Source of the DNA: Candidatus Omnitrophota bacterium
GTDB lineage: Bacteria > Omnitrophota > Gorgyraeia > Tantalellales > Tantalellaceae
Assembly (NCBI GenBank): GCA_043813915.1
Contig: JBDRKO010000001.1
Location: forward strand, 64,835-128,834
DNA length: 64,000 nucleotides
Direction: 5' to 3'
Shown here: one piece after another, positions 1 through 64,000 of the stretch
How the letters are laid out: every line of letters starts with the position of its first letter
How positions within the stretch are numbered: the first letter of the stretch is position 1
Translations under genes and position numbers: made by a program
Notes under the pieces: model-generated
Database searches by the model: none
The model's input: only the letters and a program-made list of their open reading frames with translations
Told to the model about the DNA's origin: nothing

Positions 1-215
1 ATGAATTGTAGATGTTCATCAAATGGTTCTGTCCGACGCTTGCCGCGGCCTGCATGCCCGAAAGAGAGAGACCTTTTTTCTCAAGTCCCAGAAGCCCCAG
101 CCCGGACCCGACGGCGCCGGAAGATACCAATATCACTTCCATCCCGGCATCCTTCAGATCGGATATCTGGTTCGCAATGTTCTTAATTACCGCCTGATCG
201 ATCCGGTTGGCACTG

Positions 216-1229
216 TCAGTCAAGACCCGTGTACCGATCTTTATCGTGATCCTCTTTGTTCTTTTTGCTGACATTTTTTATTTCCTCGTAGATGGCCGCT
301 ATAAGCCCGTCAAGACCTTCGCCGCTAAGGGCCGATATGCCGTGCGCTTTTATCCCTATTTTTTTTCTGAACTCTTCGGCGGCCGCTGAGCCGTCCGTAA
401 TATCGATCTTGTTGAGAGCTATGACCCTCGGTTTATTATACACTTTCTCGTCATATAATTTAAGTTCTTCTTCAAGTTTTCTGAAATTATCCGCGGGGTC
501 GGAACCATCCGCGGGCGAGGCATCGACTATATGCACCAGAACGCTCGTCCTTTCTATATGCCTCAGAAATCTGTCACCCAGACCTTTCCCGCTGTGTGCC
601 CCTTCTATCAGCCCCGGCATATCAGCGACAACAAAAGTTTTATCATAAAAACTGACCACGCCTAGTTTAGGACTTTTTGTAGTGAACGGATACGGAGCTA
701 TCTTTGAATGTGACCTTGATATTCTGGAAACAAGAGTGGACTTACCCGCGTTGGGAAAACCTATGATACCCGCGTCGGCGACCATTTTCAGTTCCAACAG
801 CAGGGTCTTGGATTCTCCATCATCCCCTTCCGAAGCGGTCCGTCCTCCGGAATTACCCCTTCCTCCGGTACCTCCTTTAGCCGCTATCAGGGTATCGCCT
901 GCCCTGACAAAATCCCTAATAACAAGGCCGCTGGAGGAATCCGTGACTATCGTTCCCACAGGGACCCTTATAAGGCAATCTTTGCCTTTTTTGCCGATCT
1001 TCCTGTTGGATCCGCCGTTGATCCCTTTGTGCGCTTTGTGATGCTGATTGTATTTAAAGTCCAGAAGTGTGTTAAGGTTGGGATCGCTCTCGATGATGAT
1101 ATCGCCGCCGTCTCCGCCGTCGCCGCCGTCAGGGAAACCCCTGCGGTGAAAAATGTCCCTATATAGACTCTGACATCCCTTTCCGCCTCTGCCGCCCAAA
1201 ACGTAGATCTTAGCTTGATCTATAAGCAT
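216..1229 (-). CDS. obg: GTPase Obg/CgtA
   Basis: Glycine-rich Obg fold N-terminus (GGRGGKG, GGDGGDGG), G1 motif GFPNAGKST, G4 NKID; follows rplU-rpmA as in the conserved operon. Confidence 0.9.
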   Translation of the reverse strand: MLIDQAKIYVLGGRGGKGCQSLYRDIFHRRGFPDGGDGGDGGDIIIESDPNLNTLLDFKYNQHHKAHKGINGGSNRKIGKKGKDCLIRVPVGTIVTDSSSGLVIRDFVRAGDTLIAAKGGTGGRGNSGGRTASEGDDGESKTLLLELKMVADAGIIGFPNAGKSTLVSRISRSHSKIAPYPFTTKSPKLGVVSFYDKTFVVADMPGLIEGAHSGKGLGDRFLRHIERTSVLVHIVDASPADGSDPADNFRKLEEELKLYDEKVYNKPRVIALNKIDITDGSAAAEEFRKKIGIKAHGISALSGEGLDGLIAAIYEEIKNVSKKNKEDHDKDRYTGLD

Positions 1230-1230
1230 C

Positions 1231-1473
1231 TCATGCCGGAGTTACATTCACGACTTTTTTACCGGAAAAAGAGACCACCCCGTCGCATTTAGCGAACAAT
1301 GTATCGTCAGAGCCTATGCCCACGTTCATGCCGGGCTTGTACCTGGTCCCTCTCTGTCTGATGATTATACTGCCGCTGCTCACGGTTTCGCCTCCGAAAG
1401 TCTTCACTCCCAATCTTTGGGAGTTAGAATCTCTTCCGTTACGTGAAGAACCTTGTCCTTTTTTATGTGCCAT
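1231..1473 (-). CDS. rpmA: 50S ribosomal protein L27
   Basis: [16 protein letters not shown]...typical L27 N-terminus, 80 aa. Confidence 0.9.
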
Positions 1474-1547
1474 GACCTCTCCGTAAATTTGTTCTTATCA
1501 TTTATCCGCCCGCGCCTCTTGCTCTCCTGAACGCGTAAGGCTCAGTT

Positions 1548-1934
1548 CTATTTTTCGGTCTTTTTTGTTCCTGTTTTCTTAGCTTTAGGTGCTTCTTCTT
1601 TGTCCGCAGTTTTGGCGGTTCCCGGCAGATGCACGTCTTTCACTTTAAGCTGAGTAAGTTCCTGCCGATGCCCTTTCTTGGACTGCGAACTTTTTCTGTC
1701 CCTGTATTTGAAAGCGATCACTTTTTTACCCCGTTTATCGCATAAAATATCGCATTCCACATACGCCTCATCTATATAGGGCGTTCCTATAAGATATGAC
1801 GCTCCGCTTTTACCGAACAGCACTTTTTCGACCTTTATGCTTTTGGATCTCTGATCCTTAATGCGGTTCACTTCTATGACCAAATTCTTTTCCACGCGCA
1901 TCTGCGACCCTTGAAGTTCTATTATAGCGTACAT
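1548..1934 (-). CDS. rplU: 50S ribosomal protein L21 with Lys-rich C-terminal tail
   Basis: MYAIIELQGSQ... L21 signature; about 25-aa K/E/A-rich C-terminal extension. Confidence 0.85.
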   Translation of the reverse strand: MYAIIELQGSQMRVEKNLVIEVNRIKDQRSKSIKVEKVLFGKSGASYLIGTPYIDEAYVECDILCDKRGKKVIAFKYRDRKSSQSKKGHRQELTQLKVKDVHLPGTAKTADKEEAPKAKKTGTKKTEK

Positions 1935-2020
1935 CCTTGTTCTCCTATTGTTATATAACCCTTTTAGCAGTAAATGCTTATACAGAAAATCCGGGCGAAA
2001 CCCTTCCCGGATGCTTTATG

Positions 2021-2049
2021 ATATTATCAAATACAACGAGCATTGTCAA
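2021..2049 (-). promoter_or_regulatory. putative sigma70 promoter of rplU-rpmA-obg (TTGACA-N17-TAATAT on minus strand)
   Basis: Consensus -35 TTGACA with TG-extended A/T-rich -10 about 100 nt upstream of the rplU start; leader contains a small GC hairpin. Confidence 0.35.
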
Positions 2050-2136
2050 GCATTAACCTTTTCTTTCCTACGGGGTGCTATGGCAGGATCAAAAGCGTCC
2101 CCTTCCTTATTATCTATCTTCGCGCTGTCGTATAAA

Positions 2137-3042
2137 CTACATCTCTTTCCAGGATTCTATCGTGGGCGGCAATTCTCTCAGAGTGTCGAACGCGTCGTCT
2201 ATTATCTCCTCGCTGAACGTGACATCCGCTGTCCCGGTTATCGTAGTATCCACGGTGACACCGCTTTTTACAAAGATCGTCCCGTTTATCTCGGGGTTGC
2301 CGCTGATACTGAGGTCGCCTTCGACCCAGAGTACCCCGTTAAAGGTCCCGCCGGTAATATGGAAATCCCCGTTAACGATAAAAATGCCTTCACCTATCCA
2401 TTCGTTATCGCTTACCGTCGATTCGTCGCCGGAACCGTTCACCCATGTGACTTTGCTGGCCGAATCGCCGTTAGCGAACGCTCTGTCATAATATGTGTCC
2501 GGAAAATAATATTTGACGATATCCTCCATCTGTGTTTTCGGCATTCCGAACGCGTTCTCAAAAGATATAACGGCGTTCTCCTCCACATCGCCCGTAACAA
2601 CAACATTACCCTTGATGGACAATGTTCCTTCTGTGGCGATAGCGGAAATTATACTGCCGGGGGCGGGCGGGATAAGATCCTTCATTACCACCTCTATGGT
2701 CCTGGCGGCATTATCCACGCTACCGGAAGAACGGATCCTCAAAAGGTCAGCCGGCAAAGCTGCACCGCCGGCTTCGGTATTATATATGTTTGCGGTATAT
2801 GAACCCGCCCCGAGCGTTCCCGACACGTCGGCCGTATTCGCCCAATTAAGATTCAGCTGTGTACGGGCCTTTTCCAATCCGGATTCGGCCAGATAGAACG
2901 CGCCCACGGAATCGTCTTGATGTTTTCCGATGATCACCTCATTGTTCGAGACCGTAACTATGGCCACGATCGCCAACGTTATCACGGCGATCACTCCGAG
3001 CGCTAACATAAGAGCTATTCCCTTCTTGTCCAAAACGCTCAT
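2137..3042 (-). CDS. pilX: type IV pilus minor pilin/assembly protein PilX-like
   Basis: N-terminal hydrophobic PilX_N-like segment MSVLDKKGIALMLALGVIAVITLAIV; last gene of three consecutive prepilin-like genes. Confidence 0.55.
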   Translation of the reverse strand: MSVLDKKGIALMLALGVIAVITLAIVAIVTVSNNEVIIGKHQDDSVGAFYLAESGLEKARTQLNLNWANTADVSGTLGAGSYTANIYNTEAGGAALPADLLRIRSSGSVDNAARTIEVVMKDLIPPAPGSIISAIATEGTLSIKGNVVVTGDVEENAVISFENAFGMPKTQMEDIVKYYFPDTYYDRAFANGDSASKVTWVNGSGDESTVSDNEWIGEGIFIVNGDFHITGGTFNGVLWVEGDLSISGNPEINGTIFVKSGVTVDTTITGTADVTFSEEIIDDAFDTLRELPPTIESWKEM

Positions 3043-3057
3043 TTTTGACCCCTTTGA

Positions 3058-3555
3058 TCAATTCCTTAGATTCACTTTAGTGGATAACGCGGCGCCCAAC
3101 GTGCGGCCGGCTACCTGATCTTCCGTATATATCTCGATCGTAACGACGCTGCCGTTAAGCGCAAAGACAAGACCCGGGGGAGATGCCCTGACATCGTCCG
3201 CGATCTTGTATTCGTCCCCTCCTGATCCGGTATCCGGATCATAAAAAACATCGGTCCCGCTGAGATAAAAACTCCTTTCAACCGCGTCTATCCCGCTGAT
3301 ATACCGTATTGTTGAAGTATTCGGCAGAGAAACGCTCGAAGCCTCGCGTATTCCGTCTGTTCCGCCCGCACCTCTCACCATCACATCAAGGGCTATCCTG
3401 GCCTGTCTCTGTACATCCGCGCGAGTATTGCCGTCTTTCCATGTTTTCTGCCCCATGGTGTAAAAGGCCATCATCCCGCCAATGGCCATGGTCAGGATAA
3501 AAGCGGTTATGATCACTTCTGTCAGGGAAAACCCTTTTTCCTCCGATATTCTCAC
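3058..3555 (-). CDS. pilW: type IV minor pilin (PilW-like), prepilin N-terminal methylation motif
   Basis: Leader MRISEEKG|FSLTEVIIT with Glu+5 and hydrophobic helix. Confidence 0.6.
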   Translation of the reverse strand: MRISEEKGFSLTEVIITAFILTMAIGGMMAFYTMGQKTWKDGNTRADVQRQARIALDVMVRGAGGTDGIREASSVSLPNTSTIRYISGIDAVERSFYLSGTDVFYDPDTGSGGDEYKIADDVRASPPGLVFALNGSVVTIEIYTEDQVAGRTLGAALSTKVNLRN

Positions 3556-3571
3556 ACCCTCTCCTTCGTCA

Positions 3572-4036
3572 TTACTTATAACTTATAAGCGTAACCAATT
3601 CCAGGTCCGGATCGCCGACTGTCCCCTTGGTCATCGTGGTCCCCCATGCCGCTTTTTCCCAATTCAAGCATACGGTAACTATCAGGTTCCCATCGGAGTC
3701 CTGTGTTACGGTAGTGGTCCTAGTATCGTTGACGAGATCATCCCCGCCGAAAGCGCTGTCAACATCATTCTCCGCGGGTAACGGAACACTTATCCATCCC
3801 GCTATGACGAAGGGACTCTGCGATTTTACCCACTCCATTCTGTCCTGCAGCAAGTTCATGGCCTTTGCCCGGTTCTTCGTTCTCTTGATCTCCATATTTC
3901 CTACAATGAACGCCCCCATCATGCTTGTTATGACGACAACAAGTATAAGTATGGAAACAAGCGCTTCGACAAGGGTCATTCCCTTTTTATCGAAAACACG
4001 CTTTATTCCGCATGTCCTTTCGAAGAAAATAGCCAC
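3572..4036 (-). CDS. pilV: type IV minor pilin (PilV-like)
   Basis: KKG|MTLVEALVSILILVVV prepilin-type N-terminus; start may be the ORF start or slightly internal. Confidence 0.55.
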   Translation of the reverse strand: MAIFFERTCGIKRVFDKKGMTLVEALVSILILVVVITSMMGAFIVGNMEIKRTKNRAKAMNLLQDRMEWVKSQSPFVIAGWISVPLPAENDVDSAFGGDDLVNDTRTTTVTQDSDGNLIVTVCLNWEKAAWGTTMTKGTVGDPDLELVTLISYK

Positions 4037-4103
4037 GATAGGCTCCTTAATAGGTCTACTTATAGTTTACCTGATCCCCTCGATTAAACCAAAGTTCCTC
4101 TAC

Positions 4104-5651
4104 TCATTTTTCGTCTATCACAATATCCTCGATATGCAGGGATCTATCCGTCTTTATCTCTATATTGCAATGATACTTACGCTGCACATCGCTGAGCATG
4201 ATAGCCTGGTCGGACACAAGCGCCAGATTTATATCCGGATGCAGGCTTACCGTTAGCGTCTTCTTTCTGGTGGGGGTCTTCCCTAAGATGGCGTCCATCC
4301 TTCTCACTGCCTCTATCGCTATCGTCTCAACGCTTTTTATCATGCCTTTACCCGCGCAATACGGGCATTCCACCCGTGAAGAGCCCTCCAGGCTTTTTCT
4401 CATCCTTTGCCGCGTCATCTCGACTATCCCGAATTGAGAGATGGCGCGCAGGCTTATGCGTGCTTTGTCCGATTTGATCATCTGCTGCAGTTTGTTGAAC
4501 ACCTTGTCGCGGTGGTCCTTCGAATCCATGTCGATAAAATCTATTATAATGATCCCGCCTATATCCCTCAGCATAAGCTGACGCGGGATCACTTCGGCCG
4601 CTTCTATATTCGTCTTGAACGCCGTCTCTTCAAGACTCCTTTTCCCGACAAAACTGCCGGTATTAACGTCTATTACGACCACTCCTTCCGTTTGCTCAAT
4701 GATAAGGTAGCCGCCGCTGCTTAAAGACACTTTCCTCTCGAATATCTCGTCTATTCTCTTATCAAGGTTATTCTTCTGAAAAAGCGGTGTCCTTCCCTCA
4801 TACAATTTGACCTTTTTTCTCAACGCGGGCATGAACGCTTTAAGAAAACGCGTGATACGGCTATACTCTTCCCTGGAATCCACAATAAGCCGTTTGAAGT
4901 CTTCGGTAAAAGTGTCCCTTATCATACGCAACACTATACCGTATTCCTCATACACGGTGATAGGCGCGTTCTTTTTTTCCGCTCTCATTCTTATTTTTTC
5001 CCACAGGTTCATCAAATATCTCAATTCCCTTTTTAATTCCTGTTCGGATATGCCCTCGGCGACGGTCCGTACTATGCACCCGGTCTTTTTCATAAGTTCT
5101 TCCCCTCCGAGAAGGTCCCTGATGCGCTTACGTTCCGCTCTGTCCTCAATACGTCTGGATATACCTATGCCTTTGTCGAACGGCATAAGGACTAAGTATC
5201 TCCCCGGCAGGCTGATATGCGTCGTTAGCCGCGGCCCCTTTGTCCCCATAGACTCTTTAACGACCTGCACCATGATCTCCTGCCCTTTAGTGAGCAGGTT
5301 GTTTATCTTTACCGGGCCGCTTCTTTTCGGTTCTTTTATCTCCGGCTCATCCTCATCCGGCAGCATCATTTTAAGCGCCGCCGCCATATCTACTACATCG
5401 CTCACATGGAGGAATCCGTTCTTGTCCATACCGATATCCACAAAGGCCGCCTCGATACCGGGCAGGATAGAGTTGACCTTCCCTTTGTAAATGCTCCCCG
5501 CGCAATGTTCGAGACTCTTTCTTTCCATAAAAAAATCCGCCAGTTCGCCGTCATGAAGTATCGCTATGCGTTTTTCCACCGGACCGACATTGACCAGTAT
5601 CTCGTTACCCGTATTCTCATTCTCTTTTTTGTTCTTTCTCGCTGCCATCAT
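4104..5651 (-). CDS. rng: ribonuclease G/E family endoribonuclease
   Basis: S1 domain then RNase E/G catalytic core (DIGMDKNGFLHVSDV..., GGIIIIDFIDM, zinc-link CPYCAGKG). Confidence 0.85.
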   Translation of the reverse strand: MMAARKNKKENENTGNEILVNVGPVEKRIAILHDGELADFFMERKSLEHCAGSIYKGKVNSILPGIEAAFVDIGMDKNGFLHVSDVVDMAAALKMMLPDEDEPEIKEPKRSGPVKINNLLTKGQEIMVQVVKESMGTKGPRLTTHISLPGRYLVLMPFDKGIGISRRIEDRAERKRIRDLLGGEELMKKTGCIVRTVAEGISEQELKRELRYLMNLWEKIRMRAEKKNAPITVYEEYGIVLRMIRDTFTEDFKRLIVDSREEYSRITRFLKAFMPALRKKVKLYEGRTPLFQKNNLDKRIDEIFERKVSLSSGGYLIIEQTEGVVVIDVNTGSFVGKRSLEETAFKTNIEAAEVIPRQLMLRDIGGIIIIDFIDMDSKDHRDKVFNKLQQMIKSDKARISLRAISQFGIVEMTRQRMRKSLEGSSRVECPYCAGKGMIKSVETIAIEAVRRMDAILGKTPTRKKTLTVSLHPDINLALVSDQAIMLSDVQRKYHCNIEIKTDRSLHIEDIVIDEK

Positions 5652-5678
5652 TATTTCCTCCCTTAACCTCTCGCTCTG

Positions 5679-5984
5679 TTAAGCATGTTCTATTGTTATT
5701 TTCTCTATACCTATCCCTTCGGGCAGGCAGGCGTTCATTTCTTCCTTTATTTTTTCAACACTGACATGCTCTCCGAGCCAGATCGTCATCTCTTCTGTCA
5801 TGCTTTCGTTCCCGAGCTTAAGAGCTTTTGGAATGCTTATTTTTACCCGAGGAGTGAACCCTTCCGTAAGGACCAGGGGGAGCGATGTCCGGCGCATGGA
5901 CCTGCGTATGACCGTCATGAGGTCCAGATGAGAAATATACGCCATATTTCCCTTTTTATGGAATATCGCGCTAAACTTTATCAT
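5679..5984 (-). CDS. DUF2344 / TIGR03936 radical-SAM-linked protein (short, 101 aa)
   Basis: FSKKGNMAYISHLDLMTVIRRSMRRTSLPLVLTEGFTPRVKIS matches DUF2344 N-terminal consensus; sits directly upstream of rng as in many genomes. Confidence 0.6.
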   Translation of the reverse strand: MIKFSAIFHKKGNMAYISHLDLMTVIRRSMRRTSLPLVLTEGFTPRVKISIPKALKLGNESMTEEMTIWLGEHVSVEKIKEEMNACLPEGIGIEKITIEHA

Positions 5985-6124
5985 TATGTGCTCTTAAAAA
6001 ACGGCCGTTTCTCCGGGCATTTCGGCTTTGAGGACAGGACTTTCGGAGCATCTATGGATCTGATAAATAAACCCTTTGGTATCTATATTATCGTCCGTTC
6101 CTTTTCCTGACCGTGTAAATGTCG

Positions 6125-7786
6125 TTATTTTCTGAAATCAAAAAGCGCCTTCTTTTTGTCCCCCTCGGCGGAGGATGTTCTCCCATATACTTCCGCTTTT
6201 TCTTTTGAAACTTTTATTTTGCCCTTCTTCACTGCGCCGTTCTCGGCGCTCCCTTGCCCAGGATAATGCTTATCATACTGAGCCTTAGTGCCCGGGAAAT
6301 TCAGGGTATCCCTGCCGTCCCTTATGATATGCACCGTCACAAAGAAAACGACCTCGGTCTTTTCTTTGTTGTCCTGCTTATATTTAACTAACCCTCCTAC
6401 ATAGGGTATCCACCCCAGAACGTCCCCGAGTATCGGGAACTTATGATCTTCTTTCGACAAGGTTTCCGATATCAGCCCGCCGATAAATATCGTCTCCCCG
6501 TCCCTGACCATGACCTGCGTATCCGCTTCCCGGGACTGATACTGCATCGCCACCGTATTCTGCGAATTGCTCACTTCCAGTTCCGTGAACGCGAGATTAC
6601 TGGATACCTGCGGGTGCAGATCTACCGTGACCTCATTGTTGTCATTGACATGCGGAGTGACCTCCAATATTACCCCTACCTGACGGGGTACGCTCTCGAA
6701 CTCCACGGTCACCAGGGTCCCGGTATCACCTGTTGACTGGCTTTTCTGCAGGAACACATTGTTCACCACGCGTATCACCGCCGCCTGATTGTTGAGAGTG
6801 GTCACCCTGGGGCTCGATAATATCTCGGTATCATCCCGTTCGTCCAGCATTCTAAGAACAGCTGTAAATTGGCTAAAATCAAGCGTCCCGTAGGAAAAGA
6901 TCGAGTTCGCGACCGCGGCCGCCGTAACATCGATACCATCGTCATCACTGTTATAAACCTGCGGAAAATTCGTATCCGCTTGGCCTCTGTTGATCTCGGG
7001 ATAAAATTCGCGTTGCGTACCCGGGAGCCATTTAAATATCCCATTATTCGAGAACGGAAAAGTTACCGGCCTTCTCGCTCCGGCGGCGGAAACTACCGCG
7101 TTCCAATCGACCCCGAACTCATCGGTCTTGTCCAGGGTAACCTCTATGACCTTAGCCTCCAGCATGATCTGCGGTGTCTTTTTGTCTATTCTTCCTACCA
7201 TATCCTTTATACTGCTGATACGGGCGGGGATCGCCGTAACGACTATGGCGTTCGCGCTCGCGAGAAATGTCGCTTTTTCCCCGGCAACAGATACTATGAC
7301 CGAATTTATGGCGTCCAAAAGCTGCTTGATGCTCTGATCTTTTTCCGAAGAACCCTCCTGCACCATATAATTCAGCGGGATGACGACCGTTACCGGCTCT
7401 TCCGTCTGGAGCACATCCTTAGGCATTACCCGTATTATTCCTTCTTCGTCGTCACGGGAATACACATACCCGTAATTCCTGGTCACAATATCCAAAGCGA
7501 CCACCCAGGGTTTGTCTCGGAGCCTCATGGTCACTGCCCCCTCAACCCCCGGGGACGGCACTATATCCACTCCGCTTATTTCGGAAAGGTAATGAAGCAC
7601 CGTCTTAATATCCACATCCTTGAAATTGACGCTTATATTCCCGGACGAGGGAAGCTTTTGGATCATTCCTTCGGCCGCCCCGGGGTTATTCACATCGCCG
7701 AAAAGGTCCGCCGGAGCAAATACCGTAAGCGAGAAGATCACCGCTGTGATCACAGCTACCCCGCACATATTCTTTCTCAGAGTCAT
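6125..7786 (-). CDS. pilQ: type IV pilus secretin PilQ
   Basis: Signal peptide, N0/N1 region, C-terminal secretin domain (SSPRVTTLNNQAAVIRV, ETIFIGGLI, FPILGDVLGWIPYVG). Confidence 0.85.
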   Translation of the reverse strand: MTLRKNMCGVAVITAVIFSLTVFAPADLFGDVNNPGAAEGMIQKLPSSGNISVNFKDVDIKTVLHYLSEISGVDIVPSPGVEGAVTMRLRDKPWVVALDIVTRNYGYVYSRDDEEGIIRVMPKDVLQTEEPVTVVIPLNYMVQEGSSEKDQSIKQLLDAINSVIVSVAGEKATFLASANAIVVTAIPARISSIKDMVGRIDKKTPQIMLEAKVIEVTLDKTDEFGVDWNAVVSAAGARRPVTFPFSNNGIFKWLPGTQREFYPEINRGQADTNFPQVYNSDDDGIDVTAAAVANSIFSYGTLDFSQFTAVLRMLDERDDTEILSSPRVTTLNNQAAVIRVVNNVFLQKSQSTGDTGTLVTVEFESVPRQVGVILEVTPHVNDNNEVTVDLHPQVSSNLAFTELEVSNSQNTVAMQYQSREADTQVMVRDGETIFIGGLISETLSKEDHKFPILGDVLGWIPYVGGLVKYKQDNKEKTEVVFFVTVHIIRDGRDTLNFPGTKAQYDKHYPGQGSAENGAVKKGKIKVSKEKAEVYGRTSSAEGDKKKALFDFRK

Positions 7787-7803
7787 TAAGGTCCTCCTGT
7801 TTT

Positions 7804-8160
7804 CTATTCGTATAATTGTATCTCATGATCCTCTTCCCCGATGCCCATGACCACGGAATTATCCGATATTTTCTTTATGCGGAAATTCTGCGTACCGTAA
7901 CCCTCTTTCATCATCTCGCCGTTTATTATCGCGGTATAGGACCCGTCCGCTCCTTTGATTATTCCCTGCAGGGATACATCGCTAACCGAAAGGATCGCTC
8001 CGCCCTCTACCTGAACGTCAGCGCTCACTCCGACCAAGGGGACGAAAGGATCCCTTTTGACCGAAGCGGCGCGCTCCGCCGGGAACGCGTAAGCCGGAAC
8101 ACATACGGCCGCTAAGAATAATACAGTAAGCTTTATCTTCATGCTATTGACCTGAAACAT
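7804..8160 (-). CDS. pilP: pilus assembly protein PilP-like (secreted, or lipoprotein if the first C after the signal peptide is lipid-modified)
   Basis: Signal peptide MKIKLTVLFLAAVCVPAYA, small beta-rich protein between pilO and pilQ. Confidence 0.5.
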   Translation of the reverse strand: MFQVNSMKIKLTVLFLAAVCVPAYAFPAERAASVKRDPFVPLVGVSADVQVEGGAILSVSDVSLQGIIKGADGSYTAIINGEMMKEGYGTQNFRIKKISDNSVVMGIGEEDHEIQLYE

Positions 8161-8743
8161 ATGTCTTTAGTGTCATGCTAATATCGTGTTGCCTTGGGGA
8201 ACCCTCGTTATACTGTATACGCAAGTCCTCGATCGAAACGAACCTGCTTCCTTTCTCCAGATTGCTTATGAACTGCGCCAGTTGATGATATCCGCTCTTC
8301 GCGGATATCCGGATAGGCATTTCCGCGTAATATATTTTCCCGTCGCTCTCCTGGGCCGACCTAAGTTCCGAAGGTGTTATACTTATGATGTTGACCCCCG
8401 AAACTTTGGCTATCGAGGCCAGTCCCTCAAGGAATTCCGGAATATCTTTCTGACCGGGCAATCCTTCCGAATACCCTTCCAGTTCCGTTTTGATCTTGTC
8501 CAATGCTTCGGTCATCCCGTCAATACGGTTTACCCGTCCGCTGACCGACTCTATTTGCGTTCTCATCTCCGCCGCTTCTTTTCCGGTCTTCAAAAAAAAT
8601 AACGTCCCGGGTATGATGCATGTCATGGCGTAGACCATCCCGGCCAGCGCGATAGCGCCCGCGATGATATACCGCCTCATCCCTTCATCGCTGATAAGCT
8701 CTTTTATTTTCGCCGCGTTAAGGTCTTTTAACTCGATCATTTT
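8144..8743 (-). CDS. pilO: type IV pilus assembly protein PilO
   Basis: Single TM segment plus coiled coil and PilO-like C-terminus; likely start MIELKDLN overlapping pilN stop (ATGA). Confidence 0.7.
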   Translation of the reverse strand, partial: KMIELKDLNAAKIKELISDEGMRRYIIAGAIALAGMVYAMTCIIPGTLFFLKTGKEAAEMRTQIESVSGRVNRIDGMTEALDKIKTELEGYSEGLPGQKDIPEFLEGLASIAKVSGVNIISITPSELRSAQESDGKIYYAEMPIRISAKSGYHQLAQFISNLEKGSRFVSIEDLRIQYNEGSPRQHDISMTLKTYVSGQ

Positions 8744-9399
8744 TTCTTTTTCCCTTCGTCCTGAACACCGGCAGCCATTTCGGATACGTCCGGGGCCAAA
8801 CGGCATTCTAGCATGAATCTCATCGCCTCTTTTCCCGCCACTTCCTGCGCTCTCATATTGTGCAGTTCTATTTCCTTGAACGGTTCAGCAAAATCCGGGT
8901 TATTTTTAAGACTTGTAATGAAACGTGCTACTATGGATGTCGCTTCCTGAGAATTTCCCAATGCGTAACCCGTTATTCCCACGGAAACGGGGAGCTTTTC
9001 CTTTACTCCGCCCTTCGTGTCAGCGTTATCGAATTTGACCTCGAACTCCGAAAGCCACACCTTGGGTATCACAGCATCGTTAAGTCCTCTCAGAAGATCG
9101 CTCCAATCAAGCCCCAATTCGGCTATTCCGCGTATGACCTTTAACCGCTTTTCCGCTTCGCCAGTCTCTCTCGTAAGCTTCCCGATCAGATCTCTCTGCG
9201 GCTGCATCTGGCCCCATTCCAAAGTCAGAACGTCCAGTTCCCCTTTGCTTCTCCCGGACAACAGCACTATCGAAATATGTACTGCCAAAAGCAGCGCGAA
9301 CAGTGCTACGGCTATCCTTACTACGGGAATGTCCGACAGCTCCACTGATATTTTCCTGGTTTTCCTAAGTTCTTTCGGCAGCAGGTTAAGTTCGATCAT
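8737..9399 (-). CDS. pilN: type IV pilus assembly protein PilN
   Basis: MIELNLLPKELRKTRK... typical PilN N-terminus, one TM helix. Confidence 0.7.
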   Translation of the reverse strand: MIELNLLPKELRKTRKISVELSDIPVVRIAVALFALLLAVHISIVLLSGRSKGELDVLTLEWGQMQPQRDLIGKLTRETGEAEKRLKVIRGIAELGLDWSDLLRGLNDAVIPKVWLSEFEVKFDNADTKGGVKEKLPVSVGITGYALGNSQEATSIVARFITSLKNNPDFAEPFKEIELHNMRAQEVAGKEAMRFMLECRLAPDVSEMAAGVQDEGKKKK

Positions 9400-9453
9400 A
9401 GCACAGTAAGACCCTCCGATGAAAAACGTTCATCCTCCCGTATTCTCCGGACT

Positions 9454-10470
9454 TTATGTTCTTAAGGCCAGCCCTATAGCGACAGCCAGCTGCGGTGATA
9501 CCGAAAGTATTTCCTCTTCCGGTATCGTTTCGTCCAATTTTATCCGGCCTATGGGATCCCATCCCTTTATGTCCATTCCAAGTTCTTTGCCTATCAGCGC
9601 TATCTTATCCTTTTGAGATACGGCGCCTCCCGAACAATATATTTTGCTGACACGCTTATTATATCGGTTCTCGAAATACCCGAAAGATAAATGCAGTTCA
9701 TTCACGATCTCCTTGATCACCTGTATCTGGATAGCGCGCACATCGTCTCCCAGGCTTTCATCCGGGACAGATTTGGCCTTTTCCGCTTCATCCTCAGACA
9801 CGGAAAGTTCTCTGGATATCAGATCCGTTATGTTCTTTCCGCCTATCTGTATCTGTCTCATAAAACAGGGCATCCCGTCCGAGAACACCAATACATCGGT
9901 CTGAGAATGCCCGATATTGAGGAACGCGCTTACTTCTTCCGCGGGAAGCTCATGCGACCGGATGAACGCGTTGTACACGGCGAACGGAGCGATGTCCAGG
10001 ATATTGATGCCGATACCCAATTCGGAGAGCAGGCGGATACGCGCATCGACCAATTCCCTTTTCGCGGCCGCAAGCAGTACCTTCATCTGTCCATGTTCCT
10101 GGATCTCCCCGATTATTATGGAATCCAGCACCACCTCATTCACGCTGAACGGGATATATTTTTCCGCTTCATAGACCAAGGCGCTCTCAAGCTGATCTTT
10201 CTTCATTTTGGGAAGGTTCACGAACCTGACGATCACATCCGGCCCCGAAAGAGACAGATTTACCTCGGAGGGCGAAAGCTCCGCCCCCTTCAAAAGCTCC
10301 TTTATCGCTTTTTTAAGCTCGGTCTCTTTAATGTTCCAGGGAACACTCTTAATATTGTACGCACGGAGGGTCTGGGTCTCTGCTCTTTTTTCCAAAGACA
10401 CGACCTTGAGGGAATAGCTTCCTATATCCAGGCCTACGGTCTCATTGGTTATTCTTTTATTTTTTGCCAT
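9454..10470 (-). CDS. pilM: type IV pilus assembly ATPase-like protein PilM
   Basis: Actin-like fold, VGLDIGSYSLKVV N-terminus, length 338 aa. Confidence 0.85.
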   Translation of the reverse strand: MAKNKRITNETVGLDIGSYSLKVVSLEKRAETQTLRAYNIKSVPWNIKETELKKAIKELLKGAELSPSEVNLSLSGPDVIVRFVNLPKMKKDQLESALVYEAEKYIPFSVNEVVLDSIIIGEIQEHGQMKVLLAAAKRELVDARIRLLSELGIGINILDIAPFAVYNAFIRSHELPAEEVSAFLNIGHSQTDVLVFSDGMPCFMRQIQIGGKNITDLISRELSVSEDEAEKAKSVPDESLGDDVRAIQIQVIKEIVNELHLSFGYFENRYNKRVSKIYCSGGAVSQKDKIALIGKELGMDIKGWDPIGRIKLDETIPEEEILSVSPQLAVAIGLALRT

Positions 10471-10590
10471 TACATGGGAAAAGCCGGTGCACGTCCATTC
10501 TCTCCTGGACTCATCGTATTATTATAATATCTCTATAGGAGAGGTTATCATACACATTTCCTATTGTCAAGACATGCCGCGCCGGGACGG

Positions 10591-10917
10591 TCATTCCAGA
10601 CGATGCCCTTCTGCCGTGCAGGCAGGATATGATTCGGTATCCCCTATGCTGTAAGTCCCTCCCGCCGGACATGACGGCTGGCTTTGAAGATATGCCGGCA
10701 CAAGATCATCCCAGCCGGGAGCGCCTGTCGCGACGGTCCCGGACTCGATCGCCCAGATCTCTTTAGCGTTATCAATACCCTTGAGATTTGACAGACATGA
10801 GTATAAATGCGTCCTTTCCCTGGATCTCTTAAAATTGGGTATCGCGACCGCTAACATCACGCCGAGTATCGACACGACTATCATTATTTCTACTAGTGTA
10901 AACCCTTTTTTTCTCAA
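10591..10917 (-). CDS. type IV pilin / GspG-like pseudopilin (TTG start)
   Basis: MRKKG|FTLVEIMIVVSILGV prepilin motif; SCLSNLKGIDNA PVC-type motif; own TTGATT-N16-TATACT promoter and AGGAGG RBS. Confidence 0.7.
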   Translation of the reverse strand: MRKKGFTLVEIMIVVSILGVMLAVAIPNFKRSRERTHLYSCLSNLKGIDNAKEIWAIESGTVATGAPGWDDLVPAYLQSQPSCPAGGTYSIGDTESYPACTAEGHRLE

Positions 10918-11002
10918 GCACCCCTCCTAAGTTCTTTACCCTGAAGTATACATTGTTTTTACGAGTAATCAAACTCCCACATAAATAAAATAAAAAAATA
11001 AA

Positions 11003-11044
11003 AAAAAAATAAAAAAAAGGGAACGGCCGTTAACGACCGTTCCC
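11003..11044 (-). terminator. rho-independent terminator downstream of second pilin gene
   Basis: GGGAACGGCCGT-TAA-CGACCGTTCCC hairpin followed on the minus strand by a >15 nt U tract. Confidence 0.6.
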
Positions 11045-11067
11045 TTTTCAGCTCAAAACCGTACGTG

Positions 11068-11397
11068 TTACTGGAGCTTATGTCCGGCAGTGCTGCATGT
11101 AGGTCTCGTTCCTGAAATATCATATGTGCCCTTAGCCGGACATGCCGGAGTGGCTTTCAGATAATCCGGGGAAAGAGCTGCGAGCGTGGCGGGGTTAGCC
11201 CCCGTATCCAGGTTATAAAGCACCATCGCCCCTTCTATCTGCTTCAGGTTGGATATACATGCATTTTTTTGAGCACTTTCTCTGGCTTTCACAAAGTTCG
11301 GTATGGCTATAGCAGCCAATAAACCTATAATTGCGACTACGATCATAATTTCGACCAATGTGAAACCCTTTTTACCCAATAATTTCTGCATTTTCAT
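11068..11397 (-). CDS. pilA: type IV pilin / GspG-like pseudopilin, probable major pilin
   Basis: MKMQKLLGKKG|FTLVEIMIVVAIIGLLAAIAIPNF; ACISNLKQIEGA motif; strong SD AAGGAGGTG 7 nt upstream; own promoter and strong terminator. Confidence 0.75.
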   Translation of the reverse strand: MKMQKLLGKKGFTLVEIMIVVAIIGLLAAIAIPNFVKARESAQKNACISNLKQIEGAMVLYNLDTGANPATLAALSPDYLKATPACPAKGTYDISGTRPTCSTAGHKLQ

Positions 11398-11445
11398 TGT
11401 TCTCACCTCCTTTCTTTTTTTAAACACCTATAACCTGAGTATACC

Positions 11446-11474
11446 TTTGCCAAGAGCGAATTGCAAGTGAACGG
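11446..11474 (-). promoter_or_regulatory. putative sigma70 promoter of the pilin gene (TTGCAA-N17-TATACT)
   Basis: Read on the minus strand between pilC stop and pilin start. Confidence 0.35.
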
Positions 11475-11512
11475 CGTTTTTGCTCCGCCGGACACGTAAA
11501 GCGTCAAAATAT

Positions 11513-12730
11513 CTAGAAACTGACGCTAGAGCTCATCTTGAATATCGGCAGGAACATACATATGACTATACCGCCTATCACTATACCCAGAAAGGCTATA
11601 ACCAAGGGTTCGATAAGACTGGTAAGCCCGTCGACAGTTGAATCAACCTGTTCGTCATAGAAATCCGCTATTTTCTCCAGCATCATCTCCAGTTCACCGC
11701 TTTTTTCCCCTACCGCGATCATCCGGGTCACAAGAGGCGGGAAAATACCGCTTTTTTCCATAGGCAATGCGATACTCTCTCCTCCTCTTACGCTTTCTTT
11801 GACCTGATATACGGTTTTTTCCACCACTAAATTGCCGGAAGTCTTCGCCACGATATCGAGTGCTCCTAGTATGGGAACGCCGCTTTTTACCAAGGTGCCC
11901 AGCGTGCGGGTAAATTTACTTATCGCCACCTTGCTGAACAAAGTCCCGAATACGGGCAAACGAAGCTTTATCCCGTCTATCGCGTACTTTCCGTTCTCGG
12001 TCCTCATATACGCCTTTAACGCCACGACCGCCAAGGCGATCAGCACCATCAGCGTCACGAAATTGCTCCTGGTCCAGTTGCTCAGCGCTATAAGGAACTG
12101 CGTCGGCTTTGGAAGGTCCGCCCCTAGTCCCGAGAACATATCCTCGAACACCGGGATGACCTTGATTATCATAACGAGAGTTATCACGACCGCCATAGCG
12201 CTTACAACAGCCGGATATATCATTGCGGAACCCAATTTTTTCTGGAGAGCGCTTGTCTTTTCAAGATGCATCGCTACCCTATCAAGGACCTCTTCCAGCA
12301 TACCGCTGGATTCTCCTGCCTTTATCATGTTTATAAAGTAGGATGAGAACATCGCGGAATATTTCCCCATCGCTTCCGACAAACTGGCCCCGGTATTAAC
12401 GGCGCTGTACACATCCTTGAGCACTCTTTTCATCCGCGGATTATCCACTTGGGCCGCGAGCGTGTCAAGGGATTCTATTATCGTTATCCCGGCACCCGTC
12501 ATAGTTGCCATCTGCCTGGAAAATATCACCAGTTCTTCCAAAGGGACTTTTCCCGAGGTATTTTTAGAGGAAGGGAAAAAGGTTTTTTTTTCTTTTTTCT
12601 TCTCTATCTTAAGTACAAGCAGCTCTTTTCCTCGCAGCATTTCCAAAGCATGCGGCTGATCCAGCGCCTGGACCTCCCCGTTTACGGTCTGTCCGTCCTT
12701 GTTCTTTGCTGTATAGATAAAATCCGACAT
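11513..12730 (-). CDS. pilC: type IV pilus platform protein PilC (GspF family)
   Basis: Two GspF repeats, 405 aa, polytopic membrane protein. Confidence 0.85.
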   Translation of the reverse strand: MSDFIYTAKNKDGQTVNGEVQALDQPHALEMLRGKELLVLKIEKKKEKKTFFPSSKNTSGKVPLEELVIFSRQMATMTGAGITIIESLDTLAAQVDNPRMKRVLKDVYSAVNTGASLSEAMGKYSAMFSSYFINMIKAGESSGMLEEVLDRVAMHLEKTSALQKKLGSAMIYPAVVSAMAVVITLVMIIKVIPVFEDMFSGLGADLPKPTQFLIALSNWTRSNFVTLMVLIALAVVALKAYMRTENGKYAIDGIKLRLPVFGTLFSKVAISKFTRTLGTLVKSGVPILGALDIVAKTSGNLVVEKTVYQVKESVRGGESIALPMEKSGIFPPLVTRMIAVGEKSGELEMMLEKIADFYDEQVDSTVDGLTSLIEPLVIAFLGIVIGGIVICMFLPIFKMSSSVSF

Positions 12731-12743
12731 TTTTCCTTATCCG

Positions 12744-14456
12744 TTATGTTACCCTCATTACTTCCTCTAATGTGGTCCACCCCTTGATGAACTTTATCAT
12801 AGCGTTGTCCCTCAGTGTATTGACCTTCTTCTCCCTAAGATATTTTTTTATATTTTCCTCGGACTCCCTGCGGTTTATCATCGCCCGAATATCATCATCT
12901 ATGAGAAGCGTCTCCAGCGTCCCCAACCGCCCGCTATAACCTGTGCCGTTACACCTCTTACACCCCGTTGCGGCGAAAAACTCTTTTGTCTCCCGGGCTT
13001 CGGGGTATTTCTCCATGATCTCCTTCAAGAGTTTCTCCGGTATCTTGGTCTCCGTCTTGCAGCTCGGGCAGAGCTTCCTCAAAAGACGCTGAGCGCATGC
13101 CATGATAAGGCTTGAAGCGATAAGAAAAGGTTCTATACCCATATTTACCAGACGTGTTATCGCCCCCACAGAGTCATTGGTATGGAGCGTGCTTAGGACC
13201 AGCTGTCCCGTTAGAGAGGCCTTTGTCGCTATATCCGCGGTTTCAAGGTCCCGTATCTCACCGATCATTATCACGTCCGGGCTCTGCCTCAGTATCGCCC
13301 TCAACCCGCCTGTAAAATCCAGCCCGATCTCCGGGCGCGCGGCTATCTGAGTGATACCTCCGACCTGATATTCTACGGGATCCTCTACCGTAAGGATGTT
13401 CTTCTCCGGCGTATTCATCTCATTGAGTATGGAATACAATGTAGTTGATTTCCCGCTCCCCGTAGGTCCGGTAACGAGTATTATCCCGAACGGCTTTAAC
13501 AAGGCTTCCCTGAAATCAGCGAGCGGTCCGGGAAGGAACCCAAGGGTCTCAAGCCCCACGGAAAGATTGCTCCTGTCCAGAGCCCTGAGCACTATCTTAT
13601 TACCGAAACTCGTCGGCAGGGACGATACGCGGAAATCCACTTCCTTCTTGTCCGTCTTTATGCGGAACCTTCCGTCCTGAGGCACCCGGGTCTCCGTAAT
13701 ATCCAGATTGGACATTATCTTAAGACGCGCGAGTATAGCGTTCTGGTTCTTTTTAGGAAGATCGAACACATCCTGTAACTGCCCGTCCACTCGGTACCTT
13801 ATGCGCAGATTTTTTTCCTGCGGTTCGATATGTATGTCACTGGCCCGTTTTTTCAGCGCTTCAGAGATGATCAGGTCCACCATTTTTATTATGGGCGCCG
13901 CCTTGCTCTCTTTTGCTATTTCGTTCATGTCGGCGTCATCGCCGCGCGACAGGAACTCGACATCCGAATCGCCGCGTTCCTCCTCCTCGTCTATCATTTC
14001 GGTGAGATTATCCTCTTCTGACCTGTAAAAATTATTCAGGGCTTCCTGTATGTCTTTGCGGGTAGACAGAACGAGTTTCACATTGCAGCCGGAAATGGTC
14101 TTTATATCGTCGATCGCGAGAACATCCGCGGGATTAGCGACAACCAAAGTGATGTCGTTCCCTATTTTAGAAAGAGGCACAACCAGATGCCTCCTGAGAA
14201 GTTTTTCCGGTATAGAACCCACGATATCGGGATCCATTGACATTCTCGACACATCGATAAAAGGAACACCCATAACGCGGCTGACGACGGTCAAAAGTTC
14301 TTGGTCCGATATCATCCCGCTTTCCGTGAACATGTTTATAATGTCCCCGTCGGTCTCTTCCTGAAGGTTCTTAAGCATACCCTCGATGCGGTCCCTTTCG
14401 ACAAGACCGTTATCCAGAAGCTCTTTTAGTATCTTTTCCCTAAGGGATACTTCCAT
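12744..14456 (-). CDS. pilB: type IV pilus/T2SS assembly ATPase PilB/GspE paralogue 1
   Basis: GspE_N domain, Walker A GPTGSGKSTT, Asp/His boxes, tetracysteine CPSC...CKRC. Confidence 0.85.
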   Translation of the reverse strand: MEVSLREKILKELLDNGLVERDRIEGMLKNLQEETDGDIINMFTESGMISDQELLTVVSRVMGVPFIDVSRMSMDPDIVGSIPEKLLRRHLVVPLSKIGNDITLVVANPADVLAIDDIKTISGCNVKLVLSTRKDIQEALNNFYRSEEDNLTEMIDEEEERGDSDVEFLSRGDDADMNEIAKESKAAPIIKMVDLIISEALKKRASDIHIEPQEKNLRIRYRVDGQLQDVFDLPKKNQNAILARLKIMSNLDITETRVPQDGRFRIKTDKKEVDFRVSSLPTSFGNKIVLRALDRSNLSVGLETLGFLPGPLADFREALLKPFGIILVTGPTGSGKSTTLYSILNEMNTPEKNILTVEDPVEYQVGGITQIAARPEIGLDFTGGLRAILRQSPDVIMIGEIRDLETADIATKASLTGQLVLSTLHTNDSVGAITRLVNMGIEPFLIASSLIMACAQRLLRKLCPSCKTETKIPEKLLKEIMEKYPEARETKEFFAATGCKRCNGTGYSGRLGTLETLLIDDDIRAMINRRESEENIKKYLREKKVNTLRDNAMIKFIKGWTTLEEVMRVT

Positions 14457-14466
14457 CCCTCCCCCT

Positions 14467-16194
14467 TCACTGCGCTGTTTCCCTGTCCGCTGTCGTCACT
14501 CTCAATACTTCTTCCAACGATGTCTTTCCTTCCAACACGTTCTCTATCCCGTTCTCCCTCAGTGTTACCATGCCTTCTTTTCTCGCTACGCTCTCTATCT
14601 CGGCTTCTTGGGCCTTTTCAAAGATCAACTTTTTTATTTCCGGTGAAAGTTTCATACACTCTATTATCCCTATACGGCCAAGATATCCGGTATTAGAACA
14701 GCGTTTGCATCCTTTGGGCCGGCAGATTCTGACCTTCTTTCCGTCTTTACCGAAAAGCCTGAACTTCCCGGCAATATCATCCGTCGGCTCATATGCTTCT
14801 TTGCAGTCGCTGCAGAGTTGACGGATCAGCCTCTGCGCGGCCACCAGTTCTACGGAGGCCGCTATAAGGAATGGGTCGATCCCCATATTCGTCATCCTTA
14901 TTATGGAACCGGCGGCGGTATTGGTATGGAGCGTACTGAGCACCAAGTGCCCTGTAAGCGCCGATTTTATAGCGACATCAAGCGTGTCATAATCCCTTAT
15001 CTCCCCGACCATGATTATGTCGGGGTCCTGCCGCAAGATAGATCTTAACGTGCTGGCGAACGTAAGCCCCACTTCCTCGTTGACCGCTACTTGGTTCAGC
15101 CCTTTCATTTCGTATTCGACCGGATCCTCTACGGTTATTATGTTCTTTTTCGGATCGTCCACATGGCACATCGCGGCGTATAGAGTGGTCGTCTTTCCGC
15201 ACCCGGTAGGTCCGCAGATGAGGATCATACCGTGAGGTTTTTCGCTAGCTTCCTTTATCCTCGCGCTGTCCCGATCTTTCAAGCCCAGCCTATCGAGATC
15301 TATGACCGCCTGTTCTTTGTCCAGGATTCGCAAGGCGACCTTTTCCCCGAAACTGGACGGGACAGTAGATATACGAAAATCCACTTTCCTGTCCTCTATC
15401 TTTATCCGGAACCGTCCGTCCTGAGGCAAGCGTCTCTCGGTAATATCCAGACCGGACATGACCTTAAGCCGGGAAACTAACGCCTGGTGGAATTTGCGGG
15501 GGGGACTGTAACTTACGTGAAGCATACCGTCGACCCGGTATCTTATACGCGATTCGTTCTCCATGGGTTCGATGAGAATATCGCTTGCCCTTTCTTTGAC
15601 CGCCCGCCCGAGTATCATGTTGGTGAGCTTGACGACCGGCGCCTCTTCGGTTATGCGCAGAAGGTCTCCCGAAGAAAGGTTCTCATCTTCCTCTTTCACC
15701 ATCTCCATTTTCGCGCTCTCGATGTCATCTGCTATAGTAGATATCTCCTCATCCGCGGATCTTTCATGATATTTTCGTATGGCATCCTGCATATCGTCTT
15801 CCGCGACAATAACGGGACTTATGTGCATGTTCGTAACGGCCTTCAGGTCGTCCAAAGCCATTATGTTCAGAGGATCCACCATCGCCACGGTAAGCTGATC
15901 AGCCGTGTGCGATATCGGCAGTATTTGATACGCGATGGATATCTTTTTCGGAATGATCTTCAGGGTATCTTCATCGATATGGAAGCTTGAAAGTTTCATC
16001 GGGGGAAACCCGAGTTCCTCGCTTACGGAGGTCATTATGTCATCTTTTGAAATGAGGTTCATCCCAACGAGCGTTTCGCTGAGGCTCCCCCCCTTCTTGG
16101 AACATATCTCCCATGCTTTGCGGAGATCATTTTCGGTCACCAGTTTTTTTTTGACCAGGAATTCACAGATCCTCTTAGTAAGCGACAATGCCAT
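14467..16194 (-). CDS. PilB/GspE-family ATPase paralogue 2
   Basis: Same architecture, Walker A GPTGCGKTTT, CSDC...CKRC; N-terminal MshEN-like motifs degenerate. Confidence 0.85.
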   Translation of the reverse strand: MALSLTKRICEFLVKKKLVTENDLRKAWEICSKKGGSLSETLVGMNLISKDDIMTSVSEELGFPPMKLSSFHIDEDTLKIIPKKISIAYQILPISHTADQLTVAMVDPLNIMALDDLKAVTNMHISPVIVAEDDMQDAIRKYHERSADEEISTIADDIESAKMEMVKEEDENLSSGDLLRITEEAPVVKLTNMILGRAVKERASDILIEPMENESRIRYRVDGMLHVSYSPPRKFHQALVSRLKVMSGLDITERRLPQDGRFRIKIEDRKVDFRISTVPSSFGEKVALRILDKEQAVIDLDRLGLKDRDSARIKEASEKPHGMILICGPTGCGKTTTLYAAMCHVDDPKKNIITVEDPVEYEMKGLNQVAVNEEVGLTFASTLRSILRQDPDIIMVGEIRDYDTLDVAIKSALTGHLVLSTLHTNTAAGSIIRMTNMGIDPFLIAASVELVAAQRLIRQLCSDCKEAYEPTDDIAGKFRLFGKDGKKVRICRPKGCKRCSNTGYLGRIGIIECMKLSPEIKKLIFEKAQEAEIESVARKEGMVTLRENGIENVLEGKTSLEEVLRVTTADRETAQ

Positions 16195-16221
16195 TACCGA
16201 TCCTTCCAGACTTTAGAGTTA

Positions 16222-16683
16222 TTATTGATATAGCTTATTCAAAGCGTCCTGTATCGACGTAACCGTCGAAATAAAAACCTGGATCTTTTTCTTGGTTATC
16301 ATCTCTATGTCCTCAATAGCTTTGGTGTTCAGAGGGTTGGACATAGCAACGCTCAAGATGTTGCCCATTATATCCAGAGGGACTATGCTGTACTGCCGCG
16401 CCACATTTTCAGGCACTATCCTGACGATCTGCTTCTTCAGCTCGTAATTCTCCAACGGCAGATACGGGAACCCGTACTGTACGGTCAGCGCCTGCACAAT
16501 ATCCCGTTCTTTTACATATCCCAATTTGACCAGTATCTCCCCTATGAGACCTCCCTCTCTTGTTTGATAATCAAGAGCTCTCTGAAGCTGGTCTTCCGAA
16601 AGGACCCCCGTTGAGATAAGGATGTCCCCGAGCTTTTTCCTTTCTTTGGAACCGTCAAAATTCATATTGCCACCGTCTCCCAA
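16222..16683 (-). CDS. stand-alone GspE_N/MshEN-type domain protein, predicted c-di-GMP receptor
   Basis: Two consecutive 24-residue MshEN motifs KLGDILISTGVLSEDQLQRALDYQ-TREGG-LIGEILVKLGYVKERDIVQALTVQ; 153 aa, no ATPase domain. Confidence 0.7.
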   Translation of the reverse strand: MGDGGNMNFDGSKERKKLGDILISTGVLSEDQLQRALDYQTREGGLIGEILVKLGYVKERDIVQALTVQYGFPYLPLENYELKKQIVRIVPENVARQYSIVPLDIMGNILSVAMSNPLNTKAIEDIEMITKKKIQVFISTVTSIQDALNKLYQ

Positions 16684-16686
16684 TGA

Positions 16687-17748
16687 TCATGAAATAAGTT
16701 TGGACAGCTCTTCCACGTCCGACGATCTTCCTATGGCCTCTTCCGCGCTTATCTCGCCTTTTTCATAAAGCTCCGCTAAAGCCTGGTTCATGGTCTTCAT
16801 CCCGCTCTTCTGCGACGTCTGTATAACGGAATATATCTGATGCTCCTTACCGTCCCTTATCAGGCTGCGTATCGCCGGGTTAGCGACCAGTATCTCCGAA
16901 GCCAGGACTCTGCCTTTACCGTTCTTTCTTGGAACGAGCTGCTGCGATATGATTCCCGAAAGCACAAAAGACAGCTGTGCTCTGATCTGTTTCTGCTGAT
17001 GCGCCGGAAAAACATCCACTATACGGTTTATGGTCTGTGTACTGTCCGAAGTATGAAGCGTCCCCAGGACAAGATGCCCCGTATCCGCTATTATCATAGC
17101 CTGCTGAATGGTATCCACGTCCCTGAGCTCTCCTATCAGTATAACATCCGGGTCCTGCCTCAATACATGCACCAGCGCGTTCGTAAAAGAATGCGTATCC
17201 TCCAGCAGCTGGCGCTGGTCGACTATGGCCATATTGTTATCGTGAACGAACTCTATCGGGTCTTCGACGGTTACGATATGACAATCCCTTGTCCGGTTTA
17301 TCTCATCCACGATCGCCGCCAGTGTAGTGGATTTACCGCTTCCCGTCGCTCCCGTCACAAGAACGAGCCCTTTAAGCATTTCGCAGAATTTCCCGACAAC
17401 TTTTTCGGGCAAGCCGCATTCCGATATCCCTTTTATGGAAAGAGGTATAAGTCTTATCGCGCATCCTATTTCGCCCCGCTGCAGGAAGATATTTCCTCTG
17501 TACCTGGCTACCCCTTCTATGGAAAGCGAGAAATCCAGTTCTTTATCCTTCTCGAATCTCTCCAATTGTTCCGGCGTAAGAAGGCTGTGTATAATGTCTC
17601 TTGCTTCATCTCCCGACAGGGCCTTTCCTTCTATTTCCACCAGGCGTCCGTCAATACGATAGTGCATAGGGGAGTTCACCCCTATATGCATATCCGACGC
17701 GTCGTTCGCCGGCATCGCGGACAGCAGTTTGCGGATATCATCTCTCAT
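16687..17748 (-). CDS. pilT: twitching motility retraction ATPase PilT
   Basis: 353 aa, Walker A GATGSGKSTT, PilT-type Asp/His boxes. Confidence 0.85.
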   Translation of the reverse strand: MRDDIRKLLSAMPANDASDMHIGVNSPMHYRIDGRLVEIEGKALSGDEARDIIHSLLTPEQLERFEKDKELDFSLSIEGVARYRGNIFLQRGEIGCAIRLIPLSIKGISECGLPEKVVGKFCEMLKGLVLVTGATGSGKSTTLAAIVDEINRTRDCHIVTVEDPIEFVHDNNMAIVDQRQLLEDTHSFTNALVHVLRQDPDVILIGELRDVDTIQQAMIIADTGHLVLGTLHTSDSTQTINRIVDVFPAHQQKQIRAQLSFVLSGIISQQLVPRKNGKGRVLASEILVANPAIRSLIRDGKEHQIYSVIQTSQKSGMKTMNQALAELYEKGEISAEEAIGRSSDVEELSKLIS

Positions 17749-17778
17749 AGGGATCTATCCTTTCGGAGCTTATTGCCA

Positions 17779-18639
17779 TTATTCCCCGTTTACCCTGTTC
17801 TTGCCGCTCTTTTTAGCTTTGTCCAGATATCTCTTCGCGCTGAAAACCACCTCTTTGACATCCGACCCGTCTATCGGGTTCTCCCCTACACCGAGGCTCA
17901 CGGTGATACGGGTACCCGAAATATCCATCTGTTCCACGCGTTTCCGTATGTCCTCCGCGGTCTCCAACGCTTCGCGTTTATTCCTTTCGGGAAGCAACAT
18001 GCCGAATTCATCCGAAGATGTCCGCGCGAGCGTCCCTACGGGCGGAACTATACCGCTCAAGAGGTTCGCTACCGACTTAAGGGCCTTCTCTGCCATCTCC
18101 GGACCGTGAGTATTCGAATATTTTTTGCAGTCATCGATGTTCAGTATTATGAGAGAACACGGTCTCTGAAAATACTGCGCCCGTTTGAGTTCTTCTCCCA
18201 TACACTCCTCCATATGCGAAAAAGTATAAAGCCCGGTAAGCCTGTCTATAACGTCCTTGCTGCCTCTTTTTTCTTCTTGCATCCGTATCTTGGCTACCAT
18301 TTCGTTCACGCCGTTGGCTATATCTCCGAGTTCATCCTCGCGGCGCAGGGTTATATTCGCATCATACCTTCCCCCCGCTATTTTTTTTACTTCGTTCGCC
18401 ATATCCACAAGAGGCAGGACTATGGTCCTTGCCAGAAGATACCCCATCCAAGATACCCATAACGAGAATATGACTATTATGGACACTTGGAGCATTTCAC
18501 GTTCCATCTCGCGAAATATATAGTTCGTAACGAAATACGCCATGCTCAAGAGAGGGATTATGGACATCAGAGAGAACGCAATAAGCAGTTTCTGCTTTAC
18601 GCTTCTTCTTTCAAGCGACATATTTTTGGCTAAGCCCAT
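17779..18639 (-). CDS. membrane HAMP-GGDEF protein with degenerate active site (SSDEF)
   Basis: Two TM helices, HAMP, then GGDEF fold (DRLTGLYTF...NIDDCKKYSNTHG...RTSSDEFGMLL) with GG replaced by SS and no RxxD I-site. Confidence 0.75.
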   Translation of the reverse strand: MGLAKNMSLERRSVKQKLLIAFSLMSIIPLLSMAYFVTNYIFREMEREMLQVSIIVIFSLWVSWMGYLLARTIVLPLVDMANEVKKIAGGRYDANITLRREDELGDIANGVNEMVAKIRMQEEKRGSKDVIDRLTGLYTFSHMEECMGEELKRAQYFQRPCSLIILNIDDCKKYSNTHGPEMAEKALKSVANLLSGIVPPVGTLARTSSDEFGMLLPERNKREALETAEDIRKRVEQMDISGTRITVSLGVGENPIDGSDVKEVVFSAKRYLDKAKKSGKNRVNGE

Positions 18640-18749
18640 ACATGACCTCCGCTAGTATCTGCATATCTACACAGGTATCTCTACCGTTTTGACCCAACAA
18701 TAATACCTAACAACTCAGCAAAAGTCAAAAAACAAGGTTTCCTTTTTTT

Positions 18750-20498
18750 TTACATGTTGAACCCTGTTTCTTTGAACTCTTTAACCAGCCATTCTTTTTT
18801 CACGCCTATGTCTATATGGTCCCAAGGCAGTATATCGTCCGTTCTGAATCTCTTCTCGGCGCATCCCCTCATATCGAGGCCTTCCGACCGAAAGGCTTCA
18901 TCCCATATTCCGGCGTTAAAAAATTCCGTCCAACCGTCCATTTTAGCCCCGTTCTTCCACGCGGCGTGGATAACGCGGGAGGTCTTTCTGTTCCCCCTTG
19001 CCATGGCCGCTTCCAATATGGACTGCCGGATACCGCTGAACTCGACCTTTATTTTTCTGGTGTTTCCCCTCATAAGCTCTCTCCGGCTCTCTCCCAGGCT
19101 TTCTTCGTTCTTCATCCCGAGCCATTGCATAGCGGTATGCGCCTTGGGCACGAAGGCGTTCACGCTGACCTTTACCTCGGCGCTCGATGACGAGATATCC
19201 TTCTTTAGTCCCGATAGTGTTCTCGCCAATTCAAGTATTTTCCGGGCTTCGTCCGTTCCGCTCCCCGGAAAACCTACCATGAAATACAGTTTTATCTTCT
19301 GCCACCCGTGCCGGAAAGCTTCTTGGGCTGATCTGCAGAGAACGGTCGGATCTATCTCCTTGGCCAAAGCTCTGCGGATCTCGGGATCCGGAGATTCTAC
19401 GGCAAAGGTCAACCCGGCTTTTCTTACGGCGGCTATCATTTCCGGAATAGCGTAGAAGGCTTTGTCTATCCTTAGAGAGGGAATAGATAGACCCACGCCT
19501 TTTCCCTTGAACTCTTCCGCTAACATTTCCACTAATTCCGCTAAACGCGGGTAGTTCACGCTGGAAAGAGAAAGAAGCGCTATCCTCTCATACCCTGTAT
19601 TAGCGTAAGTCTTGCGGCAGATATCAACTATTTTTTTTGGAGAACGCAGACGTACGGGACGGTTTATTGTCGAGGCCTGGCAGAAACGGCAACTGTTAGG
19701 ACAGCCCCTCATTATTTCTACCGCCATTCTGTCATGCACGGTCTGTACCAGGGGCACCAGCTGTCTGACCGGATAATACGCGTTCTCCATGCTTTCTACA
19801 AAGCTCCGTTCTACTTCCCGAGGAACACCGCTCTCAACGGGCCTTACGCCTTTATATTCCGATCCGGCATATGTCTCTTCATAGAACCGCGGCACATATA
19901 CGCCCTTTATTTTGGAAAGATCTTTCAACACGTCCCGTCTTTTTTTCCCGGTTTTCTTTGCCTCGGCATAGGCTCTGATAAGTTCCGGCAGCGCCTCTTC
20001 TCCGTCACCGATGACCATCGCGTCAAGGAAAAGGCTCATCGGTTCGGGATTACTGCAGCACGCGCCGCCCGCGATAACTATAGGCTCATCCTCCCCTCGA
20101 TCGGAAGAAAGGATATTTATCCCTCCCAGATGGAGTATGTTAAGGACATTCGTATACGTAAGTTCATAAGACAGCGAGAACCCCACGATATCGAACTCAT
20201 TGGCGGGTCTTTTTGTTTCTAGGCTGAAAAGACGCATCCCGCCGGCCTTGAGTTCTTCTTCCATATCCGGCCATGGCGCGAACATTCTTTCGCATACGGC
20301 GCTCGCCATATCATTGACCAGATGATAAAGCACCTTCAGACCGAGATAGCTCATGCCCACTTCGTATGTGTCGGGATAAGAAAGCAGGACCGACGTCATC
20401 CCCGGGCCGTGTTCTTTCCGGACACTGTTCGTCTCGCATCCTATATACCTGCCGGGTTTCCGGACTCTGGTAAGCATGTCTTTCAGTTTGTCATTCAT
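18750..20498 (-). CDS. TIGR03960-family B12-binding-like radical SAM protein
   Basis: KPGRYIGCETNSV...PDTYEVGMSYLGLKVLY...GFSLSYELTYTNVLNIL...CPNSCRFCQ; true start MNDKLKD, upstream ORF extension runs into the repeat region. Confidence 0.8.
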   Translation of the reverse strand: MNDKLKDMLTRVRKPGRYIGCETNSVRKEHGPGMTSVLLSYPDTYEVGMSYLGLKVLYHLVNDMASAVCERMFAPWPDMEEELKAGGMRLFSLETKRPANEFDIVGFSLSYELTYTNVLNILHLGGINILSSDRGEDEPIVIAGGACCSNPEPMSLFLDAMVIGDGEEALPELIRAYAEAKKTGKKRRDVLKDLSKIKGVYVPRFYEETYAGSEYKGVRPVESGVPREVERSFVESMENAYYPVRQLVPLVQTVHDRMAVEIMRGCPNSCRFCQASTINRPVRLRSPKKIVDICRKTYANTGYERIALLSLSSVNYPRLAELVEMLAEEFKGKGVGLSIPSLRIDKAFYAIPEMIAAVRKAGLTFAVESPDPEIRRALAKEIDPTVLCRSAQEAFRHGWQKIKLYFMVGFPGSGTDEARKILELARTLSGLKKDISSSSAEVKVSVNAFVPKAHTAMQWLGMKNEESLGESRRELMRGNTRKIKVEFSGIRQSILEAAMARGNRKTSRVIHAAWKNGAKMDGWTEFFNAGIWDEAFRSEGLDMRGCAEKRFRTDDILPWDHIDIGVKKEWLVKEFKETGFNM

Positions 20499-20817
20499 GA
20501 GTTCCTTGTGGTGCTTGGTAATAAAAATAGCATAGGGCAAAGCGCATAGAGCACAGCATATAGGTTTGTCGGGTTTGTGGAGTTTGTAGAGTTTATTGGG
20601 TCGTATTGACCGATGCCCCATTCGTGACTCGTGATCCGTGATTCGTGATTCGTTCACTACTTTTTGACACTCTGACACTTTGACACTCTGACTCTTTCTC
20701 TACCCTCGCGCTTCTCCTTCCGCTACGAACTATTTAACCTTTAAAACTTTTTAACTTTTCAAACTGCTCTCTCTCTGACCTCTGTCTTCTGACTTCTGTC
20801 TTCTGATTTCTGATCCC
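20499..20817. repeat. modular interspersed intergenic repeat, copy A
   Basis: Modules GCATAGGGCA..GCATAGAGCACAG, GTATTGACCGATGC, (CGTGAYTCGTGA)n, (TGACACTY)n, CTACGAACTAT, (TCTGTCTTCTGACTTC)n are shared with 42060-42605, 45053-45163 and 57217-57536. Confidence 0.55.
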
Positions 20818-21912
20818 TCACCTATGCACTCTCCTGCTGATGCTCAGAAGCAGGCCTATGCCGAGAAAGGTGACTATGGTATTGGACCCTCCGTAGCTGA
20901 TCGCGGGCAGAGGGAGGCCCACAACAGGCATCAGCCCTATGGTCATAGAGACATTGACTATTACCTGAAACGCTATCAATGTAACGACCCCGACAGCTAT
21001 CGCTTTCCCGTAGATGTCAGGCACATCATGCGCGATCTTTATCCCTCTCCATATGATGACCGCGTAAAGGCCCAGAAGCATCATCGCTCCTATGAAACCC
21101 CATTCTTCACCGATCACGGAAAAGATGAAATCCGTATGGCGTTCGGGCAGGAACCTAAGATAATTCTGCGTACCATTGAGCCATCCTTTCCCGAAAATAC
21201 CGCCCGACCCTATGGCTATTTTGGACTGTATTATCGTATACCCGGCCCCCAAAGGATCAAGGTTCGGATTTATAAAAACAAGCAGACGGTTCTTTTGATA
21301 ATCCTTAAGCAGCAGCCAGAGTACCGGCAAACTGAAAAAACCTAAGGACATTACGGATACCAGATGTTTTACGCGGGCCCCGCAGGCGAATAACATAGCG
21401 CAGGCTATAGGCGCGAGCACTATCGCCGTTCCCAGGTCGGGCTGCATGAATATCAGTAATGCCGCCGGCAGGACCAAGAGAAGCGCTTTGATAAAAGTCC
21501 CCAGCGATCCTATCTTCTCCCTTCTTTCCCCTAAAAAATACGCCAGCGCCAAGATGACCGTTATCTTCACGAATTCCGAGGGTTGCAGAGATACCGGGCC
21601 CAAAGTGATCCATCTTCTCGCGCCGTACCTTTCCCCGCCAAAGAGAAGCAATAATATCAGCGCCGCGATATTCAGAGCGTATGCCGCATACCCGAGATCA
21701 AGTATTTTCAGATAATCCATTCTCGAGATCACGAGCAGTATGAACAGACCCGTTATCACCCACGCGGTCTGTTTTATGACAAGGGCGCTGATCCCCCCGC
21801 CGCCCGCAAGACTGCTGGTAGCGGAATATACGAACGCGATCCCAAGCACGGAAACCAGGACCGCCGCGCCGCATAATATTTTATCCATCCTGCCGAGTTT
21901 TTCTTTTTTCAT
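20818..21912 (-). CDS. rodA: peptidoglycan glycosyltransferase RodA (SEDS family)
   Basis: FtsW/RodA family, directly downstream of mrdA. Confidence 0.8.
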   Translation of the reverse strand: MKKEKLGRMDKILCGAAVLVSVLGIAFVYSATSSLAGGGGISALVIKQTAWVITGLFILLVISRMDYLKILDLGYAAYALNIAALILLLLFGGERYGARRWITLGPVSLQPSEFVKITVILALAYFLGERREKIGSLGTFIKALLLVLPAALLIFMQPDLGTAIVLAPIACAMLFACGARVKHLVSVMSLGFFSLPVLWLLLKDYQKNRLLVFINPNLDPLGAGYTIIQSKIAIGSGGIFGKGWLNGTQNYLRFLPERHTDFIFSVIGEEWGFIGAMMLLGLYAVIIWRGIKIAHDVPDIYGKAIAVGVVTLIAFQVIVNVSMTIGLMPVVGLPLPAISYGGSNTIVTFLGIGLLLSISRRVHR

Positions 21913-21927
21913 GTATATCCGTGTTCG

Positions 21928-23646
21928 TTAAAGCAGCCCTAATTCCGCCGCGCGCTGAAAAACCTTTCCCGCTGTCTCCGCGGCATAATATCCTCCGCGC
22001 CCTCCGTATTCATCAAAAACAACAATGGCCAGTTTAGGGTCTTCGGCGGGAGCAAAGCCGGAAAACCATCCGTGACTGCTTTTTCTGGATGTCTGCGCGG
22101 TCCCTGTTTTGCCCGCTACAGTGATCCCTTCGATCTTAGCTTTCATCCCGGTCCCATGAACATCATTAACGACTTTTCTCAAACCTTCCTTTACCGCATT
22201 AAGATTCTCCCGAGAAAACCCCAGATCCACGGATCTCTGCGCGTTGACCCTGACCCCGCCGATATCCTTCACAAGAAAAGGCGAGACAAGCTGACCCCCG
22301 TTAGCGAATACGGACATCATACGCACGACCTGCAGCGGAGAACATAAAAGATATCCCTGCCCTATGGAATAGTTCACCGTATCACCTTTATACCATTTTT
22401 GGTTCAGCTTCCTGCTTTTCCAAGCGGCCGACGGCACGGTCCCTTCCTTTTCTCCGGGGAGGTCTATGCCGGTCTTTTCCCCTAACCCTAATTTTTTCGA
22501 GAATACCGCTATCTTCTCTCCCCCCAGTAAAAGACCCGTCCTGAAAAAATACACATTGCACGAACCTTTTATTGCCTCAAGCAGAGATACCGTTCCATGT
22601 CCGTTCTTACGCCAGCAGTTGAATACCGCCTTCCCCAACGTCAGTTGCCCCGAACATGAAAATTCCGTTCCCGGAACGATGGTCCCTGTCTCCAGGGCCG
22701 CTATCGCCGTTACCGCTTTAAATACCGAACCCATCGGGTAAACCCCGGAAACGGCCCTGTTCAAAAGAGGATAATCCCGGGAGTTAAGCAGCTCCCTTAC
22801 GCTTTTTTCTCCGGAACGTTCTATGAACACATTGGGATCGTATCCCGGGGCGCTGGCCATGGCTATGACCTCTCCCGTATTGGGATCCATGACGATTATG
22901 ACCCCCTTTTTACCTTCAAGCAGTTTGTCGCAATACATCTGAAGGTCTATATCTATCGTAAGCCTTAGATCCTTTCCGGGCAAGGGTTCTCTGAATCCCA
23001 ACATATTCACTTCACGGCCCCGATGATCCACTTCTACCTGTTTTCCCCCGTGCCTTCCCCTAAGATAATCATCGTAGTATTTTTCGACTCCGTCCCTTCC
23101 CATTCGGTCGTTTATCTTATACCCGTAAGTCCTGAGTTTGTCGAATTCGTAGCGGTTGATATACCCGATATAACCCAAAACGGACGCGGCAGATCGCCCC
23201 TTAAGATACTCTCTTTTTGCCGACACTTCCACGAAAAGGCCGGGATATTCCCCGGACAATTCTTCTATCTGTATGGCTTTTTCCATTCCGACGTTCTGCG
23301 CGAGGCATGAAGTGACGTAAGGTTCTTTCCCTGCTTCCGCTAAAAGGGAAAGGATCTCTTCTTCGGGTATCGTCAAAGAAGAACTGAGAAATTCTGTCAG
23401 AGCCTCTTTGTTCTTTATCCTGCTGTATATTACGGAAATTTCAAAAGAAAGGATATCCTTGACCAGAGGTTTACCGTTTCGGTCGGAGATACTTCCTCTG
23501 GGGGCCATTAAAGGCACGACCTTAAGCCTGTTCTCTTCCGACATTACCCTGTATTTCTCGTGACGGAATACCTGTACATACGCGAGTCCCGCTGATAACG
23601 CCAGCATACAAACTCCCAGGACTAAAGAAAATATCCTGATCCTCAT
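21928..23646 (-). CDS. mrdA: penicillin-binding protein 2 (elongation transpeptidase)
   Basis: PBP dimerisation plus transpeptidase domains (SVFK, SCN, KTGTA). Confidence 0.85.
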   Translation of the reverse strand: MRIRIFSLVLGVCMLALSAGLAYVQVFRHEKYRVMSEENRLKVVPLMAPRGSISDRNGKPLVKDILSFEISVIYSRIKNKEALTEFLSSSLTIPEEEILSLLAEAGKEPYVTSCLAQNVGMEKAIQIEELSGEYPGLFVEVSAKREYLKGRSAASVLGYIGYINRYEFDKLRTYGYKINDRMGRDGVEKYYDDYLRGRHGGKQVEVDHRGREVNMLGFREPLPGKDLRLTIDIDLQMYCDKLLEGKKGVIIVMDPNTGEVIAMASAPGYDPNVFIERSGEKSVRELLNSRDYPLLNRAVSGVYPMGSVFKAVTAIAALETGTIVPGTEFSCSGQLTLGKAVFNCWRKNGHGTVSLLEAIKGSCNVYFFRTGLLLGGEKIAVFSKKLGLGEKTGIDLPGEKEGTVPSAAWKSRKLNQKWYKGDTVNYSIGQGYLLCSPLQVVRMMSVFANGGQLVSPFLVKDIGGVRVNAQRSVDLGFSRENLNAVKEGLRKVVNDVHGTGMKAKIEGITVAGKTGTAQTSRKSSHGWFSGFAPAEDPKLAIVVFDEYGGRGGYYAAETAGKVFQRAAELGLL

Positions 23647-23649
23647 GGA

Positions 23650-24141
23650 TTATAGACCCGCCCTTTTGTCTTCCAAACCCAGCTCTCTGCTCAATATGAA
23701 AAAGCATATCGGCGCGCACGCCACGGTTGCCGACAAAGTTCTCCAACTCATCAATAGCTCTTTCAGCACACTCGCGTCATTACCGTAAACTCTGTTAAAG
23801 ATAAGTATGTGCGCCGCCAGGACAACGCAGACGGCTATAGCTGTTACCATGGCCTGAGCTATGGGATTATACCTGTAGAATATCCGTCCCTCAAAAAAGC
23901 CCATTGCTCCTATCAAAGGAAAAATAAAAATATCCGTTCCGAGAGTCCCGAAAGAAAGGCTTCCGCGCATGAAAGCGGCGATAAAAGCGAATATCATGGC
24001 TTCCGCTACGCCCCGGAACATACCCGAGAAAACCACCAAGAGTATCATCAGGTCGGGCATCCAGGGAAACCCTTTGAAAAATGTTGTCTGCAATACCGCG
24101 GCGAGGACAAGAAGGACATATAGAGACACGGTCTTTTTCAT
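23650..24141 (-). CDS. mreD: rod shape-determining protein MreD
   Basis: 163-aa polytopic membrane protein between mreC and mrdA. Confidence 0.6.
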   Translation of the reverse strand: MKKTVSLYVLLVLAAVLQTTFFKGFPWMPDLMILLVVFSGMFRGVAEAMIFAFIAAFMRGSLSFGTLGTDIFIFPLIGAMGFFEGRIFYRYNPIAQAMVTAIAVCVVLAAHILIFNRVYGNDASVLKELLMSWRTLSATVACAPICFFILSRELGLEDKRAGL

Positions 24142-24175
24142 ATTGAAAAGCTAAAAGATGACAAACATTCCATTG

Positions 24176-24958
24176 TTAGTTCTCTTTGACGCACAGCACT
24201 TCTTCCTGAGCAAGCGGATCCGCGTAGGGCTCTATTCCCGCGCGTTTATACATGCCGGTCTTACTTCTCGTGACCTCGGTGACCCGTCCCATTATTATGC
24301 CTTTAGGGAATATACTGCTGTAATCCGATGTCAGGACGATGGCGCCCGTCCTCACTTCAGCGTCTACGGGAAGGTACAGCATATTCGCTTTTCCTTTACC
24401 CGCCCCGGTAACGATGCCGTTTATGCTCGTATTCTTTATCTTTCCTCCGGACTTAAAGGACGGATGGCTGATCAGCATGACCGAACTAGTGCTCTCCGAC
24501 ACCTCCGCGATCTTGCCAAGAAGCCCCTGAAAAGAACACACGGCGGAATCTTTCTTTATTCCATCCCTGCTTCCTTTGTCAATAACGAACGTTCCCACCC
24601 AATCGTTGGGATCTCTCGCGATTATCCCCGCGGAGACGGTATTCAGACCCGATGTCTTCTTGAACTCTAAAAGTTTTCTCAGACGCGTATTCTCTTCCCT
24701 AAGCTGTTTGAACTGAACCACCCTCAATGACATTTCCGCGAGATCTTTTCTCAGGACACGATTGTCCTCTTCCAGATCAGCTTTTCTGCGGAAATATACA
24801 CCGGCACCCCTCAAGAACCTTGACGGGGCGGAAACCATGGAGATCGTTGATCTTTTTATGAAAGTGTATACGGGCGGAAGAGAAAGGAATATCACTATCG
24901 CCGCGATAAGCAACGCGGCAAACATACGGGGCTTTTCTTTTTTATTGATCCTAGGCAC
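24176..24958 (-). CDS. mreC: rod shape-determining protein MreC
   Basis: N-terminal TM, coiled coil, MreC beta domains. Confidence 0.8.
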   Translation of the reverse strand: MPRINKKEKPRMFAALLIAAIVIFLSLPPVYTFIKRSTISMVSAPSRFLRGAGVYFRRKADLEEDNRVLRKDLAEMSLRVVQFKQLREENTRLRKLLEFKKTSGLNTVSAGIIARDPNDWVGTFVIDKGSRDGIKKDSAVCSFQGLLGKIAEVSESTSSVMLISHPSFKSGGKIKNTSINGIVTGAGKGKANMLYLPVDAEVRTGAIVLTSDYSSIFPKGIIMGRVTEVTRSKTGMYKRAGIEPYADPLAQEEVLCVKEN

Positions 24959-24975
24959 ATCGATTCATTCACGGA

Positions 24976-26037
24976 TCATTGCTGCAAACTGCGCGCAATG
25001 GTCAATCTTTTAAGATATTTGAGTTCGCTTAATACCTTTCCGGTTCCCAAGACTACCGCCGTCAAAGGATCATCCGCTATATGAACGGGAAGGCCGGTCT
25101 CTTCGGCCACAAGTTTATCTATTCCTCGGAGCAGCGCCCCGCCTCCGGCGAGTATCAGCCCTTTTTCTATAAGATCCGCCGAAAGTTCCGGAGGAGTGCG
25201 TTCCAGGGTTATCCTGACCGCCTCTATTATCTGAGCAATAGGTTCCGCCAGAGCCTCCCGGATCTCTTCGCTTGTTACCGTTATCTTTTTAGGAAGACCC
25301 GCGACAAGGTCGCGTCCCCGCACTTCCATAGTCATCTCTTCGTCCAGAGGATATCCCGATCCGATGGTGATCTTTATCTCTTCGGCCGTTCTCTCTCCTA
25401 TCATCAGATTATAGGTACGTTTCAGATAGTTGATTATAGCTTCGTCCATCTCGTCCCCGCCTATGCGGATAGATTTGGAGAACACAACCCCGGCCAGGGA
25501 TATGACGGCCATTTCTGTCGTTCCTCCGCCGATATCGATGATCATGTTGCCGGACGGCTCCTGTATCGGAAGGCCTACCCCGATCGAAGCGGCTACCGGC
25601 TCTTCCAGCATAAAGACCTCTCTCGCTCCCGCGTGAAGCGCCGAATCTTTAACGGCCCTTTTCTCCACTTCCGTTATCCCCGAAGGGATCGCTATGATCA
25701 CTCTCGGCCTCACTAACCTTCGCGAGTTATGCACCTTCTTTATGAAATATCTCAGCATACATTCGGTTATCTCAAAGTCCGCGATAACACCGTCTCTCAT
25801 CGGACGTATCGCTACGATATTTCCCGGGGTCCTTCCCAGCATGCGCTTAGCTTCTTCGCCCACGGCAAGCACGTTGGTCGTTCCCGCCTCGACGGCGACA
25901 ACGGAAGGTTCACACAGGACTATCCCCTCGTTCTTGATATATACCAAAGTCGAGGCTGTCCCCAGATCAATGCCCATGTCGCTCGAGAACATTCCGAGAA
26001 TATTGTCAAAAAAAGTCTCTAATCGCTTTCTTATCAT
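24976..26037 (-). CDS. mreB: rod shape-determining protein MreB
   Basis: [19 protein letters not shown]..., actin-like ATPase, 353 aa. Confidence 0.9.
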
Positions 26038-26115
26038 ATTGACCGTTCCTTTTTAAAAATAGATAGGATTATTTTCTTAATAGAAATAAACGGTGTTCTG
26101 TCGTGATTTACCAAG

Positions 26116-26144
26116 ATAGTATCAGATATCAAAATTAAAGTCAA
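26116..26144 (-). promoter_or_regulatory. putative sigma70 promoter for mreBCD-mrdA-rodA (TTGACT-N17-TACTAT)
   Basis: Found in the 196-bp AT-rich spacer upstream of mreB. Confidence 0.3.
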
Positions 26145-26233
26145 ACTTTTTTATTTTAATATGGGCTTTTTCTAAGACTGTCTCTTTGAAGTGTTTGCAG
26201 TTTTTAGTATATACTAAAAACTGTTTCCGCCCC

Positions 26234-27523
26234 CTAGCGCCCGCTGATCTTCATCAGATCCACGTAAAATCCGGGATAGGAGGTATTAACGCAGTCCACG
26301 TCCTCAACAGTCAGGCCTTTATCGGAAAAAAGTGACGCAACGGCCATTGTCATAGCTATCCGGTGATCTCCAAAACTCCTGACAACGGAAGGAACGATGC
26401 CCCTTTTCTTTCCCTCTATGACAATAACGTCTTTCTCTTCCGTTACGGCGATGCCGACGGCGCGGAGGTTCTCCTGCATGCTCTTTATACGGTCGCTCTC
26501 CTTGAATTTCAGCTCCGACGCGCCTTGTATCTCGGTCCGGCCTTCGGCCATACACGCCGCAAGCATTAGTATGGGAACTTCGTCTATCAATGATGGGATC
26601 TCCTCCGGGCGCACTCGGGTTCCCTTGAGCCCGGACGATACTATACGTATGTTCCCGCAGGGTTCAAGACCGTCCGTCATATTGAATACTTCTATCCGCG
26701 CGCCCATCCGCTTAAGTACCTCTAAAATACCCGTTCTCGTAGGGTTAAGCCCCACGTTCTTAAGCGTCACGTCGGATCCGTCCCTTAAAAGCGCGGCTAC
26801 TATAAAGAACGCCGCGCTGGATATGTCGCCCGGCACATCCACATCACGCGGGACCAACTCTCTCCCTCCTCCGATGGATACGGCCGGCCCTTTCCGCTCT
26901 ATATCCGCGGAAAAGAATTCAAGCATCCTTTCCGTATGGTCTCTGGAAAGAAATCTTTCCGTGACGGTGGTTCTTCCCTCGGCGTACATACCCGCTGAAA
27001 GTATACAGGACTTTACCTGAGCGCTGGCTATCGGCATGTCATATTGCATAGGAAGAAGAGGTCCTTTTTTGCCGTATATACAAAGAGGCGGATATCCTCC
27101 GCGTGAATCTATCTTCGCACCCATCCGGCCTAAAGGCCCCAAAATGCGTTCCATGGGCCGACCCGCGAGAGACGCGTCTCCTCTTAGACACACATCGAAA
27201 CCCTGTCCGGCCAATATCCCCGTGATTATTCTCATCGACGTCCCGGAATTCCCGAGGTAGAGGTCTTCTGAAGGCGCGCGCAACCCTTTCAGCCCTTTGC
27301 CCTTCACTATGACCGAAAGTTTTTCGCGCTTTATGTCTACCCCCATGGAAACGAACGCGTTGAGCGTAGACAGACAGTCCTCACCCGATAAGAAATTATT
27401 TATTTTGCATTCTCCCGACGCGATCGCTCCGAACATAACGGCCCTGTGAGATATGCTCTTATCGGGAGGAACAACGATCTCGCCTTTGAGGGCTTTACGA
27501 GACCCTCCTATTTTCCAATCCAT
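26234..27523 (-). CDS. aroA: 3-phosphoshikimate 1-carboxyvinyltransferase (EPSP synthase)
   Basis: PPDKSISHRAVMFGAIA, LGNSGTSMR motifs. Confidence 0.85.
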   Translation of the reverse strand: MDWKIGGSRKALKGEIVVPPDKSISHRAVMFGAIASGECKINNFLSGEDCLSTLNAFVSMGVDIKREKLSVIVKGKGLKGLRAPSEDLYLGNSGTSMRIITGILAGQGFDVCLRGDASLAGRPMERILGPLGRMGAKIDSRGGYPPLCIYGKKGPLLPMQYDMPIASAQVKSCILSAGMYAEGRTTVTERFLSRDHTERMLEFFSADIERKGPAVSIGGGRELVPRDVDVPGDISSAAFFIVAALLRDGSDVTLKNVGLNPTRTGILEVLKRMGARIEVFNMTDGLEPCGNIRIVSSGLKGTRVRPEEIPSLIDEVPILMLAACMAEGRTEIQGASELKFKESDRIKSMQENLRAVGIAVTEEKDVIVIEGKKRGIVPSVVRSFGDHRIAMTMAVASLFSDKGLTVEDVDCVNTSYPGFYVDLMKISGR

Positions 27524-27659
27524 TGAAGCTCCTTGGAGTTTGTTTTAGTATAGAATATAAGGTATATCGAGTAACGTTAAATGCTTCCCTTGCAAAGGGG
27601 ACACTTCCCTTCGGGAGGATGTCCCCATATCCTTGGCATGCGGAAGTTGGTTCTCCCAC

Positions 27660-28577
27660 TTAACCCTTAATTCTCTCTTCCTCGTCTCTTACCACCTTTT
27701 TCATGTCCTCGGGTACCGGCGCGGTAAACTCCATGGCCTTACCCGTGTCCGGATGAGAGAACCTCAGGCTCTCGGCATGCAATGCCTGCCGGGGCATACC
27801 TTGAGGGTATCCGTATTTCGCGTCACCAAGCAGCGGATGCCCGATATGCTTCATGTGCACTCTCAGCTGATGCGTCCTTCCCGTTTTAGGCTCTAACCTC
27901 AGGACCGTGAACTTCTCATACCGCTTGATCACATGATAAACGGTACAGGCTTCTTTACCCGATACCATGTCTATATCCATTTTTTTTCTGTCCATCACGC
28001 TTCTTGCCAGAGGAACGTCCACGATCCCGTTATCCAGCTCGACTTTTCCTTTGACTAAAGCGATATATGTCTTCTTCACCGTCCTGGCCAGGAACTGTTT
28101 AGAAATAGATCTTAAGGCGCGTTCTGTCTTGGCCGCGACTATTACCCCCGACGTATCTTTATCCAAACGATGAACTATACCCGGCCTCGTCTCATCTCCC
28201 GTATTTGCCATTTTTCCGCAATGAAAAAGAAGCGCGTTCACAAGCGTCCCTTTTTTGTTGCCTGAACCGGGGTGCACGACCATCCCCGCGGGTTTGTTCA
28301 ACACGATAAAACTTGCGTCCTCGTAAAGCACTTCCAAAGATATCTCTTCGGGCTCCGCGTAATGATCTTCCGCGGGAGAAAGCTCCATAACGACCCTATC
28401 CCCCGATGATACCGAATACCGGGGTTTGACCTTACTGTCATTGACGGTAACAAGACCTTTATCTATCATTTGTTTCGCATATGTACGGGAATACTCCGCT
28501 CCCAGCCGGACAGCCACGACCTTGTCTATGCGCTCATCGGCCATTTGCGGCTCAACTATGAACTCGATCTTTTCCAT
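27660..28577 (-). CDS. rluD: RluA-family 23S rRNA pseudouridine synthase (RluD-like)
   Basis: S4 domain N-terminus plus catalytic HRLDKDTSGVIV. Confidence 0.85.
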   Translation of the reverse strand: MEKIEFIVEPQMADERIDKVVAVRLGAEYSRTYAKQMIDKGLVTVNDSKVKPRYSVSSGDRVVMELSPAEDHYAEPEEISLEVLYEDASFIVLNKPAGMVVHPGSGNKKGTLVNALLFHCGKMANTGDETRPGIVHRLDKDTSGVIVAAKTERALRSISKQFLARTVKKTYIALVKGKVELDNGIVDVPLARSVMDRKKMDIDMVSGKEACTVYHVIKRYEKFTVLRLEPKTGRTHQLRVHMKHIGHPLLGDAKYGYPQGMPRQALHAESLRFSHPDTGKAMEFTAPVPEDMKKVVRDEEERIKG

Positions 28578-29322
28578 CTATATTTTCTGACGCTCCCTTT
28601 TTTAAAAAGTAATAACACCCCGCTCCGGCCGACAGTATAACAAGGCTCAATATCTGTGAAAGTTTCATCATGCCCAATACTCCCGGATTATCATCCCGCA
28701 TGAGATCCATAAAGAATCTAAGCGCCCCGTAGGACCTCAGGTATAAGGAAAATAAAAAACCCCGGAACCGCCTTTTTTTCCCGGCATACACTAGCAGCGC
28801 GAACAGACCGAATAAGAGCGCGCTTGAATAGAGCTGCGCAGGTATACGCTCCGTTCCATGTCCCGGAAAAAGCACCCTTATCCCGCTGTCCGACGGTATT
28901 CCGTAACAACAACCGTTAAAAAAACATCCGATACGGCCTATAGCCTGACCCAAAGCTATGTAAGGAGCGAAAACATCGGCCCCTTTCCAAAAAGGGATGT
29001 GCTTTGCCCTGGCGGCGAATAGTCCCCCGACAACAGCTCCCGCAAGCGCTCCCTGAAAGGCAAGTCCGCCTTCATGCAGCAGCAGTATCCTTCCCGGGAA
29101 CGAAAGATATTCTTTCCAGTTTATCGCGACAAAGAGCAGCCGGCCTCCCAGTACGCCGCTCAAAAGTATGATGACAACGCAATCCAGCATACTTCCCGGA
29201 TCCAGCCCTTCCTTTTTAGCGTCCTTCAAGATAAAAAGGACCGATATAACGAACGCAACGGCCAGGAACATACCGTATGTATACACCGTCAATGTCCCTA
29301 TTTGAAAAAGTATCCTATGCAT
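28552..29322 (-). CDS. lgt: prolipoprotein diacylglyceryl transferase
   Basis: Lgt signature membrane protein, 256 aa. Confidence 0.85.
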   Translation of the reverse strand: MHRILFQIGTLTVYTYGMFLAVAFVISVLFILKDAKKEGLDPGSMLDCVVIILLSGVLGGRLLFVAINWKEYLSFPGRILLLHEGGLAFQGALAGAVVGGLFAARAKHIPFWKGADVFAPYIALGQAIGRIGCFFNGCCYGIPSDSGIRVLFPGHGTERIPAQLYSSALLFGLFALLVYAGKKRRFRGFLFSLYLRSYGALRFFMDLMRDDNPGVLGMMKLSQILSLVILSAGAGCYYFLKKGASENIDGKDRVHS

Positions 29323-29337
29323 GCGTATCTCCGCCGT

Positions 29338-29853
29338 TCAACGGGCCGTCTTCTCCTCGTATTCGGGCCCCTTTTTCTCTCCTCTGACAATAGCTATCAT
29401 CAGAAGCACCGCTCCTATGCTGATAGCGCTGTCCGCGATATTAAAGACCGGCCAGACCCTGAAGTCGAAAAGATCTATTACATATCCCAAACGGACCCTG
29501 TCGATAAGATTTCCTACGGCTCCCCCGAGAATAAGGGCAAGCGCGGCGCGTTCCGTCGAGGTAAGTCTTTTTATTTTCGCCGTCAAAAGAAAGATAAGAA
29601 GTAGGATGGAAACGGCCGACACGGGAACGAATAGTCCCGGACTGCCGCTGAGCATGCCGAAAGCGGCGCCGGTATTCCGGACAAACGTTAAGTGGAACAT
29701 TCCTTTGATAAGAGGATAACTATCCCCCTGCCGCATGGTCTTTACGGCTAGATGTTTGGATACCTGATCCAGAACGCATATGGCCGACGCTGCCGTAAAA
29801 CAGCCGGTTATTTTTCTGAGGACCTTTCTTCCTTCTCCTGGCATTTGATACAA
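29338..29853 (-). CDS. lspA: lipoprotein signal peptidase II
   Basis: VRNTGAAFGM and NIADSAISIG motifs. Confidence 0.85.
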   Translation of the reverse strand: MYQMPGEGRKVLRKITGCFTAASAICVLDQVSKHLAVKTMRQGDSYPLIKGMFHLTFVRNTGAAFGMLSGSPGLFVPVSAVSILLLIFLLTAKIKRLTSTERAALALILGGAVGNLIDRVRLGYVIDLFDFRVWPVFNIADSAISIGAVLLMIAIVRGEKKGPEYEEKTAR

Positions 29854-30221
29854 TACTCCGCCTGTGGCATGGCTTTAAGACGCTGTTTTGATACGGCTCC
29901 GCCGCACGCGTCACATTTTCCGTAACTGCCGGCATCTATCCTTTTTATGGCCTCGTCGAGCGCGTACAGCCTTTCTCTTTCGGCTTCGGCGAGCTCCAAA
30001 GAGAACTCCCTGTCGTAAAGATCCGTTGCCATATCGGCCATATGAAAAGAATATCCCGACAGATCTCCCGAGGCGTCCTTTTGGGATTTGCTCAGGGATT
30101 CCCCTTTGATGCTGATCAGTTCCTGCAAGATCTGCGCCTTCTCTACTACCAGCCCCTTGCGTATATTTACAAGCTCCTGTTTTTTAAAGGGCTTTGAACC
30201 CGCGTTCTTTTTCTTATCCAT
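29808..30221 (-). CDS. DksA/TraR-family C4 zinc-finger protein
   Basis: C-terminal CDACGG...CIKCQ zinc finger with coiled-coil N-terminus; start taken at MDKKKNAG. Confidence 0.6.
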   Translation of the reverse strand: MDKKKNAGSKPFKKQELVNIRKGLVVEKAQILQELISIKGESLSKSQKDASGDLSGYSFHMADMATDLYDREFSLELAEAERERLYALDEAIKRIDAGSYGKCDACGGAVSKQRLKAMPQAEYCIKCQEKEERSSEK

Positions 30222-33015
30222 CTGCACCTCTCCTTTCTGACAGAACATTATAGCATCGTTCGCATAAATCATGAAAATCTTTATTCTCCCCGACGCTTAC
30301 ATCATAATTCCAACATCTCGAACATTTTTCTCCGTCGGCCTTAATGACCCCTATCTTAAGGCCCATATCCGGGATATCTGACATATTCTTATCGGCCGTG
30401 TCTTGTCCTCTGACCTGTGATACTTTGAATATTCCCGGGAGCAATCCGCTGTTCTCCTTGATGAACCCTTTCATTTCATCTTCTTCGGAAAAAAGCAGCA
30501 CCGCCGCCTCCAAAGAACTCCCGATAACACCTTTTTCCCTTTCTTTCTCCAGATGTTTCATCACCGCGTTCCGTATTTTCAGCATCCTCTCCCATTTCGC
30601 GTCCAGCACCGGGTCTTGATCTTCGGTCTGCGCGGGCCAGTCCGACATATGAACGCTCTCTTCTTTTCCTTTATATGTTATGTGTCCCCATGCTTCGTCA
30701 GCGGTAAACGGCATCATCGGCGCCATCAACCGGTCAAGGACATGGAATACCCGGAAGATCGCTGTTTGATGAGAACGTCTCTCGGCCGAATCAGGCTTCA
30801 ATATGTACAAAGTATCCTTAAGCACATCCATATAGAACGAGCTCACTTCATAAACGCAGAAATCGTAAACCGCCCTGTAGACCCTATGGAATTCCCACGT
30901 ATCATAATACGCCGTTACATCCTTTATAAGACCGGCCAATTGCGAAAGCATCCATCTGTCTATTTCCTTCATCCGCGCGCGTTCCAGAGAGTTCTTATCC
31001 GGATCGAAATCATACAGATTGCTCAAAAGGAACCTGAAAGTATTGCGCATTTTTCTATAACCGTCGGCAAGCCGTTCTAATATCTCTTCGGAAAGTTTTA
31101 TATCTACCTCGTAATCACTCGAAGCGACCCATAACCGTAAGATATCGGCCCCGTATTTACTGATTATCTCCTGCGGGCTTATGACATTGCCCGTTGATTT
31201 CGACATCTTTTTACCTTCACCGTCAACGACAAAACCGTGTGTCAGGACCTCGCGGTAAGGAGGTCTCCCCTCGGTCGCCATGGCCGTTATGAGCGACGAC
31301 TGGAACCATCCTCTGTGCTGGTCGGAACCTTCCAGATAAAGATCCGCGGGAAATGAAAGCTCCTCTCTGGCCCGGAGCACGGCTCTGTGGCTGACCCCCG
31401 AATCGAACCATACATCCAGGATATCATTTTCTCTGACAAATGTGTTCTTTCCGCAATGCCCGCATACTGTCCCTTCCGGGATAAGGTCCGCTATTCTCTT
31501 TTCGAACCACGCGTTAGAACCTTTTTCCCGGGTAAGCGCGGCCGCCTTTTTAATAACACCGGCATCCGTAAAGGTCTTCCCGCACGCCTCGCATTTAAAG
31601 GACGGAATAGGAACGCCCCAATACCTTTGCCGGGACAGGCACCAATCGGGCCGGCCTTCTACCATGGCCGCTATACGTTCTTCGCCCCGTTTCGGCGTCC
31701 ATTTCACATCTTCCCTGATAGCCCGGCTTATGTTCTCCCGGAGCCCTTCGTGGTCGACGTTCATGAACCACTGTTCGGTAGCGCGGAATATTATCGGGGA
31801 TCTACATCGCCAGCAATGGGGATAAGAATGACTGGTGTCTCCGGCATATATCATCGTGCCGCGTTCCTCCATAACCTTGATAATATCACCGTTCGCCTCT
31901 ATTACGTCGCGCCCCGCGAAAATACCAGCTTCCTTCTTGAATTTCCCTCTGTCATCGACCGGCATAATAACGGGAAGTCCGTATTTCTTACCGACAACAT
32001 GATCATCCTGTCCGTGTCCGGGAGCGATATGAACGCATCCGGTCCCGTCCTCCTTCGTGATATAATCCGCTTCTACGACAAGCGCCGCCCGGTCCAGGAA
32101 AGGATGTCTCAGTTCTTTATATTTCTCCGCGAGCGCCTTCCCCGAAAATTTTCCCGCTACCGAGTATTTTTCCGGACCCTTCTTATCCATAACGTTCTTT
32201 ACGAGGTCCTCGGCTATAACGAGAACCTCCGAGTCGGATTCGACCATGGAATAACTGAATTCGGAATGGACCGCTACCGCGGCATTCGCGAACAGCGTCC
32301 ACGGCGTGGTCGTCCATACGGCAAAATGCACCGGTTTCCCGTTCAGTTCGGCATCCGCCGAAAATCTTACGTATATCGACGGGGATACCTTGTCTTCATA
32401 CTCTACTTCGGCTTCCGCCAAAGCGGTCTCGCACTTACTGCACCAATTAACGGGTTTCAACCCCTTGTATATGTACCCTCTCTCATACAGGTCGGCCAAT
32501 GCGTCAAGAATACCGGCCTCGTACTCTTTGGTCAGAGTAAGATAAGGCGTGTCCCAATCCCCGAGTATCCCAAGCCGCTTGAACTCTTCGGCCTGTATCT
32601 TCACGAATTTCATCGCGTATGTGTAGGCTTTTTTCCTGAATTCCACCTGCCCGATATCGTCCTTTGTCATTTTCAGTTCTTTGAACAGCTGATGTTCGAC
32701 AGGCAGACCGTGACAGTCCCATCCGGGGACATACGGCGCGTAATACCCGCGCATTGTAAAATATTTTACGCACATATCCTTGAGTATTTTATTGAGCGCG
32801 TGCCCCAGATGGATATGTCCGTTGGCGTAAGGCGGACCGTCATGCAGAAGAAAACTTTTGCCCGAGTTCTTTCTTCTGCCGATAATTTCGCGGTAGAGTT
32901 CCTTCTCCTCCCATATCTTAAGCCTCTCCGGCTCCCTTTGAGGCAAATTGGCCTTCATTGAAAACCCGGTCTTAGGCAGGTTCAGCGTATCTTTATATCC
33001 GTTCTTCTCCGACAT
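30214..33015 (-). CDS. ileS: isoleucyl-tRNA synthetase
   Basis: HIGH (HLGHALN) and KMSKS motifs, 933 aa, C-terminal zinc motif. Confidence 0.95.
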   Translation of the reverse strand: MSEKNGYKDTLNLPKTGFSMKANLPQREPERLKIWEEKELYREIIGRRKNSGKSFLLHDGPPYANGHIHLGHALNKILKDMCVKYFTMRGYYAPYVPGWDCHGLPVEHQLFKELKMTKDDIGQVEFRKKAYTYAMKFVKIQAEEFKRLGILGDWDTPYLTLTKEYEAGILDALADLYERGYIYKGLKPVNWCSKCETALAEAEVEYEDKVSPSIYVRFSADAELNGKPVHFAVWTTTPWTLFANAAVAVHSEFSYSMVESDSEVLVIAEDLVKNVMDKKGPEKYSVAGKFSGKALAEKYKELRHPFLDRAALVVEADYITKEDGTGCVHIAPGHGQDDHVVGKKYGLPVIMPVDDRGKFKKEAGIFAGRDVIEANGDIIKVMEERGTMIYAGDTSHSYPHCWRCRSPIIFRATEQWFMNVDHEGLRENISRAIREDVKWTPKRGEERIAAMVEGRPDWCLSRQRYWGVPIPSFKCEACGKTFTDAGVIKKAAALTREKGSNAWFEKRIADLIPEGTVCGHCGKNTFVRENDILDVWFDSGVSHRAVLRAREELSFPADLYLEGSDQHRGWFQSSLITAMATEGRPPYREVLTHGFVVDGEGKKMSKSTGNVISPQEIISKYGADILRLWVASSDYEVDIKLSEEILERLADGYRKMRNTFRFLLSNLYDFDPDKNSLERARMKEIDRWMLSQLAGLIKDVTAYYDTWEFHRVYRAVYDFCVYEVSSFYMDVLKDTLYILKPDSAERRSHQTAIFRVFHVLDRLMAPMMPFTADEAWGHITYKGKEESVHMSDWPAQTEDQDPVLDAKWERMLKIRNAVMKHLEKEREKGVIGSSLEAAVLLFSEEDEMKGFIKENSGLLPGIFKVSQVRGQDTADKNMSDIPDMGLKIGVIKADGEKCSRCWNYDVSVGENKDFHDLCERCYNVLSERRGADG

Positions 33016-33037
33016 ATCGTCCTCTTATGGATATCAC

Positions 33038-33901
33038 TTAAATAAATCCGTCTATGATGGGCCTAAGCCTGTCTAATGTCGTCTGAGGCACGTGCTCTTT
33101 AGGTGTAAAGATCGCGTTCTCCAGCGCCCTGCCGCATACGCACGAACGCTTCTGGGGCATATGCTTTATGGTTGCCGACAATATCTTCTTGGCGGTATCT
33201 ATGTTCTTTGCCACAGTCCTGATTATCATCTCTATAGTAACGCTTTCCGCGTCTTTTCCGGTCCTCCAGCAGTCATAGTCCGTTATCATCGCGATCGTAG
33301 CGTAACACATCCCCGCTTCCCTTGCCAAGCGCGCTTCCTGCATATTCGTCATACCGATAACGTCCATACCCCAACTGCGGTAAAGCGCCGATTCGGCTCT
33401 GGTAGAAAAAGCGGGACCCTCCATGTTCAGATAGATCCCTCTTTCATGCACTTTCGCACCCGTCCCGCGGCTGTTATCCAGTATGCTCTGCCGCAATTCA
33501 CCGCATACGGGATCGGCCATAGACACATGGGCCACTATACCGTCACCGAAAAAGGTCGTCGGCCTTCCCTGGTTGGTCCGGTCCACGAACTGGTCCACAA
33601 GAAGAACGTCCGATGGACGTATCTCTTCTTTGAGACTTCCCACCGCGGATACCGATATCACCCTGTCAACACCGATCACTTTTAACGCGTAGATATTGGC
33701 GCGAAAATTTATCTCCGAAGGCGATATGCTGTGTGCTCTGCCGTGCCTGGGCAGGAACACGACCCCTTTATCCCCTAATTCCCCGAAAACGAGTTCATCG
33801 GACGGCTCCCCGAAAGGAGTGCTGACCTTTTTTTTCTCCAAGATCTTCATCCCCTTCATCTCATAAAGCGCGCTGCCGCCGATAATACCTATCTTATTCA
33901 T
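33038..33901 (-). CDS. mtnP: 5'-methylthioadenosine/purine nucleoside phosphorylase
   Basis: PNP/MTAP family (IGIIGGS..., FLPRHGRAH); start at MNKIGIIGGS. Confidence 0.8.
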   Translation of the reverse strand: MNKIGIIGGSALYEMKGMKILEKKKVSTPFGEPSDELVFGELGDKGVVFLPRHGRAHSISPSEINFRANIYALKVIGVDRVISVSAVGSLKEEIRPSDVLLVDQFVDRTNQGRPTTFFGDGIVAHVSMADPVCGELRQSILDNSRGTGAKVHERGIYLNMEGPAFSTRAESALYRSWGMDVIGMTNMQEARLAREAGMCYATIAMITDYDCWRTGKDAESVTIEMIIRTVAKNIDTAKKILSATIKHMPQKRSCVCGRALENAIFTPKEHVPQTTLDRLRPIIDGFI

Positions 33902-34007
33902 ATTTACACCTAATGTTACGCGATCCAAAAACCATATTAGACCATAGACCGTAGACAACAGCCTGCATATTTTAAATATCTTTTAAAGAAAGCGCCTAAG
34001 CTATGGT

Positions 34008-34229
34008 CTATCGCCCAACTATCTCTATTAACTTTTTCCGTGATGTCTTTCCTTTAACTATGATCACGTCCTTCTTTCTCACTCCGTACTCTTCCGCCAA
34101 AAGCGCTATAACAGCTTTGTTCGCCTTTCCTTTATCCGGGGCAGCATTGACATACACCCTCGTCTTCCCTTCCTTAATTACGATCTCTTCCCTGGAAGCT
34201 CCTGTCGTAACTCTTATCTCCAGCTTCAT
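34008..34229 (-). CDS. yggU: DUF167/YggU-family protein
   Basis: 73 aa, KGKANKAVIALLAE motif. Confidence 0.7.
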   Translation of the reverse strand: MKLEIRVTTGASREEIVIKEGKTRVYVNAAPDKGKANKAVIALLAEEYGVRKKDVIIVKGKTSRKKLIEIVGR

Positions 34230-34525
34230 CAGCCTAACCTTGCGGCCAAGTGGTAAAGGACATTGACTATAAAATTTTTTGCCACGCTGATCAGCAGGAA
34301 CGCTACGATAGGCGAAAAATCCATCATACCCGCCTGCAAAGGCAGTCTCTTCAGCGGCGCCAATATCGGATCGGTCACCCTATAGACAATGCTTACCATC
34401 TCGCTGTATGGATCCGCTCCCACCCAGGAAAGTATTATGCGTATGACCAGAAGAAAGTATACTATGTTAAAAATAAGAGAGATCAGAAGAGCAAAGCTTT
34501 TTATCATTTCGCCCAATATGAACAT
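34229..34525 (-). CDS. yggT: YggT/Ycf19-family membrane protein
   Basis: RIILSWVGADPY...VTDPILAPLKRL signature. Confidence 0.7.
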   Translation of the reverse strand: MFILGEMIKSFALLISLIFNIVYFLLVIRIILSWVGADPYSEMVSIVYRVTDPILAPLKRLPLQAGMMDFSPIVAFLLISVAKNFIVNVLYHLAARLG

Positions 34526-35320
34526 CTATTTCCCTCCCGAAAGTTCTTCCGAACGTTCTTTCGCTTTCAGAACAGCTTCTTTAACGGCGTCACGTATCCC
34601 GCGGTCACTGAATACCTTGAGCGCGGCTTCCGTGGTCCCTCCTTTCGAAGCTACCTTATCTATCATCACCTGGGGATCCGCGCCCGAGACAGCGAGCAGC
34701 TCGCCCGCTCCCGTCAGTGTTTCAGTGACCAGTTTCTTGACGGTTTCCGCATTCATACCCATATTTTTTCCGGCACTCTCCATAGCCTCGGCCAGATAAA
34801 AAAGATACGCGGGTCCCGAGCCGGAGAGCGCCGTAACAGCGTCCATTTCGTCCTCATTGACCTCAACGACAGTTCCTACGCTCTCGAATATGGTCATAAT
34901 AGCGTTTTTGTCCTGGACTTTGTCATTGAACGATATTCCCGTAACGCTCCTTTTGATGAACGCCGCCATGTTGGGCATAGCACGGGCCACCGGCACTTCT
35001 TTACCGATCTTTTCTGTTATAGAACCGGCTGTTACTCCGGCCATCACCGATACTATTGTCTGTCCCGAAAGATAAGACCGGATCTCCTCCAAAAGGCCAC
35101 CGGCATCCTGAGGTTTGACCGCAAGCAGCAGCACATCGCTCTTATCCGTGATCTCCCTGATACTCATCGCTTCGGCGCCTGTTTCCCGGGACAGAACTTG
35201 GGCTTTCCGGGGATCCTTATCGTTAAGCAGGACCTGTTCCTTGCGTAGGGTCCCCTTGTCGATCAACCCGCGTATTATCGCTCCGCCCATATTCCCGCAC
35301 CCGAATACTCCCAGCTTCAT
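34526..35320 (-). CDS. proC: pyrroline-5-carboxylate reductase
   Basis: MKLGVFGCGNMGGAI Rossmann N-terminus and ProC C-terminal domain; upstream extension of the ORF rejected. Confidence 0.8.
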   Translation of the reverse strand: MKLGVFGCGNMGGAIIRGLIDKGTLRKEQVLLNDKDPRKAQVLSRETGAEAMSIREITDKSDVLLLAVKPQDAGGLLEEIRSYLSGQTIVSVMAGVTAGSITEKIGKEVPVARAMPNMAAFIKRSVTGISFNDKVQDKNAIMTIFESVGTVVEVNEDEMDAVTALSGSGPAYLFYLAEAMESAGKNMGMNAETVKKLVTETLTGAGELLAVSGADPQVMIDKVASKGGTTEAALKVFSDRGIRDAVKEAVLKAKERSEELSGGK

Positions 35321-35561
35321 CACGGACCGCCTTGTTCTTTTTGAGTAAGCCCTGCTTAAACACCTATATATGCAGAAGTAATGGTTAAAAGTATCATAAT
35401 CTTCCTCTGATGTCAAATAGGATTATCCCGGGCCTTTCAAATCCCCGGGGACAGCAGAGGTCCGTTCGGATCTGACGGACCGAAAACGCGCTTAATGCGT
35501 TTAATAACCATTAGAAGGATCGTAACAAGGTGCAGTTTGAAGATGGGCTTGAGAACTTGGC

Positions 35562-35790
35562 AATATCCGTCAATTTACCGATACCCCGGGCTAAAGACCG
35601 GAGCTTGCTTGCCCTGAGCGAAGCCGAAGGGCTTGCCCTGAGCGAAGCCGAAGGGCTTGCCCTGCCTGCCCCGCCTGTCCCGAGCAAAGCCGAGGGGAGT
35701 TTGTCGAGGGGAGCGAACCCGAAGGGTTCCCTATCGACCCGGCACGGCAGTGTCCCGAGCAAAGCGAGGGGAGCACCGGCGAATGGGTGA
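35562..35790. repeat. intergenic repeat element copy 1, abutting ftsA stop, with internal 25-bp tandem expansion
   Basis: TGTCAATTTACCGATACCCCGGGCTAAAGACCGGAGCTTGCTTGCCCTGAGCGAAGCCGAAGGG ... GGCGAATGGGTGAA; about 2.5 tandem GCTTGCCCTGAGCGAAGCCGAAGGG units plus degenerate units; inverted copy at 53135-53262. Confidence 0.55.
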
Positions 35791-35792
35791 AC

Positions 35793-36860
35793 TTAGAAAT
35801 AACTGTCAATAAAATTGATGATCTTATCCGCGGCACCTTTAAAAAGATCCGTGTTCCTCCTATCCTTTAGGCGTTCGGAGTATAAGTAGTCCAGCATACC
35901 CAGACTGCCTACGTACCCAACCCTATCCTGCGGCAATTTCTCGAAAGGACGGACCGAACAGTTCCCGATCTTCACGGGAAGCTTGAACACATTTTCCGCC
36001 GCGTCTATAAATTCTTCCGTCATCGCGTCCTCAAAAAAGACAACGATCTTACGGACTTTATCCCATCCCTCTAAACTTTTGGTATCCGAATAAAGCGTCC
36101 GGAGCGCCTCTTCCTGTACACCCGCCTCTCCTGACATCATCTCCTCGGTTCCGCCGTGCGATACGCGTACTCCGCACAATATGCCGTCGTTGAACACGAG
36201 CGTTTCCTGAAGGTCCCTGCGGATAGCCAGAAAAATAGCTCCTTTCTGCATATCCTCTTCCGAAAGTATCCTATAAGCCGAAGCCAGTCCCGAAAAAATG
36301 AACCCCGCGGGAACGGATCCGGAATCCGCTATGACCCTTTGCATGTTCCTTATGACGGAAGAATTTACCGTTACGACGTTCACGTGGGCATCCAGCTTGA
36401 TCCCTTCAAGGTTGAATGGATCATGAATACCGTCTTCCCCGTCAACCGCGAACCCGGCCACTATGCGGTGGATGGGCTCCTTCTCTATAGGCATCTTTAC
36501 GATAGAGGCCATTTTGATACATCGCTTAATGTCAAAACGCGATATCTCCCTGCCGTACTTAGACACGAGTACGGTACCTATCCCTTTCGTGAGACCCAAG
36601 GAGGAAGAGCTTATACCCGCGTATACATCTCTTATCCCCTTGGTATCCAGCCGTCCTATGACCTCTCCGATCGTATCGGTCGCGGCTCCGGAGTCAGAGA
36701 CAGCTCCCCTGAGGAACCCTCTGGAAGGGACCCTGGAGAATTTCTCTATGGCATAATCACCGCTCCGGTTCCATCTGACCGAGACGGCCGTGACATTCGT
36801 GCTGCCGATGTTCACCGTCGCAAAATATTTACCCATCGAACGTCCTTGTTTTGTTACCAT
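35793..36860 (-). CDS. ftsA: cell division protein FtsA
   Basis: Actin-like fold, 355 aa, immediately after ftsQ. Confidence 0.85.
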   Translation of the reverse strand: MVTKQGRSMGKYFATVNIGSTNVTAVSVRWNRSGDYAIEKFSRVPSRGFLRGAVSDSGAATDTIGEVIGRLDTKGIRDVYAGISSSSLGLTKGIGTVLVSKYGREISRFDIKRCIKMASIVKMPIEKEPIHRIVAGFAVDGEDGIHDPFNLEGIKLDAHVNVVTVNSSVIRNMQRVIADSGSVPAGFIFSGLASAYRILSEEDMQKGAIFLAIRRDLQETLVFNDGILCGVRVSHGGTEEMMSGEAGVQEEALRTLYSDTKSLEGWDKVRKIVVFFEDAMTEEFIDAAENVFKLPVKIGNCSVRPFEKLPQDRVGYVGSLGMLDYLYSERLKDRRNTDLFKGAADKIINFIDSYF

Positions 36861-37642
36861 TATCTGGGGGATAATACGGCATCATCGAACCTGAGATCGA
36901 TATAGTTCATGTCGACTATGTCCATATCCGGATCCCGAATGATCTCCCTCAGTTTTTCAAGTTTAGAACGGAAATTGTCCGCGCCCATTTTGATCAAAAC
37001 GCCTTTCACGGAAAGAGTCGTGTTCCTGCTGTCCGAGACATCAATACTGTCTACCTCCGTCCTCGTTCCGCTGAAGATCTCGTCAACGGCTTTCAGCAGA
37101 ACAAGCGCCTTGTCCAAATTCCTATTGCTGATAATGCTTCCTTTAGCCGGCGACTTGAAAATAAAATTCACTCCTATGATCTTGGTAAGGTTCTTCGGCT
37201 CGTTCCCTATGTCCAGGACAAAACCTTCTCTGTCTATGATCACCCCTCCCAGAGAATCTATCACCGCTATAGGTTCTCTGGATATTATCTCCACATAAAG
37301 CGTATCGGGAAGTATCCTCCGGACTTCGACCCTTTTAAAATGCCCGAAATCATTCCGTATCAGGCCTTCCGTCTGTTTAAGGTCGATGCTGAAAATGTTC
37401 CGCCCCAAATACCGTTCCCGTATCTTCCCCTCGTCCTCATTGAACGAGTAGCCTTTTATATTATTGACGGTCACTTTTCTTATCTCAAAAGTCCCGCTGC
37501 TCAGAACCGTCCTTACGGCAGCCGATCCCATGCCTATCAGGAGAGCCGCGCCGATAACTAAGAACAGCACGCCCCTGTTCCTCCGGACCTTTTCAAAAAG
37601 ACCCGATGCCATTCCGTTTTTTTTGCTTTTTTTTCTCGCCAC
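36860..37642 (-). CDS. ftsQ: cell division protein FtsQ (POTRA)
   Basis: N-terminal TM then POTRA/FtsQ domain, between ddl and ftsA. Confidence 0.75.
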   Translation of the reverse strand: MARKKSKKNGMASGLFEKVRRNRGVLFLVIGAALLIGMGSAAVRTVLSSGTFEIRKVTVNNIKGYSFNEDEGKIRERYLGRNIFSIDLKQTEGLIRNDFGHFKRVEVRRILPDTLYVEIISREPIAVIDSLGGVIIDREGFVLDIGNEPKNLTKIIGVNFIFKSPAKGSIISNRNLDKALVLLKAVDEIFSGTRTEVDSIDVSDSRNTTLSVKGVLIKMGADNFRSKLEKLREIIRDPDMDIVDMNYIDLRFDDAVLSPR

Positions 37643-37691
37643 TCTTCCTCCTTGTCAGGATAATGTTACGGCTTATCCCGGGCTGCCGTGC

Positions 37692-38624
37692 TCATCCCGC
37701 GCTAAGAGCCGTAAGAAGCATTCTAACACATAGTTCGGAAAAATCTATACCCTCTTCCCTGGCCGCCATCGGAAGAAGACTTCTTTCGGTAAGCCCCGGT
37801 ATGGTATTGACCTCCAGAACGTACATATCTCCGTTCGCCGAAGCTATCATGTCCACTCTGGAGAACCCGGAACATCCGAGCACTTTGTGCGCCTTAAGCC
37901 CCGCATCCTGAGCCATCCCGTATGCTTCCTCGGTCAGCCCGGCGGGCACTATGTATTTTGTCCGGCTCGAGGTATATTTGGAATGAAAATCATACGTGCC
38001 GCATTCCGGTTCTATTTCTACGACGGGCAGGGCCTTTTCGTCAAGTATCCCTACCGTTATCTCTCGGCCCGATATATACCGTTCCGCGATAACGTCCGGC
38101 CCGAATTTCAACGCTTCGCGCACGGCCTCCTTTAACCCCTCCTCCGAGGGAACAAAGGACAGCCCTATGCTAGACCCCTCTTTCGCGGGCTTTATTACGC
38201 ACGGAAAACCGATCTCGCCGGAAACGATGTGTTCTTCTGACCGTACGATCTCATATTCGGGGATCTTTATCCCGGCGCTATGAAGTCTTTTTTTTGTCTC
38301 TATTTTATCGAAAGCTATGCGGGATGCTTCGGGACCCGACCCGCTATAAGGGATACCCTTCCCCTCCAGTATGGACTGGACGGTCCCGTCCTCCCCGTAT
38401 TTCCCGTGCATCGCTATGAAAGCTACGGTAACACCCGAAATTTCCTCATCCCTTATAGAACCGTTCTTTTCTACCTCTATCAATACCGTGTTGAGGCCAA
38501 GCTCTTGGAACGCGCCGAACACCGCGCGGGCGCTTTTAAGACTTATGTCCCTTTCGCTGGAAGGCCCTCCCGCCAGAACACCTATCCTGTGGCCTCGAAG
38601 CGCTTCCATCCCGTTATTTTTCAT
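37692..38624 (-). CDS. ddl: D-alanine--D-alanine ligase
   Basis: ATP-grasp fold, GVLAGGPSSERDISL N-terminus. Confidence 0.9.
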   Translation of the reverse strand: MKNNGMEALRGHRIGVLAGGPSSERDISLKSARAVFGAFQELGLNTVLIEVEKNGSIRDEEISGVTVAFIAMHGKYGEDGTVQSILEGKGIPYSGSGPEASRIAFDKIETKKRLHSAGIKIPEYEIVRSEEHIVSGEIGFPCVIKPAKEGSSIGLSFVPSEEGLKEAVREALKFGPDVIAERYISGREITVGILDEKALPVVEIEPECGTYDFHSKYTSSRTKYIVPAGLTEEAYGMAQDAGLKAHKVLGCSGFSRVDMIASANGDMYVLEVNTIPGLTERSLLPMAAREEGIDFSELCVRMLLTALSAG

Positions 38625-39549
38625 ATTCCGCGTCCTTCATTATCATGATCTCGGGGTAAAGCTCTACCGAGAACCTATTCTTTACTTCATTCTCTATCTT
38701 TTTCATGAGCTTTTTCACGTCAGAGGCCGTGGCGCTCCCTTCGTTGACGATGAAATTCGCGTGTTTTTCGGAGACCACCGCTCCGCCCGACCTCGAGCCT
38801 TTCATCCCGCTCAGTTCTATAAGTTCTCCGGCGGACCTATTATCGCCTTGAGGGTTCTTGAATATACATCCGAGCGTTCTCTCTAGTAAAGGCTGCTTTT
38901 CCATCTTTTCCGAAAAATACGCTTTCAGTCTCTCATCCGTTTCCTTTCTGGAACATCTCTCAAATTCGAATTCCGCTTTAAGGACAATATCCCCTTTTTC
39001 AAGGCCCGAACATCTATATCCGAATCCCATCTCTTTTTGCTCCAGCCATCTCTCTCCGCGCGTTTCGCTCCACACCAACACTTTTCTGACCATACTGCCG
39101 ATATCTCTTTTATATCCGGCGTTCGTTCTTACGGCACCGCCTACCGTGGCGGGGATACCTACCAGACCTTCAGCCCCACCCAGGCCTTCCGCACGGCACG
39201 CTGCTATCATGTATTCAAGCCTCACCCCCGCTCCCAGGACGAGGTGCTGTCCCCGGGCCGATATTTCAGAGAACACGCCTTCTCTTATGATCACCACGAC
39301 CGCATTGAACTCGTTGTCCGGGAAAAGGACATTACTGCCTCTGCCCAAGATCTCCGATCTTATGTTTCCGCGCCTAAGTATATCCGAAAGCTGTATCAGT
39401 TCTTCGGCGCAGGAAGGCAGGTATACCGCCGCGGCTTTTCCTCCTACTCTCATTGTACTGTAAAGCGACATGGGCCGGCCGAACAGCACTTTGCCGCCGT
39501 ATTTTCTGCTCAGTCTTTCTAATTGTCCGAAAAATGGTCTTTCTGTCAT
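38614..39549 (-). CDS. murB: UDP-N-acetylenolpyruvoylglucosamine reductase
   Basis: FAD-binding MurB domain, 311 aa. Confidence 0.85.
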   Translation of the reverse strand: MTERPFFGQLERLSRKYGGKVLFGRPMSLYSTMRVGGKAAAVYLPSCAEELIQLSDILRRGNIRSEILGRGSNVLFPDNEFNAVVVIIREGVFSEISARGQHLVLGAGVRLEYMIAACRAEGLGGAEGLVGIPATVGGAVRTNAGYKRDIGSMVRKVLVWSETRGERWLEQKEMGFGYRCSGLEKGDIVLKAEFEFERCSRKETDERLKAYFSEKMEKQPLLERTLGCIFKNPQGDNRSAGELIELSGMKGSRSGGAVVSEKHANFIVNEGSATASDVKKLMKKIENEVKNRFSVELYPEIMIMKDAEYEK

Positions 39550-39553
39550 TGTT

Positions 39554-40924
39554 CTACGCCTGCCCTCCGATGCTAGCGACTATTCCCGGACCGATCTCCC
39601 TGATATCCCCGGCACCGAGAATGAGGACCATATCCCCCGGCGAGGTAAGTCCCGGCATCGCTCCGGGAATATCCTCCTTACTCAGCATCTCCAGCACGGA
39701 GAACCTTCCCCTATCCATCCTGTCCAATATATCCTTGACCGATATTTTATTTAAAAGGCCTTCCTCGTCCGCGGAATATATATCCGTTAGTATCACATTG
39801 TCCGCCTCGTTAAAACAGCGGGTGAAATCCTCGGCTAGGTCAGCTGTTCTTGAATAGCGGTGAGGCTGAAAAACAACTGTCACTTTTCCCGGCGCGGCCT
39901 GTTTCGCGGCCCTTATGACAGCCTTGATCTCCGTCGGGTGATGCGCGTAATCTTCTATCACCCGGACACCCTTTACCTTGCCCACTTCTTCGAATCTTCT
40001 CTTTACTCCCTTAAAGGATCCCGCTCCCGAAACAATATCTTCCATACCCGCCCCCGCTTCCAGACAAACAGCCGACGCGTTCAAAAGGTTCATAAGATTA
40101 TGTCTTCCCAAAAGCGGGCAGATCACTCTTCCCATATTGCTTCCTTTCGCGATAAGATCGAACTCGATACTTTTGTCGAAGACCTCTCCGGAGCAGGTAA
40201 TATCGCATCCCTTTTTTATCCCGAACGAGACTTTCCTTACTTTTTCCGCGGCGGGCAGTATGTTCTTAATGGCCTCATCCTCTCCGCTGAAAACGAACGC
40301 CCCTCCTTCTGAAATATTGTTCAAAAACGATCTATACGCGTTCAAGAGGTCGTCCCATCCCTTGTAATTTTCCATATGTTCTCTTTCTATATTCGTAACG
40401 GACGCTATGTGTGACCGTATGTTCCGAAAATATCCGTCACTTTCATCGACCTCCGCAACGACCATATCCCCGGCACCTTTTTTCGCGTTACCTCCGATGG
40501 ATCCTATCTCCCCTCCGAGAATAACGGTAGGGTCCCATCCGGACGTCTCGAGTATATGAGCGATAAGCGCCGTTGTCGTGGTCTTGCCGTGAGTGCCTGT
40601 AACTGTCAGGGCGGACCCTGCTTCTTCCAGCATCCTTCCGAGAAATTCACTTCTCGGCAGGACGGTTATCCCTTTGTCCAAAGCCGCCATCAGCTCGGGG
40701 TTATCCTTTTTTATCGAAGACGAGACTATTACCATCTCAGTCCCTTCCGGGATATGAGAAGAGGCGTGCCCCTCGTACACCTTGGCGCCGCGTTCGCACA
40801 ATTCTTCTATCAGCGGGTTCGACCTTATATCCGAACCCGAGACCTTATCTCCGCCGGCTATACTTATCTTAGCCAGCGCGCTCATACCTATACCGCCTAC
40901 GCCTATAAAATGTATATGTTTCAC
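39554..40924 (-). CDS. murC: UDP-N-acetylmuramate--L-alanine ligase
   Basis: IHFIGVGGIGMSALA, Mur ligase domains. Confidence 0.9.
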   Translation of the reverse strand: MKHIHFIGVGGIGMSALAKISIAGGDKVSGSDIRSNPLIEELCERGAKVYEGHASSHIPEGTEMVIVSSSIKKDNPELMAALDKGITVLPRSEFLGRMLEEAGSALTVTGTHGKTTTTALIAHILETSGWDPTVILGGEIGSIGGNAKKGAGDMVVAEVDESDGYFRNIRSHIASVTNIEREHMENYKGWDDLLNAYRSFLNNISEGGAFVFSGEDEAIKNILPAAEKVRKVSFGIKKGCDITCSGEVFDKSIEFDLIAKGSNMGRVICPLLGRHNLMNLLNASAVCLEAGAGMEDIVSGAGSFKGVKRRFEEVGKVKGVRVIEDYAHHPTEIKAVIRAAKQAAPGKVTVVFQPHRYSRTADLAEDFTRCFNEADNVILTDIYSADEEGLLNKISVKDILDRMDRGRFSVLEMLSKEDIPGAMPGLTSPGDMVLILGAGDIREIGPGIVASIGGQA

Positions 40925-42051
40925 TTATTCCTCATTTTTCTTTTTTCCCGTTTTTTTTCAGCCTCGCCGATGACCGCGTCGGCCAGGTCAGGACCCGCTG
41001 ACGGTCTGGCCAGTCTCGCGGCGGAAAGGGCCATAACGCGCAGCTTTTCCTTGTCCCTCAAAAGTCCCAATATGTCCTCACCGAGGGACTCTCCGGTGAT
41101 ATCGGGCTCTTCTCTGTATACCGCGGCACCGGCCCCGAAAAAAACAGCGGCGTTCGATCTTTGATTGTTCTTCGGATGCGGATACGGGACCAGGATCATG
41201 GGTTTACCGTAATAAGCCAGTTCGAACACCGCGGCGGCCCCCGAACGCGAGATCGCCAGATCGCTCACAGAGTAAGCCCGGTCGATCCTTTCCATAAAAG
41301 AGAAAACTTTTCCCTCGACATCGTTGGAACGATAGAACTCCTTTATCCTGTCATGATCTTTTTTCCCCGTCAAGTGAAGGAACTGCACGCCTTCTCCGGC
41401 CGCGCGTTTAACGCAGAGGGCCGCTTCAGACGCGGCTTTATTCAGGAAGGAAGATCCCTGACTGCCCCCCATAACGAGGACCGTGAACTTACAGGGGTCC
41501 ATCCCCAGCTCCGCGGCGGCGGATCCTCTGTCATTTATGAGCATATCCACCCGCAGGGGGTTGCCCGTACATCGTACGCGTCCCGGTCGTCCTTTGAAAT
41601 ATTCTTTTGACCCTTCGAAACTCACGGCAATAACATCGGCGATACGTCCCAATATCCTGTTTGCCCGGCCGGGAGATAAATTCTGCTCGTGTATTATGAC
41701 GGGTATGCCCAGGACCTTCCCCGCGACAGCGGCCGCCCCGGAAGAATATCCGCCGAAACCTACCACCGCGTCAGGACGTTGCCGAAGAATAATAAAAAAT
41801 GATACCGCTATATCCAACATGAATTTCATCGCGAACACCAGTATACGCAGGGGATAAAACCCCAAAGGCATGGGGTTTATAGAAAGAAAAAAACTGGGGA
41901 ACCCGTATTCTTTCAGTATATTCTTATCCAGATCGCGTCTGCTGGAGACCAGAAGGATATCTTCCACTCCTTTTTTTCTTAGTTCCGAGGCCAGGACCAC
42001 CGCCGGGAAGATATGTCCGCCTGAACCTCCCGCCGCGATAATGATCTTCAT
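40921..42051 (-). CDS. murG: undecaprenyl-PP-MurNAc-pentapeptide GlcNAc transferase
   Basis: MKIIIAAGGSGGHIFPA, GT28 family. Confidence 0.9.
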   Translation of the reverse strand: MKIIIAAGGSGGHIFPAVVLASELRKKGVEDILLVSSRRDLDKNILKEYGFPSFFLSINPMPLGFYPLRILVFAMKFMLDIAVSFFIILRQRPDAVVGFGGYSSGAAAVAGKVLGIPVIIHEQNLSPGRANRILGRIADVIAVSFEGSKEYFKGRPGRVRCTGNPLRVDMLINDRGSAAAELGMDPCKFTVLVMGGSQGSSFLNKAASEAALCVKRAAGEGVQFLHLTGKKDHDRIKEFYRSNDVEGKVFSFMERIDRAYSVSDLAISRSGAAAVFELAYYGKPMILVPYPHPKNNQRSNAAVFFGAGAAVYREEPDITGESLGEDILGLLRDKEKLRVMALSAARLARPSAGPDLADAVIGEAEKKREKRKMRNK

Positions 42052-42605
42052 TAATATATCCTTGTGTATAAAAGTCTAAAGGTCTAAAGGTCTTTTAAGT
42101 AAATTGCCAGAAACCTGTTACCAGTTGCCAGACCAAAACAGTTTAAAAGTCTAAATGTCGAAAGTCCCAATAGACCATTGACTGTTGACCATGGACTATT
42201 GACCATTATGCGAATCCATCAATACTGACCTATTTGTCGCTAAAGACAATGGTCAATCGTCAATTGTCCATAGTCCAATATCGTCTCCGTCCTCTGACTT
42301 CTGTCTTCTGACTTCTAGCTCTCCGGAATACCCGCTCTTCTCAGTCCGCTTTAGCGGACTGGATGTCCAGTATCTTCCGAGCTCTTCCCCTCCATCCAAC
42401 GTATAGTCCTGGTCACGACAATAACTTCGTTACCTGATCGGGTGGGTATTCTAGGCGAGTTCCGCAACCCCGCTGCTTTGTTTTGCAAAGCAAAACAACG
42501 GGGTGAGGACTGTCTGAGCCCAGAATACCCGCCGATCGGGTAACCATTTTCACATCAGTCAATACAACCCGACAAACTCTACAAACGCAACAAACCCCAC
42601 AAACC
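42052..42605. repeat. 550-bp repeat-dense spacer between ftsW and murG with extended hairpin (about 42432-42542)
   Basis: GTCTAAAGGTCTAAAGGTC, TTGACCAT/TATTGACCAT repeats, TCTGACTTCTGTCTTCTGACTTC module, CAGTCCGCTTTAGCGGACTG hairpin, long imperfect inverted repeat GATCGGGTGGGTATTCTAGG...CCCAGAATACCCGCCGATCGGG around the internal hairpin CCCCGCTGCTTTGTTTTGCAAAGCAAAACAACGGGG, inverted copy of the TTTGTAGAGTTTGTCGGGTTGTATTGACTGATG module. Confidence 0.55.
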
Positions 42606-43691
42606 CTACTCCGCTTCCCGCGCCATGTTCAATATGAGCCCCACCGCGGCCATATGACATACAAGCGAACTTCCGCCGTAACTGATAAAAGGAAGCGGCA
42701 GACCTTTTGTCGGCAATATCCCGGACGATACCCCGATATTCACTATCACCTCGAACGCTATCATTGTCGCAAGCCCGAATACGGCGGATGACGCGAATCT
42801 TTCTTTTATCTTGAAAGATATCCTGAACGCGTACCACACCAGCACGGCAAAAAGAAATATCGTCGCGGCCGCTCCCATGAACCCCAGTTCTTCCCCGATT
42901 ATGGAAAAAATAAAATCCGTATGCGATTCGGGAAGGTAGAAAAGTTTTTGTTTAGACTCCCCCAACCCCACTCCGAGCAATCCTCCCGACCCCAAAGCTA
43001 TGAAAGACTGTATGAGCTGAAAACCCGCCCCTTGAGCATCTTTCCACGGGTTCACAACGGTCAGAATACGGCTTATCCTGTACGGTTTGCTCTTGACGGC
43101 CCATATCAGAGCCGGTATCATACCCAGGACTATTGGCAAAAGATGCCCGACCTTTATTCCCGCGGAGAACAGCATGACCGTTCCGATGAACAATATCGCG
43201 ACAAATGTCCCCATATCCGGCTCTAAAAGGACAAGACCTCCGATGAACCCCACGGCAAAAAAAGACGGGATGAACCCCTTGTAAACATCCTGTATAAGAT
43301 TTCCTTTACGGGCGATAAGATCTGACAGATACAGGACCATCACTATCTTGGCGACTTCCGACGGCTGGAACCCAAAACCAAATAACCGTATCCATCTGCG
43401 CGCTCCCCCGGCCATCGTTCCTACACCCGGGACCATCACTAATACCAGAAGCAGTATGACCGCTAGCATCGCGGGTCGAGCATATTCTCTTATAGCCCCG
43501 GGTTTTACGGACATAAGGAGCACCGCGACCCCCAGGCCTGAAAGAAGAAAGAACAAATGTCTTTTTACGAAGAATAAGCTGTCATGGTAACGCCCGTACG
43601 CATATATCCCGCTGGATGAATATATCATGACTATACCAAGCATCAAGAGCATCGAGGCCGAGAACAATATCATCTTGGAATCTTTTATCAT
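42606..43691 (-). CDS. ftsW: cell division peptidoglycan glycosyltransferase FtsW
   Basis: SEDS family, ATGA overlap with murD. Confidence 0.85.
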   Translation of the reverse strand: MIKDSKMILFSASMLLMLGIVMIYSSSGIYAYGRYHDSLFFVKRHLFFLLSGLGVAVLLMSVKPGAIREYARPAMLAVILLLVLVMVPGVGTMAGGARRWIRLFGFGFQPSEVAKIVMVLYLSDLIARKGNLIQDVYKGFIPSFFAVGFIGGLVLLEPDMGTFVAILFIGTVMLFSAGIKVGHLLPIVLGMIPALIWAVKSKPYRISRILTVVNPWKDAQGAGFQLIQSFIALGSGGLLGVGLGESKQKLFYLPESHTDFIFSIIGEELGFMGAAATIFLFAVLVWYAFRISFKIKERFASSAVFGLATMIAFEVIVNIGVSSGILPTKGLPLPFISYGGSSLVCHMAAVGLILNMAREAE

Positions 43692-45052
43692 GCGGACATG
43701 TCCTTACCTGCCTGTTTTTTTACCTCTCGCTGGAACACATCGCCCCGTTCCCTATACCCGGAAAACATATCAAAACTGGAACACATAGGTGAAAGCATAA
43801 TAATATCTCCCCTTGACGCTCTTTCCGCGGACACTCTTACCGCATCCGCCATATTCGCCGAACATATAACGGGGACCACACCGCCGAACGCCTCCTTAAT
43901 AAGTGTCTGCGCCTCTCCTATGACTATAACAGCCTTGACCTTCTCTTTTATCAGAGATGTAAGGGACCTGTAATCCCCTCCCTTATCCCGTCCCCCGGCT
44001 ATAAGTATTATTTTACCGTCAGTCGATTCTACCGCACGTCTCGTAGCGTCTATGTTGGTGGCCTTGGAATCGTCTATAAAACAGATCCCCTCATATACAC
44101 CCACCTTTTCCGTCCTATGTTTCAGCGGCCGGAAAGACGCGGCAGCGGAGACCAGCACCTCCGCGCTAATGCCCAGGATCCACCCTACTATAGCGGCGCA
44201 CGCCACATTTTCCATATTGTGTATCCCTGACAAAGACAGGTCTTTTTCTTTTATGGAAAAACAGTTCGCGCCGCTTTCATCGTTTATGCTTACTTCTTTC
44301 TGCGACACCTCCGCGCGATGCTTCCCTTTCCCGAAATAAACTATTCCGCTCTTGATCCTTCCTATCTCCTCATCGCCCTTGAAAGAAGCATTTATCACCG
44401 CCCAGTCATCGCCGTTTTGATTGGCGAATATTTTGAATTTTTCGGATCTATAGTCCTCGTATCCGCGGTGTCTGTCATAATGGTCCTCTGTTATATTGAG
44501 CAGGACCGCTATATGAGGCCTGAACGAGTCGATCGTTCCCAGCTGGAATGAACTCACTTCAACCACCGCGATATCCCGGGGAGAGAGCCCAGCCACTTCG
44601 CCTATCAAAGGATTACCTATATTCCCGCATACAACTGCCTTTCTACCGGACGCGTTGATCATATGCCCGATAAGTTCGGTAACGGTACTTTTTCCGTTGG
44701 TCCCTGTCACGGCGACAACAGTAGACACGCAGTACATATACCCGAGCTCCAATGTCCCTATGGCCGGCATGCCGACCGGGAGCACCCCCGCGTCATACAG
44801 CTCTTTCGTATGTACTCCGGGACTTATCACCGCAACGTCCGCTTTAGAACAGAACTCGCCGGTATGCCCTCGGGTTTCATATTCGAACTGACCATACCGT
44901 CCGAGCTCTTTTATCCTTCCTCCGATATCTTCTTCTCCGGCTTTTTCACTTACCTTAACGGAAAATCCTTTTTTCAGGAGGAATAACGCCGCCGCATAGC
45001 CGCTCACACCCAGCCCTAATATAAGTATTTTTTTATTTTTGAGATCTATCAT
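43688..45052 (-). CDS. murD: UDP-N-acetylmuramoylalanine--D-glutamate ligase
   Basis: MIDLKNKKILILGLGVSGYAAA start; upstream in-frame extension passes through a repeat and is rejected. Confidence 0.85.
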   Translation of the reverse strand: MIDLKNKKILILGLGVSGYAAALFLLKKGFSVKVSEKAGEEDIGGRIKELGRYGQFEYETRGHTGEFCSKADVAVISPGVHTKELYDAGVLPVGMPAIGTLELGYMYCVSTVVAVTGTNGKSTVTELIGHMINASGRKAVVCGNIGNPLIGEVAGLSPRDIAVVEVSSFQLGTIDSFRPHIAVLLNITEDHYDRHRGYEDYRSEKFKIFANQNGDDWAVINASFKGDEEIGRIKSGIVYFGKGKHRAEVSQKEVSINDESGANCFSIKEKDLSLSGIHNMENVACAAIVGWILGISAEVLVSAAASFRPLKHRTEKVGVYEGICFIDDSKATNIDATRRAVESTDGKIILIAGGRDKGGDYRSLTSLIKEKVKAVIVIGEAQTLIKEAFGGVVPVICSANMADAVRVSAERASRGDIIMLSPMCSSFDMFSGYRERGDVFQREVKKQAGKDMSA

Positions 45053-45163
45053 AATAGTGAACGGTGACTCGTAATTTGTAATTCGTGATTCGTGACTCGT
45101 GATTCGTAAGCAGTGAACAGTGAATCGTAGGGGCACGGCATGCCGTGCCCCTACCATCATCCG
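45053..45163. repeat. short intergenic repeat: (CGTGAYTCGTRA)n module plus perfect palindrome AGGGGCACGGCATGCCGTGCCCCT
   Basis: Directly downstream of the mraY stop; same CGTGATTCGTGA module as 20607-20640. Confidence 0.5.
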
Positions 45164-46252
45164 TCATCTCACCTTCAGCGTCATCAGGCTCGCCAGAGCC
45201 AAGATGGAGGCTATTATCCAGAAGCGTACCGTTATTTTCGACTCATGCATCCCTTTTATCTGAAAATGGTGATGCAGCGGTGACATCAGAAAAAGTCTTT
45301 TTCCGCGGATCTTGAAGGACAGGACCTGCAGTATGACCGAGCCCGCTTCCGCCACAAGAACACCCCCCGTTATAAGGAGCAATATCTCTTTCTTTATCAG
45401 TATGCTCACTATAGCAATAGCTCCCCCGAGCGCCAGCGATCCCGTATCCCCCATGAAAACCGTAGCGGGATGGCTGTTAAACCACAAAAACCCCAAGCTC
45501 GCTCCGGCCAACGCCGCGCAGAAAATGGTCAGTTCTCCCGCGCCCGGCAGATAGAATATCTGCAGGTACCGGCTTATCTCGGCGTGTCCCGTAAGATAGC
45601 TCACTGCCGCGAAGGTCAGCGCAACAAATACCATGCATCCGGTAGCCAAGCCGTCCAATCCGTCAGTCAGATTAAGCGCGTTGGAGGTTCCGGCTATGAC
45701 CAAAAACGAGAACAGCACATAGAAGATGCCCAGGTTACATACCGCATTCTTCATGAAAGGCAGATACAGGTCCCCTCCCAGCCCTTTCCCCTTAAAGACA
45801 AAAAGCCCCACTATCACCGCAAGGAACAACTGCCCCAGGATCTTGTTCAGCGCCCTTATTCCTTTTGCGCTCTTGTTCTTTATTTTAAGAAGGTCATCTA
45901 TGAACCCGATGGTCCCTAACCAGACCATACCCGCAAGTGAGAGAATTACATAATCGTTGTTAAGCCGTCCCCACATAACGGTTGACGCCACAACGGCCAT
46001 TATCAGCAGCAGGCCTCCCATAGTAGGGGTCCCTTCCTTATGCTTATGAAGGTCATACAGGCCCTCCACATGTTCTTTTCTTACGTACTGACCCGCTTTC
46101 ATTTTCTGCAGTACGCGTATCACCGCGGGAGCCATTATCACGCATATGATAAAGGACGTTACCGCGGCCATGCTCGCGCGGAACGTGATATACCGGAAAA
46201 CATTAAATCCGAACCATAGGTCTCTCAGCGGATAGAATATGTCATAAAACAT
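45164..46252 (-). CDS. mraY: phospho-N-acetylmuramoyl-pentapeptide transferase
   Basis: FNVFRYITFR N-terminus, 10 TM helices. Confidence 0.9.
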   Translation of the reverse strand: MFYDIFYPLRDLWFGFNVFRYITFRASMAAVTSFIICVIMAPAVIRVLQKMKAGQYVRKEHVEGLYDLHKHKEGTPTMGGLLLIMAVVASTVMWGRLNNDYVILSLAGMVWLGTIGFIDDLLKIKNKSAKGIRALNKILGQLFLAVIVGLFVFKGKGLGGDLYLPFMKNAVCNLGIFYVLFSFLVIAGTSNALNLTDGLDGLATGCMVFVALTFAAVSYLTGHAEISRYLQIFYLPGAGELTIFCAALAGASLGFLWFNSHPATVFMGDTGSLALGGAIAIVSILIKKEILLLITGGVLVAEAGSVILQVLSFKIRGKRLFLMSPLHHHFQIKGMHESKITVRFWIIASILALASLMTLKVR

Positions 46253-47601
46253 TTCAGTATGTCCTCCATCTTTGCCGCGCGCGACCCTTTCAGAAGCACA
46301 CAGGATCCTTCCGAGATCCTGTTCTTTATTATCTCTGCCGCATGGCCGTGATCCTTGGCCACGGTCACTCTGCCTTTATCCATACCCGCCGCTAAAGCGC
46401 CTTCGGCCGTAACATCCGACCATGTGCCGACCGCCACAAGCATATCCGCCCCGCTCTCGGCTATGCGTCTTCCCAATTCCCGGTGAACGGCTTCACTCTC
46501 CTCTCCCATTTCCATCATATCTCCGGCGACGACCACCCTGCCGCCCTTGCAGGCGTTTTCAGAAAGAACGTCCAGCGCGCACTTAAAAGAATCCGGATTG
46601 GCATTGTAAGAATCGTTTATGAAATCTATTCCTCCGGCCGTTACTCTCTCGAGCCGCATAGGCGGAAGCGCGACCGTCCGGACCCTCTCTTCTATGGACG
46701 GGCTCTCACCGACAAAATCCAGAGCAACGGCAATTGCCGCGGATACGTTATATACGTTATGGAGCCCGTCTTGCGGAAAAAAATAACTCTTTCCCTGTAA
46801 ACGGAACCGATACCCGCCGTCCCGGCGGGAAACATCCTCTATCCTCATATCGTTCCATCCGGACATCCCGAAAGATATCACGTCATCACGGCTATCCCCA
46901 AAATCCCGGAGAAGCGGATCGTCCCCGTTGACAAAGATCTTGCCGCCTTGGCGCAGGTATTTTGTCAAAGCTGTCTTCTCTTTCAGCACGCCTTCCTTGC
47001 TGCTAAAAAATTCCATATGCGCTCTGCCGATATTCGTTATGACTATTACGTCCGGACGGGCAATGCGCCCCAATACCGCCATCTCGCCGGGATGATTCGT
47101 CCCCAGTTCCAGCACTGCGGTCTCATGATACGGTTCCGCGTCGAACAATGTCAGGCTCAGCCCTATGATATTATTGAAAGACCTTTTACTGGCAAGCACC
47201 TTATCTTTTCCGGAAAGAAGCCACGACAGCATATCTTTTACCGTGGTCTTTCCGTTGGAGCCCGTCACGGCGATGACCTTGCCGTTCATCCTTTTCCTGA
47301 TCTCACCGGCTATGTCCGCAGCGGCAGGCGTAACCTCACCGACCTCCAGAACGGCCCCGCACATATCCATGATATCCCGCGGCATTTTGCGGGATACGAT
47401 GATGCCGGACGCTCCCCTATCCAACGCCTCTTTCACGAAATCATGCCCATCGAAATTCTTCCCTCTTACGGCCGCGAACATATCTCCATTTCTCACCGTC
47501 CGAGAATCGATAGATATACCTTTAACGCTTTGCTCCCCCGCTCCCCGGAGTATCCTGCCGCCCGCCGCGTCCGCCAGATCCTTCAATCTTAGGTCTATCA
47601 C
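46225..47601 (-). CDS. murF: UDP-MurNAc-tripeptide--D-alanyl-D-alanine ligase
   Basis: Mur ligase family, VIAVTGSNGKTT. Confidence 0.85.
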   Translation of the reverse strand: MIDLRLKDLADAAGGRILRGAGEQSVKGISIDSRTVRNGDMFAAVRGKNFDGHDFVKEALDRGASGIIVSRKMPRDIMDMCGAVLEVGEVTPAAADIAGEIRKRMNGKVIAVTGSNGKTTVKDMLSWLLSGKDKVLASKRSFNNIIGLSLTLFDAEPYHETAVLELGTNHPGEMAVLGRIARPDVIVITNIGRAHMEFFSSKEGVLKEKTALTKYLRQGGKIFVNGDDPLLRDFGDSRDDVISFGMSGWNDMRIEDVSRRDGGYRFRLQGKSYFFPQDGLHNVYNVSAAIAVALDFVGESPSIEERVRTVALPPMRLERVTAGGIDFINDSYNANPDSFKCALDVLSENACKGGRVVVAGDMMEMGEESEAVHRELGRRIAESGADMLVAVGTWSDVTAEGALAAGMDKGRVTVAKDHGHAAEIIKNRISEGSCVLLKGSRAAKMEDILKCFMTYSIR

Positions 47602-47633
47602 TTCCTGCGCCCCTATTCTTCCGAAGTTTCCTT

Positions 47634-49097
47634 CTACACCTTGACCGCGAAACCCATATTTTTCAATATACCTTTTACTATCTCAGCATCATCGAAAGGA
47701 AAACGCCTGTTCCCTATGATCTGGTAATTCTCGTGTCCTTTGCCCGCAACAATAACTATATCCCCTCTGCCCGCTTTCTCCAAGACCTTTTTAACGGCGT
47801 TCCCGCGGTCCTCTTCCACGGTATATACGCAGCCATCCGACATGCCGTCTGTTATCTGCCCTATGATATCAGAGGTCTTTTCGGTCCGGGAATTATCACT
47901 GGTCACTACCGCCTCATCTGCCATTGATGAAACGACCTTTCCCATAAGCGGCCTTTTTTGTTTATCCCTGTCTCCACCGCATCCGAACATACATATAAGT
48001 TTACCGGTAACGATATTTCTAAGCGCACCTAATACCTGCTCAAGAGCGACGGGGGTATGCGCGTAATCCACAAAGACCCTGAAGGGCGCGTCCGAAGATA
48101 TTTCCTGAAGCCTGCCGGGAACACCTTTAAAACTTTCCGCTCCCTTTTTGAACTCATCCAGGCTGATCCCGCTTTCAACGAGACATGCCGCGGCGCCCAT
48201 CACATTATATACATTATGCGCACCGAGCATGCTTATTTTCATAGGAACGCTGCCGTGTTTTCCGGCATTCAATATGAACCGCGTTCCCGTTTCGCTGTAT
48301 TCTATCGCTTCGGCCCTTATCTCGGCATCTTCTCCGATACCGAACGTAATACATCGGAAAAGATCTCTGCACCGGGCCGCTTTTTTTACGGCAACATCAT
48401 CCGCATTTATCACGCCTAACCCGCCGATCTTCAAATGGTCGAAGATCTTGGCCTTTTCCTCAAGATAGGGCCCCATACTGCCGTGATAATCCAGATGCTC
48501 GGGGGTGATGTTCGTAAATACGGCAATATCCAGTTTTATTTCCGCTGTCCTTTTCTGGCTCAACGCGTGACTGGATATCTCGATGACCGCGTGTGTCTTA
48601 CCCGAGCGCAGCATCGCCTCTAATTCTCTGTTGACCGATATCACATCGGGCGTTGTCATTTCGGATGGTTTCAGGGAATTGCCCCGGCTCTTGACCGCTA
48701 CGGTGCTCATGAACCCGCTGGCCCTGCCGGTCATATTAAGGATACTATCTATCAGATATACCGTTGTAGTCTTGCCGTTGGTCCCCGTTATCCCGTAGGT
48801 AACAAGATCCTTCGACGGGTCCCGGAACGCGATCCTGGCCAATTCACCGAGGGTCTCGCGGCTGTCCCTGACTACCTCTATCCTTTCATCTTGTCCGTCA
48901 TATATCGCGGCCCTCGACCGTTCGCATACAACGCACGCGGCTCCTCTGTCCAGAGCTTCGGATATGAACCTGTTGCCGTCAAGATGACAGCCTTTTATCG
49001 CGACAAAAACATCACCGGGCGAGACCAGACGCGAGTCTGTTCTTATCTCCCCCGCTGCGTCGTTCATTTTTTTTATGATCTTATCGGTCTCCGTCAT
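47634..49097 (-). CDS. murE: UDP-MurNAc-L-Ala-D-Glu--diamino-acid ligase
   Basis: Mur ligase, ITGTNGKTTT; start at MTETDKII five nt after ftsI stop, long upstream extension rejected. Confidence 0.85.
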   Translation of the reverse strand: MTETDKIIKKMNDAAGEIRTDSRLVSPGDVFVAIKGCHLDGNRFISEALDRGAACVVCERSRAAIYDGQDERIEVVRDSRETLGELARIAFRDPSKDLVTYGITGTNGKTTTVYLIDSILNMTGRASGFMSTVAVKSRGNSLKPSEMTTPDVISVNRELEAMLRSGKTHAVIEISSHALSQKRTAEIKLDIAVFTNITPEHLDYHGSMGPYLEEKAKIFDHLKIGGLGVINADDVAVKKAARCRDLFRCITFGIGEDAEIRAEAIEYSETGTRFILNAGKHGSVPMKISMLGAHNVYNVMGAAACLVESGISLDEFKKGAESFKGVPGRLQEISSDAPFRVFVDYAHTPVALEQVLGALRNIVTGKLICMFGCGGDRDKQKRPLMGKVVSSMADEAVVTSDNSRTEKTSDIIGQITDGMSDGCVYTVEEDRGNAVKKVLEKAGRGDIVIVAGKGHENYQIIGNRRFPFDDAEIVKGILKNMGFAVKV

Positions 49098-49102
49098 ATC
49101 GC

Positions 49103-50794
49103 TTATTGTATTCCTTCCGTTTCCGCAGTTCCGGGGTTTGACGCCAGATACTGAAGCGCTCTTTCGGCTATATTTTTGAACACCGGACCCGCAACGGTCC
49201 CACCGTAATGGGCTTTTTTGGGATACTTCGCGGTCACTATTATGCTGACAAGCGGTTTTTCCTTCGGCCCGAAACCGATAAAGGTCGAATTGTATCTGTC
49301 CGCGTAATATCCTCCCGCGGGATCTACCATCTGAGCTGTCCCGGTCTTTCCGCAAAGCCGGTATTTTTTTGACCGTGCCCGTTTTCCGGTCCCGTCGTTT
49401 ATGACCGCTTCCATAATGTCTTTCATTTTATCACAAGTTTCGCTATTTAGTACCCTTCGCTTAACATCCGTCCGGAACTCATTACTTATATCCCCTTCCC
49501 AGTTCACTATCTTATCGACGATACGGGGGGTCATTAAATATCCGCCGTTCGCGATAACGCTAACGGCGGAGACAAGCTGGATCGGAGTAACGGCGATCCC
49601 CTGGCCTATGGGAATGGTCGTCATATCACTTTTGCTCCATTTAGAAGGAGGCCGGCAGATACCCGAGGCTTCTCCGGGAAGGCCTATCCCCGTTAACTCT
49701 CCGAACCCGAATCTCTTTATGTAATCATATAAGGGCTTTTTCCCGAGTTTTTGCGCGGCCTTTACGGTCCCGATATTGCTTGATTTGGCTATGACCTCAA
49801 GAAAGGGCAGTTTCCCGTATTTATGCACATCGTGCAGGATCCGTCCTCCCACGGAATATACGCCGTTCTCGCAATATATTTCCTCGTCCAGACCGACCGC
49901 GTTCTCGTTAATGACGGCGCTGGCGGTCACTATCTTAAAGACGCTGCCGGGTTCGTACATATCCGCTACGGCCGTGTTCTTGATATGTTCTTTCGGGGCC
50001 CGTCCATGATCGTTAAGATCGTAATCGGGATAGCCGGCAAGGGCGAGTATGCGTCCTGTATCCGGTTCCATAACAATGACCGACGCGCTTTCGGGACGGT
50101 ATTTCTCCGCCATAACGGATAACTCCTCTTCCGCTATGAACTGGATAACGCTGTCTATGGTCAGGATGATGTCCGATCCGTTCTTAGGAGGAACCGATTC
50201 CTTTTCAATGTAAAAGACCGTACGCTGTCTAGCGTCGCGTAACGAACGGCGTTCGCCGGGGACGCCTTTAAGCTGCCCGTCGAACATAAGCTCCAGCCCT
50301 TCCAGTCCCGTATTATCCGTTCCCGCAAAACCTATGACGTGTGATGCCAGTTTCCCGCTGGGATAGTTCCTTCTGCTTTCCTGCACAATGTAAAGACCCT
50401 TGACACCCGTACCGACAACCGCCGCGGCTTCTTCTTCGGCGACCTTCCGCTCTATCCAGACAAAAGCCTTATCCCTGGAAAGCTTTTCGAAAAGTGTATC
50501 CTTATCTATTTCCAGTATCCCCGCAAGGATCCCGGCAGTGCCTTCCGGATCCGCGATCTCCCGTGAATTGCAGTAAATGCTCGGAGCGTCCAAGTTTATT
50601 GCCAATGGGTCCATATGACCGTCGAAGATCCCGCCGCGCCGGGGCTCTATCCGATGCGCCGATGAATGCTGTCCGTCGGCCAAGGCGATAAATCTGTCCT
50701 TAATTATGATCTGAAGATAAAAGAGACGCGCAAAAAGGGATACAAAAAGGGACATGATAAGAAGTACAACAAAATAACGGCGCGTTCTGAGCAT
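49103..50794 (-). CDS. ftsI: penicillin-binding protein 3 (division transpeptidase FtsI)
   Basis: N-terminal TM, dimerisation domain, SVFK / SSN / KTGTA. Confidence 0.85.
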   Translation of the reverse strand: MLRTRRYFVVLLIMSLFVSLFARLFYLQIIIKDRFIALADGQHSSAHRIEPRRGGIFDGHMDPLAINLDAPSIYCNSREIADPEGTAGILAGILEIDKDTLFEKLSRDKAFVWIERKVAEEEAAAVVGTGVKGLYIVQESRRNYPSGKLASHVIGFAGTDNTGLEGLELMFDGQLKGVPGERRSLRDARQRTVFYIEKESVPPKNGSDIILTIDSVIQFIAEEELSVMAEKYRPESASVIVMEPDTGRILALAGYPDYDLNDHGRAPKEHIKNTAVADMYEPGSVFKIVTASAVINENAVGLDEEIYCENGVYSVGGRILHDVHKYGKLPFLEVIAKSSNIGTVKAAQKLGKKPLYDYIKRFGFGELTGIGLPGEASGICRPPSKWSKSDMTTIPIGQGIAVTPIQLVSAVSVIANGGYLMTPRIVDKIVNWEGDISNEFRTDVKRRVLNSETCDKMKDIMEAVINDGTGKRARSKKYRLCGKTGTAQMVDPAGGYYADRYNSTFIGFGPKEKPLVSIIVTAKYPKKAHYGGTVAGPVFKNIAERALQYLASNPGTAETEGIQ

Positions 50795-50828
50795 ACCGGA
50801 TGTGCCTTGTTATAAATAATTGTTTTTT

Positions 50829-51188
50829 TTAGCGGGACTTAGCTTCGGCGATCGGAGTGAACGCGTCGAGCATTCTGCCGAAAACGTTCTTCTCCGTAAC
50901 GGCAACACCCGTCGACGCGAGAGCGAGCCTGTAGCTGCCCGTCTGGATGCTCCTATGCTTAGCGAAGATAATATCTTCCCCGTCCAGGGAAGTAAGCAAA
51001 TATCTGGGAGACTCCAATCTTGATAGATTATACATTAACTTGGAGTTACGGTCAATCAGTTGGGAGATACGCCGGATATTGTCCTGCATCATATATCCGG
51101 CCTTCAGCGTTTCCACGCGCTGATGGACATAGCATACGGAGAGTAAAGTGAATGCCAGACCTATTATGACCATTCTATGTGTTCTCAT
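50829..51188 (-). CDS. ftsL: FtsL-like cell division membrane protein
   Basis: Small bitopic protein with coiled coil in the canonical position between rsmH and ftsI. Confidence 0.5.
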   Translation of the reverse strand: MRTHRMVIIGLAFTLLSVCYVHQRVETLKAGYMMQDNIRRISQLIDRNSKLMYNLSRLESPRYLLTSLDGEDIIFAKHRSIQTGSYRLALASTGVAVTEKNVFGRMLDAFTPIAEAKSR

Positions 51189-52069
51189 TATACCCTTTCC
51201 GCTATTCTTAACTTCGCGCTTCTTGATCTGGGGTTCTGCCGTTTTTCTTCCTCGGAAGGCACTATCGGTCTTTTTGTCACGATCCTGACCTTCCCGGTCC
51301 TTTCCATATCCCTAAAAAGGTGTTTCGCTATACGATCCTCCAGGGAATGGAACGATATCACGCATATCCTGCCTTGCTTCTCGGTGTGATCGAATATCTC
51401 TGTCAGAGCTTCCCTCTCGGAATCAAGTTCATCGTTAACGAATATCCTCAGAGCCTGGAACGTCCTGCATGCGGGGTGCATCATTTGTCTCGTGTACCTT
51501 CTTCCTATGGCCCTGGTCACTAGATCCGAAAGTTCTTTTGTGGTTCGTATCCTTTTCTTTTGCCTTTCGGAGCAGATAATGTTCGCCAAGTGTCTGGCAT
51601 GCCTTTCTTCCCCGTAAGACCGGATAATATCCGCTATCTCATCCCTGCTGAAACGGTTCACGACGTCGCTTGCGGAAATGCCTTTATGGCGGTCATACCT
51701 CATGTCCAGCGGGCCGTCTTTGGAAAAGCTAAAACCTCTTTCCTCCTCATCGACCTGGAACGACGACATGCCCAGATCGAATACGGCACCGTTAACTTTT
51801 TTGATTCCGCTCTTTTCAATGATCGACCCTATATTCCTGAAATCCTCGTTAACGAAGATCATACTGCCGCTGACTTCCTTGAACTTGACCTTGCTCCTCT
51901 CTATGGCGTCCGGGTCCCTGTCTACCGCTATTATTTTACCGCCGGGGAGCACATGCTTAAGTATCTCCTGGGAATGTCCTCCTCCTCCCAGTGTCGCGTC
52001 CATTATCACATCCCCCGGTTTGAGCGAAAGATGCCCGATTATCTCCCTCACGAGTACCGGACAATGCAC
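51188..52069 (-). CDS. rsmH: 16S rRNA (cytosine1402-N4)-methyltransferase
   Basis: MraW family, DATLGGGGHS SAM motif. Confidence 0.9.
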   Translation of the reverse strand: MHCPVLVREIIGHLSLKPGDVIMDATLGGGGHSQEILKHVLPGGKIIAVDRDPDAIERSKVKFKEVSGSMIFVNEDFRNIGSIIEKSGIKKVNGAVFDLGMSSFQVDEEERGFSFSKDGPLDMRYDRHKGISASDVVNRFSRDEIADIIRSYGEERHARHLANIICSERQKKRIRTTKELSDLVTRAIGRRYTRQMMHPACRTFQALRIFVNDELDSEREALTEIFDHTEKQGRICVISFHSLEDRIAKHLFRDMERTGKVRIVTKRPIVPSEEEKRQNPRSRSAKLRIAERV

Positions 52070-52106
52070 GAATATACCCCTCTGTTCTTTTCGGATGCGC
52101 GGCGCA

Positions 52107-52301
52107 TCAATGACCGCCGCTAAGAGCCCTGCCTATTATGCCCACCTGACTCTTGTAAAAACGGCTATATTCGCCTATTAGGTCCTTTCCCTTTCCTTTA
52201 TGTCCGGGGACCGACCTGTTTTTGTCCGCGCCCGACCGGGTCCTGCCGTAAATGGACCCGCCCATATCACATGCCTGGATATATCTTTTTACAGGTTTCA
52301 T
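52107..52301 (-). CDS. small hypothetical ORF (about 64 aa), translationally coupled to the upstream ORF
   Basis: ATGA stop-start overlap with ORF 52298-52489; basic protein; no recognisable family. Confidence 0.2.
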   Translation of the reverse strand: MKPVKRYIQACDMGGSIYGRTRSGADKNRSVPGHKGKGKDLIGEYSRFYKSQVGIIGRALSGGH

Positions 52302-52489
52302 CCGCAATCCTTTATCGTAAGATACGACCTTTTCCCCAATCCGGAGGACGAAACAACAAACCTCTTTACGCCCAGATGCTCTATCCCCGCGGGAAGCGCC
52401 CTGGCTTTCTTGATCCTTTCCACCATGTTCACGCAGTTTATGAATTCCATCTGTTTTTTATGGAATTTTATAGCGTATCTTCTGTACAT
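52298..52489 (-). CDS. small hypothetical ORF (63 aa) inserted between mraZ and rsmH
   Basis: Starts 22 nt after the mraZ stop; no recognisable family. Confidence 0.2.
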   Translation of the reverse strand: MYRRYAIKFHKKQMEFINCVNMVERIKKARALPAGIEHLGVKRFVVSSSGLGKRSYLTIKDCG

Positions 52490-52511
52490 GTTGCCCTCCT
52501 TAGAATGATCT

Positions 52512-52964
52512 TTATATTTCCATCAAGCCTTCGGCTATCTCTTCATATTTCGGTTTGGAGGTATCGTAGAACTCCTTCCACTTATCTTTGGCCCATATCT
52601 CTATGCGGTTCGATACGCCTATTATCATGATGTCCTTTGACAGCTTGGCGTATTCCTTCAAATAGTCCGGCACCAATATTCTCCACTGCTTATCGGGGAC
52701 GGCTTCGAACGCTCCGGAAAAGAAAAGTCTTTTGAACTTGCGCACTTCCCCTTTGGTAAAAGACAGGCCTCTGAACTTGCTCTCCTGAGCATGCCATTCG
52801 CTTTCGGTGAAAACGAAAAGGCACTGGTCCAAACCTCGTGTCACATAAAGCTTTTCTTCCCCCGATTCTCTTATAGGAAGACGGAACTTAGCCGGGACAA
52901 TGAGCCGGTTCTTTTTATCAAGGCTGTGTTCGTATTCACCGTAAAACACTCCACTTACCTCCAC
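52512..52964 (-). CDS. mraZ: transcriptional regulator MraZ (GTG start)
   Basis: Duplicated DxxxR motifs (DKKNRLIVP, DKQWRILVP). Confidence 0.85.
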   Translation of the reverse strand: MEVSGVFYGEYEHSLDKKNRLIVPAKFRLPIRESGEEKLYVTRGLDQCLFVFTESEWHAQESKFRGLSFTKGEVRKFKRLFFSGAFEAVPDKQWRILVPDYLKEYAKLSKDIMIIGVSNRIEIWAKDKWKEFYDTSKPKYEEIAEGLMEI

Positions 52965-53134
52965 TTTAATCCACTAACAATAGAGAGTATACATAAAAGC
53001 AGGGATTTTGTCAAATAAGTAACTTTCTTGAGTTTTAAATTTTACGAGGAATTACACAGCATATAGCGGTTTTAATAATACAGACCACATTGTATGGTGG
53101 CTTGAAGTATTCGAAAAAACTTTATTTTTTTACC

Positions 53135-53262
53135 CATTCGCCCCAGCGAAACCCCGCGCACTGCAGGATCAATTGGGAACCCTTCGGCTTCGCTCAGGGC
53201 AAGCAAGCCCCGGTCTCTAAACCGGAGTATCGGTGAATTGACAGATAAAGCGGATACGTTTC
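53135..53262. repeat. intergenic repeat element copy 2 (inverted relative to copy 1), upstream of mraZ
   Basis: Reverse complement reads TGTCAATTCACCGATACTCCGGTTTAGAGACCGGGGCTTGCTTGCCCTGAGCGAAGCCGAAGGGTTCCC...GGGGCGAATGGGTAAA, matching 35562-35790 without the tandem expansion. Confidence 0.55.
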
Positions 53263-53314
53263 AGAAAGGATGTTTTTTACCGTGGTATGCTACATTACAG
53301 ATAGCTGTTCATTG

Positions 53315-53361
53315 AAAAAAAAAAAAAAAAGGGGTGAGACAGACCTTATCTATCTCACCCC
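53315..53361 (-). terminator. strong rho-independent terminator, hairpin structure is bidirectional
   Basis: GGGGTGAGAcagaccttatctaTCTCACCCC hairpin flanked by A16 on one side (U16 on the minus strand) and TTTTATCTT on the other. Confidence 0.6.
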
Positions 53362-53385
53362 TTTTATCTTCACATACATTACGCC

Positions 53386-53730
53386 TTAAGCGGCCTTTTC
53401 AGCCTGCGCCTTTTTCTGCTCTTCCTGGAGCTTCCTCTTGTAGCATTTCTTTGTGCAGTAAAAAGCGCCGTTCCTGTAATACCAAAGTTTTTTAAGCAAC
53501 GCTTTAGCGCATGCCGCACACTCCGTAGGTTTAGGCGGTTTCTTTGCCTTAGGCATCCGCGGATCACCTTTCTTAACTTCTTCCTTAGGCGCTTCTTCGG
53601 TTTTCTCTGCGGGCTTTTCCACCGCTTTTTCTTTTGCGGCAGGCGCCGCCTTTTCCTCGGTCACAGCTTCTTTTGTTTCCTCTGCGGTCTCCTGCGCGTC
53701 GTCTTTCTTCTCTTCTTCTGAGCTCATCAT
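53386..53730 (-). CDS. hypothetical protein: acidic/Lys-rich low-complexity N-terminus plus C-terminal Cys4 zinc-ribbon-like motif
   Basis: ECAACAKALLKKLWYYRNGAFYCTKKC; ATGA-coupled to the upstream PilZ gene. Confidence 0.45.
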   Translation of the reverse strand: MMSSEEEKKDDAQETAEETKEAVTEEKAAPAAKEKAVEKPAEKTEEAPKEEVKKGDPRMPKAKKPPKPTECAACAKALLKKLWYYRNGAFYCTKKCYKRKLQEEQKKAQAEKAA

Positions 53731-54098
53731 TCCTCCGTTTTTATGTCTACTCTACCTGTTTTTTTTGACGTTATCCATTTTTTATATATGTGCTCGAGTA
53801 TTCTTCCCCTATCCTCGCTATTGATCTTTTTGAATTTTATCCCGCTCGCGTGTCCGTCCCCTTCGCCGGTCATCCCTCCGGCCCAGGCTATCTGCCCCTC
53901 GAATATTATGGGGACATTATCCCCTGGGATCATGACCTCCATTTCAATATTCTCTCCCATGCCGAGAGGCTCATCGCTCAAAAGCCCCGCACCTTCCCTG
54001 CAGAAGTTGTTGACCTTGACCCTTTTTAAAGATCCTCTCCTGCGGCATATAGCATCCAATAAAACATCAAAACGCATGAACCTTCTCTGCTCCGACAT
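53727..54098 (-). CDS. PilZ-domain c-di-GMP-binding protein
   Basis: RRFMR (RxxxR) and NFCREGAGLL (D/NxSxxG) motifs, 123 aa. Confidence 0.65.
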   Translation of the reverse strand: MSEQRRFMRFDVLLDAICRRRGSLKRVKVNNFCREGAGLLSDEPLGMGENIEMEVMIPGDNVPIIFEGQIAWAGGMTGEGDGHASGIKFKKINSEDRGRILEHIYKKWITSKKTGRVDIKTEE

Positions 54099-54170
54099 CC
54101 ATCCTCCCGTTCAAAAAAAACACACATCCTCCCCATCGCGACACACCGCTCCAACCCCGGTAAGGACACT

Positions 54171-54202
54171 AAACAAAAAGGGAACGATGCGAGATCGTCC
54201 CC
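54171..54202 (-). terminator. rho-independent terminator after small secreted-protein gene
   Basis: GGGGACGATCTCGCATCGTTCCC hairpin followed by TTTTTGTTT on the minus strand. Confidence 0.45.
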
Positions 54203-54234
54203 TTCTTGTTAAACATTCACATCATCGATGCGAT

Positions 54235-54564
54235 CTATTCGCTAAATACAAATTCAGGCTCAATGACCGGCTGGTAATCTTCCGGTATTGGGAACGGGAA
54301 CGTTACAGCTTCATAAACACCTGCACCTGTTCTCACGATAGTCATACCGATACCTTTCGCCAGACCCATTGTAAGTCCGGAAAGCACGTTCTCTTCAACG
54401 CTGGTCTCATAGATGTTCTTGGGAAGTTCAACCCACCCTGTCAATATGTTAGCGATACCTCTGCCGAGTTTCTTGGCAGGATCCTGCGCATAACACTGAG
54501 TGGTCATACCTACCATAGCTATGACAACGCAACATACGAACAACACTTTTAATGTCTTCTGCAT
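54235..54564 (-). CDS. small secreted protein (signal peptide, about 85 aa mature), resembles exosortase-associated TIGR04073-type proteins
   Basis: MQKTLKVLFVCCVVIAMVGMTTQCYA signal peptide; KKLGRGIANILTGWVELPKNIYE motif; consensus promoter TTGACA-N17-TATACT, strong SD AAGAGGAGGTG, own terminator. Confidence 0.5.
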   Translation of the reverse strand: MQKTLKVLFVCCVVIAMVGMTTQCYAQDPAKKLGRGIANILTGWVELPKNIYETSVEENVLSGLTMGLAKGIGMTIVRTGAGVYEAVTFPFPIPEDYQPVIEPEFVFSE

Positions 54565-54611
54565 AATACTATTTCACCTCCTCTTTATATATACGAATTA
54601 AATTCTAGTGA

Positions 54612-54640
54612 AGTATATCACGCACTTTTTACTATGTCAA
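54612..54640 (-). promoter_or_regulatory. near-consensus sigma70 promoter (TTGACA-N17-TATACT) for the small secreted protein gene
   Basis: Read on the minus strand in the 72-bp gap upstream of 54564. Confidence 0.4.
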
Positions 54641-55005
54641 GTGCCGGGTCCCAATAGCCCGTTTATCAGGCCTTCTATTCTTTCCCTGTCCTTCCTGTCT
54701 AGGTCGGTAAATTCCACCCCTGTGTCATACGCGACCTCTCCCCCTACGGCCGACCCGTGTCCTTTTACCACCCAGACCACTTTCCCCTTACATTTTACGG
54801 GGGATCCTCCCTCTCCTAAAAACAGCTCCACACCGACCCTCTCGAACATACCTACATCATTCGGCAGTGAAACGCACACCCCGCCCTGGCCGATATTCTC
54901 GGTATTGGCGTCGAAGATCTTTTCTTCACCGTTCTTGCATATGAGTATACGGCATCTGTAATTCACCCTGGGGAATTTTCTGCCGTTCATTCCGTTCCAT
55001 GTCAT
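54637..55005 (-). CDS. PilZ-domain c-di-GMP-binding protein
   Basis: GRKFPRV (RxxxR) and NIGQGG (NxSxGG-like) motifs, 122 aa. Confidence 0.65.
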   Translation of the reverse strand: MTWNGMNGRKFPRVNYRCRILICKNGEEKIFDANTENIGQGGVCVSLPNDVGMFERVGVELFLGEGGSPVKCKGKVVWVVKGHGSAVGGEVAYDTGVEFTDLDRKDRERIEGLINGLLGPGT

Positions 55006-55045
55006 AGTGTTCTAAATATACACCAAGAATCCCGTCTAAACAAGC

Positions 55046-55606
55046 TTATCTTAATTTTAACTCGAATTCGATGCCTTCCGGAGAGCGCATGTCCACCTTA
55101 TCGGGAAAAACCCCGAGGATCATGAAACCGTCAACGATCTCCCCCGTTGACACCATCACATCGTTAATGATCGCTTTCGGACTTACCGGAGAATACATAA
55201 TACCATTGAGCGCGGGAAGCTTTGAGGGTCTTAGCTCTTTAGACAGGACCTTGTCGTCCTTTCTCTCTCTGCCATCCTTCTCTTTTTGTTCTATCTCTTT
55301 AGCCGGGCCGGATATTCTCTCGGGGACGGATATTACTTTTGAGGGGTCTCTCTTCACCTCGGCCCGGCCGCCGCTTCTCATCCAAAGCGCTCCTGAAATG
55401 ATCGCACAGACCACCAGGACAATACCCGTCGCGATAACAATAACGGTCCGGAGCGTTCTTTTCTTTCCCCGGACAAGCTTAGGTGCCTCGTATAGGTCGA
55501 AGGACGGTCCCTCTACGGTTTTGTTCTCTACCACCTCTTTTCCATAGGACTGTTTCTTAGACCTGTCCTCCTGCGCTTTTTTCAGGGCCTTGGTTATAAT
55601 GCTCAT
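55046..55606 (-). CDS. gspB: GspB-like (T2SS protein B family) bitopic protein
   Basis: N-terminus MSIITKALKKAQEDR, single TM, C-terminal LPALNGIMYSPVSPKAIINDVMVSTGEIVDGFMILGVFPDKVDM resembling GspB C-domain; downstream of exeA. Confidence 0.6.
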   Translation of the reverse strand: MSIITKALKKAQEDRSKKQSYGKEVVENKTVEGPSFDLYEAPKLVRGKKRTLRTVIVIATGIVLVVCAIISGALWMRSGGRAEVKRDPSKVISVPERISGPAKEIEQKEKDGRERKDDKVLSKELRPSKLPALNGIMYSPVSPKAIINDVMVSTGEIVDGFMILGVFPDKVDMRSPEGIEFELKLR

Positions 55607-55630
55607 CTAAAAACCTTTCCAAAGAGCCGT

Positions 55631-56461
55631 CTAAACGACGGTCTCTTGATAGTTAAATCGTCCTTCTGTCTCCTCAATGCTCCTGCGCACTACGTCCTCT
55701 TCTATCTCCCTTGTCTCCTCAACGAAACCCAGAAGCAAGGCCCTGTCACATACTATGTTGATGATCCGGGGGATCCCTTTGGAGTATACGTATATGCCCT
55801 CGACCGCTTTATCTGAAAATATCGGTTTTTCTTTCGCTCCGGCCACGAAAAGTCTGTGATCTATATACTGAGCAAGCTCTTCCTTTTCCAGAGCCCTCAC
55901 ATGGAACTTGACCCCTATACGCTGTCTGAGCTGTAACAGGTCCGGGGAATCCAATTTATCCTGCAGTTCGGGCTGTCCGACCAGCACTATCTGCAGAAGT
56001 TTCTCTTTTTCCGTCTCCAGGTTCGATAGCATACGGATAGTCTCCATCGTGGTCTTTCGGAGATTTTGCGCTTCGTCTATTATGAGGACCGCGTTATTAC
56101 CCAGACTTAGCTGTTCCAGCAGGAATTCGTTAAGCTGTTTGATAAAAGCTACTTTGCTTTTCCGTTCCGGTTCTATCCCGAAATCGCTCAAAACGGCTTC
56201 CAGCAGTTGGTTCTCGGGGAGGCTCGGGTTAAAGATCAGGGACGTTTTCGTCTTTGAGTCCAATTGATTGAGGAGCGCCCGGCATAGGGTCGTCTTGCCC
56301 GCGCCTACCTCACCGGTGATCTCCACAAATCCTTTCCTCTGCTCTATCCCGTAAGAAAGATGGGCCAACGCTTCTCTGTGCGTATGGCTGAGGTACAAAA
56401 AATTAGGATCGCTGGTTACATTGAACGGGTTTTCTTTTAGTCCGTAAAAGTCAAGATACAT
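55631..56461 (-). CDS. exeA: ExeA/GspA-family AAA ATPase
   Basis: MYLDFYGLKENPFNVTSDPNFLYLSHTHREA...GEVGAGKTTL; 276 aa, ATPase domain only. Confidence 0.8.
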   Translation of the reverse strand: MYLDFYGLKENPFNVTSDPNFLYLSHTHREALAHLSYGIEQRKGFVEITGEVGAGKTTLCRALLNQLDSKTKTSLIFNPSLPENQLLEAVLSDFGIEPERKSKVAFIKQLNEFLLEQLSLGNNAVLIIDEAQNLRKTTMETIRMLSNLETEKEKLLQIVLVGQPELQDKLDSPDLLQLRQRIGVKFHVRALEKEELAQYIDHRLFVAGAKEKPIFSDKAVEGIYVYSKGIPRIINIVCDRALLLGFVEETREIEEDVVRRSIEETEGRFNYQETVV

Positions 56462-56832
56462 ATATTCCGGTTCTCCTTGACAGCATTATACTATTAAAGA
56501 ATCAGGCAGTAAAGGTGTTTAGTAGATGGTGAATTGTATTGCGGGATATATCCGGCTACCCGGCATATTGGAACATCCTTCTTTGCCGAACTATTTTATA
56601 CTATTTGGCTTCGAAGGGATAGTTCCTGCGACAAAGTTCCTCCGAAGCCCAATAAGGCGAAGGAGAAAGCTTTAGCGAAACGAACATCCTCCCGAGAGGC
56701 GCTGAGAACGTAATCCGAGATGGATCGACACCGCGCTACACCCCAACATTACATTTACAGGGGCCCCGTAATAACATTAAATAGATGTAAGGAACCCTCC
56801 GCGTTTCGACAGAGGTGTCCGTTCAGCTTAGG

Positions 56833-57216
56833 TTACATGTCTCTAACTTTGGCGGGAATAGGAACAACCTTTCCGTTTTTATCTATGAACGCGTGATCAG
56901 TATATCCTGTCGAAGTAAGATCGCCATCTCTGGTAACTTCATATTCAAAAGTTATACGCGACCTTCTCATGTTAGATATTTTAGTTTTTATGTTTACGAC
57001 GTCATCATATTTTACAGGAATACGGTAACGGCACTGCGCTTCTGCTACAGGAAGAAAAAGACCCTCTTCCTCCAGGCTCTTATAACATATGCCCGCGGCC
57101 CTAAAAAGTTCCGTCCGGGCCATCTCGAACCAGACAAGATAGTTCGAATAATAAACAACTCCCATCTGGTCCGTCTCTTTATATGTCACCCTGTGTTCTA
57201 TTGTGTATTCTTTCAT
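56833..57216 (-). CDS. acyl-CoA thioesterase, 4HBT/YbgC family
   Basis: Hotdog fold, ETDQMGVVYYSNYLVWFEMAR motif. Confidence 0.8.
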   Translation of the reverse strand: MKEYTIEHRVTYKETDQMGVVYYSNYLVWFEMARTELFRAAGICYKSLEEEGLFLPVAEAQCRYRIPVKYDDVVNIKTKISNMRRSRITFEYEVTRDGDLTSTGYTDHAFIDKNGKVVPIPAKVRDM

Positions 57217-57536
57217 GAGAGAACCTTATTTATGGTAAATAATATTTGGTGAATTGTAAACCGTAACAATCGCATAGGGCACAGGGCATAGAGCACAGTG
57301 TTGTATTGACTGATGCTCTAGACACCCTAACCCATTTCCATTACACATAACACATCACACATTACACGGCGTCTCTGTCTTCTGACTTCCGATCTCCACC
57401 TCCGTCATTGCGAGGAGGCGCCGAGAACGCAATGTTCGAGGTGTGCCGAGATCTCTGGGCGAGACCCGCAGACCGACGAAACAATCTCGTTCTTAGCTAC
57501 GAACTATGAACTACCAACTACGAACTATTTTCTGCC
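57217..57536. repeat. modular interspersed intergenic repeat, copy B
   Basis: GCATAGGGCACAGGGCATAGAGCACAG, GTATTGACTGATGC, TCTGTCTTCTGACTTC and (CTACGAACTAT)x3 modules in the same order as copy A; also shares AGGCGCYGAGAACG with 56690-56730. Confidence 0.55.
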
Positions 57537-57947
57537 TCATCCCTCGATAACCTTCACATAAACCTTGCGCCTGCGCGGACCGTCAAATTCGCATAGGTAT
57601 ATCCCCTGCCAGGTTCCCAAGAGAAGCTCGCCGTTGTCGACAGGTAAGCTGGAAGAGTTCCCGAATATAGATGCTTTTATGTGAGCGGCGGAGTTGCCTT
57701 CGGCATGATCATATCCGATATCCTCGGGGACCATATGTCCCAGGCCTTTTATGATATCTTTTCGGACATCAGGATCGGCGTTCTCGTTTATGGTGACAGC
57801 CGCGGTCGTATGAGGCGTAAATATATGGCACACCCCGCTTCTTACCCCGCTTCCGCGGACAAGAGGAGCAACGCTATCGGTTATCTCCAGTAATTGGACC
57901 TTATCGGATGACGCGACATCTATGGTGAAAACGCTTTTATTCGACAT
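57537..57947 (-). CDS. YjbQ/UPF0047-family protein
   Basis: HTTAAVTINENADPDVRKDI...GTWQGIYLCEFDGPR signature. Confidence 0.8.
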   Translation of the reverse strand: MSNKSVFTIDVASSDKVQLLEITDSVAPLVRGSGVRSGVCHIFTPHTTAAVTINENADPDVRKDIIKGLGHMVPEDIGYDHAEGNSAAHIKASIFGNSSSLPVDNGELLLGTWQGIYLCEFDGPRRRKVYVKVIEG

Positions 57948-59028
57948 ATTCGCTCAGTGCGGACCTCACAGGAAGTTCAGGGATATCCTCCACCACTTCG
58001 ACCTTCCCTATCCGCCTTGGAAGAATGAGCCTGCTCGTCCCCGAGATGAATTTTTTGTCGTAAGAATACGCTTTCATCACCTCTTCTACCCCGATCTTTT
58101 GGATCTTTTCCGGCAAACCCATTTTTTTGAGAAGTTTTTTCACGCGCATAAAATCTTTTTCCTTTAACATATCGAACCTTAGAGCTATCTCGCACGCAAG
58201 GAGCATCCCTAAGGCCACCGACTCACCGTGATTATATTTCGAGGAATAATCCGCTGCCGCTTCTATGGCATGTCCTAAAGTATGCCCGAAGTTCAGATCT
58301 ATCCTGATGTCTTTCACGTCCAGTTCGTCCTTCTCGACTATAGCGGCTTTTATCCCCGCGCACTCGTAGATCACTTTCTCTATAACATTACTATCCATGG
58401 ACAATATTTTTCCCGCGTTCTTCTCGATGAAGGCGAAAAACTCTTTACTGGCAATTATCCCGTATTTAACGACCTCCGCCAGGCCGTTAGAGACCTGCCT
58501 GTGAGGCAAGGTCTTCAGAAAATCCGTGTCCATAAGCACCAGTTTCGGCTGATAAAAAGCGCCCACCAGGTTCTTTGCTTCCGGCAGGTCCACTCCCACT
58601 TTACCGCCCACGGACGAATCTACCTGCGCTAACAATGTGGTCGGAACTTGGATAAGAGGCACTCCCCTTCTATAGGTAGCCGCTACAAACCCGGCTAGGT
58701 CCCCCACGACCCCGCCTCCTATCGCCACCACAACAGGGCGATGCCTTTTTGTTCTCTTCGCTATTTTCTGGGCGGTATCACGAAAAACCTCTATCGATTT
58801 GGACCTTTCTGAGGGAGGAACGCATATACAGAAACTTCCCTCTGACATATGCTTCAATACAGGCTCAATCTTTTTCTTCGCCTTTTTCCAAACGGTATTA
58901 TCGGTTATCACCGCCACGGGACCTCTAAGCCCTAGATCCTTTATGACTTCAGGCAATAGGGAGAAAACCCCGGATCCTATGATAATGTCGTATGATCTTT
59001 CCTTTAGGTTTAGATGTATTTTCTTCAT
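57937..59028 (-). CDS. aroB: 3-dehydroquinate synthase
   Basis: VAIGGGVVGDLAGFVAATYRRGVPLIQVPTTLLAQVDSSVGGKVG; start at MKKIHLNL. Confidence 0.85.
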   Translation of the reverse strand: MKKIHLNLKERSYDIIIGSGVFSLLPEVIKDLGLRGPVAVITDNTVWKKAKKKIEPVLKHMSEGSFCICVPPSERSKSIEVFRDTAQKIAKRTKRHRPVVVAIGGGVVGDLAGFVAATYRRGVPLIQVPTTLLAQVDSSVGGKVGVDLPEAKNLVGAFYQPKLVLMDTDFLKTLPHRQVSNGLAEVVKYGIIASKEFFAFIEKNAGKILSMDSNVIEKVIYECAGIKAAIVEKDELDVKDIRIDLNFGHTLGHAIEAAADYSSKYNHGESVALGMLLACEIALRFDMLKEKDFMRVKKLLKKMGLPEKIQKIGVEEVMKAYSYDKKFISGTSRLILPRRIGKVEVVEDIPELPVRSALSEYVE

Positions 59029-59086
59029 AGTAAGTGAAATATAGCATATAACATGCAAAAAGGCAAAAATTTAGCCAATATGGCAT

Positions 59087-59752
59087 CTATTGGTATCTCT
59101 CCAATAACGACATAGGGAAGCCTATATTTTCGATCTGTACATCTCCCGTAAACTCTCTTCCGGAGCCGCAAAAGAACCCTTTTTTAGGTAATCCAAAAGT
59201 TATAGTCTTAAAGGCCTTGATACATCCCTTTGCGGCATAACCAGTTGTGGCATCCAGCCCGGAGGGGACATCCACCGCATAGACCTTGACCTTCCCGGCG
59301 GATATCCTGCTAAATACTTTACGGCAATCTTCGGACAGCTCCCCCTTGAAACCTGTCCCAAAAACCGCGTCTATTATGATACTGAACGCTTCCTTTTCGG
59401 GTTCACTCAGGAACCCGTCTATCCCCTCTATCTCAACTCCCGCTTCCCTTGCTTTATTATAATTGTCTTCAGCCGCCCCATGCGCCATATCTCCCTCAAA
59501 GACCTTGTAAACCTTCAACAGGCCCGGCTTTGAGCTCAAAAGATATCTCGCGGCCACAAGTCCGTCACCGCCGTTATTCCCCTTACCGCATAGAACAGCT
59601 ATCCTTTCGTCCTCGGGGGAAGATGTATCCGCAAGAACGGTACGCGCAATGGACTCCCCGGCATTCTCCATAAGCGTTGATTGCGGAATACCGAATTCTT
59701 CCTGCGCCTTTTTATCTATCTCCGCCATTATCAGAGCTGAAACCGGTCTCAT
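59087..59752 (-). CDS. nnrE: NAD(P)H-hydrate epimerase (YjeF N-terminal domain)
   Basis: GKGNNGGDGLVAARYL motif; start at MRPVSALIM. Confidence 0.75.
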   Translation of the reverse strand: MRPVSALIMAEIDKKAQEEFGIPQSTLMENAGESIARTVLADTSSPEDERIAVLCGKGNNGGDGLVAARYLLSSKPGLLKVYKVFEGDMAHGAAEDNYNKAREAGVEIEGIDGFLSEPEKEAFSIIIDAVFGTGFKGELSEDCRKVFSRISAGKVKVYAVDVPSGLDATTGYAAKGCIKAFKTITFGLPKKGFFCGSGREFTGDVQIENIGFPMSLLERYQ

Positions 59753-59850
59753 CTTGCCTGCCCTTTCTAAAACAATTGACCAGGCCCTTTGCGGTAACCT
59801 GGTCAATTTTAATTCCGTCCTGTCAGATCGGTCTACAAGAACTCTACATA

Positions 59851-60180
59851 TTATTTTACCTTAGCCCCGGCTTCAACATCGGATTCGGGGATCAGTACAA
59901 TTGGACCGTCCGTTCCTCCCGCGGCCAAGATCATACCGTTCGATTCTTCTCCCCTGATCACGGCCGTCTCCAGATTGTTCACTACTATGACCTTTTTGCC
60001 GATAAGCTCTTCTCTGGAATATCTTCCCCTTATGCCCGCGACTATCTGTTTCTTTTCCTCTCCCACTCGTATCTGAATTACGTACAGTCTATCCGCGTCG
60101 GGATGTTCCTTTACTTCCAGAACTTCCGCCACCCTCAGGTCTATTTCCTTAAAACTATCGAAACTTATCTTTCCGTCCAC
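59851..60180 (-). CDS. tRNA-binding domain protein (CsaA/Myf-like)
   Basis: DLRVAEVLEVKEHPDADRLYV...VNNLETAVIRGEESNGMILAA. Confidence 0.7.
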   Translation of the reverse strand: MDGKISFDSFKEIDLRVAEVLEVKEHPDADRLYVIQIRVGEEKKQIVAGIRGRYSREELIGKKVIVVNNLETAVIRGEESNGMILAAGGTDGPIVLIPESDVEAGAKVK

Positions 60181-60485
60181 TATTTCCCCGCCTCTTTCTT
60201 TCCGGATGCAGGTGCCTCTTTCTTTCCGGGTGCAGGCGCTGTTTTCTTTGCGGCATCGGGATTCGCCACGTCCGCGCCTTCTTTAGCCTCTTCCCCTTCA
60301 GCGGCGGCCTTGGTCTTTTTGACCTTGAACTTTATACGTCTTACTTTAGGGATCTTATAGATAGAGTTCTTTTCTTCGTCCCATTTTTCCTTTTCCGTTA
60401 AGTCTTTTACCTTCTCGAATCTCTTAAGGACGGAACGGAACTTTCCGCCTACTTTACTTCCTTTTAAACTCGGATGTTGCGTCAT
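60180..60485 (-). CDS. hypothetical basic Lys/Ala-rich protein
   Basis: 101 aa, start overlaps the stop of the downstream tRNA-binding gene; no family recognised. Confidence 0.35.
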   Translation of the reverse strand: MTQHPSLKGSKVGGKFRSVLKRFEKVKDLTEKEKWDEEKNSIYKIPKVRRIKFKVKKTKAAAEGEEAKEGADVANPDAAKKTAPAPGKKEAPASGKKEAGK

Positions 60486-60599
60486 TTTTTCTCCTTATCA
60501 AGTGTAACGTGTAACCCTCAGCATTCTCTTCCCGACCTGGCACCTAACCTGCCGAATGTTAGATTCTAAAGGAAAACCCGTCCCGGGTCAAGCACGAAT

Positions 60600-61253
60600 T
60601 TATCCGTTCATACGCTTTATATAAGAATCTTTATACTCGGAAGACAGCTCTTCCTGCGCCTTTTTGACCTCTTCAATAGACCCATACCCTTCAATAGAGA
60701 TCTGATACCAAGATCCATTCTTCGTCATTACAGCATTATAACCCTTATCTTTAAGCTTTTCTTTCTCCGCTTCGGCCGAATCGGCATTCTTAAAAGAAGC
60801 CAGCCTTAAGTCATAGGTCTTTTCTGATAAAGGCTTTATTTCAGCTTCGACAGCGGCGGGGGTGTGCGTTTCATTGTCTTCGTATGCTAGGGGAAAGTCC
60901 TCCCCGTATTCTGCGGACGATATTTCTTCCTCCACTGCTTGTCCCTCATAGGTCAATTCTTCGGGGGCTACCTTCTCCCGGATCACCGAGGCTTCACTAT
61001 AAACCTTCTCCTGCGTCCCGGGACGCGCCGGCTCTCTTTGCCTGAAGGTCTTACCCTTTTCTACTCCTACGGCATAAGAGATTATCAGGAGCATAAGGAC
61101 AGCTATGGCCGAGATGACCGTGTATTCCACCGGAACTTTTATAACGGGAAGGAATCTCTGCCTGGGGTAGTTCTTAAAACGCCGCGGGCGGACTCCCGCG
61201 TCTCCCGTGAAACTCCCGTCGAACAGATCTACTTGTATCTTTTCTTCCTTCAT
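60600..61253 (-). CDS. SPOR-domain membrane protein
   Basis: Single TM helix then C-terminal SPOR fold (YDLRLASFKNADSAEAEKEKLKDKGYNAVMTKNGSWYQISIEGYGS). Confidence 0.6.
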   Translation of the reverse strand: MKEEKIQVDLFDGSFTGDAGVRPRRFKNYPRQRFLPVIKVPVEYTVISAIAVLMLLIISYAVGVEKGKTFRQREPARPGTQEKVYSEASVIREKVAPEELTYEGQAVEEEISSAEYGEDFPLAYEDNETHTPAAVEAEIKPLSEKTYDLRLASFKNADSAEAEKEKLKDKGYNAVMTKNGSWYQISIEGYGSIEEVKKAQEELSSEYKDSYIKRMNG

Positions 61254-61268
61254 TTATTCTTTACCTTC

Positions 61269-61937
61269 TCATTTCCCGGTCAGCATAAAAAGCGCGTTAA
61301 GAAAAGTCGGATTACCTTTATAATCAAGTACCGTAGCATACCATCCGTCCTCATCAAGAGAAAGGATGTTGTCTTTGATGCTCGGTTCCAAGGGATCCGT
61401 TATCTTAGGGGAAAAAGACATATTGATATTCAACGCTATTTCATCCTTGCCCTTGAAGTACTCATAGCTCCCGCGCACTTTCACATCTTCAGAAACAGCG
61501 TAAAGATCATATATTTTCAGCATGCGGCCGTCATAGTATAGGTTAAAGCGCACTGCATACCGCATTTCCGGATCGAACGGGAGCATCATAAGGTTCCCGG
61601 ATGATATCGAACCGTTTTTCACGGCCTTACCGAAAGATACTGTAACGCCTTTCAGAGAACAGGAAACTTCTGTCTTTTTGAAAGCGAATATTTCCTTCCA
61701 GTTCACATCTATCGACGCGGCTTCGGCGTTGACGATAATATCTTTCTTCGGAAGCTCGGCATTAACACCCTCTAAAAAAATATTCCCGCAGGAGAAACGG
61801 ATCTTTTCGTAATGCACCTTGCACCCGGCGGCTCTATCGGCAAGGAATACCGCCGCATCGCCGGCAAAGAAAAAGATCAAAGCGGCAAAAGATATCATGA
61901 CAGCGCATATCGTTAGAAATGCGGGCTTTTTCCTCAT
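61269..61937 (-). CDS. hypothetical membrane-anchored protein
   Basis: N-terminal TM anchor, ATGA overlap with the HD-GYP gene stop. Confidence 0.4.
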   Translation of the reverse strand: MRKKPAFLTICAVMISFAALIFFFAGDAAVFLADRAAGCKVHYEKIRFSCGNIFLEGVNAELPKKDIIVNAEAASIDVNWKEIFAFKKTEVSCSLKGVTVSFGKAVKNGSISSGNLMMLPFDPEMRYAVRFNLYYDGRMLKIYDLYAVSEDVKVRGSYEYFKGKDEIALNINMSFSPKITDPLEPSIKDNILSLDEDGWYATVLDYKGNPTFLNALFMLTGK

Positions 61938-63475
61938 GCTACGCCGAGTTCCTTATCAAGCAGCTTTCTTACATCCTTTCTGTGAACGGCCTCGCAAAGA
62001 GCTTCCACTATCGACGGGTCGAATTGTTTTCCGGCGCCGTTCCTCAGTTCTTTTATAGCGGTATCTACGGGCCGAGCCTTGCGGTAGGGCTTCTCCGTGA
62101 TCATAACCTCAAAAACGCTTATCACCGCGAGCATCCGAGCGGCAAGCGGTATATCTTTGCCTTTAAGCCCCTTCGGATAACCTTTCCCGTCGAACCGTTC
62201 GTGATGATAAAGTATTATCGGCACTATGGGCTTTAACGGTTTGAACTTTGATAATATCTCCGCGCCGGTCATGGGATGTTTTTTTATTATGTCATATTCA
62301 CGCCCCGTTAACCCGCCCTTTTTCATGAGCACCTTTTCCGGCACACCTATCTGCCCCGCATCGTGAAGCATAGCGGCATACTGCAGCATTTGCGTCTCTC
62401 TCTCGTTCATGTTGAATTTCGGGGCGATTATACTTATGAGTTTCACGAAGGACGCCTCCGCTCTGTGGGCGCCGTGCGAACGGTTCTGCAGAAGCCCCGC
62501 GATGCATTTTATGCTGCTCAAGGTTATATCAGCCTGCTCCTTATAAAGCTGGGCGTTCTTTATTCCGATGGCGGCCTGTTCCGACAGCGTTTTCATTATT
62601 TCCTGATCCGCCTGCGTGAACTCCTTTCCCTCGAATTTATCATACAGCGTTATGACCCCGACAACATCCTCATCTATCATGGGAACCGCGAGATAGTTCT
62701 TAGAGCGCACGGGAATCCCTTTTTTGACGGCTCTGCCCGGAGCATACTTGCCTATACGTACCTTTTTTAATTTTGTCTTTTTTTCCCTGAGATCTATGGT
62801 CGCCTTCGGAAGAAGTACTTTCCTCTTCTTATCGACGAGTTTTATCGAGCACCTGTTGGCGCGTATTACCTGCATGGAAAGACGCGCTATCCTAGGGATC
62901 AGTTCGTTAATATCAAGAGTGGACGTCATAAGCCTATGGAGAGTATGCACCGTAGACAGCGCCACGGCCCTGGGCCGTATATTCTCGTTAACCTCTTCAA
63001 GCTCGAATTCTTTTCTCACCTCGCGTATGACCGCGTCGGTCAGGGCGGTAAATATACTGCCTAGGTCTTCCGGAAGCTTGTTCTTAAATCCGCACATCAG
63101 GATAAAACCGAAAATGCTCTGTCCGCTTATAAGCGGATACGCGGCCCCGTGACAGGCCTTACCGTAACAAAAAAGACGTAACGCCCTTTTATCCCGCGTG
63201 TGCTTAATTACGCTCAGCACCTTATATATTTCTCTACGCACATCCCCTTTCCCGCCGGAGGACCTTTTTAAGTGCTCCTCGAGTTTTGTCTTTTTAAGCA
63301 TGCCGTATGACATCACCGCCGACGCGGGTATGAATATCCATTCCGGTTCTTTGATATAACGGCTGAACGCCCTTATTTCTTTTCTTCCCTGCCAGTTGTT
63401 CTTCAGGGTCGTAAAAAGTCTTTCGTTTTCCATATAAGTTTTCCCTCTTTCCCTATACAGGCTTAGTTCTCTCAC
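61934..63475 (-). CDS. GAF-domain HD-GYP c-di-GMP phosphodiesterase
   Basis: HDAGQIGVP ... HHERFDGKGYP (HD-GYP signature) preceded by GAF-like regions, 513 aa. Confidence 0.8.
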   Translation of the reverse strand: MRELSLYRERGKTYMENERLFTTLKNNWQGRKEIRAFSRYIKEPEWIFIPASAVMSYGMLKKTKLEEHLKRSSGGKGDVRREIYKVLSVIKHTRDKRALRLFCYGKACHGAAYPLISGQSIFGFILMCGFKNKLPEDLGSIFTALTDAVIREVRKEFELEEVNENIRPRAVALSTVHTLHRLMTSTLDINELIPRIARLSMQVIRANRCSIKLVDKKRKVLLPKATIDLREKKTKLKKVRIGKYAPGRAVKKGIPVRSKNYLAVPMIDEDVVGVITLYDKFEGKEFTQADQEIMKTLSEQAAIGIKNAQLYKEQADITLSSIKCIAGLLQNRSHGAHRAEASFVKLISIIAPKFNMNERETQMLQYAAMLHDAGQIGVPEKVLMKKGGLTGREYDIIKKHPMTGAEILSKFKPLKPIVPIILYHHERFDGKGYPKGLKGKDIPLAARMLAVISVFEVMITEKPYRKARPVDTAIKELRNGAGKQFDPSIVEALCEAVHRKDVRKLLDKELGVA

Positions 63476-64000
63476 ACCCTTTCATAAGGTTCGAAGAATG
63501 TTTTGTACTGATCCAAAGCATACCTGTCGGTCATGCCTGCCATATAGTCGCATATCACCCTGAACTTGTCTTCCTTTCCGATGCGCGATGAATATTGCGG
63601 AGGCAGCTGATCCGGATTTTTAATATACTCCCCGAAGAGACTGGTAAGGAAGCGCGCGGCCTTTTTAGACATCCTGACCACACGATAATGATTGTATAGT
63701 TTTTCGTACAGGACCTTCTTTAGTCCTTCTCTTTCACGGCACATATCCCCGGAGAACGATATCAACCTTCCGCCGTCAGGCGGGATATCTTCCGTTCTGA
63801 CCGGTTTCAGTTCTTTGAGATTTGCCGAGGCATTCTCTATTACGTCAGAGACCTGTTTGTTGATAAGATATCTTACTATCTGCGCCCGCTTTATGCCGTT
63901 TTCATTGTCCAGCCGGCGGGTCCCTTCCGAGAAAGATACCGCTTCATCCCATAATGCCGCGCCCTTAAGATCTTCGCCTGACAAAAATCCGCTTTTAAGA
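63472..64000 (-). CDS. dgt: dGTPase-like HD-domain triphosphohydrolase, C-terminal part only (gene continues past the window end)
   Basis: RVICDYMAGMTDRYALDQY C-terminal motif; open reading frame continues beyond the window end. Confidence 0.65.
   Translation of the reverse strand, partial: LKSGFLSGEDLKGAALWDEAVSFSEGTRRLDNENGIKRAQIVRYLINKQVSDVIENASANLKELKPVRTEDIPPDGGRLISFSGDMCREREGLKKVLYEKLYNHYRVVRMSKKAARFLTSLFGEYIKNPDQLPPQYSSRIGKEDKFRVICDYMAGMTDRYALDQYKTFFEPYERV

Follow-up and report, generated by a model that had tools for sequence, protein, structure and literature searches.

Inverted repeats flanking the dcw cluster of a Candidatus Omnitrophota genome are probable members of a dispersed, modular intergenic repeat family

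Introduction

BOX of Streptococcus pneumoniae is a modular intergenic repeat with the arrangement boxA-boxB(n)-boxC, for which no cognate transposase has been identified. The repeat described here, two copies of which lie on either side of the dcw cluster in a 64,000-nucleotide stretch of Candidatus Omnitrophota DNA (the whole stretch analysed, hereafter the window), resembles BOX in its conserved terminal modules, variable internal modules, length of ~100–250 nt, stable secondary structure and many dispersed copies, which are often co-transcribed with their neighbours, as well as in having neither an ORF nor a cognate transposase. The two share no sequence relationship and occur in different phyla. 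Unlike BOX, the present repeat carries very GC-rich internal modules in a genome of 49% G+C, and to our knowledge neither the antisense bias nor the two similar, directly oriented hairpins seen here are features of BOX.

Enterobacterial REP and BIME repeats stabilise upstream mRNA. With the RAYT-mobilised REP, BIME and REPIN systems our repeat has in common GC-rich palindromic units, BIME-like mosaic arrays of units, a location in intergenic spaces and at operon junctions, the lack of target duplication, and a HUH/Y1 RAYT-type enzyme in the same population. In contrast to those systems, it has no 5′ GTAG-type head beside a single 20–40 nt palindrome, its two hairpins are direct, not inverted, and it carries conserved end modules that are non-palindromic. 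Classical MITEs (Correia, ERIC/IRU, RUP, Nezha) possess clear terminal inverted repeats and target duplications (TA for Correia). The present repeat matches them in size, copy number, intergenic location, co-transcription and the breaking of assemblies at its copies, whereas target duplication is absent and the inverted repeat marginal. Finally, PATEs are non-autonomous IS200/IS605 derivatives that, like our repeat, have no ORF, same-strand subterminal hairpins at both ends, no clear terminal inverted repeat, no target duplication and a strand-biased distribution, and both would be mobilised in trans (PMC10055086, PMC3119063). Unlike PATEs, our repeat has no established conserved transposon-adjacent motif with a pairing DNA guide, no tnpA/tnpB with matching ends was found and no omega-RNA-like Rfam match was obtained, and the interior is a GC-rich minisatellite-like module stack, not a tnpB or omega RNA remnant.

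Results

The inverted copies either side of the dcw cluster, proposed in a sequence-only reading of the window, are real. A repeat search of the window recovered inverted arms at 35564-35631 and 53180-53247 (68 nt, 90% complementary) and two further inverted matches (I3, 34 nt, 85%; I4, 25 nt, 100%), and pairwise alignment revealed a common 3′ end, GGCGAATGGGT. Uninterrupted identity reaches at most 29 nt (35603-35631 against 53208-53180). No such similarity arose in shuffles, and in pattern searches the 21-mer core occurred three times against 0.00 expected from shuffles and the 5′ 20-mer twice against 0.03. The features of the locus are as follows.

35569-35791, plus strand: copy 1, 223 nt, reading GTCAATTT...GGGTGAA on the window plus strand, antisense to ftsA and proC
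35584-35603, plus strand: hairpin 1 of copy 1, CCCCGGGCTAAAGACCGGAG, with one C.A mismatch
35607-35664, plus strand: tandem duplication in copy 1, 2.4 copies of the 24-nt unit GCTTGCCCTGAGCGAAGCCGAAGG, 100% matches
53129-53243, minus strand: copy 2, 115 nt in the window, the forward strand of the element being the window minus strand
53209-53228, minus strand: hairpin 1 of copy 2, CTCCGGTTTAGAGACCGGGG
35793-36860, minus strand: ftsA, the last dcw gene, its stop codon one base from copy 1
~35352-35385, minus strand: proC promoter block (TTGACA, 17 nt, TACTTT, TG extension), downstream of copy 1 and outside the repeat
52512-52949, minus strand: mraZ, the first dcw gene, 145 aa from GTG 52949
52986-53014, minus strand: mraZ promoter (TTGACA, 17 nt, TATACT; 11/12 matches), kept in relatives
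53327-53365, minus strand: intrinsic terminator (18-bp stem, then a T run) belonging to the 114-aa gene upstream

Although both sites stood, their coordinates did not: the limits listed above were set from an alignment of 14 family members, and bases 53244-53262, previously assigned to copy 2, are flank. The tandem unit, read as 25 bp, has a period of 24 nt; the ftsA stop codon (35793-35795) lies one base, not 2 nt, from the end of copy 1; and the gene after ftsA is proC, not ftsZ. The mraZ start is most likely GTG 52949, as called in L050, so copy 2 ends 180 nt upstream of mraZ instead of ~170 nt. Both the insertion and the exact boundaries of the element are those suggested by the family alignment, and GTCAA at the 5′ end could be either target or the first bases of the element.

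In full, the element measures 137–223 nt and comprises GTCAATTCACCGATAC, an 8-bp hairpin (hairpin 1, family consensus CCCCGGTC-TAAA-GACCGGGG), a variable GC-rich module stack that includes the 24-nt unit, CAATTGATCCTGCAGTG, a compound hairpin and GAATGGGTNAA, with no ORF. The end modules GTCAATTCACCGATAC and GAATGGGTNAA are conserved, and each is adjoined by a hairpin, both on the same strand. Copies differ mostly in internal module content, and short direct repeats are common to the module borders. Specifically, copy 1 has the compound 3′ hairpin deleted and runs from the 5′ end through hairpin 1, additional 24-nt units, GC-rich modules, a CAATTGATCC module in degenerate form and the S3 module to the 3′ end. 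In copy 2, hairpin 1 is followed by a single 24-nt unit, CAATTGATCCTGCAGTG and what remains of the 3′ hairpin, again between a 5′ end and a 3′ end. Both window copies have lost most of the 3′ hairpin. The 24-nt unit GCTTGCCCTGAGCGAAGCCGAAGG, which belongs to the family's variable GC-rich modules, is also single in L037 and L042. L030 is a deletion derivative (5′ end, hairpin 1 and 3′ end only, joined at CCGGGGC) and L029 is truncated after hairpin 1. The distant copies L005 and L047 retain the end modules and CAATTGATCCTGCAGTG, with compensatory stem changes or the 3′ hairpin swapped for another. Within 430 kb, every 5′ end had a 3′ end no more than 230 nt further on or ran into the contig end, except in the truncated L029 copy.

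Nor is the repeat confined to the two window sites. In JGI metagenome 3300014656 (Ga0180007) a single 20-mer seed retrieved it on 17 contigs, of which two represent the window's own sites, and a search for spurious ORFs added an 18th locus (L047). The family thus occupies at least 18 intergenic loci with unrelated flanks, at least 16 copies lying beyond the window pair, a count over metagenome contigs that need not all belong to one genome. These sites are tight operon junctions and spacers at operon ends. Contigs of Ga0180007 that carry copies are similar in G+C (45–52%), and some have further repeat types in common, either among themselves or with the window; one GTDB MAG holds a diverged copy. 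Identity to the window is 100% for L021, L016, L048 and L050 and 99.8% for L028, indicating that these assemblies sample the same population. L021 is identical over the entire copy 1; three assemblies end inside the repeat copies, the Logan contigs L016 and L048 doing so within copy 1. Copy 2 was reached from each flank only and is spanned by neither contig: L028 enters it from outside the cluster, and L050 begins within the element and continues on the mraZ side. What L028 holds in its interior is a path looped through repeats and does not correspond to the inside of copy 1. Together these two contigs imply that copy 2 may be ~71 nt longer in other assemblies, and the window form would then be either a length variant or an assembly collapse.

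At least 16 of the 18 copies lie antisense to neighbouring genes (binomial p = 0.0013). The exceptions are L005 and copy 2, the latter running in the sense of mraZ, an orientation that only a minority of the family shows; both lie where polarity would be harmless.

In related Omnitrophota (FtsA 50–54% identical) the gene order is unchanged and other repeats occupy both sites: in place of the element, the orthologous spacers contain arrays of heptamers and palindromes of other kinds. The proC promoter block, which a consensus scan missed because its −10 hexamer is weak, is kept in three Omnitrophota genomes compared directly (the window, L044 and L045), and the mraZ promoter is followed by GTGG repeats resembling MraZ boxes. 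Copy 2 sits between the 53327-53365 terminator and the mraZ promoter, 115 nt upstream of the −35 hexamer, and both copies lie outside the blocks conserved in relatives (the proC promoter; the mraZ promoter with its MraZ boxes). There is no sign of the pair acting on dcw. The pair happens to flank dcw since, in this clade, repeats gather in the permissive spacers at both borders of the cluster, and because the repeat is scattered over at least 18 intergenic sites, the bracketing looks incidental, not that of a switch or regulator.

Canonical family members folded into very stable hairpins whichever strand was used (z −3.0 to −4.5), but the window copies folded no better than shuffles (z +0.07 to −1.3). 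The stems of the main family showed neither covariation nor strand asymmetry: ~90% of stem cells pair, equal to shuffles, G.U and C.A occur 13 times each, and stem-breaking substitutions in single copies accrue at the rate expected without selection. Rfam gave no match to the element, even at E ≤ 10.

Discussion

We hold with good confidence that the window pair are decayed copies from an intergenic repeat family, dispersed, modular and non-autonomous, in a Candidatus Omnitrophota genome. The suggestion of a mobile repeat like a MITE or REP survives in kind (at least 18 loci, non-coding, hairpin-rich, absent from the corresponding sites of relatives) but not in its classical form, the hallmarks of which are missing: there is no target duplication and no GTAG-headed palindrome, and the terminal inverted repeat is weak. 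We regard the family as new and MITE/REP-like, one that does not pass as a classical MITE or REP. The element would spread, or would have spread, by transposition in trans through an enzyme encoded elsewhere, and internal modules would come and go by slippage or by recombination between the short direct repeats at their borders. Insofar as target duplication is absent, the terminal inverted repeat weak, the subterminal hairpins on the same strand and the orientation biased, a single-strand mechanism (HUH/Y1, IS200/IS605- or RAYT-like) would fit better than a DDE transposase. A HUH/Y1 (RAYT-like) gene, L031:3440-4117, does occur in the same population, 2.7 kb from a copy of the element. It is the only HUH enzyme found, and it is not demonstrably the partner, because palindromes of its own, different family (CCATCCGGGATA...) flank it; no mobilising enzyme could be linked to the element. 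The window copies, opposed and 17.5 kb apart, are a misfit with strictly replication-strand-directed insertion. Orientation bias may instead reflect selection against the polar orientation within operons. In its forward direction the element presents hairpin 1 and then CUUGCUUG, resembling a weak terminator, although hairpin 1 went unflagged in a terminator scan, which weakens the polarity idea.

That the element is instead a classical DDE-transposase MITE, with terminal inverted repeats for an IS transposase and a target-site duplication, appears unlikely. It is small, multi-copy and ORF-free, and its termini, TTCACC and GGTGAA, are complementary by sequence and fold, the ends aligning as an imperfect ~18-nt inverted repeat (TTCACC-GATAC-CCCGG against TTCACCCATTCGCCCCGG). 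However, that repeat is short and gapped and consists mostly of the stem sequence CCCCGG common to both hairpins, and nothing at the 3′ end corresponds to the 5′ GTCAA. In addition, inspection of the flanks by eye found no direct repeat of 2–10 nt at the borders of ~18 copies, and no related IS was present in 430 kb of window and fetched loci.

Distinctly improbable, in our judgement, is the proposal that the copies control dcw expression as cis-regulatory RNA elements or as genes for small RNAs, copy 1 perhaps stabilising the mRNA as a 3′ structure behind ftsA and copy 2 perhaps serving mraZ as a leader or antisense RNA. Copy 1, one base past the ftsA stop, would join the dcw transcript and form its 3′ tail; canonical family members have very stable hairpins, REP and BIME repeats set a precedent for mRNA stabilisation, and the orientation bias could stem from RNA-level selection. 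Against this, the two copies face opposite ways with respect to transcription, copy 2 precedes the mraZ promoter and follows a strong terminator, and relatives have no element at either site, yet keep the promoters and MraZ boxes. The lack of covariation, strand asymmetry and Rfam matches described above, the weak folding of window copies that have lost the 3′ hairpin, and the occurrence of the element beside unrelated genes at 16 other loci likewise speak against an RNA function.

We give very little credence to the remaining proposal, that copies 1 and 2 are a recombination substrate through which homologous or site-specific recombination inverts the 17.5-kb dcw cluster, giving two genome isoforms, or homogenises the copies by gene conversion. 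Inversion is physically conceivable because the arms share 29 nt exactly (69 nt, with ~150 nt of near-identity, if the long copy 2 of L028 and L050 is real), and the middle modules of copy 1 and the long copy 2 are closer than the hairpin-1 regions, which could reflect conversion, but the similarity is not special, because the same modules recur in many other copies; inversion would turn 15 essential genes counter to the region's strong strand bias; a Pfam scan of the ~57 larger window ORFs found no recombinase, invertase or transposase; relatives whose proteins are 50–66% identical keep the genes in the same order and on the same strand (mraZ to ftsA, then proC-yggT-...-ileS; upstream, AAA-PilZ-PilZ); GC skew is alike within the segment (−0.18) and to either side of it (−0.17); and the independent contig L021 crosses the copy 1 junction in the non-inverted arrangement.

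Inverted repeat pair bordering the dcw cluster

The sequence-only reading had placed inverted copies of one repeat element on either side of the dcw cluster, and our analysis of the window bears out this pair. A repeat search of the window returned inverted arms of 68 nt (35564–35631 versus 53180–53247) that are 90% complementary, together with two further, shorter inverted matches, and pairwise alignment revealed a 3′ end, GGCGAATGGGT, common to copies 1 and 2. Neither the 21-mer core nor the 5′ 20-mer occurs at any other place in the 64 kb, and shuffled sequences gave 0.00 and 0.03 matches. The arms, the common 3′ end and the matches relative to shuffles therefore establish the pair as real and non-random. 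The longest exact run between the two copies is 29 nt. Tandem units are present in copy 1 as proposed, but with a period of 24 nt (2.4 perfect copies) instead of 25 nt, and the element borders required slight adjustment:

35569–35791, plus strand: copy 1, adjoining the ftsA stop codon
53129–53243, minus strand: copy 2, upstream of mraZ
35.8–53.0 kb, minus strand: complete dcw cluster, in the order mraZ, rsmH, ftsL, ftsI, murE, murF, mraY, murD, ftsW, murG, murC, murB, ddl, ftsQ, ftsA

Seven of the dcw genes (mraZ, rsmH, ftsI, ftsW, murG, ftsQ and ftsA) were confirmed by Pfam, and the remaining names were assigned from gene order, ORF size and the matching Pfam-annotated clusters of relatives. 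The gene following ftsA is proC, not ftsZ.

A dispersed element family

The element is not confined to these two sites, as searches beyond the window recovered at least 16 further loci with unrelated flanks. The seed TCAATTNACCGATACNCCGG matched 27 loci in JGI metagenomes, of which 17 are true copies; all 17 come from one metagenome, 3300014656 (Ga0180007), and many lie at contig ends. An 18th locus, the distant copy L047, was found via a spurious-ORF search. The 18 loci include the window's own two sites (contig L021 at 100% and contig L028 at 99.8% identity); all 18 differ in their flanks, which are unrelated at the other 16, and the contigs may all come from a single genome. An nhmmer profile of 14 copies matched only copies 1 and 2 within the window. 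Scanning GTDB species genomes with the same seed gave 15 matches, approximately the chance expectation (18 fixed bases, ~1.2 × 10^12 strand-positions), and only one of these, the distant copy L005, extends past the seed. This sole GTDB genome match is a diverged copy on a 2.5-kb contig (PWYR01000101.1, 40% G+C) binned in an Ignavibacteriales MAG, where it adjoins an AAA/DUF4143 ATPase gene; we rejected TnpB as an identity for that gene. The contig could be mis-binned, or the element family could reach past one lineage. A scan of viral contigs gave no matches, and our literature search found no description of Omnitrophota repeats or MITEs.

Logan contigs with identical ftsA and proC both end within copy 1, and an ENA contig with identical rsmH begins within copy 2, which is assembler behaviour at multi-copy sequence. 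Looking up the exact ProC, FtsA and RsmH proteins and a 114-aa protein in other assemblies, with a view to presence/absence polymorphism, returned only repeat-broken contigs. The element thus breaks short-read assemblies, as three independent ones stop inside the window copies and the length of copy 2 varies among assemblies, affecting MAG contiguity and the inference of operon boundaries around dcw. At 115 nt, the window's copy 2 is ~71 nt shorter than the form (~186 nt) that the independent JGI (L028) and ENA (L050) assemblies imply for this locus, the absent stretch being CTTGCCCTGCCTGCCCCGCCTGTCCCGAGCAAAGCCGAGGGGAGCTTGTCGAGGGGAGCGAAGCCGAAGGG; either the population is polymorphic in length here, through slippage between direct repeats of 16 nt, or the assembly has collapsed.

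Modular anatomy

Full-length copies measure 137–223 nt and are built from the parts listed below.

Parts of the element, forward strand, from the 5′ end to the 3′ end
Part 1, 5′ end: GTCAATTCACCGATAC
Part 2, hairpin 1: CCCCGGTC-TAAA-GACCGGGG; hairpin 1 tail: CUUGCUUG
Part 3, after hairpin 1: CTTG(CTTGCCCTG)
Part 4, optional GC-rich modules: CCTGTCCCGCCTG, TCCCGAGCAAAGCCGAGGGGAGC, TTGTCGAGGGGAGC, GAAGCCGAAGGG and the window's 24-nt unit
Part 5: TTCCCAATTGATCCTGCAGTG
Part 6: TCCCGAGCAAAGCGAGGGGA
Part 7, compound hairpin: GCCCCGGC..CCCCGCGC-TAAAG-CACGGGG..GCCGGGGC
Part 8, 3′ end: GAATGGGTNAA

Hairpin 1 begins 16 nt from the 5′ end, and the 3′ hairpin stops 11 nt (outer stem) or 23 nt (inner stem) short of the 3′ end. 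The inner 3′ hairpin, CCCCGCGCTAAAGCACGGGG, is similar to hairpin 1, CCCCGGTCTAAAGACCGGGG, and lies on the same strand. These two directly oriented hairpins stand 60–150 nt apart in a larger unit whose conserved ends are non-palindromic. At the very ends, TTCACC is the complement of GGTGAA (6 bp perfect) inside a gapped ~18-nt match of largely common stem sequence; past these 6 bp, the ends agree solely via the common CCCCGG stem sequence. Several copies depart from this plan. Copy 1 has additional 24-nt units and is missing the compound hairpin, copy 2 is missing ~57 nt between CAGTG and the 3′ half of the compound hairpin, one metagenomic copy (L030) consists only of the 5′ end, hairpin 1 and the 3′ end with a junction at CCGGGGC, and another (L029) is cut off after hairpin 1. 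Their pattern suggests an origin by slippage or recombination, with short direct repeats inside the element as the substrate. When folding was evaluated, canonical copies folded far beyond shuffles on both strands (z –3.0 to –4.5), whereas copies 1 and 2 folded no better than shuffles (z +0.07 to –1.3).

The element lacks a start codon and a ribosome-binding site. A small protein was rejected, since lengths of 137–223 nt hold no reading frame that is kept across copies, and the single match of the open frame-1 translation among 5.8 billion proteins is an ORF called over another copy in the same metagenome. An outward –35 was also considered because the element ends in TTGAC; only in two copies (L029 and L033) does a suitable –10 hexamer follow at 17–18 nt, and about half of the copies have a start codon within 25 nt of the element end, which together argue against a general promoter.

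Orientation within operon spacers

At most loci the element takes up the short gap separating two co-directional genes, the usual layout being a stop codon, 2–60 nt, the element, 0–20 nt, and then a ribosome-binding site and start codon. The element runs antisense to the genes beside it in at least 16 of 18 copies (two-sided binomial p = 0.0013). Copy 1 obeys this majority orientation, and its reverse complement is predicted to occur in the transcript right after the ftsA stop codon. The two exceptions are copy 2, which lies between a strong intrinsic terminator (53365–53327) and the mraZ promoter (53014–52986; TTGACA, 17 nt, TATACT), and L005, which lies in a 3′ untranslated region ahead of a terminator; a polar orientation would be harmless at both. 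The bias is equally compatible with selection against one of the orientations within operons and with strand-specific insertion, the latter because nearly all genes of the window lie on one strand. The strong antisense bias, with its two informative exceptions, offers a testable handle on whether the insertion mechanism or selection against transcriptional polarity orients bacterial intergenic repeats.

Probable permissive spacers at the dcw borders

The dcw loci of two related Omnitrophota lineages, GCA_043822885.1 and a Ca. Aadella gelida group (FtsA 54% and 50% identical, RsmH 65–66%), share the gene order ftsA-proC-yggT-...-ileS downstream and AAA-x-PilZ-x-PilZ-x-mraZ upstream, and their two spacers are also long (480–620 nt). 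At this distance (FtsA 50–54%), the element was not detected in their ftsA–proC loci (L044–L046) or mraZ loci (L051 and L052) by nhmmer --max at E ≤ 10; their spacers carry tandem heptamer arrays and unrelated palindromic repeats instead. Conserved blocks, namely the proC promoter and the mraZ promoter with three GTGG boxes, adjoin these variable zones, and copies 1 and 2 sit just beyond them. The dcw borders are thus permissive spacer zones that gather different repeats in each lineage, and the occurrence of such zones at both borders accounts for the apparent bracketing of dcw. Overall, the dcw-flanking position of the pair is best explained by permissive operon-border spacers.

Several features of these loci were recorded alongside. 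Throughout the clade (window 34526–36860; L044, L045 and L046), proC with its own conserved promoter follows ftsA, ftsZ is not next, and ftsA encodes 347–355 aa with SHS2_FTSA as the sole Pfam match. The mraZ promoter block (window 52950–53014 and the L051 and L052 equivalents) is found in three genomes as TTGACA, 17 nt, TATACT and then TAGTGGATTAAAGTGGAGGTAAGTGGA, which contains three GTGG repeats ~10 nt apart, presumably the MraZ boxes expected of an MraZ operator; the mraZ start is most likely GTG at 52949. The ftsA–proC spacer of GCA_043822885.1 (L044 11100–11200) holds a different GC-rich palindromic repeat, GTCATTGCGAGGAGGAGCAAGGCGAGGACGAAGCAATCT...AGATTGCTTCGC, resembling ones seen in many uncultured phyla. 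Different lineages put different repeat families in the same ftsA–proC spacer.

Relationship to known mobile repeats

The pair had been read as a possible MITE or REP-like mobile repeat. This reading holds insofar as the element is dispersed, non-coding and absent from the corresponding sites of relatives, and fails insofar as neither classical definition describes it. The terminal inverted repeat expected of a classical MITE is at best weak here (6 bp perfect within a gapped ~18 nt). Inspection of the flanks of ~18 copies showed no direct repeats at their borders, and hence no target-site duplication. No parent IS is apparent among the copies found: in all but the truncated L029, the 5′ end leads to a 3′ end in no more than 230 nt or else runs into the end of the contig. 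REP and REPIN sequences are imperfect palindromes of 20–40 nt with a conserved 5′ tetranucleotide and typically occur as inverted pairs, whereas the hairpins of the element are direct and its ends non-palindromic. In REP/REPIN–RAYT systems the RAYT gene is flanked by the repeat in question, whereas the sole RAYT-like gene found is not flanked by the element. The pair is assigned to a new, lineage-restricted, modular MITE/REP-like family.

The element is also similar to an IS200/IS605-type PATE (as defined in PMC10055086) in its same-strand subterminal hairpins, lack of target duplication and of a clear terminal inverted repeat, and strand bias. [quoted passage not shown] An ambitious joint reading would combine these likenesses with the dcw position: an Omnitrophota-specific, previously undescribed family of ORF-less transposable elements, mobilised as single strands (HUH/Y1 type), would insert strand-specifically at operon junctions, and exchange between the dcw copies, by gene conversion or rare inversion, would shape operon architecture and mRNA ends in very small, host-dependent bacteria. 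We regard this combination as improbable.

Candidate mobilisers were sought by tblastn against 430 kb (window and loci) using IS200 TnpA and IS608 TnpA, both Pfam-validated, and a presumed E. coli RAYT sequence. The two TnpA queries gave no match in the 430 kb. The RAYT query itself falls short of Pfam Y1_Tnp at E ≤ 0.001, and its match on contig L031 was therefore re-tested independently. This match, the single gene found by tblastn (L031:3440–4117, minus strand, 225 aa), is RAYT-like: it scores 63.7 bits (E 1.7e-17) against NCBIfam REP_Tyr_transpos (curated cutoff 80, not reached) and 37.8 bits against Pfam Y1_Tnp (cutoff 23, passed), and possesses the motifs PTHMHLIL and RYIHLNP. The gene is located 2.7 kb from an element copy and is bordered not by the element but by long palindromes of the CCATCCGGGATA type, CCCC..AATCCATCCGGGATAA/TTATCCCGGATGGATT..GGGG; its flanks at 3385–3428 and 4163–4300 are perfect palindromes (CCCCTGAATCCATCCGGGATAA...TTATCCCGGATGGATTCAGGGG). 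The same type recurs at L042 235–279 and L043 1690–1717, and differs from the hairpins of the element. With flanking palindromes from another family, this protein is unsupported as mobiliser and counts as a lead rather than a partner. The palindromes constitute a second REP-like repeat family of the same metagenome population; the window holds no convincing copy, the two one-mismatch matches to the 12-mer core lying within genes at about chance frequency.

Inversion and RNA function

The pair had also been proposed as a recombination substrate able to invert the dcw cluster. The longer copy 2 implied by L028 and L050 (~71 nt more) would match copy 1 over ~150 nt with a 69-nt exact run, and homologous exchange between copies 1 and 2 is therefore physically possible. 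Inversion itself found no support: (i) gene order and strand agree with relatives, (ii) GC skew is –0.183 inside the segment versus –0.168 and –0.174 outside, (iii) L021 covers the non-inverted copy 1 junction, and (iv) no recombinase or transposase was found among the ~57 larger window ORFs scanned, which include Obg, RNase G, type IV pilus genes, MreBCD, PBP2, RodA, AroA, IleS, PilZ proteins, AroB and similar. None of the contigs crosses copy 2. L028 approaches it on the outer side, and the interior of L028 runs in a loop of generic modules, not of copy 1. We rejected L028 as a sign of an inversion isoform, since its interior departs from copy 1 at diagnostic positions and is self-repeating, indicating a looped repeat path. 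Invertons and shufflons possess an adjacent recombinase and occur in both orientations, neither of which was found for the dcw segment among the window ORFs scanned and the assembled contigs, respectively.

The remaining proposal, that the pair are regulatory or small-RNA elements, likewise gained no support from covariation, Rfam matches or strand asymmetry. Main-family stems pair in ~90% of cells, equal to the shuffled control, most substitutions break pairs, and each alignment has only one compensatory cell. G·U and C·A substitutions number 13 each, such that neither strand is favoured. Rfam gave nothing credible for the window at the gathering threshold or for four full copies at E ≤ 10, and a tRNA/tmRNA scan returned none. 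The element therefore differs from structured RNAs and riboswitches in helix covariation and curated-family match, and individual copies look like neutrally decaying insertions, given pairing equal to shuffles, equal G·U and C·A counts, and no Rfam match. The distant copies L005 and L047 keep modules GTCAATTCACC, CAATTGATCCTGCAGTG and GAATGGGT, with stems altered compensatorily or swapped for another hairpin; only these two suggest that the master element needs the hairpins and these modules. Overall, we found no support for a switch or regulator of dcw, and the findings point to no novel way of regulating or switching the cell-division genes. Their biological weight is modest: they document a family of repeats, and intergenic regions rich in repeats, in the Omnitrophota, a phylum that metagenomes alone have revealed.

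Other repeats in the window

Densely packed intergenic tandem arrays of 7–9 nt units occur in the window at 20522–20825, 42069–42609, 45056–45129 and 57264–57527, and elsewhere at L044 11041–11523, L051 2366–2860, L052 2492–3113, L042 and L047 6990–7080, with units such as ATTCGTG, TCTGACT, GCATAGAGCAAAGC, GACCATTGACTATT and AACCCTACA. The same unit types appear in Omnitrophota genomes with FtsA merely 50–54% identical, and the arrays recur at the same dcw junctions (murG–ftsW, mraY–murD, ftsA–proC and upstream of mraZ); they resemble the heptameric STRR repeats of cyanobacteria. One metagenomic stretch (L037:11631–11754) is 93.5% identical to window 42161–42284. Finally, the direct repeat D1 (151 nt, 73% identity) is due to two tandem paralogous PilB/T2SSE ATPase genes (window 12744–16194; 570 and 575 aa), which lie in a type IV pilus operon with secretin, PilM, PilO, PilC and pilins.

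Follow-up and report, generated by a model that had tools for sequence, protein, structure and literature searches.

Hairpins of REP/BIMEs protect upstream mRNA from 3' exonucleases, and the role of STRR-like repeats has, to our knowledge, stood unexplained since they were described in 1990. In cyanobacteria, hairpins formed by STRRs lie between the co-transcribed genes hupS and hupL, where a function in transcript stability or translational coupling has been proposed (PMC2670836); in Nostoc, a GAC(C/T)AAT heptamer is located upstream of recO (bioRxiv 10.1101/2022.06.06.494920). Assemblages of heptamer direct repeats (TAACTGA etc.) are patchily distributed among Beggiatoaceae, Cyanobacteria, and Bacteroidetes, with no evident mechanism of spreading (MacGregor 2015, PMC4679880), and, where heptamer types are mixed, the intergenic regions of close relatives are shorter and free of repeats (PMC4679880). 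We analysed a 64-kb stretch of DNA from a Candidatus Omnitrophota bacterium (hereafter, the window) in which ftsW and murG are separated by a spacer that resembles such STRR/heptamer intergenic filler and looks like neither a new gene nor a known RNA. We consider it probable that the spacer represents dispersed, non-coding repetitive DNA whose insertion into a compact dcw operon is specific to this lineage. An earlier note on this DNA had listed four options for it: an internal promoter, an attenuator, a structured non-coding RNA, or decayed mobile DNA. The first three found no favour in the analysis, and the last is retained in a broader form, as dispersed repetitive DNA.

To define the locus, we compared the two flanking genes with protein family models. 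ftsW, which encodes a SEDS protein, occupies 42606–43691 on the minus strand (TIGR02614, 392.8 bits, above cutoff); residues 6–359 of its 361 aa align to positions 2–356 of the 357-position model, and its stop codon is the TAG at 42608–42606. murG lies at 40921–42051, also on the minus strand (TIGR01133, 261.1 bits, above cutoff), and its product is 100% identical to an annotated MurG in a Candidatus Omnitrophota MAG. Since both genes are full length against their models, the gap between them is exactly 554 nt (42052–42605). The gene identities and the 554-bp separation given in the earlier note are thereby borne out, with the correction that both genes lie on the minus strand. A putative Shine-Dalgarno sequence, AAGGA, can be read on the minus strand at 42059–42063, 7 nt upstream of the murG ATG (42051–42049). 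The dcw run from mraZ to ftsA comprises 15 co-directional genes. Between ftsI and ftsA, the junctions measure −28 to +49 nt, the exceptions being the spacer; a 111-nt gap between mraY and murD (R4, below), which is masked in the ORF list by an over-long murD ORF; and a larger overlap of the ftsI and murE ORFs, which is probably an artefact of the murE start codon. We also considered the gap of ~440 nt between mraZ and rsmH as a further repeat mosaic and rejected it, as it contains an ORF of 63 codons, preceded by a strong Shine-Dalgarno sequence, but no arrays.

The ftsW–murG gap is −4, 1, 14, 24–66, or 63 nt in five Omnitrophota relatives, whose MurG proteins are 56–64% identical (nearest relative, 64%). 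The premise that these genes are normally adjacent thus holds in all five (−4 to about 63 nt), and none of them has the spacer or a conserved small gene at this position, which the earlier note had raised as the contrary outcome. Arrays or module matches comparable to those described below were not found in 69 kb of the relatives' DNA. The spacer itself does not differ by a single base between the window, a MAG contig at NCBI, a metagenome contig at JGI, and a contig at ENA; it is spanned continuously in each of these four assemblies, whereas the flanks differ by 1–12 SNPs. Array copy number does not vary between samples, all four assemblies being identical. These assemblies may represent one population, in which case their identity says little about selection. 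Repeats often misassemble, and two assemblies break inside ftsW at 42832, ~230 nt upstream of the spacer. Nevertheless, 554 nt that are identical and continuous in four assemblies make an assembly or binning artefact extremely unlikely. We assign the same very low probability to a decayed protein-coding gene: there is no residual similarity to protein families or to 1.84 billion protein representatives, and array periods of 7 and 8 nt are incompatible with a former reading frame. The longest ORF inside the spacer has at most 49 aa, in line with the earlier statement that none exceeds about 90 aa; a 92-aa ORF (42559–42837) lies mostly within ftsW and uses a different frame from it. Pfam gave no match for any of the six small spacer ORFs, and the 49-aa pseudo-ORF of the palindrome H1 (below) had two matches among the 1.84 billion representatives, both to unrelated repeat proteins.

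The repeat mosaic begins at the ftsW stop codon and takes up all of the sequence as far as the ribosome-binding site of murG. It is built from six short-period tandem arrays (units of 7, 8, and 9 nt), a 13-nt module (GTATTGACTGATG), and three imperfect palindromes, with the arrays and palindromes accounting for most of the 554 nt. A 9-nt array of GGGTTTGTN (4.9 copies; 42566–42609, minus strand; TRF) begins on the ftsW stop codon and is of a type also present at 20564–20594. Adjoining it is the 13-nt module (42553–42565, minus strand), located by a motif search of the window. Zero-mismatch copies of GTATTGACYGATG number three in the window (20603, plus strand; 42553, minus strand; 57303, plus strand), each inside a mosaic, and at up to two mismatches the 13-nt module has six matches, compared with 1.9 ± 1.2 in shuffles. 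A 7/14-nt array of TCTGACT/TCTGTCT (42289–42316, plus strand; TRF) is also found at 20774–20813 and 57373–57389, in the same orientation at all three places. Towards murG, the minus strand carries three to four imperfect copies of the 8-nt unit GACWTTTA (42135–42166; repeat-finding family D1), three spaced copies of CTGGYAA read from the sequence (42104–42131), and an 8-nt array of GACCTTTA (42069–42093; TRF score 43, 94% matches) that ends 17 nt ahead of the murG start codon. TRF placed 7-nt arrays at 42293–42316 (3.4 copies), 42173–42207 (14-nt period, 2.5 copies), and 42247–42268 (3.1 copies). Every tandem repeat quoted previously was recovered: GTCTAAAGGTCTAAAGGTC as an 8-mer array of 3.1 copies at 42069–42093, TCTGACTTCTGTCTTCTGACTTC at 42293–42316, and heptamers of the TTGACCAT type at 42173–42207 and, inverted, at 42248–42276. 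The earlier list of elements was nonetheless incomplete, in that it lacked the 9-mer array over the ftsW stop codon, a second, degenerate hairpin (H2), and a ~107-nt hairpin made by two inverted heptamer arrays (I1).

We then folded the three palindromes. H1 is an imperfect palindrome of 118 nt (42428–42546; folding and inverted repeats I3 and I5), the outer arms of which are ~28 nt long and carry GGGTATTCYRG. Its minimum free energy (MFE) on the minus strand is −67.3 kcal/mol, compared with −34.2 ± 3.8 in shuffled sequence (z = −8.8; none of 200 shuffles equalled it), and on the plus strand −66.8 kcal/mol (z = −8.5). Hence, the long imperfect inverted repeat that had been noticed by eye is real, as is its hairpin, although the latter measures about 118 nt rather than ~110 nt. 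The inner stem-loop, which had been called perfect, is not: within 42468–42503 (sequence read and folding), a perfect 9-bp stem, TTGTTTTGC/GCAAAACAA, is followed by a 5-nt bulge (CTGCT) and a further 5 bp (CCCCG/CGGGG). H2 spans 42317–42384 (MFE −30.3, z = −3.3), and its tip is the perfect 8-bp hairpin already described, CAGTCCGC-TTTA-GCGGACTG (42342–42361). I1 (42169–42276; inverted and direct repeats I1, I2, I4, and D6) sets heptamers of the series GACCATT/GACTGTT... against AATGGTC/AATCGTC..., folds with an MFE of −38.4 on the minus strand (z = −3.9) and −31.5 on the plus strand (z = −4.1), and contains in its loop a partial GTATTGA..GATG module (42214–42227). When the spacer was folded whole, z was −6.0 for the minus and −6.3 for the plus strand; its stability lies far beyond that of shuffled controls, the comparison that had been set beforehand as decisive.

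Such a stable predicted structure (z = −8.8 for H1 and −6.0 for the whole spacer), located midway in a highly conserved operon and identical in four assemblies though the flanks carry SNPs, is what a functional cis-regulatory or small RNA might look like, e.g., a novel structured RNA or an RNase III/E site selected to uncouple the upstream precursor-synthesis genes from murG through ftsA. We regard this reading as quite unlikely. H1 folds equally well on both strands, and its arms differ by three transitions with no strand preference (2 versus 1, as read from the sequence); together, these features suggest a palindrome at the DNA level rather than a selected RNA. No Rfam family came near threshold: a permissive search of the spacer returned best E-values of 0.5–3.8 at 14–17.5 bits, compared with gathering thresholds of 50–100, so that no known RNA family lends support to the structured RNA proposed earlier. 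There were no Rfam matches at gathering thresholds in the whole window, and a tRNA/tmRNA scan found none. In addition, a third of the spacer consists of modules shared with unrelated intergenic regions, and a homologue was not found in any relative.

The fold symmetry of H1 would equally be expected if H1, with or without H2, were a MITE- or REPIN-like non-autonomous palindromic element that inserted into a pre-existing mosaic and was mobilised by a transposase or RAYT acting in trans from another genomic locus. With 118 nt and ~28-nt arms, H1 is as large as REPINs and many bacterial MITEs and is shaped like them. Two adjacent hairpins hold three copies of GGGTATTCYRG between them, which is what local duplication of an element would produce. 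Exact copies of this motif are confined to 42323 (in H2), 42444, and 42520 within the window; six further matches at one mismatch bring the total to nine, near the chance level of 4.0 ± 2.1 in shuffles. We consider this reading unlikely, given that H1 has no second copy in the window and that its inverted arms are flanked by AAAATG and GAAGTT, with no direct-repeat target-site duplication; on the latter ground, H1 was rejected as a MITE. Furthermore, nearly all ORFs of the window were examined, and none encodes a transposase (the Y1 type of IS200/IS605 included), a RAYT, or an integrase. The spacer had no match to plasmids and phages in the distant mode of blastn, and neither a 34-nt module pattern nor a pattern of paired H1 arms had a match in viral contigs (0 hits). 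We also rejected an integron attC site, which calls for 5'-RYYYAAC ... GTTRRRY-3' core sites bracketing an imperfect palindrome and an integron integrase nearby. On either strand, the ends of H1 read 5'-GTTACCC ... AGGTAAC-3', which reverses the order of the attC core sites, and no integrase was found among the window ORFs examined.

Dispersed repetitive DNA, the reading we prefer, fits the spacer because several of its modules reappear in three further intergenic regions in the window and because the relatives lack it. These regions are R1 (20500–20817), a mosaic directly 3' of rodA; R4 (45053–45163), a mini-mosaic between mraY and murD; and the mosaic R3 (57253–57536). All three were delineated by array search and cross-matches, and R4 also by folding. 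R1 shares with the spacer the 9-mer array, the GTATTGACC module, and the TCTGACT array, and has further arrays in common with R3 and R4; R3 shares with the spacer the GTATTGACTGATG module and a TCTGTCTTCTGACTTC array; and R4 is composed of the palindrome GGGGCACGGCATGCCGTGCCCC and 6.3 copies of a CGARTCA heptamer of the same family as 20620–20653. The shared modules stand in different orders among the spacer, R1, R3, and R4. The inverted copy of the module at 20565–20620, reported earlier, was confirmed: 42553–42605 matches 20615–20563 over 53 nt at 87% (E = 3e-8 for the window). The TCTGACT array matches R1 over 25 nt at 96% (E = 4e-6) and R3 over 16–17 nt at 100%. The significant cross-matches of the four mosaics (E down to 2e-8) all fall in another mosaic, and outside the mosaics there was one chance-level 16-mer. 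TRF arrays that score ≥40 and have a period not divisible by 3 all lie in non-coding DNA, in four regions of the window. Modules common to unrelated intergenic regions make up a third of the spacer. H1 and H2, about another third, had no second copy in the window or the other searched collections, and this part may not be dispersed DNA at all. We propose that the mosaic could have been put together from short tandem-repeat modules belonging to a genome-wide "library", a suggestion based on the dispersal of unit types over four regions within the 64 kb examined. In a metagenome scan, GTYGTATTGACYGATG hit at least 120 loci; the matches listed were all attributable to chance, the pattern being too short for a collection of this size, and none of those listed has more than ~25 nt in common with any mosaic.

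TTGAC is enriched ~4-fold in the mosaics (7.9 per kb versus 1.9 per kb), with six copies in the spacer, and dcw clusters of model bacteria are known to contain internal promoters. Both points would suit an internal promoter for murG-murC-murB-ddl-ftsQ-ftsA in which the TTGAC cores of the arrays might serve as −35 elements, an option also raised earlier. We think this improbable, because a consensus scan was no richer than in shuffles (two weak sites versus 1.1 ± 0.9), albeit that its sigma-70-like consensus may not be that of Omnitrophota and the scan is weak evidence either way. The single minus-strand site lies downstream of the Shine-Dalgarno sequence and stops 2 nt short of the murG ATG, and the TTGAC-bearing GTATTGACYGATG in R1 and R3 points away from, or is antisense to, its neighbours. 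Very unlikely, too, is that the TGAC-core arrays and GTATTGACYGATG are binding sites of a lineage-specific nucleic-acid-binding protein, with H1 forming an insulator in the dcw operon. The binder could be a CSP/S1-like protein on RNA or a nucleoid protein on DNA, and the two dcw halves could then be tuned separately; if true, STRR-like repeats would here be put to a functional use.

No terminator-like site is predicted in the spacer (0 on either strand), and nothing supports the attenuator suggested previously; no T-run follows H1, H2, or I1. An intrinsic terminator or attenuator was accordingly rejected, there being no predicted GC-rich stem-loop with a U-tract. In the mRNA sense, the spacer has little C (18%) and much G (27%; C/G below 1 in 10 of 12 windows along it). 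Rho rut sites are C-rich and G-poor, and by this rule the spacer RNA would be a poor Rho substrate. Because its RNA is C-poor and no terminator is predicted, the spacer is probably transcribed through. RNA polymerase would then read from ftsW into murG, the two genes would remain co-transcribed, and murG would be translated independently from its own AAGGA, unlike the adjacent or overlapping ftsW–murG pairs of the relatives. The three transcript hairpins, if active at all, might act as barriers to processing or to 3' exonucleases, and such barriers would let the mraZ–ftsW and murG–ftsA halves of the mRNA differ in abundance. We infer this role in mRNA processing or stability by analogy, the models being what has been proposed for REP/BIMEs in operons of E. 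coli and for the hupS–hupL STRR hairpin of cyanobacteria.

The spacer reveals no new gene, RNA class, or mechanism. If the reading as dispersed repetitive DNA is true, mixed assemblages of short tandem repeats extend to a further, uncultured phylum, Omnitrophota, and such repeats can invade the tightly packed, translationally coupled dcw core, apparently without disabling the operon. This bears on how short tandem repeats arise, how they spread, and whether they act. It also carries a warning for annotation: mosaic repeats add 36 spurious codons to the murD ORF and may also break up assemblies.

Set against the described systems, the spacer resembles several in part. With REPINs and MITEs (Correia, ERIC, RUP), H1 has in common a hairpin of ~118 nt with long terminal inverted arms in non-coding DNA between genes, and as a hairpin of two inverted repeats (118 nt, −67.3 kcal/mol) it is close to the ~100 nt typical of REPINs; it differs in that no second copy, target-site duplication, or cognate RAYT/transposase was found in the 64 kb. 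Like REP/BIMEs, which are transcribed, the spacer is a mosaic of palindromic units, intergenic, within an operon downstream of a stop codon, and probably transcribed. However, REPs are palindromes of 20–40 nt with one consensus and hundreds of copies, whereas no exact GGGTATTCYRG occurs outside the spacer in the 64 kb. We rejected membership on this count, as exact copies are confined to the spacer instead of being spread over many intergenic regions. Moreover, the spacer is mostly tandem arrays, which BIMEs lack. The assemblages studied by MacGregor are nearer, in that several heptamer types are packed intergenically and some arrays end just before start codons. On the other hand, TAACTGA has 0 occurrences in the mosaics, Omnitrophota lie outside the phyla of that study, and the spacer splits a core dcw junction and has long palindromes.

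The likeness to cyanobacterial STRRs has limits as well. Omnitrophota are not heterocystous cyanobacteria, the unit sequences differ, 8- and 9-nt units are mixed with heptamers, and non-repetitive palindromes (H1 and H2) and a conserved 13-nt module stand among the arrays. The canonical STRR1–3 sequences that Mazel and colleagues reportedly gave in 1990 are absent here, and the 6/7 identity of the spacer unit GACCATT/GACTATT to the Nostoc GAC(C/T)AAT heptamer could easily be chance. In organisation, STRRs and the heptamer assemblages are the closest parallels. As in STRRs, the spacer has imperfect 7-nt tandem arrays that are intergenic and recur over four regions of the 64 kb, and inverted arrays that make hairpins, here between genes that are probably co-transcribed. 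Its tandem units of ~7 nt are imperfect and few per array, its repeats are restricted to intergenic DNA, and the ftsW–murG gaps of the five relatives are shorter and array-free, as is typical of STRR/heptamer assemblages.

An uncultured Candidatus Omnitrophota bacterium is the source of this DNA; an Omnitrophota MAG contains an annotated protein with 100% identity to the MurG encoded in the window, and the same locus is also present in NCBI GCA_018817765.1, JGI metagenome 3300014656 and ENA ERZ27247128. The dcw genes follow the canonical order on the minus strand (mraZ, rsmH, (ftsL), ftsI, murE, murF, mraY, murD, ftsW, murG, murC, murB, ddl, ftsQ, ftsA), a point of correction to the earlier note. 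Among the listed dcw ORFs, junctions from ftsI to ftsA measure -28 to +49 nt with three exceptions: the 554-nt ftsW-murG spacer, a 111-nt mraY-murD gap masked in the junction list by an over-long murD ORF, and a more extensive overlap of the ftsI and murE ORFs, probably caused by an over-extended murE start. Both ftsW (42606-43691, minus) and murG (40921-42051, minus) align end to end with NCBIfam equivalog models at scores above the cutoff. Since FtsW and MurG are full length against their models, 42052-42605 (554 nt) is a true intergenic spacer rather than a truncated gene. We also rejected an assembly artefact, since the spacer is identical base for base in four assemblies despite 1-12 SNPs in the flanking genes. 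Upstream, the first 108 nt of the JGI contig (42817-42924, in ftsW) carry 12 differences from the window and its next 3.7 kb carry none, and the NCBI and ENA contigs both start at 42832, inside ftsW. This pattern points to mixed strains or to a break in the assembly within the 3' part of ftsW, a short way upstream of the spacer.

In transcript orientation, the first element is a 9-nt array (GGGTTTGTN x4.9, 42609-42566) that starts on the ftsW stop codon. It is followed by a 13-nt module (GTATTGACTGATG, 42565-42553) and the first of three hairpin-forming palindromes, H1, an imperfect palindrome of 118 nt (42546-42428). The second, H2 (42384-42317), is a degenerate 68-nt hairpin with a perfect 8-bp hairpin at its tip, and the H1 arm motif GGGTATTCYRG appears in it for a third time; H1 and H2 together make up about one third of the spacer. 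A heptamer array (GAAGTCA/GAAGACA, 42316-42289) leads into the third palindrome, I1 (42276-42169, ~107 nt, z = -3.9), in which two inverted heptamer arrays form the arms. Next come an 8-mer array (GACWTTTA, 42166-42135), three spaced copies of CTGGYAA (42131-42104), a second 8-mer array (GACCTTTA x3, 42093-42069) and, finally, AAGGA with a 7-nt spacing to the murG ATG. The repeat mosaic thus occupies the whole interval from the ftsW stop codon to the murG ribosome-binding site.

All sequence features quoted in the earlier note were found where it had placed them, and the long inverted repeat has firm statistical support: the 126 nt of 42425-42550 fold at -67.3 kcal/mol versus -34.2 +/- 3.8 kcal/mol for dinucleotide shuffles (z = -8.8). 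The inner stem-loop, described as perfect, is instead 9 bp, a 5-nt bulge and 5 bp. Across the whole spacer, folding exceeds shuffled controls on either strand (z ~ -6). H1 is equally stable on either strand (-67.3 vs -66.8 kcal/mol), and its arms differ by three transitions, two giving G-U pairs on the plus strand and one on the minus strand. With only three arm differences, this comparison weakly suggests a DNA-level palindrome drifting neutrally rather than an RNA under strand-specific selection.

The earlier note had offered four readings of the spacer: an internal promoter, an attenuator, a structured non-coding RNA or decayed mobile DNA. Only the last, in the broad sense of repetitive or decayed-mobile-type DNA, gained support; promoter and terminator scans and Rfam did not demonstrate the other three. 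A promoter is unconvincing: two weak sites were predicted where 1.1 +/- 0.9 are expected, and the sole minus-strand site ends 2 nt ahead of the murG ATG. No terminator or attenuator site was predicted. Rfam scores within the spacer reached 14-17.5 bits against thresholds of 50-100, no gathering-level match occurred in the whole window, and a scan for tRNA and tmRNA was negative. A protein gene was likewise rejected: ORFs inside the spacer are at most 49 aa and lack a Pfam match, and an H1 pseudo-ORF had no relative among 1.84 billion representatives. As for mobile DNA of a defined kind, there was no match to known plasmid, phage or viral DNA; an attC site was rejected on the wrong order of its core sites and the lack of an integrase; and a MITE or REPIN could not be demonstrated, with no second copy in the 64-kb window, no target-site duplication, and neither a transposase nor a RAYT among nearly all of the window's ORFs, which are housekeeping genes. 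A metagenome scan with a 16-mer pattern was swamped by chance matches, the 16-mer being too short to discriminate.

Three further intergenic mosaics contain parts of the spacer: R1 (20500-20817), which follows rodA directly; R4 (45053-45163), between mraY and murD; and R3 (57253-57536). When each mosaic was compared with the whole window, every significant match was another mosaic (for example 53 nt, 87%, E = 2e-8; 25 nt, 96%, E = 4e-6; 27 nt, 93%, E = 6e-5), leaving one chance-level 16-mer elsewhere. R1 and the spacer have in common the 9-mer array, the 13-nt module and a TCTGACT array; R1 and R3, a 14-mer array (GCATAGRGCACAG), the 13-nt module and a TCTGTCT array; R1 and R4, ATTCGTG heptamers. 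As the earlier note had observed for the module, the 9-mer-plus-module block of the spacer is inverted relative to R1. Given this inversion, the mosaics are shuffled modules, not one copied element. Within the window, TRF arrays that score at least 40 and whose period is not a multiple of three occur in non-coding DNA only, and in the four mosaic regions only. R4, the smaller mosaic of the same operon, combines a palindrome (GGGGCACGGCATGCCGTGCCCC) with CGARTCA heptamers (x6.3). It is also an annotation trap: the murD reading frame continues across it for 36 extra codons (MMVGARHAVPLRFTVHCLRITSHESRITNYESPFTI), and the true start is likely the ATG at 45052, giving 454 aa (452-463 aa in relatives).

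Several further observations concern the mosaics and other gaps. First, rodA (20818-21912) is the final gene of an mreB-mreC-PBP2-rodA cluster and R1 follows immediately, so that both SEDS paralogues, rodA and ftsW, directly precede a mosaic; module order and orientation differ, and the arrangement may be coincidental, as the window holds only four mosaics. Second, a TGAC(T) core, noticed post hoc, is common to many otherwise unrelated repeat units of the four mosaics (TGAC in about 4 of 11 unit families); TGACT/AGTCA occurs 11 times versus 0.7 expected, GACT at 15.8 versus 3.0 per kb and TTGAC at 7.9 versus 1.9 per kb. Third, R3 holds a GC-rich segment (GTCATTGCGAGGAGGCGCC...CGACGAAACAATCTCG, 57395-57500) that, like H1 and H2, is a unique core between arrays; its sequence is unrelated to theirs and it folds marginally beyond shuffles (z = -2.1 and -1.8). 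Elsewhere, the mraZ-rsmH gap (~440 nt, 52070-52511) has no repeat mosaic and contains a 63-codon ORF (52298-52489, minus) behind a strong AAGGAGG Shine-Dalgarno; it has no Pfam match and may be an unannotated small protein within the dcw cluster. Downstream of the cluster, a 544-nt gap (35249-35792) carries GC-rich repeats unlike the mosaic type (24-mer GCTTGCCCTGAGCGAAGCCGAAGG x2.4 at 35607-35664, and TGCCCCGCC x2.8). The ftsA-like ORF before it (35793-36860, 355 aa) covers only positions 2-223 of 371 in the FtsA model, below the cutoff, and no ftsZ was found after it in the window. Two pilin-like genes, each with an N_methyl motif, flank an A-rich low-complexity tract (10981-11018), close to which the NCBI MAG contig JAHITD010000082.1 ends, at ~11081.

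The closest MurG homologues are only 56-64% identical. In five such Omnitrophota genomes, ftsW and murG are separated by -4, 1, 14, 24-66 and 63 nt, the mraY-murD gap is 14-54 nt, and 69 kb from these relatives yielded no comparable arrays or mosaic matches. The short, array-free gaps mark the spacer as a lineage-specific insertion.

What might such an insertion do? Most likely, the spacer is transcribed through within the dcw mRNA, because it has no terminator and its mRNA sense, poor in C (18%) and rich in G (27%), should not favour the loading of Rho. In our judgement it is improbable that the spacer works as a protein-binding insulator dividing the operon. The ftsW stop codon of relatives either overlaps the murG start or adjoins it; in a read-through transcript here, murG would initiate independently from its own AAGGA. 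As candidate processing sites or barriers to 3' exonucleases, H1, H2 and I1 could set different stabilities for the two operon halves. In E. coli, REP/BIME elements have been proposed to create such differences in transcript stability within operons. [quoted passage not shown] Arrays here end just upstream of the murG and murD starts; Beggiatoaceae arrays in such positions were suggested as targets of post-transcriptional regulators (PMC4679880), and start-proximal arrays in Nostoc influence recO and recF expression (bioRxiv 10.1101/2022.06.06.494920). Neutral or selfish filler is at least as likely as any function.

Among described phenomena, the nearest parallels are the STRRs of cyanobacteria and the mixed heptamer-repeat assemblages of Beggiatoaceae, Cyanobacteria and Bacteroidetes (MacGregor, 2015; PMC4679880); in that study, too, the intergenic regions of close relatives were shorter and free of repeats, and the spreading mechanism was not evident. 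Like them, the spacer has short imperfect tandem units confined to intergenic DNA, a lineage-specific distribution and hairpins formed from inverted arrays; sharing of unit types between loci is seen here for four regions in 64 kb. Unlike them, it belongs to the Omnitrophota, uses other unit sequences (TAACTGA is absent), mixes in 8- and 9-nt units and carries non-repetitive palindromes. The GACCATT/GACTATT units at 42173-42207 are 6/7 identical to GAC(C/T)AAT, a heptamer of Nostoc PCC 7120 with eight repeats upstream of recO (bioRxiv 10.1101/2022.06.06.494920), a likeness that could be chance, since so many unit types, rotations and strands entered the comparison. On the 64 kb covered, a REPIN is unlikely. 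We therefore place the spacer outside REP/BIME, MITE, attC and all Rfam families and with the STRR and heptamer-repeat assemblages, an already known kind that would thereby extend to a further phylum, the Omnitrophota.

Follow-up and report, generated by a model that had tools for sequence, protein, structure and literature searches.

The closest described systems pair an ATPase of the ExeA/GspA type with a bitopic partner protein. The HR domains of ExeB and OutB bind the N0 domain of secretins (PMC4098917, PMC9239104), and a GspA archetype that has no periplasmic region and is paired with GspB is already known in Alteromonas/Pseudoalteromonas (Zhang et al. 2022, PMC9239104). Related ATPases include MshM of MSHA-type pilus clusters, whose associated secretin is MshL of the type IV pilus, and the XrtA/PEP-CTERM ATPase represented by the TIGR03015 model. 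Here, we describe a locus in which a short ATPase of this kind and a GspB-like protein are encoded beside two PilZ proteins and a TIGR04073-family protein.

Organization of the locus

The window, that is, the whole 64-kb stretch of Omnitrophota DNA that was analyzed, contains a block of six minus-strand genes, and an ORF check found all of them at the coordinates given in the initial annotation. The closest relative was Ca. Aadella gelida (Omnitrophota), with an ATPase identity of 82%. The neighbors of the ATPase/GspB-like pair in the window are a thioesterase gene, yjbQ, aroB, the PilZ genes, and mraZ, and the block ends ahead of the mraZ promoter at a strong intrinsic terminator with an 18-bp stem and a long T-run (about 53317..53365, minus strand). 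The gene identities, their architecture, the association of the ATPase and GspB-like genes as a pair, and the conservation of the expression signals are established by the data below. The best explanation, to which we give a probability of about 0.6 together with the secretin role proposed below, is that the region consists of two adjoining, separately organized units of the Omnitrophota chromosome, a short-form GspA/GspB-type pair and, beside it, a PilZ1/TIGR04073/PilZ2-zinc-ribbon unit. These genes are real, are conserved throughout the phylum, and belong to families already known; a joint function is unproven.

The ATPase and its GspB-like partner

The first gene (55631-56461, minus strand) encodes a 276-aa P-loop ATPase and is preceded by a promoter-like sequence, TTTACT-17-TATAAT (56485..56513, minus strand; 10/12 matches in a consensus scan). 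The protein matched AAA_22 in Pfam (E 1e-29) and showed 41-47% identity to Aeromonas ExeA, Ideonella GspA, Legionella MshM, and the ATPase of the N. vulgaris XrtA locus, which places it in the GspA/ExeA/MshM family. Over residues 1-267, Aeromonas caviae ExeA was 43.7% identical and Ideonella GspA 46.6%. Neither a TM segment nor a PG_binding (PF01471) match was found in the ORF and Pfam searches, and the polypeptide stops at residue 276; the predicted product is the cytoplasmic domain alone. In a distance tree, the ATPase and its Omnitrophota/PVC orthologs formed a separate clade.

The second gene (55046-55606, minus strand) encodes a 186-aa protein with an N-terminal MSIITKALKKAQ motif, a TM segment at about residues 50-78, a charged linker, and a C-terminal HR/PilP-type beta domain at residues 133-184. 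Aeromonas ExeB (MSTLLKALRRAD) and Ideonella GspB (MSYILDALRRAD) have the same MSxIxxALKKA-type N-terminus. The window protein itself matched no Pfam or NCBIfam model at E ≤ 0.1, including PF16537 (T2SSB) and NF037978 (T2SS_GspB), but PF16537 was matched by 25 of the 43 members of its family (best E 2e-9), and precomputed PF16537 matches were present on two homologs. The hhalign values were 97% for Ideonella GspB and 96.5% for the PilP-like protein of the window. Weak profile matches to the GspC HR domain (2lnv) and OutB (4wfw) were also obtained. The AF2 model contained a helix at residues 3-20, the TM segment at 50-78, and the beta domain at 133-184 with a pLDDT of 85-93; the top Foldseek matches were the PilP structures 2ivw, 2lc4, and 2y4y, all with weak E-values (best 0.044). 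Among relatives, the partner was 150-240 aa long and carried no extra domain. The bitopic gene proposed as gspB-like is thus upheld at the level of the family, where a GspB-like architecture and fold are supported, although the window copy matches no model.

The pairing of the two genes was highly conserved. Among the related loci with enough downstream sequence, from Omnitrophota and PVC relatives, the GspB-like gene lay directly downstream of the ATPase gene in 73 of 74, and the two genes invert together as a single unit.

In our preferred reading, the first unit would consist of the 276-aa cytoplasmic ATPase and its bitopic GspB/ExeB-like partner. By analogy with ExeAB and OutB, we infer that the ATPase most likely makes contact with the partner's cytoplasmic tail and that the most probable docking site for the partner's periplasmic HR domain is a secretin N0 domain. 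Such docking would help the targeting, assembly, or anchoring of that secretin. The candidate secretins would be the PilQ of the type IV pilus in the window or another encoded elsewhere in the genome. The search of the 64-kb window agreed with the initial annotation that its only secretin is of the PilQ type (encoded at 6125-7786 as part of a PilMNOP-Q type IV pilus cluster); this protein showed sub-threshold N0/STN-like matches, which count in favor of the preferred reading. No T2SS-specific genes were found in the 64-kb window, again as annotated. The pilus cluster, about 46 kb from the pair, already encodes a PilP-like HR protein (7804-8160), so a second HR protein for PilQ is not obviously needed. 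This protein counts against the GspA/GspB-type reading, as do the score of the window partner below all GspB/T2SSB models, the lack of a visible T2SS, the weak Foldseek E-values, and an ATPase score above the TIGR03015 cutoff (see below).

Alternatively, the pair might not serve a secretin but act in another envelope process, such as polysaccharide export or the insertion or anchoring of some other complex, with the HR domain as a generic periplasmic adaptor. The same ATPase family works in EPS loci without secretins, the pilus system has its PilP-like protein, and in PVC relatives the pair was found among genes for large membrane proteins (DUF6785/6784 and FtsX-like), a DD-carboxypeptidase, and a TPR protein, with no secretin seen near the pair in these contexts. 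However, all characterized HR/PilP/GspB-type domains bind secretin N0 (PMC9239104), and the EPS-locus ATPases examined had no GspB-like partner. We consider a non-secretin role unlikely.

The TIGR04073 gene, the PilZ genes, and the Cys4 protein

The fourth gene of the block (54235-54564, minus strand) encodes a 109-aa protein with a predicted signal peptide ending in CYA|QD. In the scan that had been proposed for it, the protein scored 107.9 bits against TIGR04073 (cutoff 50) over model positions 2-75 of 75, confirming its assignment to this family. It carried the conserved core KLGRGxxNxxTGWxEIP...RTxxGxYExxTFPxPxP and was 70-92% identical across Omnitrophota; its AF2 model was unusable. The family comprises 1,791 representative clusters and includes fusions to an OmpA peptidoglycan-binding domain as well as lipoprotein forms, which point to an envelope location. 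No mention of the family was found in the literature searched. Its name derives from phylogenetic profiling.

The strong ribosome-binding site, promoter, and terminator previously described for this gene were all present in the sequence. A sigma-70-type promoter with a TG extension, TTGACA-17-TATACT, precedes the gene (54612..54640, minus strand; 11/12 matches), followed by the ribosome-binding site AGGAGGTG. An intrinsic terminator lies on its 3' side (54171..54202, minus strand), formed by the hairpin GGGGACGAT-ctcgc-ATCGTTCCC (-12.1 kcal/mol) and the T-run TTTTTGTTT. Promoter-like sites were not enriched in the region overall (4 found versus 4.4 expected). The same promoter hexamers and spacing recurred upstream of the TIGR04073 ortholog in about 21 of 25 related loci, and an equivalent hairpin and T-run, with differing stem sequences, followed it in 23 of the 25; because of this recurrence, both signals are well beyond chance. 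The gene is predicted to be monocistronic, with strong and conserved expression signals.

Single-domain PilZ proteins are encoded on either side of the TIGR04073 gene: PilZ1 (122 aa; 54637-55005, minus strand) and PilZ2 (123 aa; 53727-54098, minus strand). Both PilZ assignments held in Pfam (PF07238), with 54.1 bits (E 2e-14) for PilZ1 and 36.2 bits (E 8e-9) for PilZ2 against a gathering cutoff of 22.5. The motifs were compared with the reference ligand-binding motifs RxxxR and [D/N]xSxxG. PilZ1 carries RKFPR at the RxxxR site and a variant second motif, N-I-G-x-G-G, both kept in 36 orthologs; PilZ2 has RxxxR (RRFMR) and N-F-C-R-E-G, where the family consensus, from 16 aligned orthologs, is N-F-S-R-E-G. 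RxxxR is conserved in both families, and the second motif departs from the reference in the window copies. From these motifs, we infer that PilZ1 and PilZ2 may bind c-di-GMP.

The stop codon of PilZ2 overlaps the start of the last gene of the block (ATGA; 53386-53730, minus strand), which encodes the Lys/Glu-rich Cys4 protein. This 114-aa protein and the strong terminator behind its gene were both present as annotated. Its cysteines are spaced CxxC-x17-CxxxC, and its C-terminal WYYRNGxYYCTKxC motif was kept in 39 sequences, with a variable N-terminal half. Family models gave LIM matches only, all sub-threshold; the C-terminal Cys4 motif is putatively zinc-ribbon-like. The second unit of the preferred reading would accordingly comprise PilZ1, the monocistronic TIGR04073 gene, and a translationally coupled PilZ2/zinc-ribbon pair, and the TIGR04073 product would be an abundant exported envelope protein.

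The exosortase labels

PGAP names the orthologs of the 109-aa protein 'exosortase system-associated protein, TIGR04073 family', and the ATPase passed the TIGR03015 cutoff (328.6 versus 324.5 bits) in an end-to-end alignment. Together with the TIGR04073 score, these labels would fit an ATPase of an XrtA system and an accessory 109-aa protein, forming a detached part of a sorting or exopolysaccharide system encoded elsewhere. In the proposed comparison of TIGR03015 with ExeA, the cutoff was passed, by 4 bits, but the match did not discriminate: an ATPase from a true XrtA locus scored 427.7 and a GspA encoded next to GspB scored 282.6, with the window ATPase between the two, and orthologs of the window ATPase scored 304.4 and 311.5, under the cutoff. 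The distance tree put the ATPase clade no nearer to ATPases of the XrtA type than to ExeA/GspA. The XrtA loci that were examined have their ATPase gene amid genes for a chain-length determinant, a tyrosine kinase, a TIGR03016 protein, a deacetylase, and xrtA, with no annotated GspB-like partner, whereas the partner here is GspB-like. The window and 80 related loci (1.1 Mb) were searched for exosortase, EPS, and PEP-CTERM genes, and none was found; an XrtA probe and a PEP-CTERM tail search gave no match in the same sequences. The exosortase link that the initial annotation had considered equally possible is not supported in these sequences; it rests on two labels, and we regard it as very improbable.

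Conservation of the neighborhood

Neighbors within 6 kb of the pair were counted in 48 loci with adequate flanks. The aroB gene was present in 39 of these, PilZ1 in 30, the gene of the 114-aa Lys/Glu-rich protein in 29, the TIGR04073 gene in 19, and PilZ2 in 16. PilZ1 adjoined the ATPase gene in 30 of the 48 loci, either divergently, with gaps mostly below 200 bp, or co-directionally, even where ATPase identity was 56-60%. The dGTPase, HD-GYP, SPOR, and aroB genes were also co-linear in independent contigs as part of the same block. PVC relatives retain the pair only, and the PilZ/TIGR04073 adjacency is absent there.

These data are partly those expected if the pair and the PilZ, TIGR04073, and zinc-ribbon genes are functionally unrelated and adjacent through Omnitrophota-wide synteny. 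The greater frequency of aroB near the pair, the co-linearity of the surrounding block, housekeeping genes included, in independent contigs, the separate promoter and terminator of the TIGR04073 gene, and the retention of the pair alone in PVC relatives all favor such descent, and the inversion of the pair occurs in place and is no test of linkage. Against it, PilZ1 abuts the ATPase gene even in loci of low ATPase identity, the only two PilZ ORFs of the whole 64-kb window are both at this locus, and several loci have a second, paralogous site where TIGR04073 and PilZ genes are again adjacent. Mere adjacency by descent is a tentative but real possibility. Because the conservation is limited to Omnitrophota and lies within a broadly syntenic region, a functional link between the PilZ/TIGR04073 genes and the pair is unproven, and c-di-GMP-controlled secretin or pilus assembly, as initially suggested, is indicated by the neighborhood only.

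A stronger form of that suggestion is that the block is one Omnitrophota-specific, c-di-GMP-responsive envelope module. PilZ1, PilZ2 together with its zinc-ribbon partner, or both would pass c-di-GMP levels to the short cytoplasmic GspA ATPase, which, via the GspB-like HR protein, would gate how the pilus secretin is assembled or anchored. The strongly conserved and highly expressed TIGR04073 protein would serve this complex as an abundant structural partner in the periplasm or outer membrane. We consider this quite unlikely; if true, TIGR04073 would gain its first function and lose its tie to exosortases.

Comparison with known systems

The GspA/GspB-type pair resembles the ExeAB systems in several respects. 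As in ExeA of Aeromonas and Vibrio, the AAA_22 ATPase has an MYxxFFGL...PF N-terminus (41-45% identity), and as in ExeB, GspB, and OutB of Aeromonas, Vibrio, and Dickeya, the partner combines an MSxIxxAL[KR][KR]A N-terminus with a single TM segment and an HR domain at the C-terminus. As in ExeAB, the genes lie next to each other in the same direction. The pair is also located at a distance from the genes of the main machine, like GspA/GspB of Ideonella and exeAB of Aeromonas. Unlike ExeA/GspA (547-548 aa), the 276-aa ATPase has no TM segment, cysteine-peptidase-like region, or PF01471 domain, and unlike the ExeAB hosts, the present host belongs to the phylum Omnitrophota, with no T2SS in the window and a partner below the T2SSB and NF037978 models.

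MshM is likewise a short cytoplasmic ATPase (303 aa and 41% identity in Legionella). However, MshM is sited directly after MshL inside the pilus cluster, a position that differs from that of the distant pair described here, and Legionella MshM is followed by a 351-aa protein annotated as hypothetical rather than as GspB, where this locus has a GspB-like partner. The TIGR03015 XrtA/PEP-CTERM ATPase shares a full-length alignment (42-45% identity to the N. vulgaris member), but the window ATPase scores about 100 bits lower than a genuine member, has no EPS/exosortase context, and is accompanied by a GspB-like partner where XrtA loci have a TIGR03016 outer-membrane neighbor. The 109-aa protein has the signal peptide and conserved core of the TIGR04073 family, and its gene here is PilZ-flanked, with conserved strong expression signals and no exosortase context found.

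Compared by description, the Alteromonas/Pseudoalteromonas archetype has notably longer GspBs, some with DUF3391, than the 150-240-aa partners found here. In both, GspA is short and purely cytoplasmic, and its GspB or GspB-like partner supplies the membrane anchor together with the HR domain in the periplasm.

Organization of the locus

All six minus-strand ORFs of the locus (53386–56461) were found at the positions proposed by the initial annotation: the 276-aa ATPase gene (55631–56461), the gene for the 186-aa GspB-like protein (55046–55606), PilZ1 (54637–55005; 122 aa), the 109-aa TIGR04073 gene (54235–54564), PilZ2 (53727–54098; 123 aa), and KE114 (53386–53730; 114 aa), which is K/E rich, carries a Cys4 motif, and reached only a sub-threshold LIM match. 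The proposed expression signals were also present. The consensus scan placed the TTGACA-17-TATACT promoter at 54640–54612 and a terminator with an 18-bp stem at 53365–53327 (both minus strand), and direct reading identified, on the same strand, the ribosome-binding site of the 109-aa gene (AGGAGGTG) and a 9-bp hairpin followed by TTTTTGTTT 3′ of that gene. An Rfam scan of the locus returned sub-threshold matches only, which were taken as chance; among them, a CsrC match at 53317–53507 (minus strand; 23.7 bits against a gathering score of 61, E 4e-4) overlapped the 3′ end of KE114 and the strong terminator and is probably fortuitous.

Housekeeping genes flank the locus on both sides, with a YbgC-type thioesterase, yjbQ, aroB, and NAD(P)HX epimerase on one side and mraZ, rsmH, and the dcw cluster on the other. 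A second TTGACA-17-TATACT site, with the same hexamers and spacing as the promoter of the TIGR04073 gene, lies at 52986–53014 (minus strand), just ahead of mraZ, which opens the dcw cluster. Upstream of the locus, 60600–63984 (minus strand) encodes an SPOR-domain protein, a 222-aa protein without a family, an HD-GYP-type response regulator (c-di-GMP phosphodiesterase-like, with a score below the cutoff), and a dGTPase fragment. Essentially all credible genes of the 64-kb window are on the minus strand, and its GC skew is negative throughout, which fits a single replichore with strongly co-oriented genes.

Conservation and synteny

In the search of one-genome-per-species contigs, nearly all relatives of the ATPase came from Omnitrophota MAGs, the closest being that of Ca. 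Aadella gelida (82% identity), with many more at 56–75%; a subset with Verrucomicrobiota, Kiritimatiellia, or PVC labels showed 63–66% identity. When the window proteins were mapped onto the ORFs of 80 related loci, the family HMM placed a homolog of the 186-aa protein directly after the ATPase in 73 of the 74 loci with enough downstream sequence, and the remaining locus also has one, with a slightly larger overlap with the ATPase gene. In most Omnitrophota the PilZ1-TIGR04073-PilZ2-KE114 block is transcribed divergently from the ATPase; the two are co-directional in the window and in two related loci (L001 and L009), because the two-gene ATPase unit was inverted in place. Among the 48 loci with adequate flanks, PilZ1 was present in 30, KE114 in 29, the TIGR04073 gene in 19, PilZ2 in 16, and aroB in 39. 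The dGTPase, HD-GYP, SPOR, and aroB genes were likewise co-linear in independent metagenome contigs (including L090 and L091), indicating that the neighbourhood belongs to a stretch of chromosome with broad synteny.

The PVC relatives retain the pair alone, in variable contexts in which no secretion genes were seen. In two PVC-group loci (L018 11654–19650; L023 11655–19540) the genes after the pair encode a DUF6785/DUF6784 membrane protein and a protein of roughly 1,750 aa with FtsX-like and M28 peptidase regions. ExeA-like ATPases also occur beside transposases, as in a Geobacillus match next to IS481, and this prompted us to consider a mobile-element role for the ATPase, which we rejected given that the partner is GspB-like and the synteny along the chromosome is stable.

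The TIGR04073 gene

The 109-aa protein, which had been noted to resemble TIGR04073 proteins, proved to be a solid member of the family (107.9 bits against a cutoff of 50) with no Pfam family, and its orthologs in Omnitrophota MAGs already carry the TIGR04073 name from PGAP. It is 70–92% identical across lineages in which the adjacent ATPase is 56–82% identical. The promoter was the same in about 21 of 25 loci, and its own terminator, a hairpin with a T-run 50–70 nt past the stop codon, was present in 23 of 25, with stem sequences that differ between loci.

Of 37 TIGR04073 gene copies, 29 have a same-strand PilZ gene within 400 bp, a count that includes a second, paralogous TIGR04073-PilZ site in several loci. 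At this second site, some 6 kb away from the main block, a diverged paralog of 120–160 aa precedes a PilZ gene of its own (L005 2269–3147; L009 17926–18894; L011 2811–3706; L012 2441–3341), so that TIGR04073 and PilZ genes are neighbours at two paralogous sites. In a more distant relative (L088 7611–12902; L089 2051–7342), the roughly 5 kb after the TIGR04073 gene hold five PilZ genes together with DUF4416, DUF2393, and an alpha/beta hydrolase, and a gene with a weak MamF_MmsF match lies nearby.

The family comprises 1,791 clusters at 50% identity (E ≤ 1e-3), and its domain forms outside the window include OmpA peptidoglycan-binding fusions, lipoproteins with a lipobox and coiled coil, and tandem repeats (family representatives P0231, P0141, P0211, and P0139), suggesting that the family works in the cell envelope, in the periplasm or at the outer membrane. 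The AF2 model of the TIGR04073 protein was unusable (pLDDT 54), tblastn against plasmids gave no match, a profile search aimed at other phyla mainly recovered the Omnitrophota orthologs again, and a literature search found no mention of the family. Few small genes of the region match this one in conservation and expression signals, and its protein is a reasonable target for studies of the Omnitrophota envelope; the gene's extreme conservation and dedicated expression signals are an unexplained element worth following.

The PilZ proteins and the type IV pilus cluster

Both PilZ calls held (PilZ1, 2e-14; PilZ2, 8e-9). The RxxxR motif is retained in both families, and the second motif is N-I-G-x-G-G in PilZ1 and, by consensus, N-F-S-R-E-G in PilZ2, with Cys in the window copy, which makes c-di-GMP binding by both proteins plausible. 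The PilZ2 and KE114 genes overlap by ATGA and their adjacency is kept across loci; the conserved part of KE114 is confined to a zinc-ribbon-like C-terminal CxxC-x17-CxxxC motif. These are the only two PilZ ORFs of the 64-kb window, indicating that their presence at the locus is not simply a density effect of the genome.

Omnitrophota are an uncultured phylum whose members are mostly host-associated and depend strongly on type IV pili. The only secretin of the window, as initially reported, is at 6125–7786, within a type IV pilus cluster, and no T2SS-specific genes were found among the annotated window ORFs. The complete cluster (6125–18639, minus strand) encodes the secretin, a PilP-like protein (118 aa, without a Pfam match), PilO, PilN, PilM, two pilins, PilC, two tandem MshEN-domain PilB/MshE ATPases, PilT, and a HAMP-GGDEF cyclase; with these ATPases and the cyclase, the pilus has several predicted c-di-GMP inputs. 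The secretin gave sub-threshold N0/STN matches, so a docking site for the HR domain plausibly exists. That c-di-GMP controls the assembly of a secretin or pilus, as initially suggested, is a neighbourhood hypothesis within a broadly syntenic region.

The GspB-like protein

The initial GspB assignment was supported by HMM searches at the family level, where PF16537 (T2SSB) was matched by 25 of 43 members (best E 2e-9), but not for the window copy itself, which reached no Pfam or NCBIfam model. CdsD_C was matched by 17 members and T2SSC by 4, and two database homologs carry precomputed PF16537 matches. Against the PDB, the family profile gave weak matches to the GspC HR domain (2lnv, E 0.019) and OutB/GspB (4wfw, E 0.065), and hhalign aligned it with the C-terminus of Ideonella GspB at 97% probability and with the PilP-like protein of the window (7804–8160) at 96.5%. 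The invariant N-terminus of the family, MSIIxxALKKA, matches those of Aeromonas ExeB (MSTLLKALRRAD) and Ideonella GspB (MSYILDALRRAD). AF2 predicted an N-terminal helix, a TM helix (50–78), a disordered linker, and, with confidence, a beta domain (133–184), and the best Foldseek matches of the model were PilP structures, with weak E-values. We also considered the charged polyampholyte periplasmic linker as a substitute for the missing peptidoglycan-binding domain; it is not a family feature, the linker charge being 49% in the window copy versus a family median of 25%.

The OutB HR domain binds secretin N0, and one of seven described GspB archetypes has a GspA without a periplasmic region (Zhang et al. 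2022, PMC9239104); ExeB binds ExeD N0N1 (Vanderlinde et al. 2014, PMC4098917). These results point to the window pair being of the short-GspA/GspB type. In Ideonella (L084 14285–16423), an orphan GspA-GspB pair is immediately followed by an opposite-strand gene for a bifunctional diguanylate cyclase/phosphodiesterase, a single instance outside Omnitrophota of c-di-GMP enzymes beside a GspAB pair.

The ATPase, the exosortase alternative, and known systems

The initial annotation had judged an exosortase link equally possible; in the present data its basis is a marginal TIGR03015 score and the TIGR04073 family name. The ATPase does score above the TIGR03015 cutoff (328.6 against 324.5 bits; Pfam AAA_22, 1e-29), but this score does not separate the XrtA from the GspA type. 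In a calibration on annotated comparators, the ATPase within the complete XrtA/EPS locus of N. vulgaris pDV1 scored 427.7 bits and a 548-aa GspA-type ATPase of Ideonella, with an annotated GspB next to it, scored 282.6, and two orthologs of the window ATPase fell below the cutoff (304.4 and 311.5). E. coli K-12 GspA was too divergent to serve as a positive control (no TIGR03015 match, insignificant BLASTP), and E. coli K-12 GspB lacks an HR domain (PMC9239104) and is a poor one; Aeromonas ExeAB and Ideonella GspAB were used instead. By tblastn, the window ATPase was 46.6% identical to Ideonella GspA, 45.1% to the N. vulgaris protein, and 43.7% to Aeromonas ExeA, and a search for relatives with solved structures found none. 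In a small neighbour-joining tree, the Omnitrophota/PVC ATPases formed their own clade, whose distances to the ExeA/GspA, XrtA/EPS-locus, and MshM types were about equal, that to GspA being the smallest by a slight margin. The calibration and the tree together indicate that the TIGR03015 match does not discriminate; gene context does. Near-cutoff scores should not count as exosortase evidence; the model also takes GspA/ExeA-type ATPases at about 280–330 bits.

The annotated window ORFs included no exosortase or exopolysaccharide genes. PEP-CTERM-like C-termini were absent from the real ORFs of the window and from the ORFs of 1.1 Mb of related loci, and a Sphingomonas XrtA probe matched neither the window nor the related loci; these two negatives weigh lightly, their scope being local to those sequences. 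Literature searches on TIGR03015 and on Omnitrophota with exosortase returned nothing relevant, and Haft 2006 does not mention the ATPase. The exosortase link has no contextual support, and the label of a GspA/GspB-like pair beside PilZ genes and a TIGR04073 gene with strong expression signals holds. The initial observation was correct, with two corrections: the exosortase alternative is unsupported by context, and the ATPase is a short form without the peptidoglycan-binding part of GspA/ExeA.

These are modest findings within known families and do not overturn current understanding. In the XrtA loci examined, the ATPase lies among a chain-length determinant, a tyrosine kinase, a TIGR03016 outer-membrane protein, a deacetylase, and xrtA, and in the MSHA cluster it comes after MshL, whereas in Aeromonas and Ideonella it precedes exeB/gspB. 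The window follows the Aeromonas/Ideonella pattern, with the ATPase gene and then the GspB-like gene. From its sequence features, the pair appears to be a known short-GspA/GspB-type arrangement in a new phylum, and the universal pairing of its two proteins in Omnitrophota and some PVC relatives would extend a proteobacterial secretin-assembly system to that phylum.
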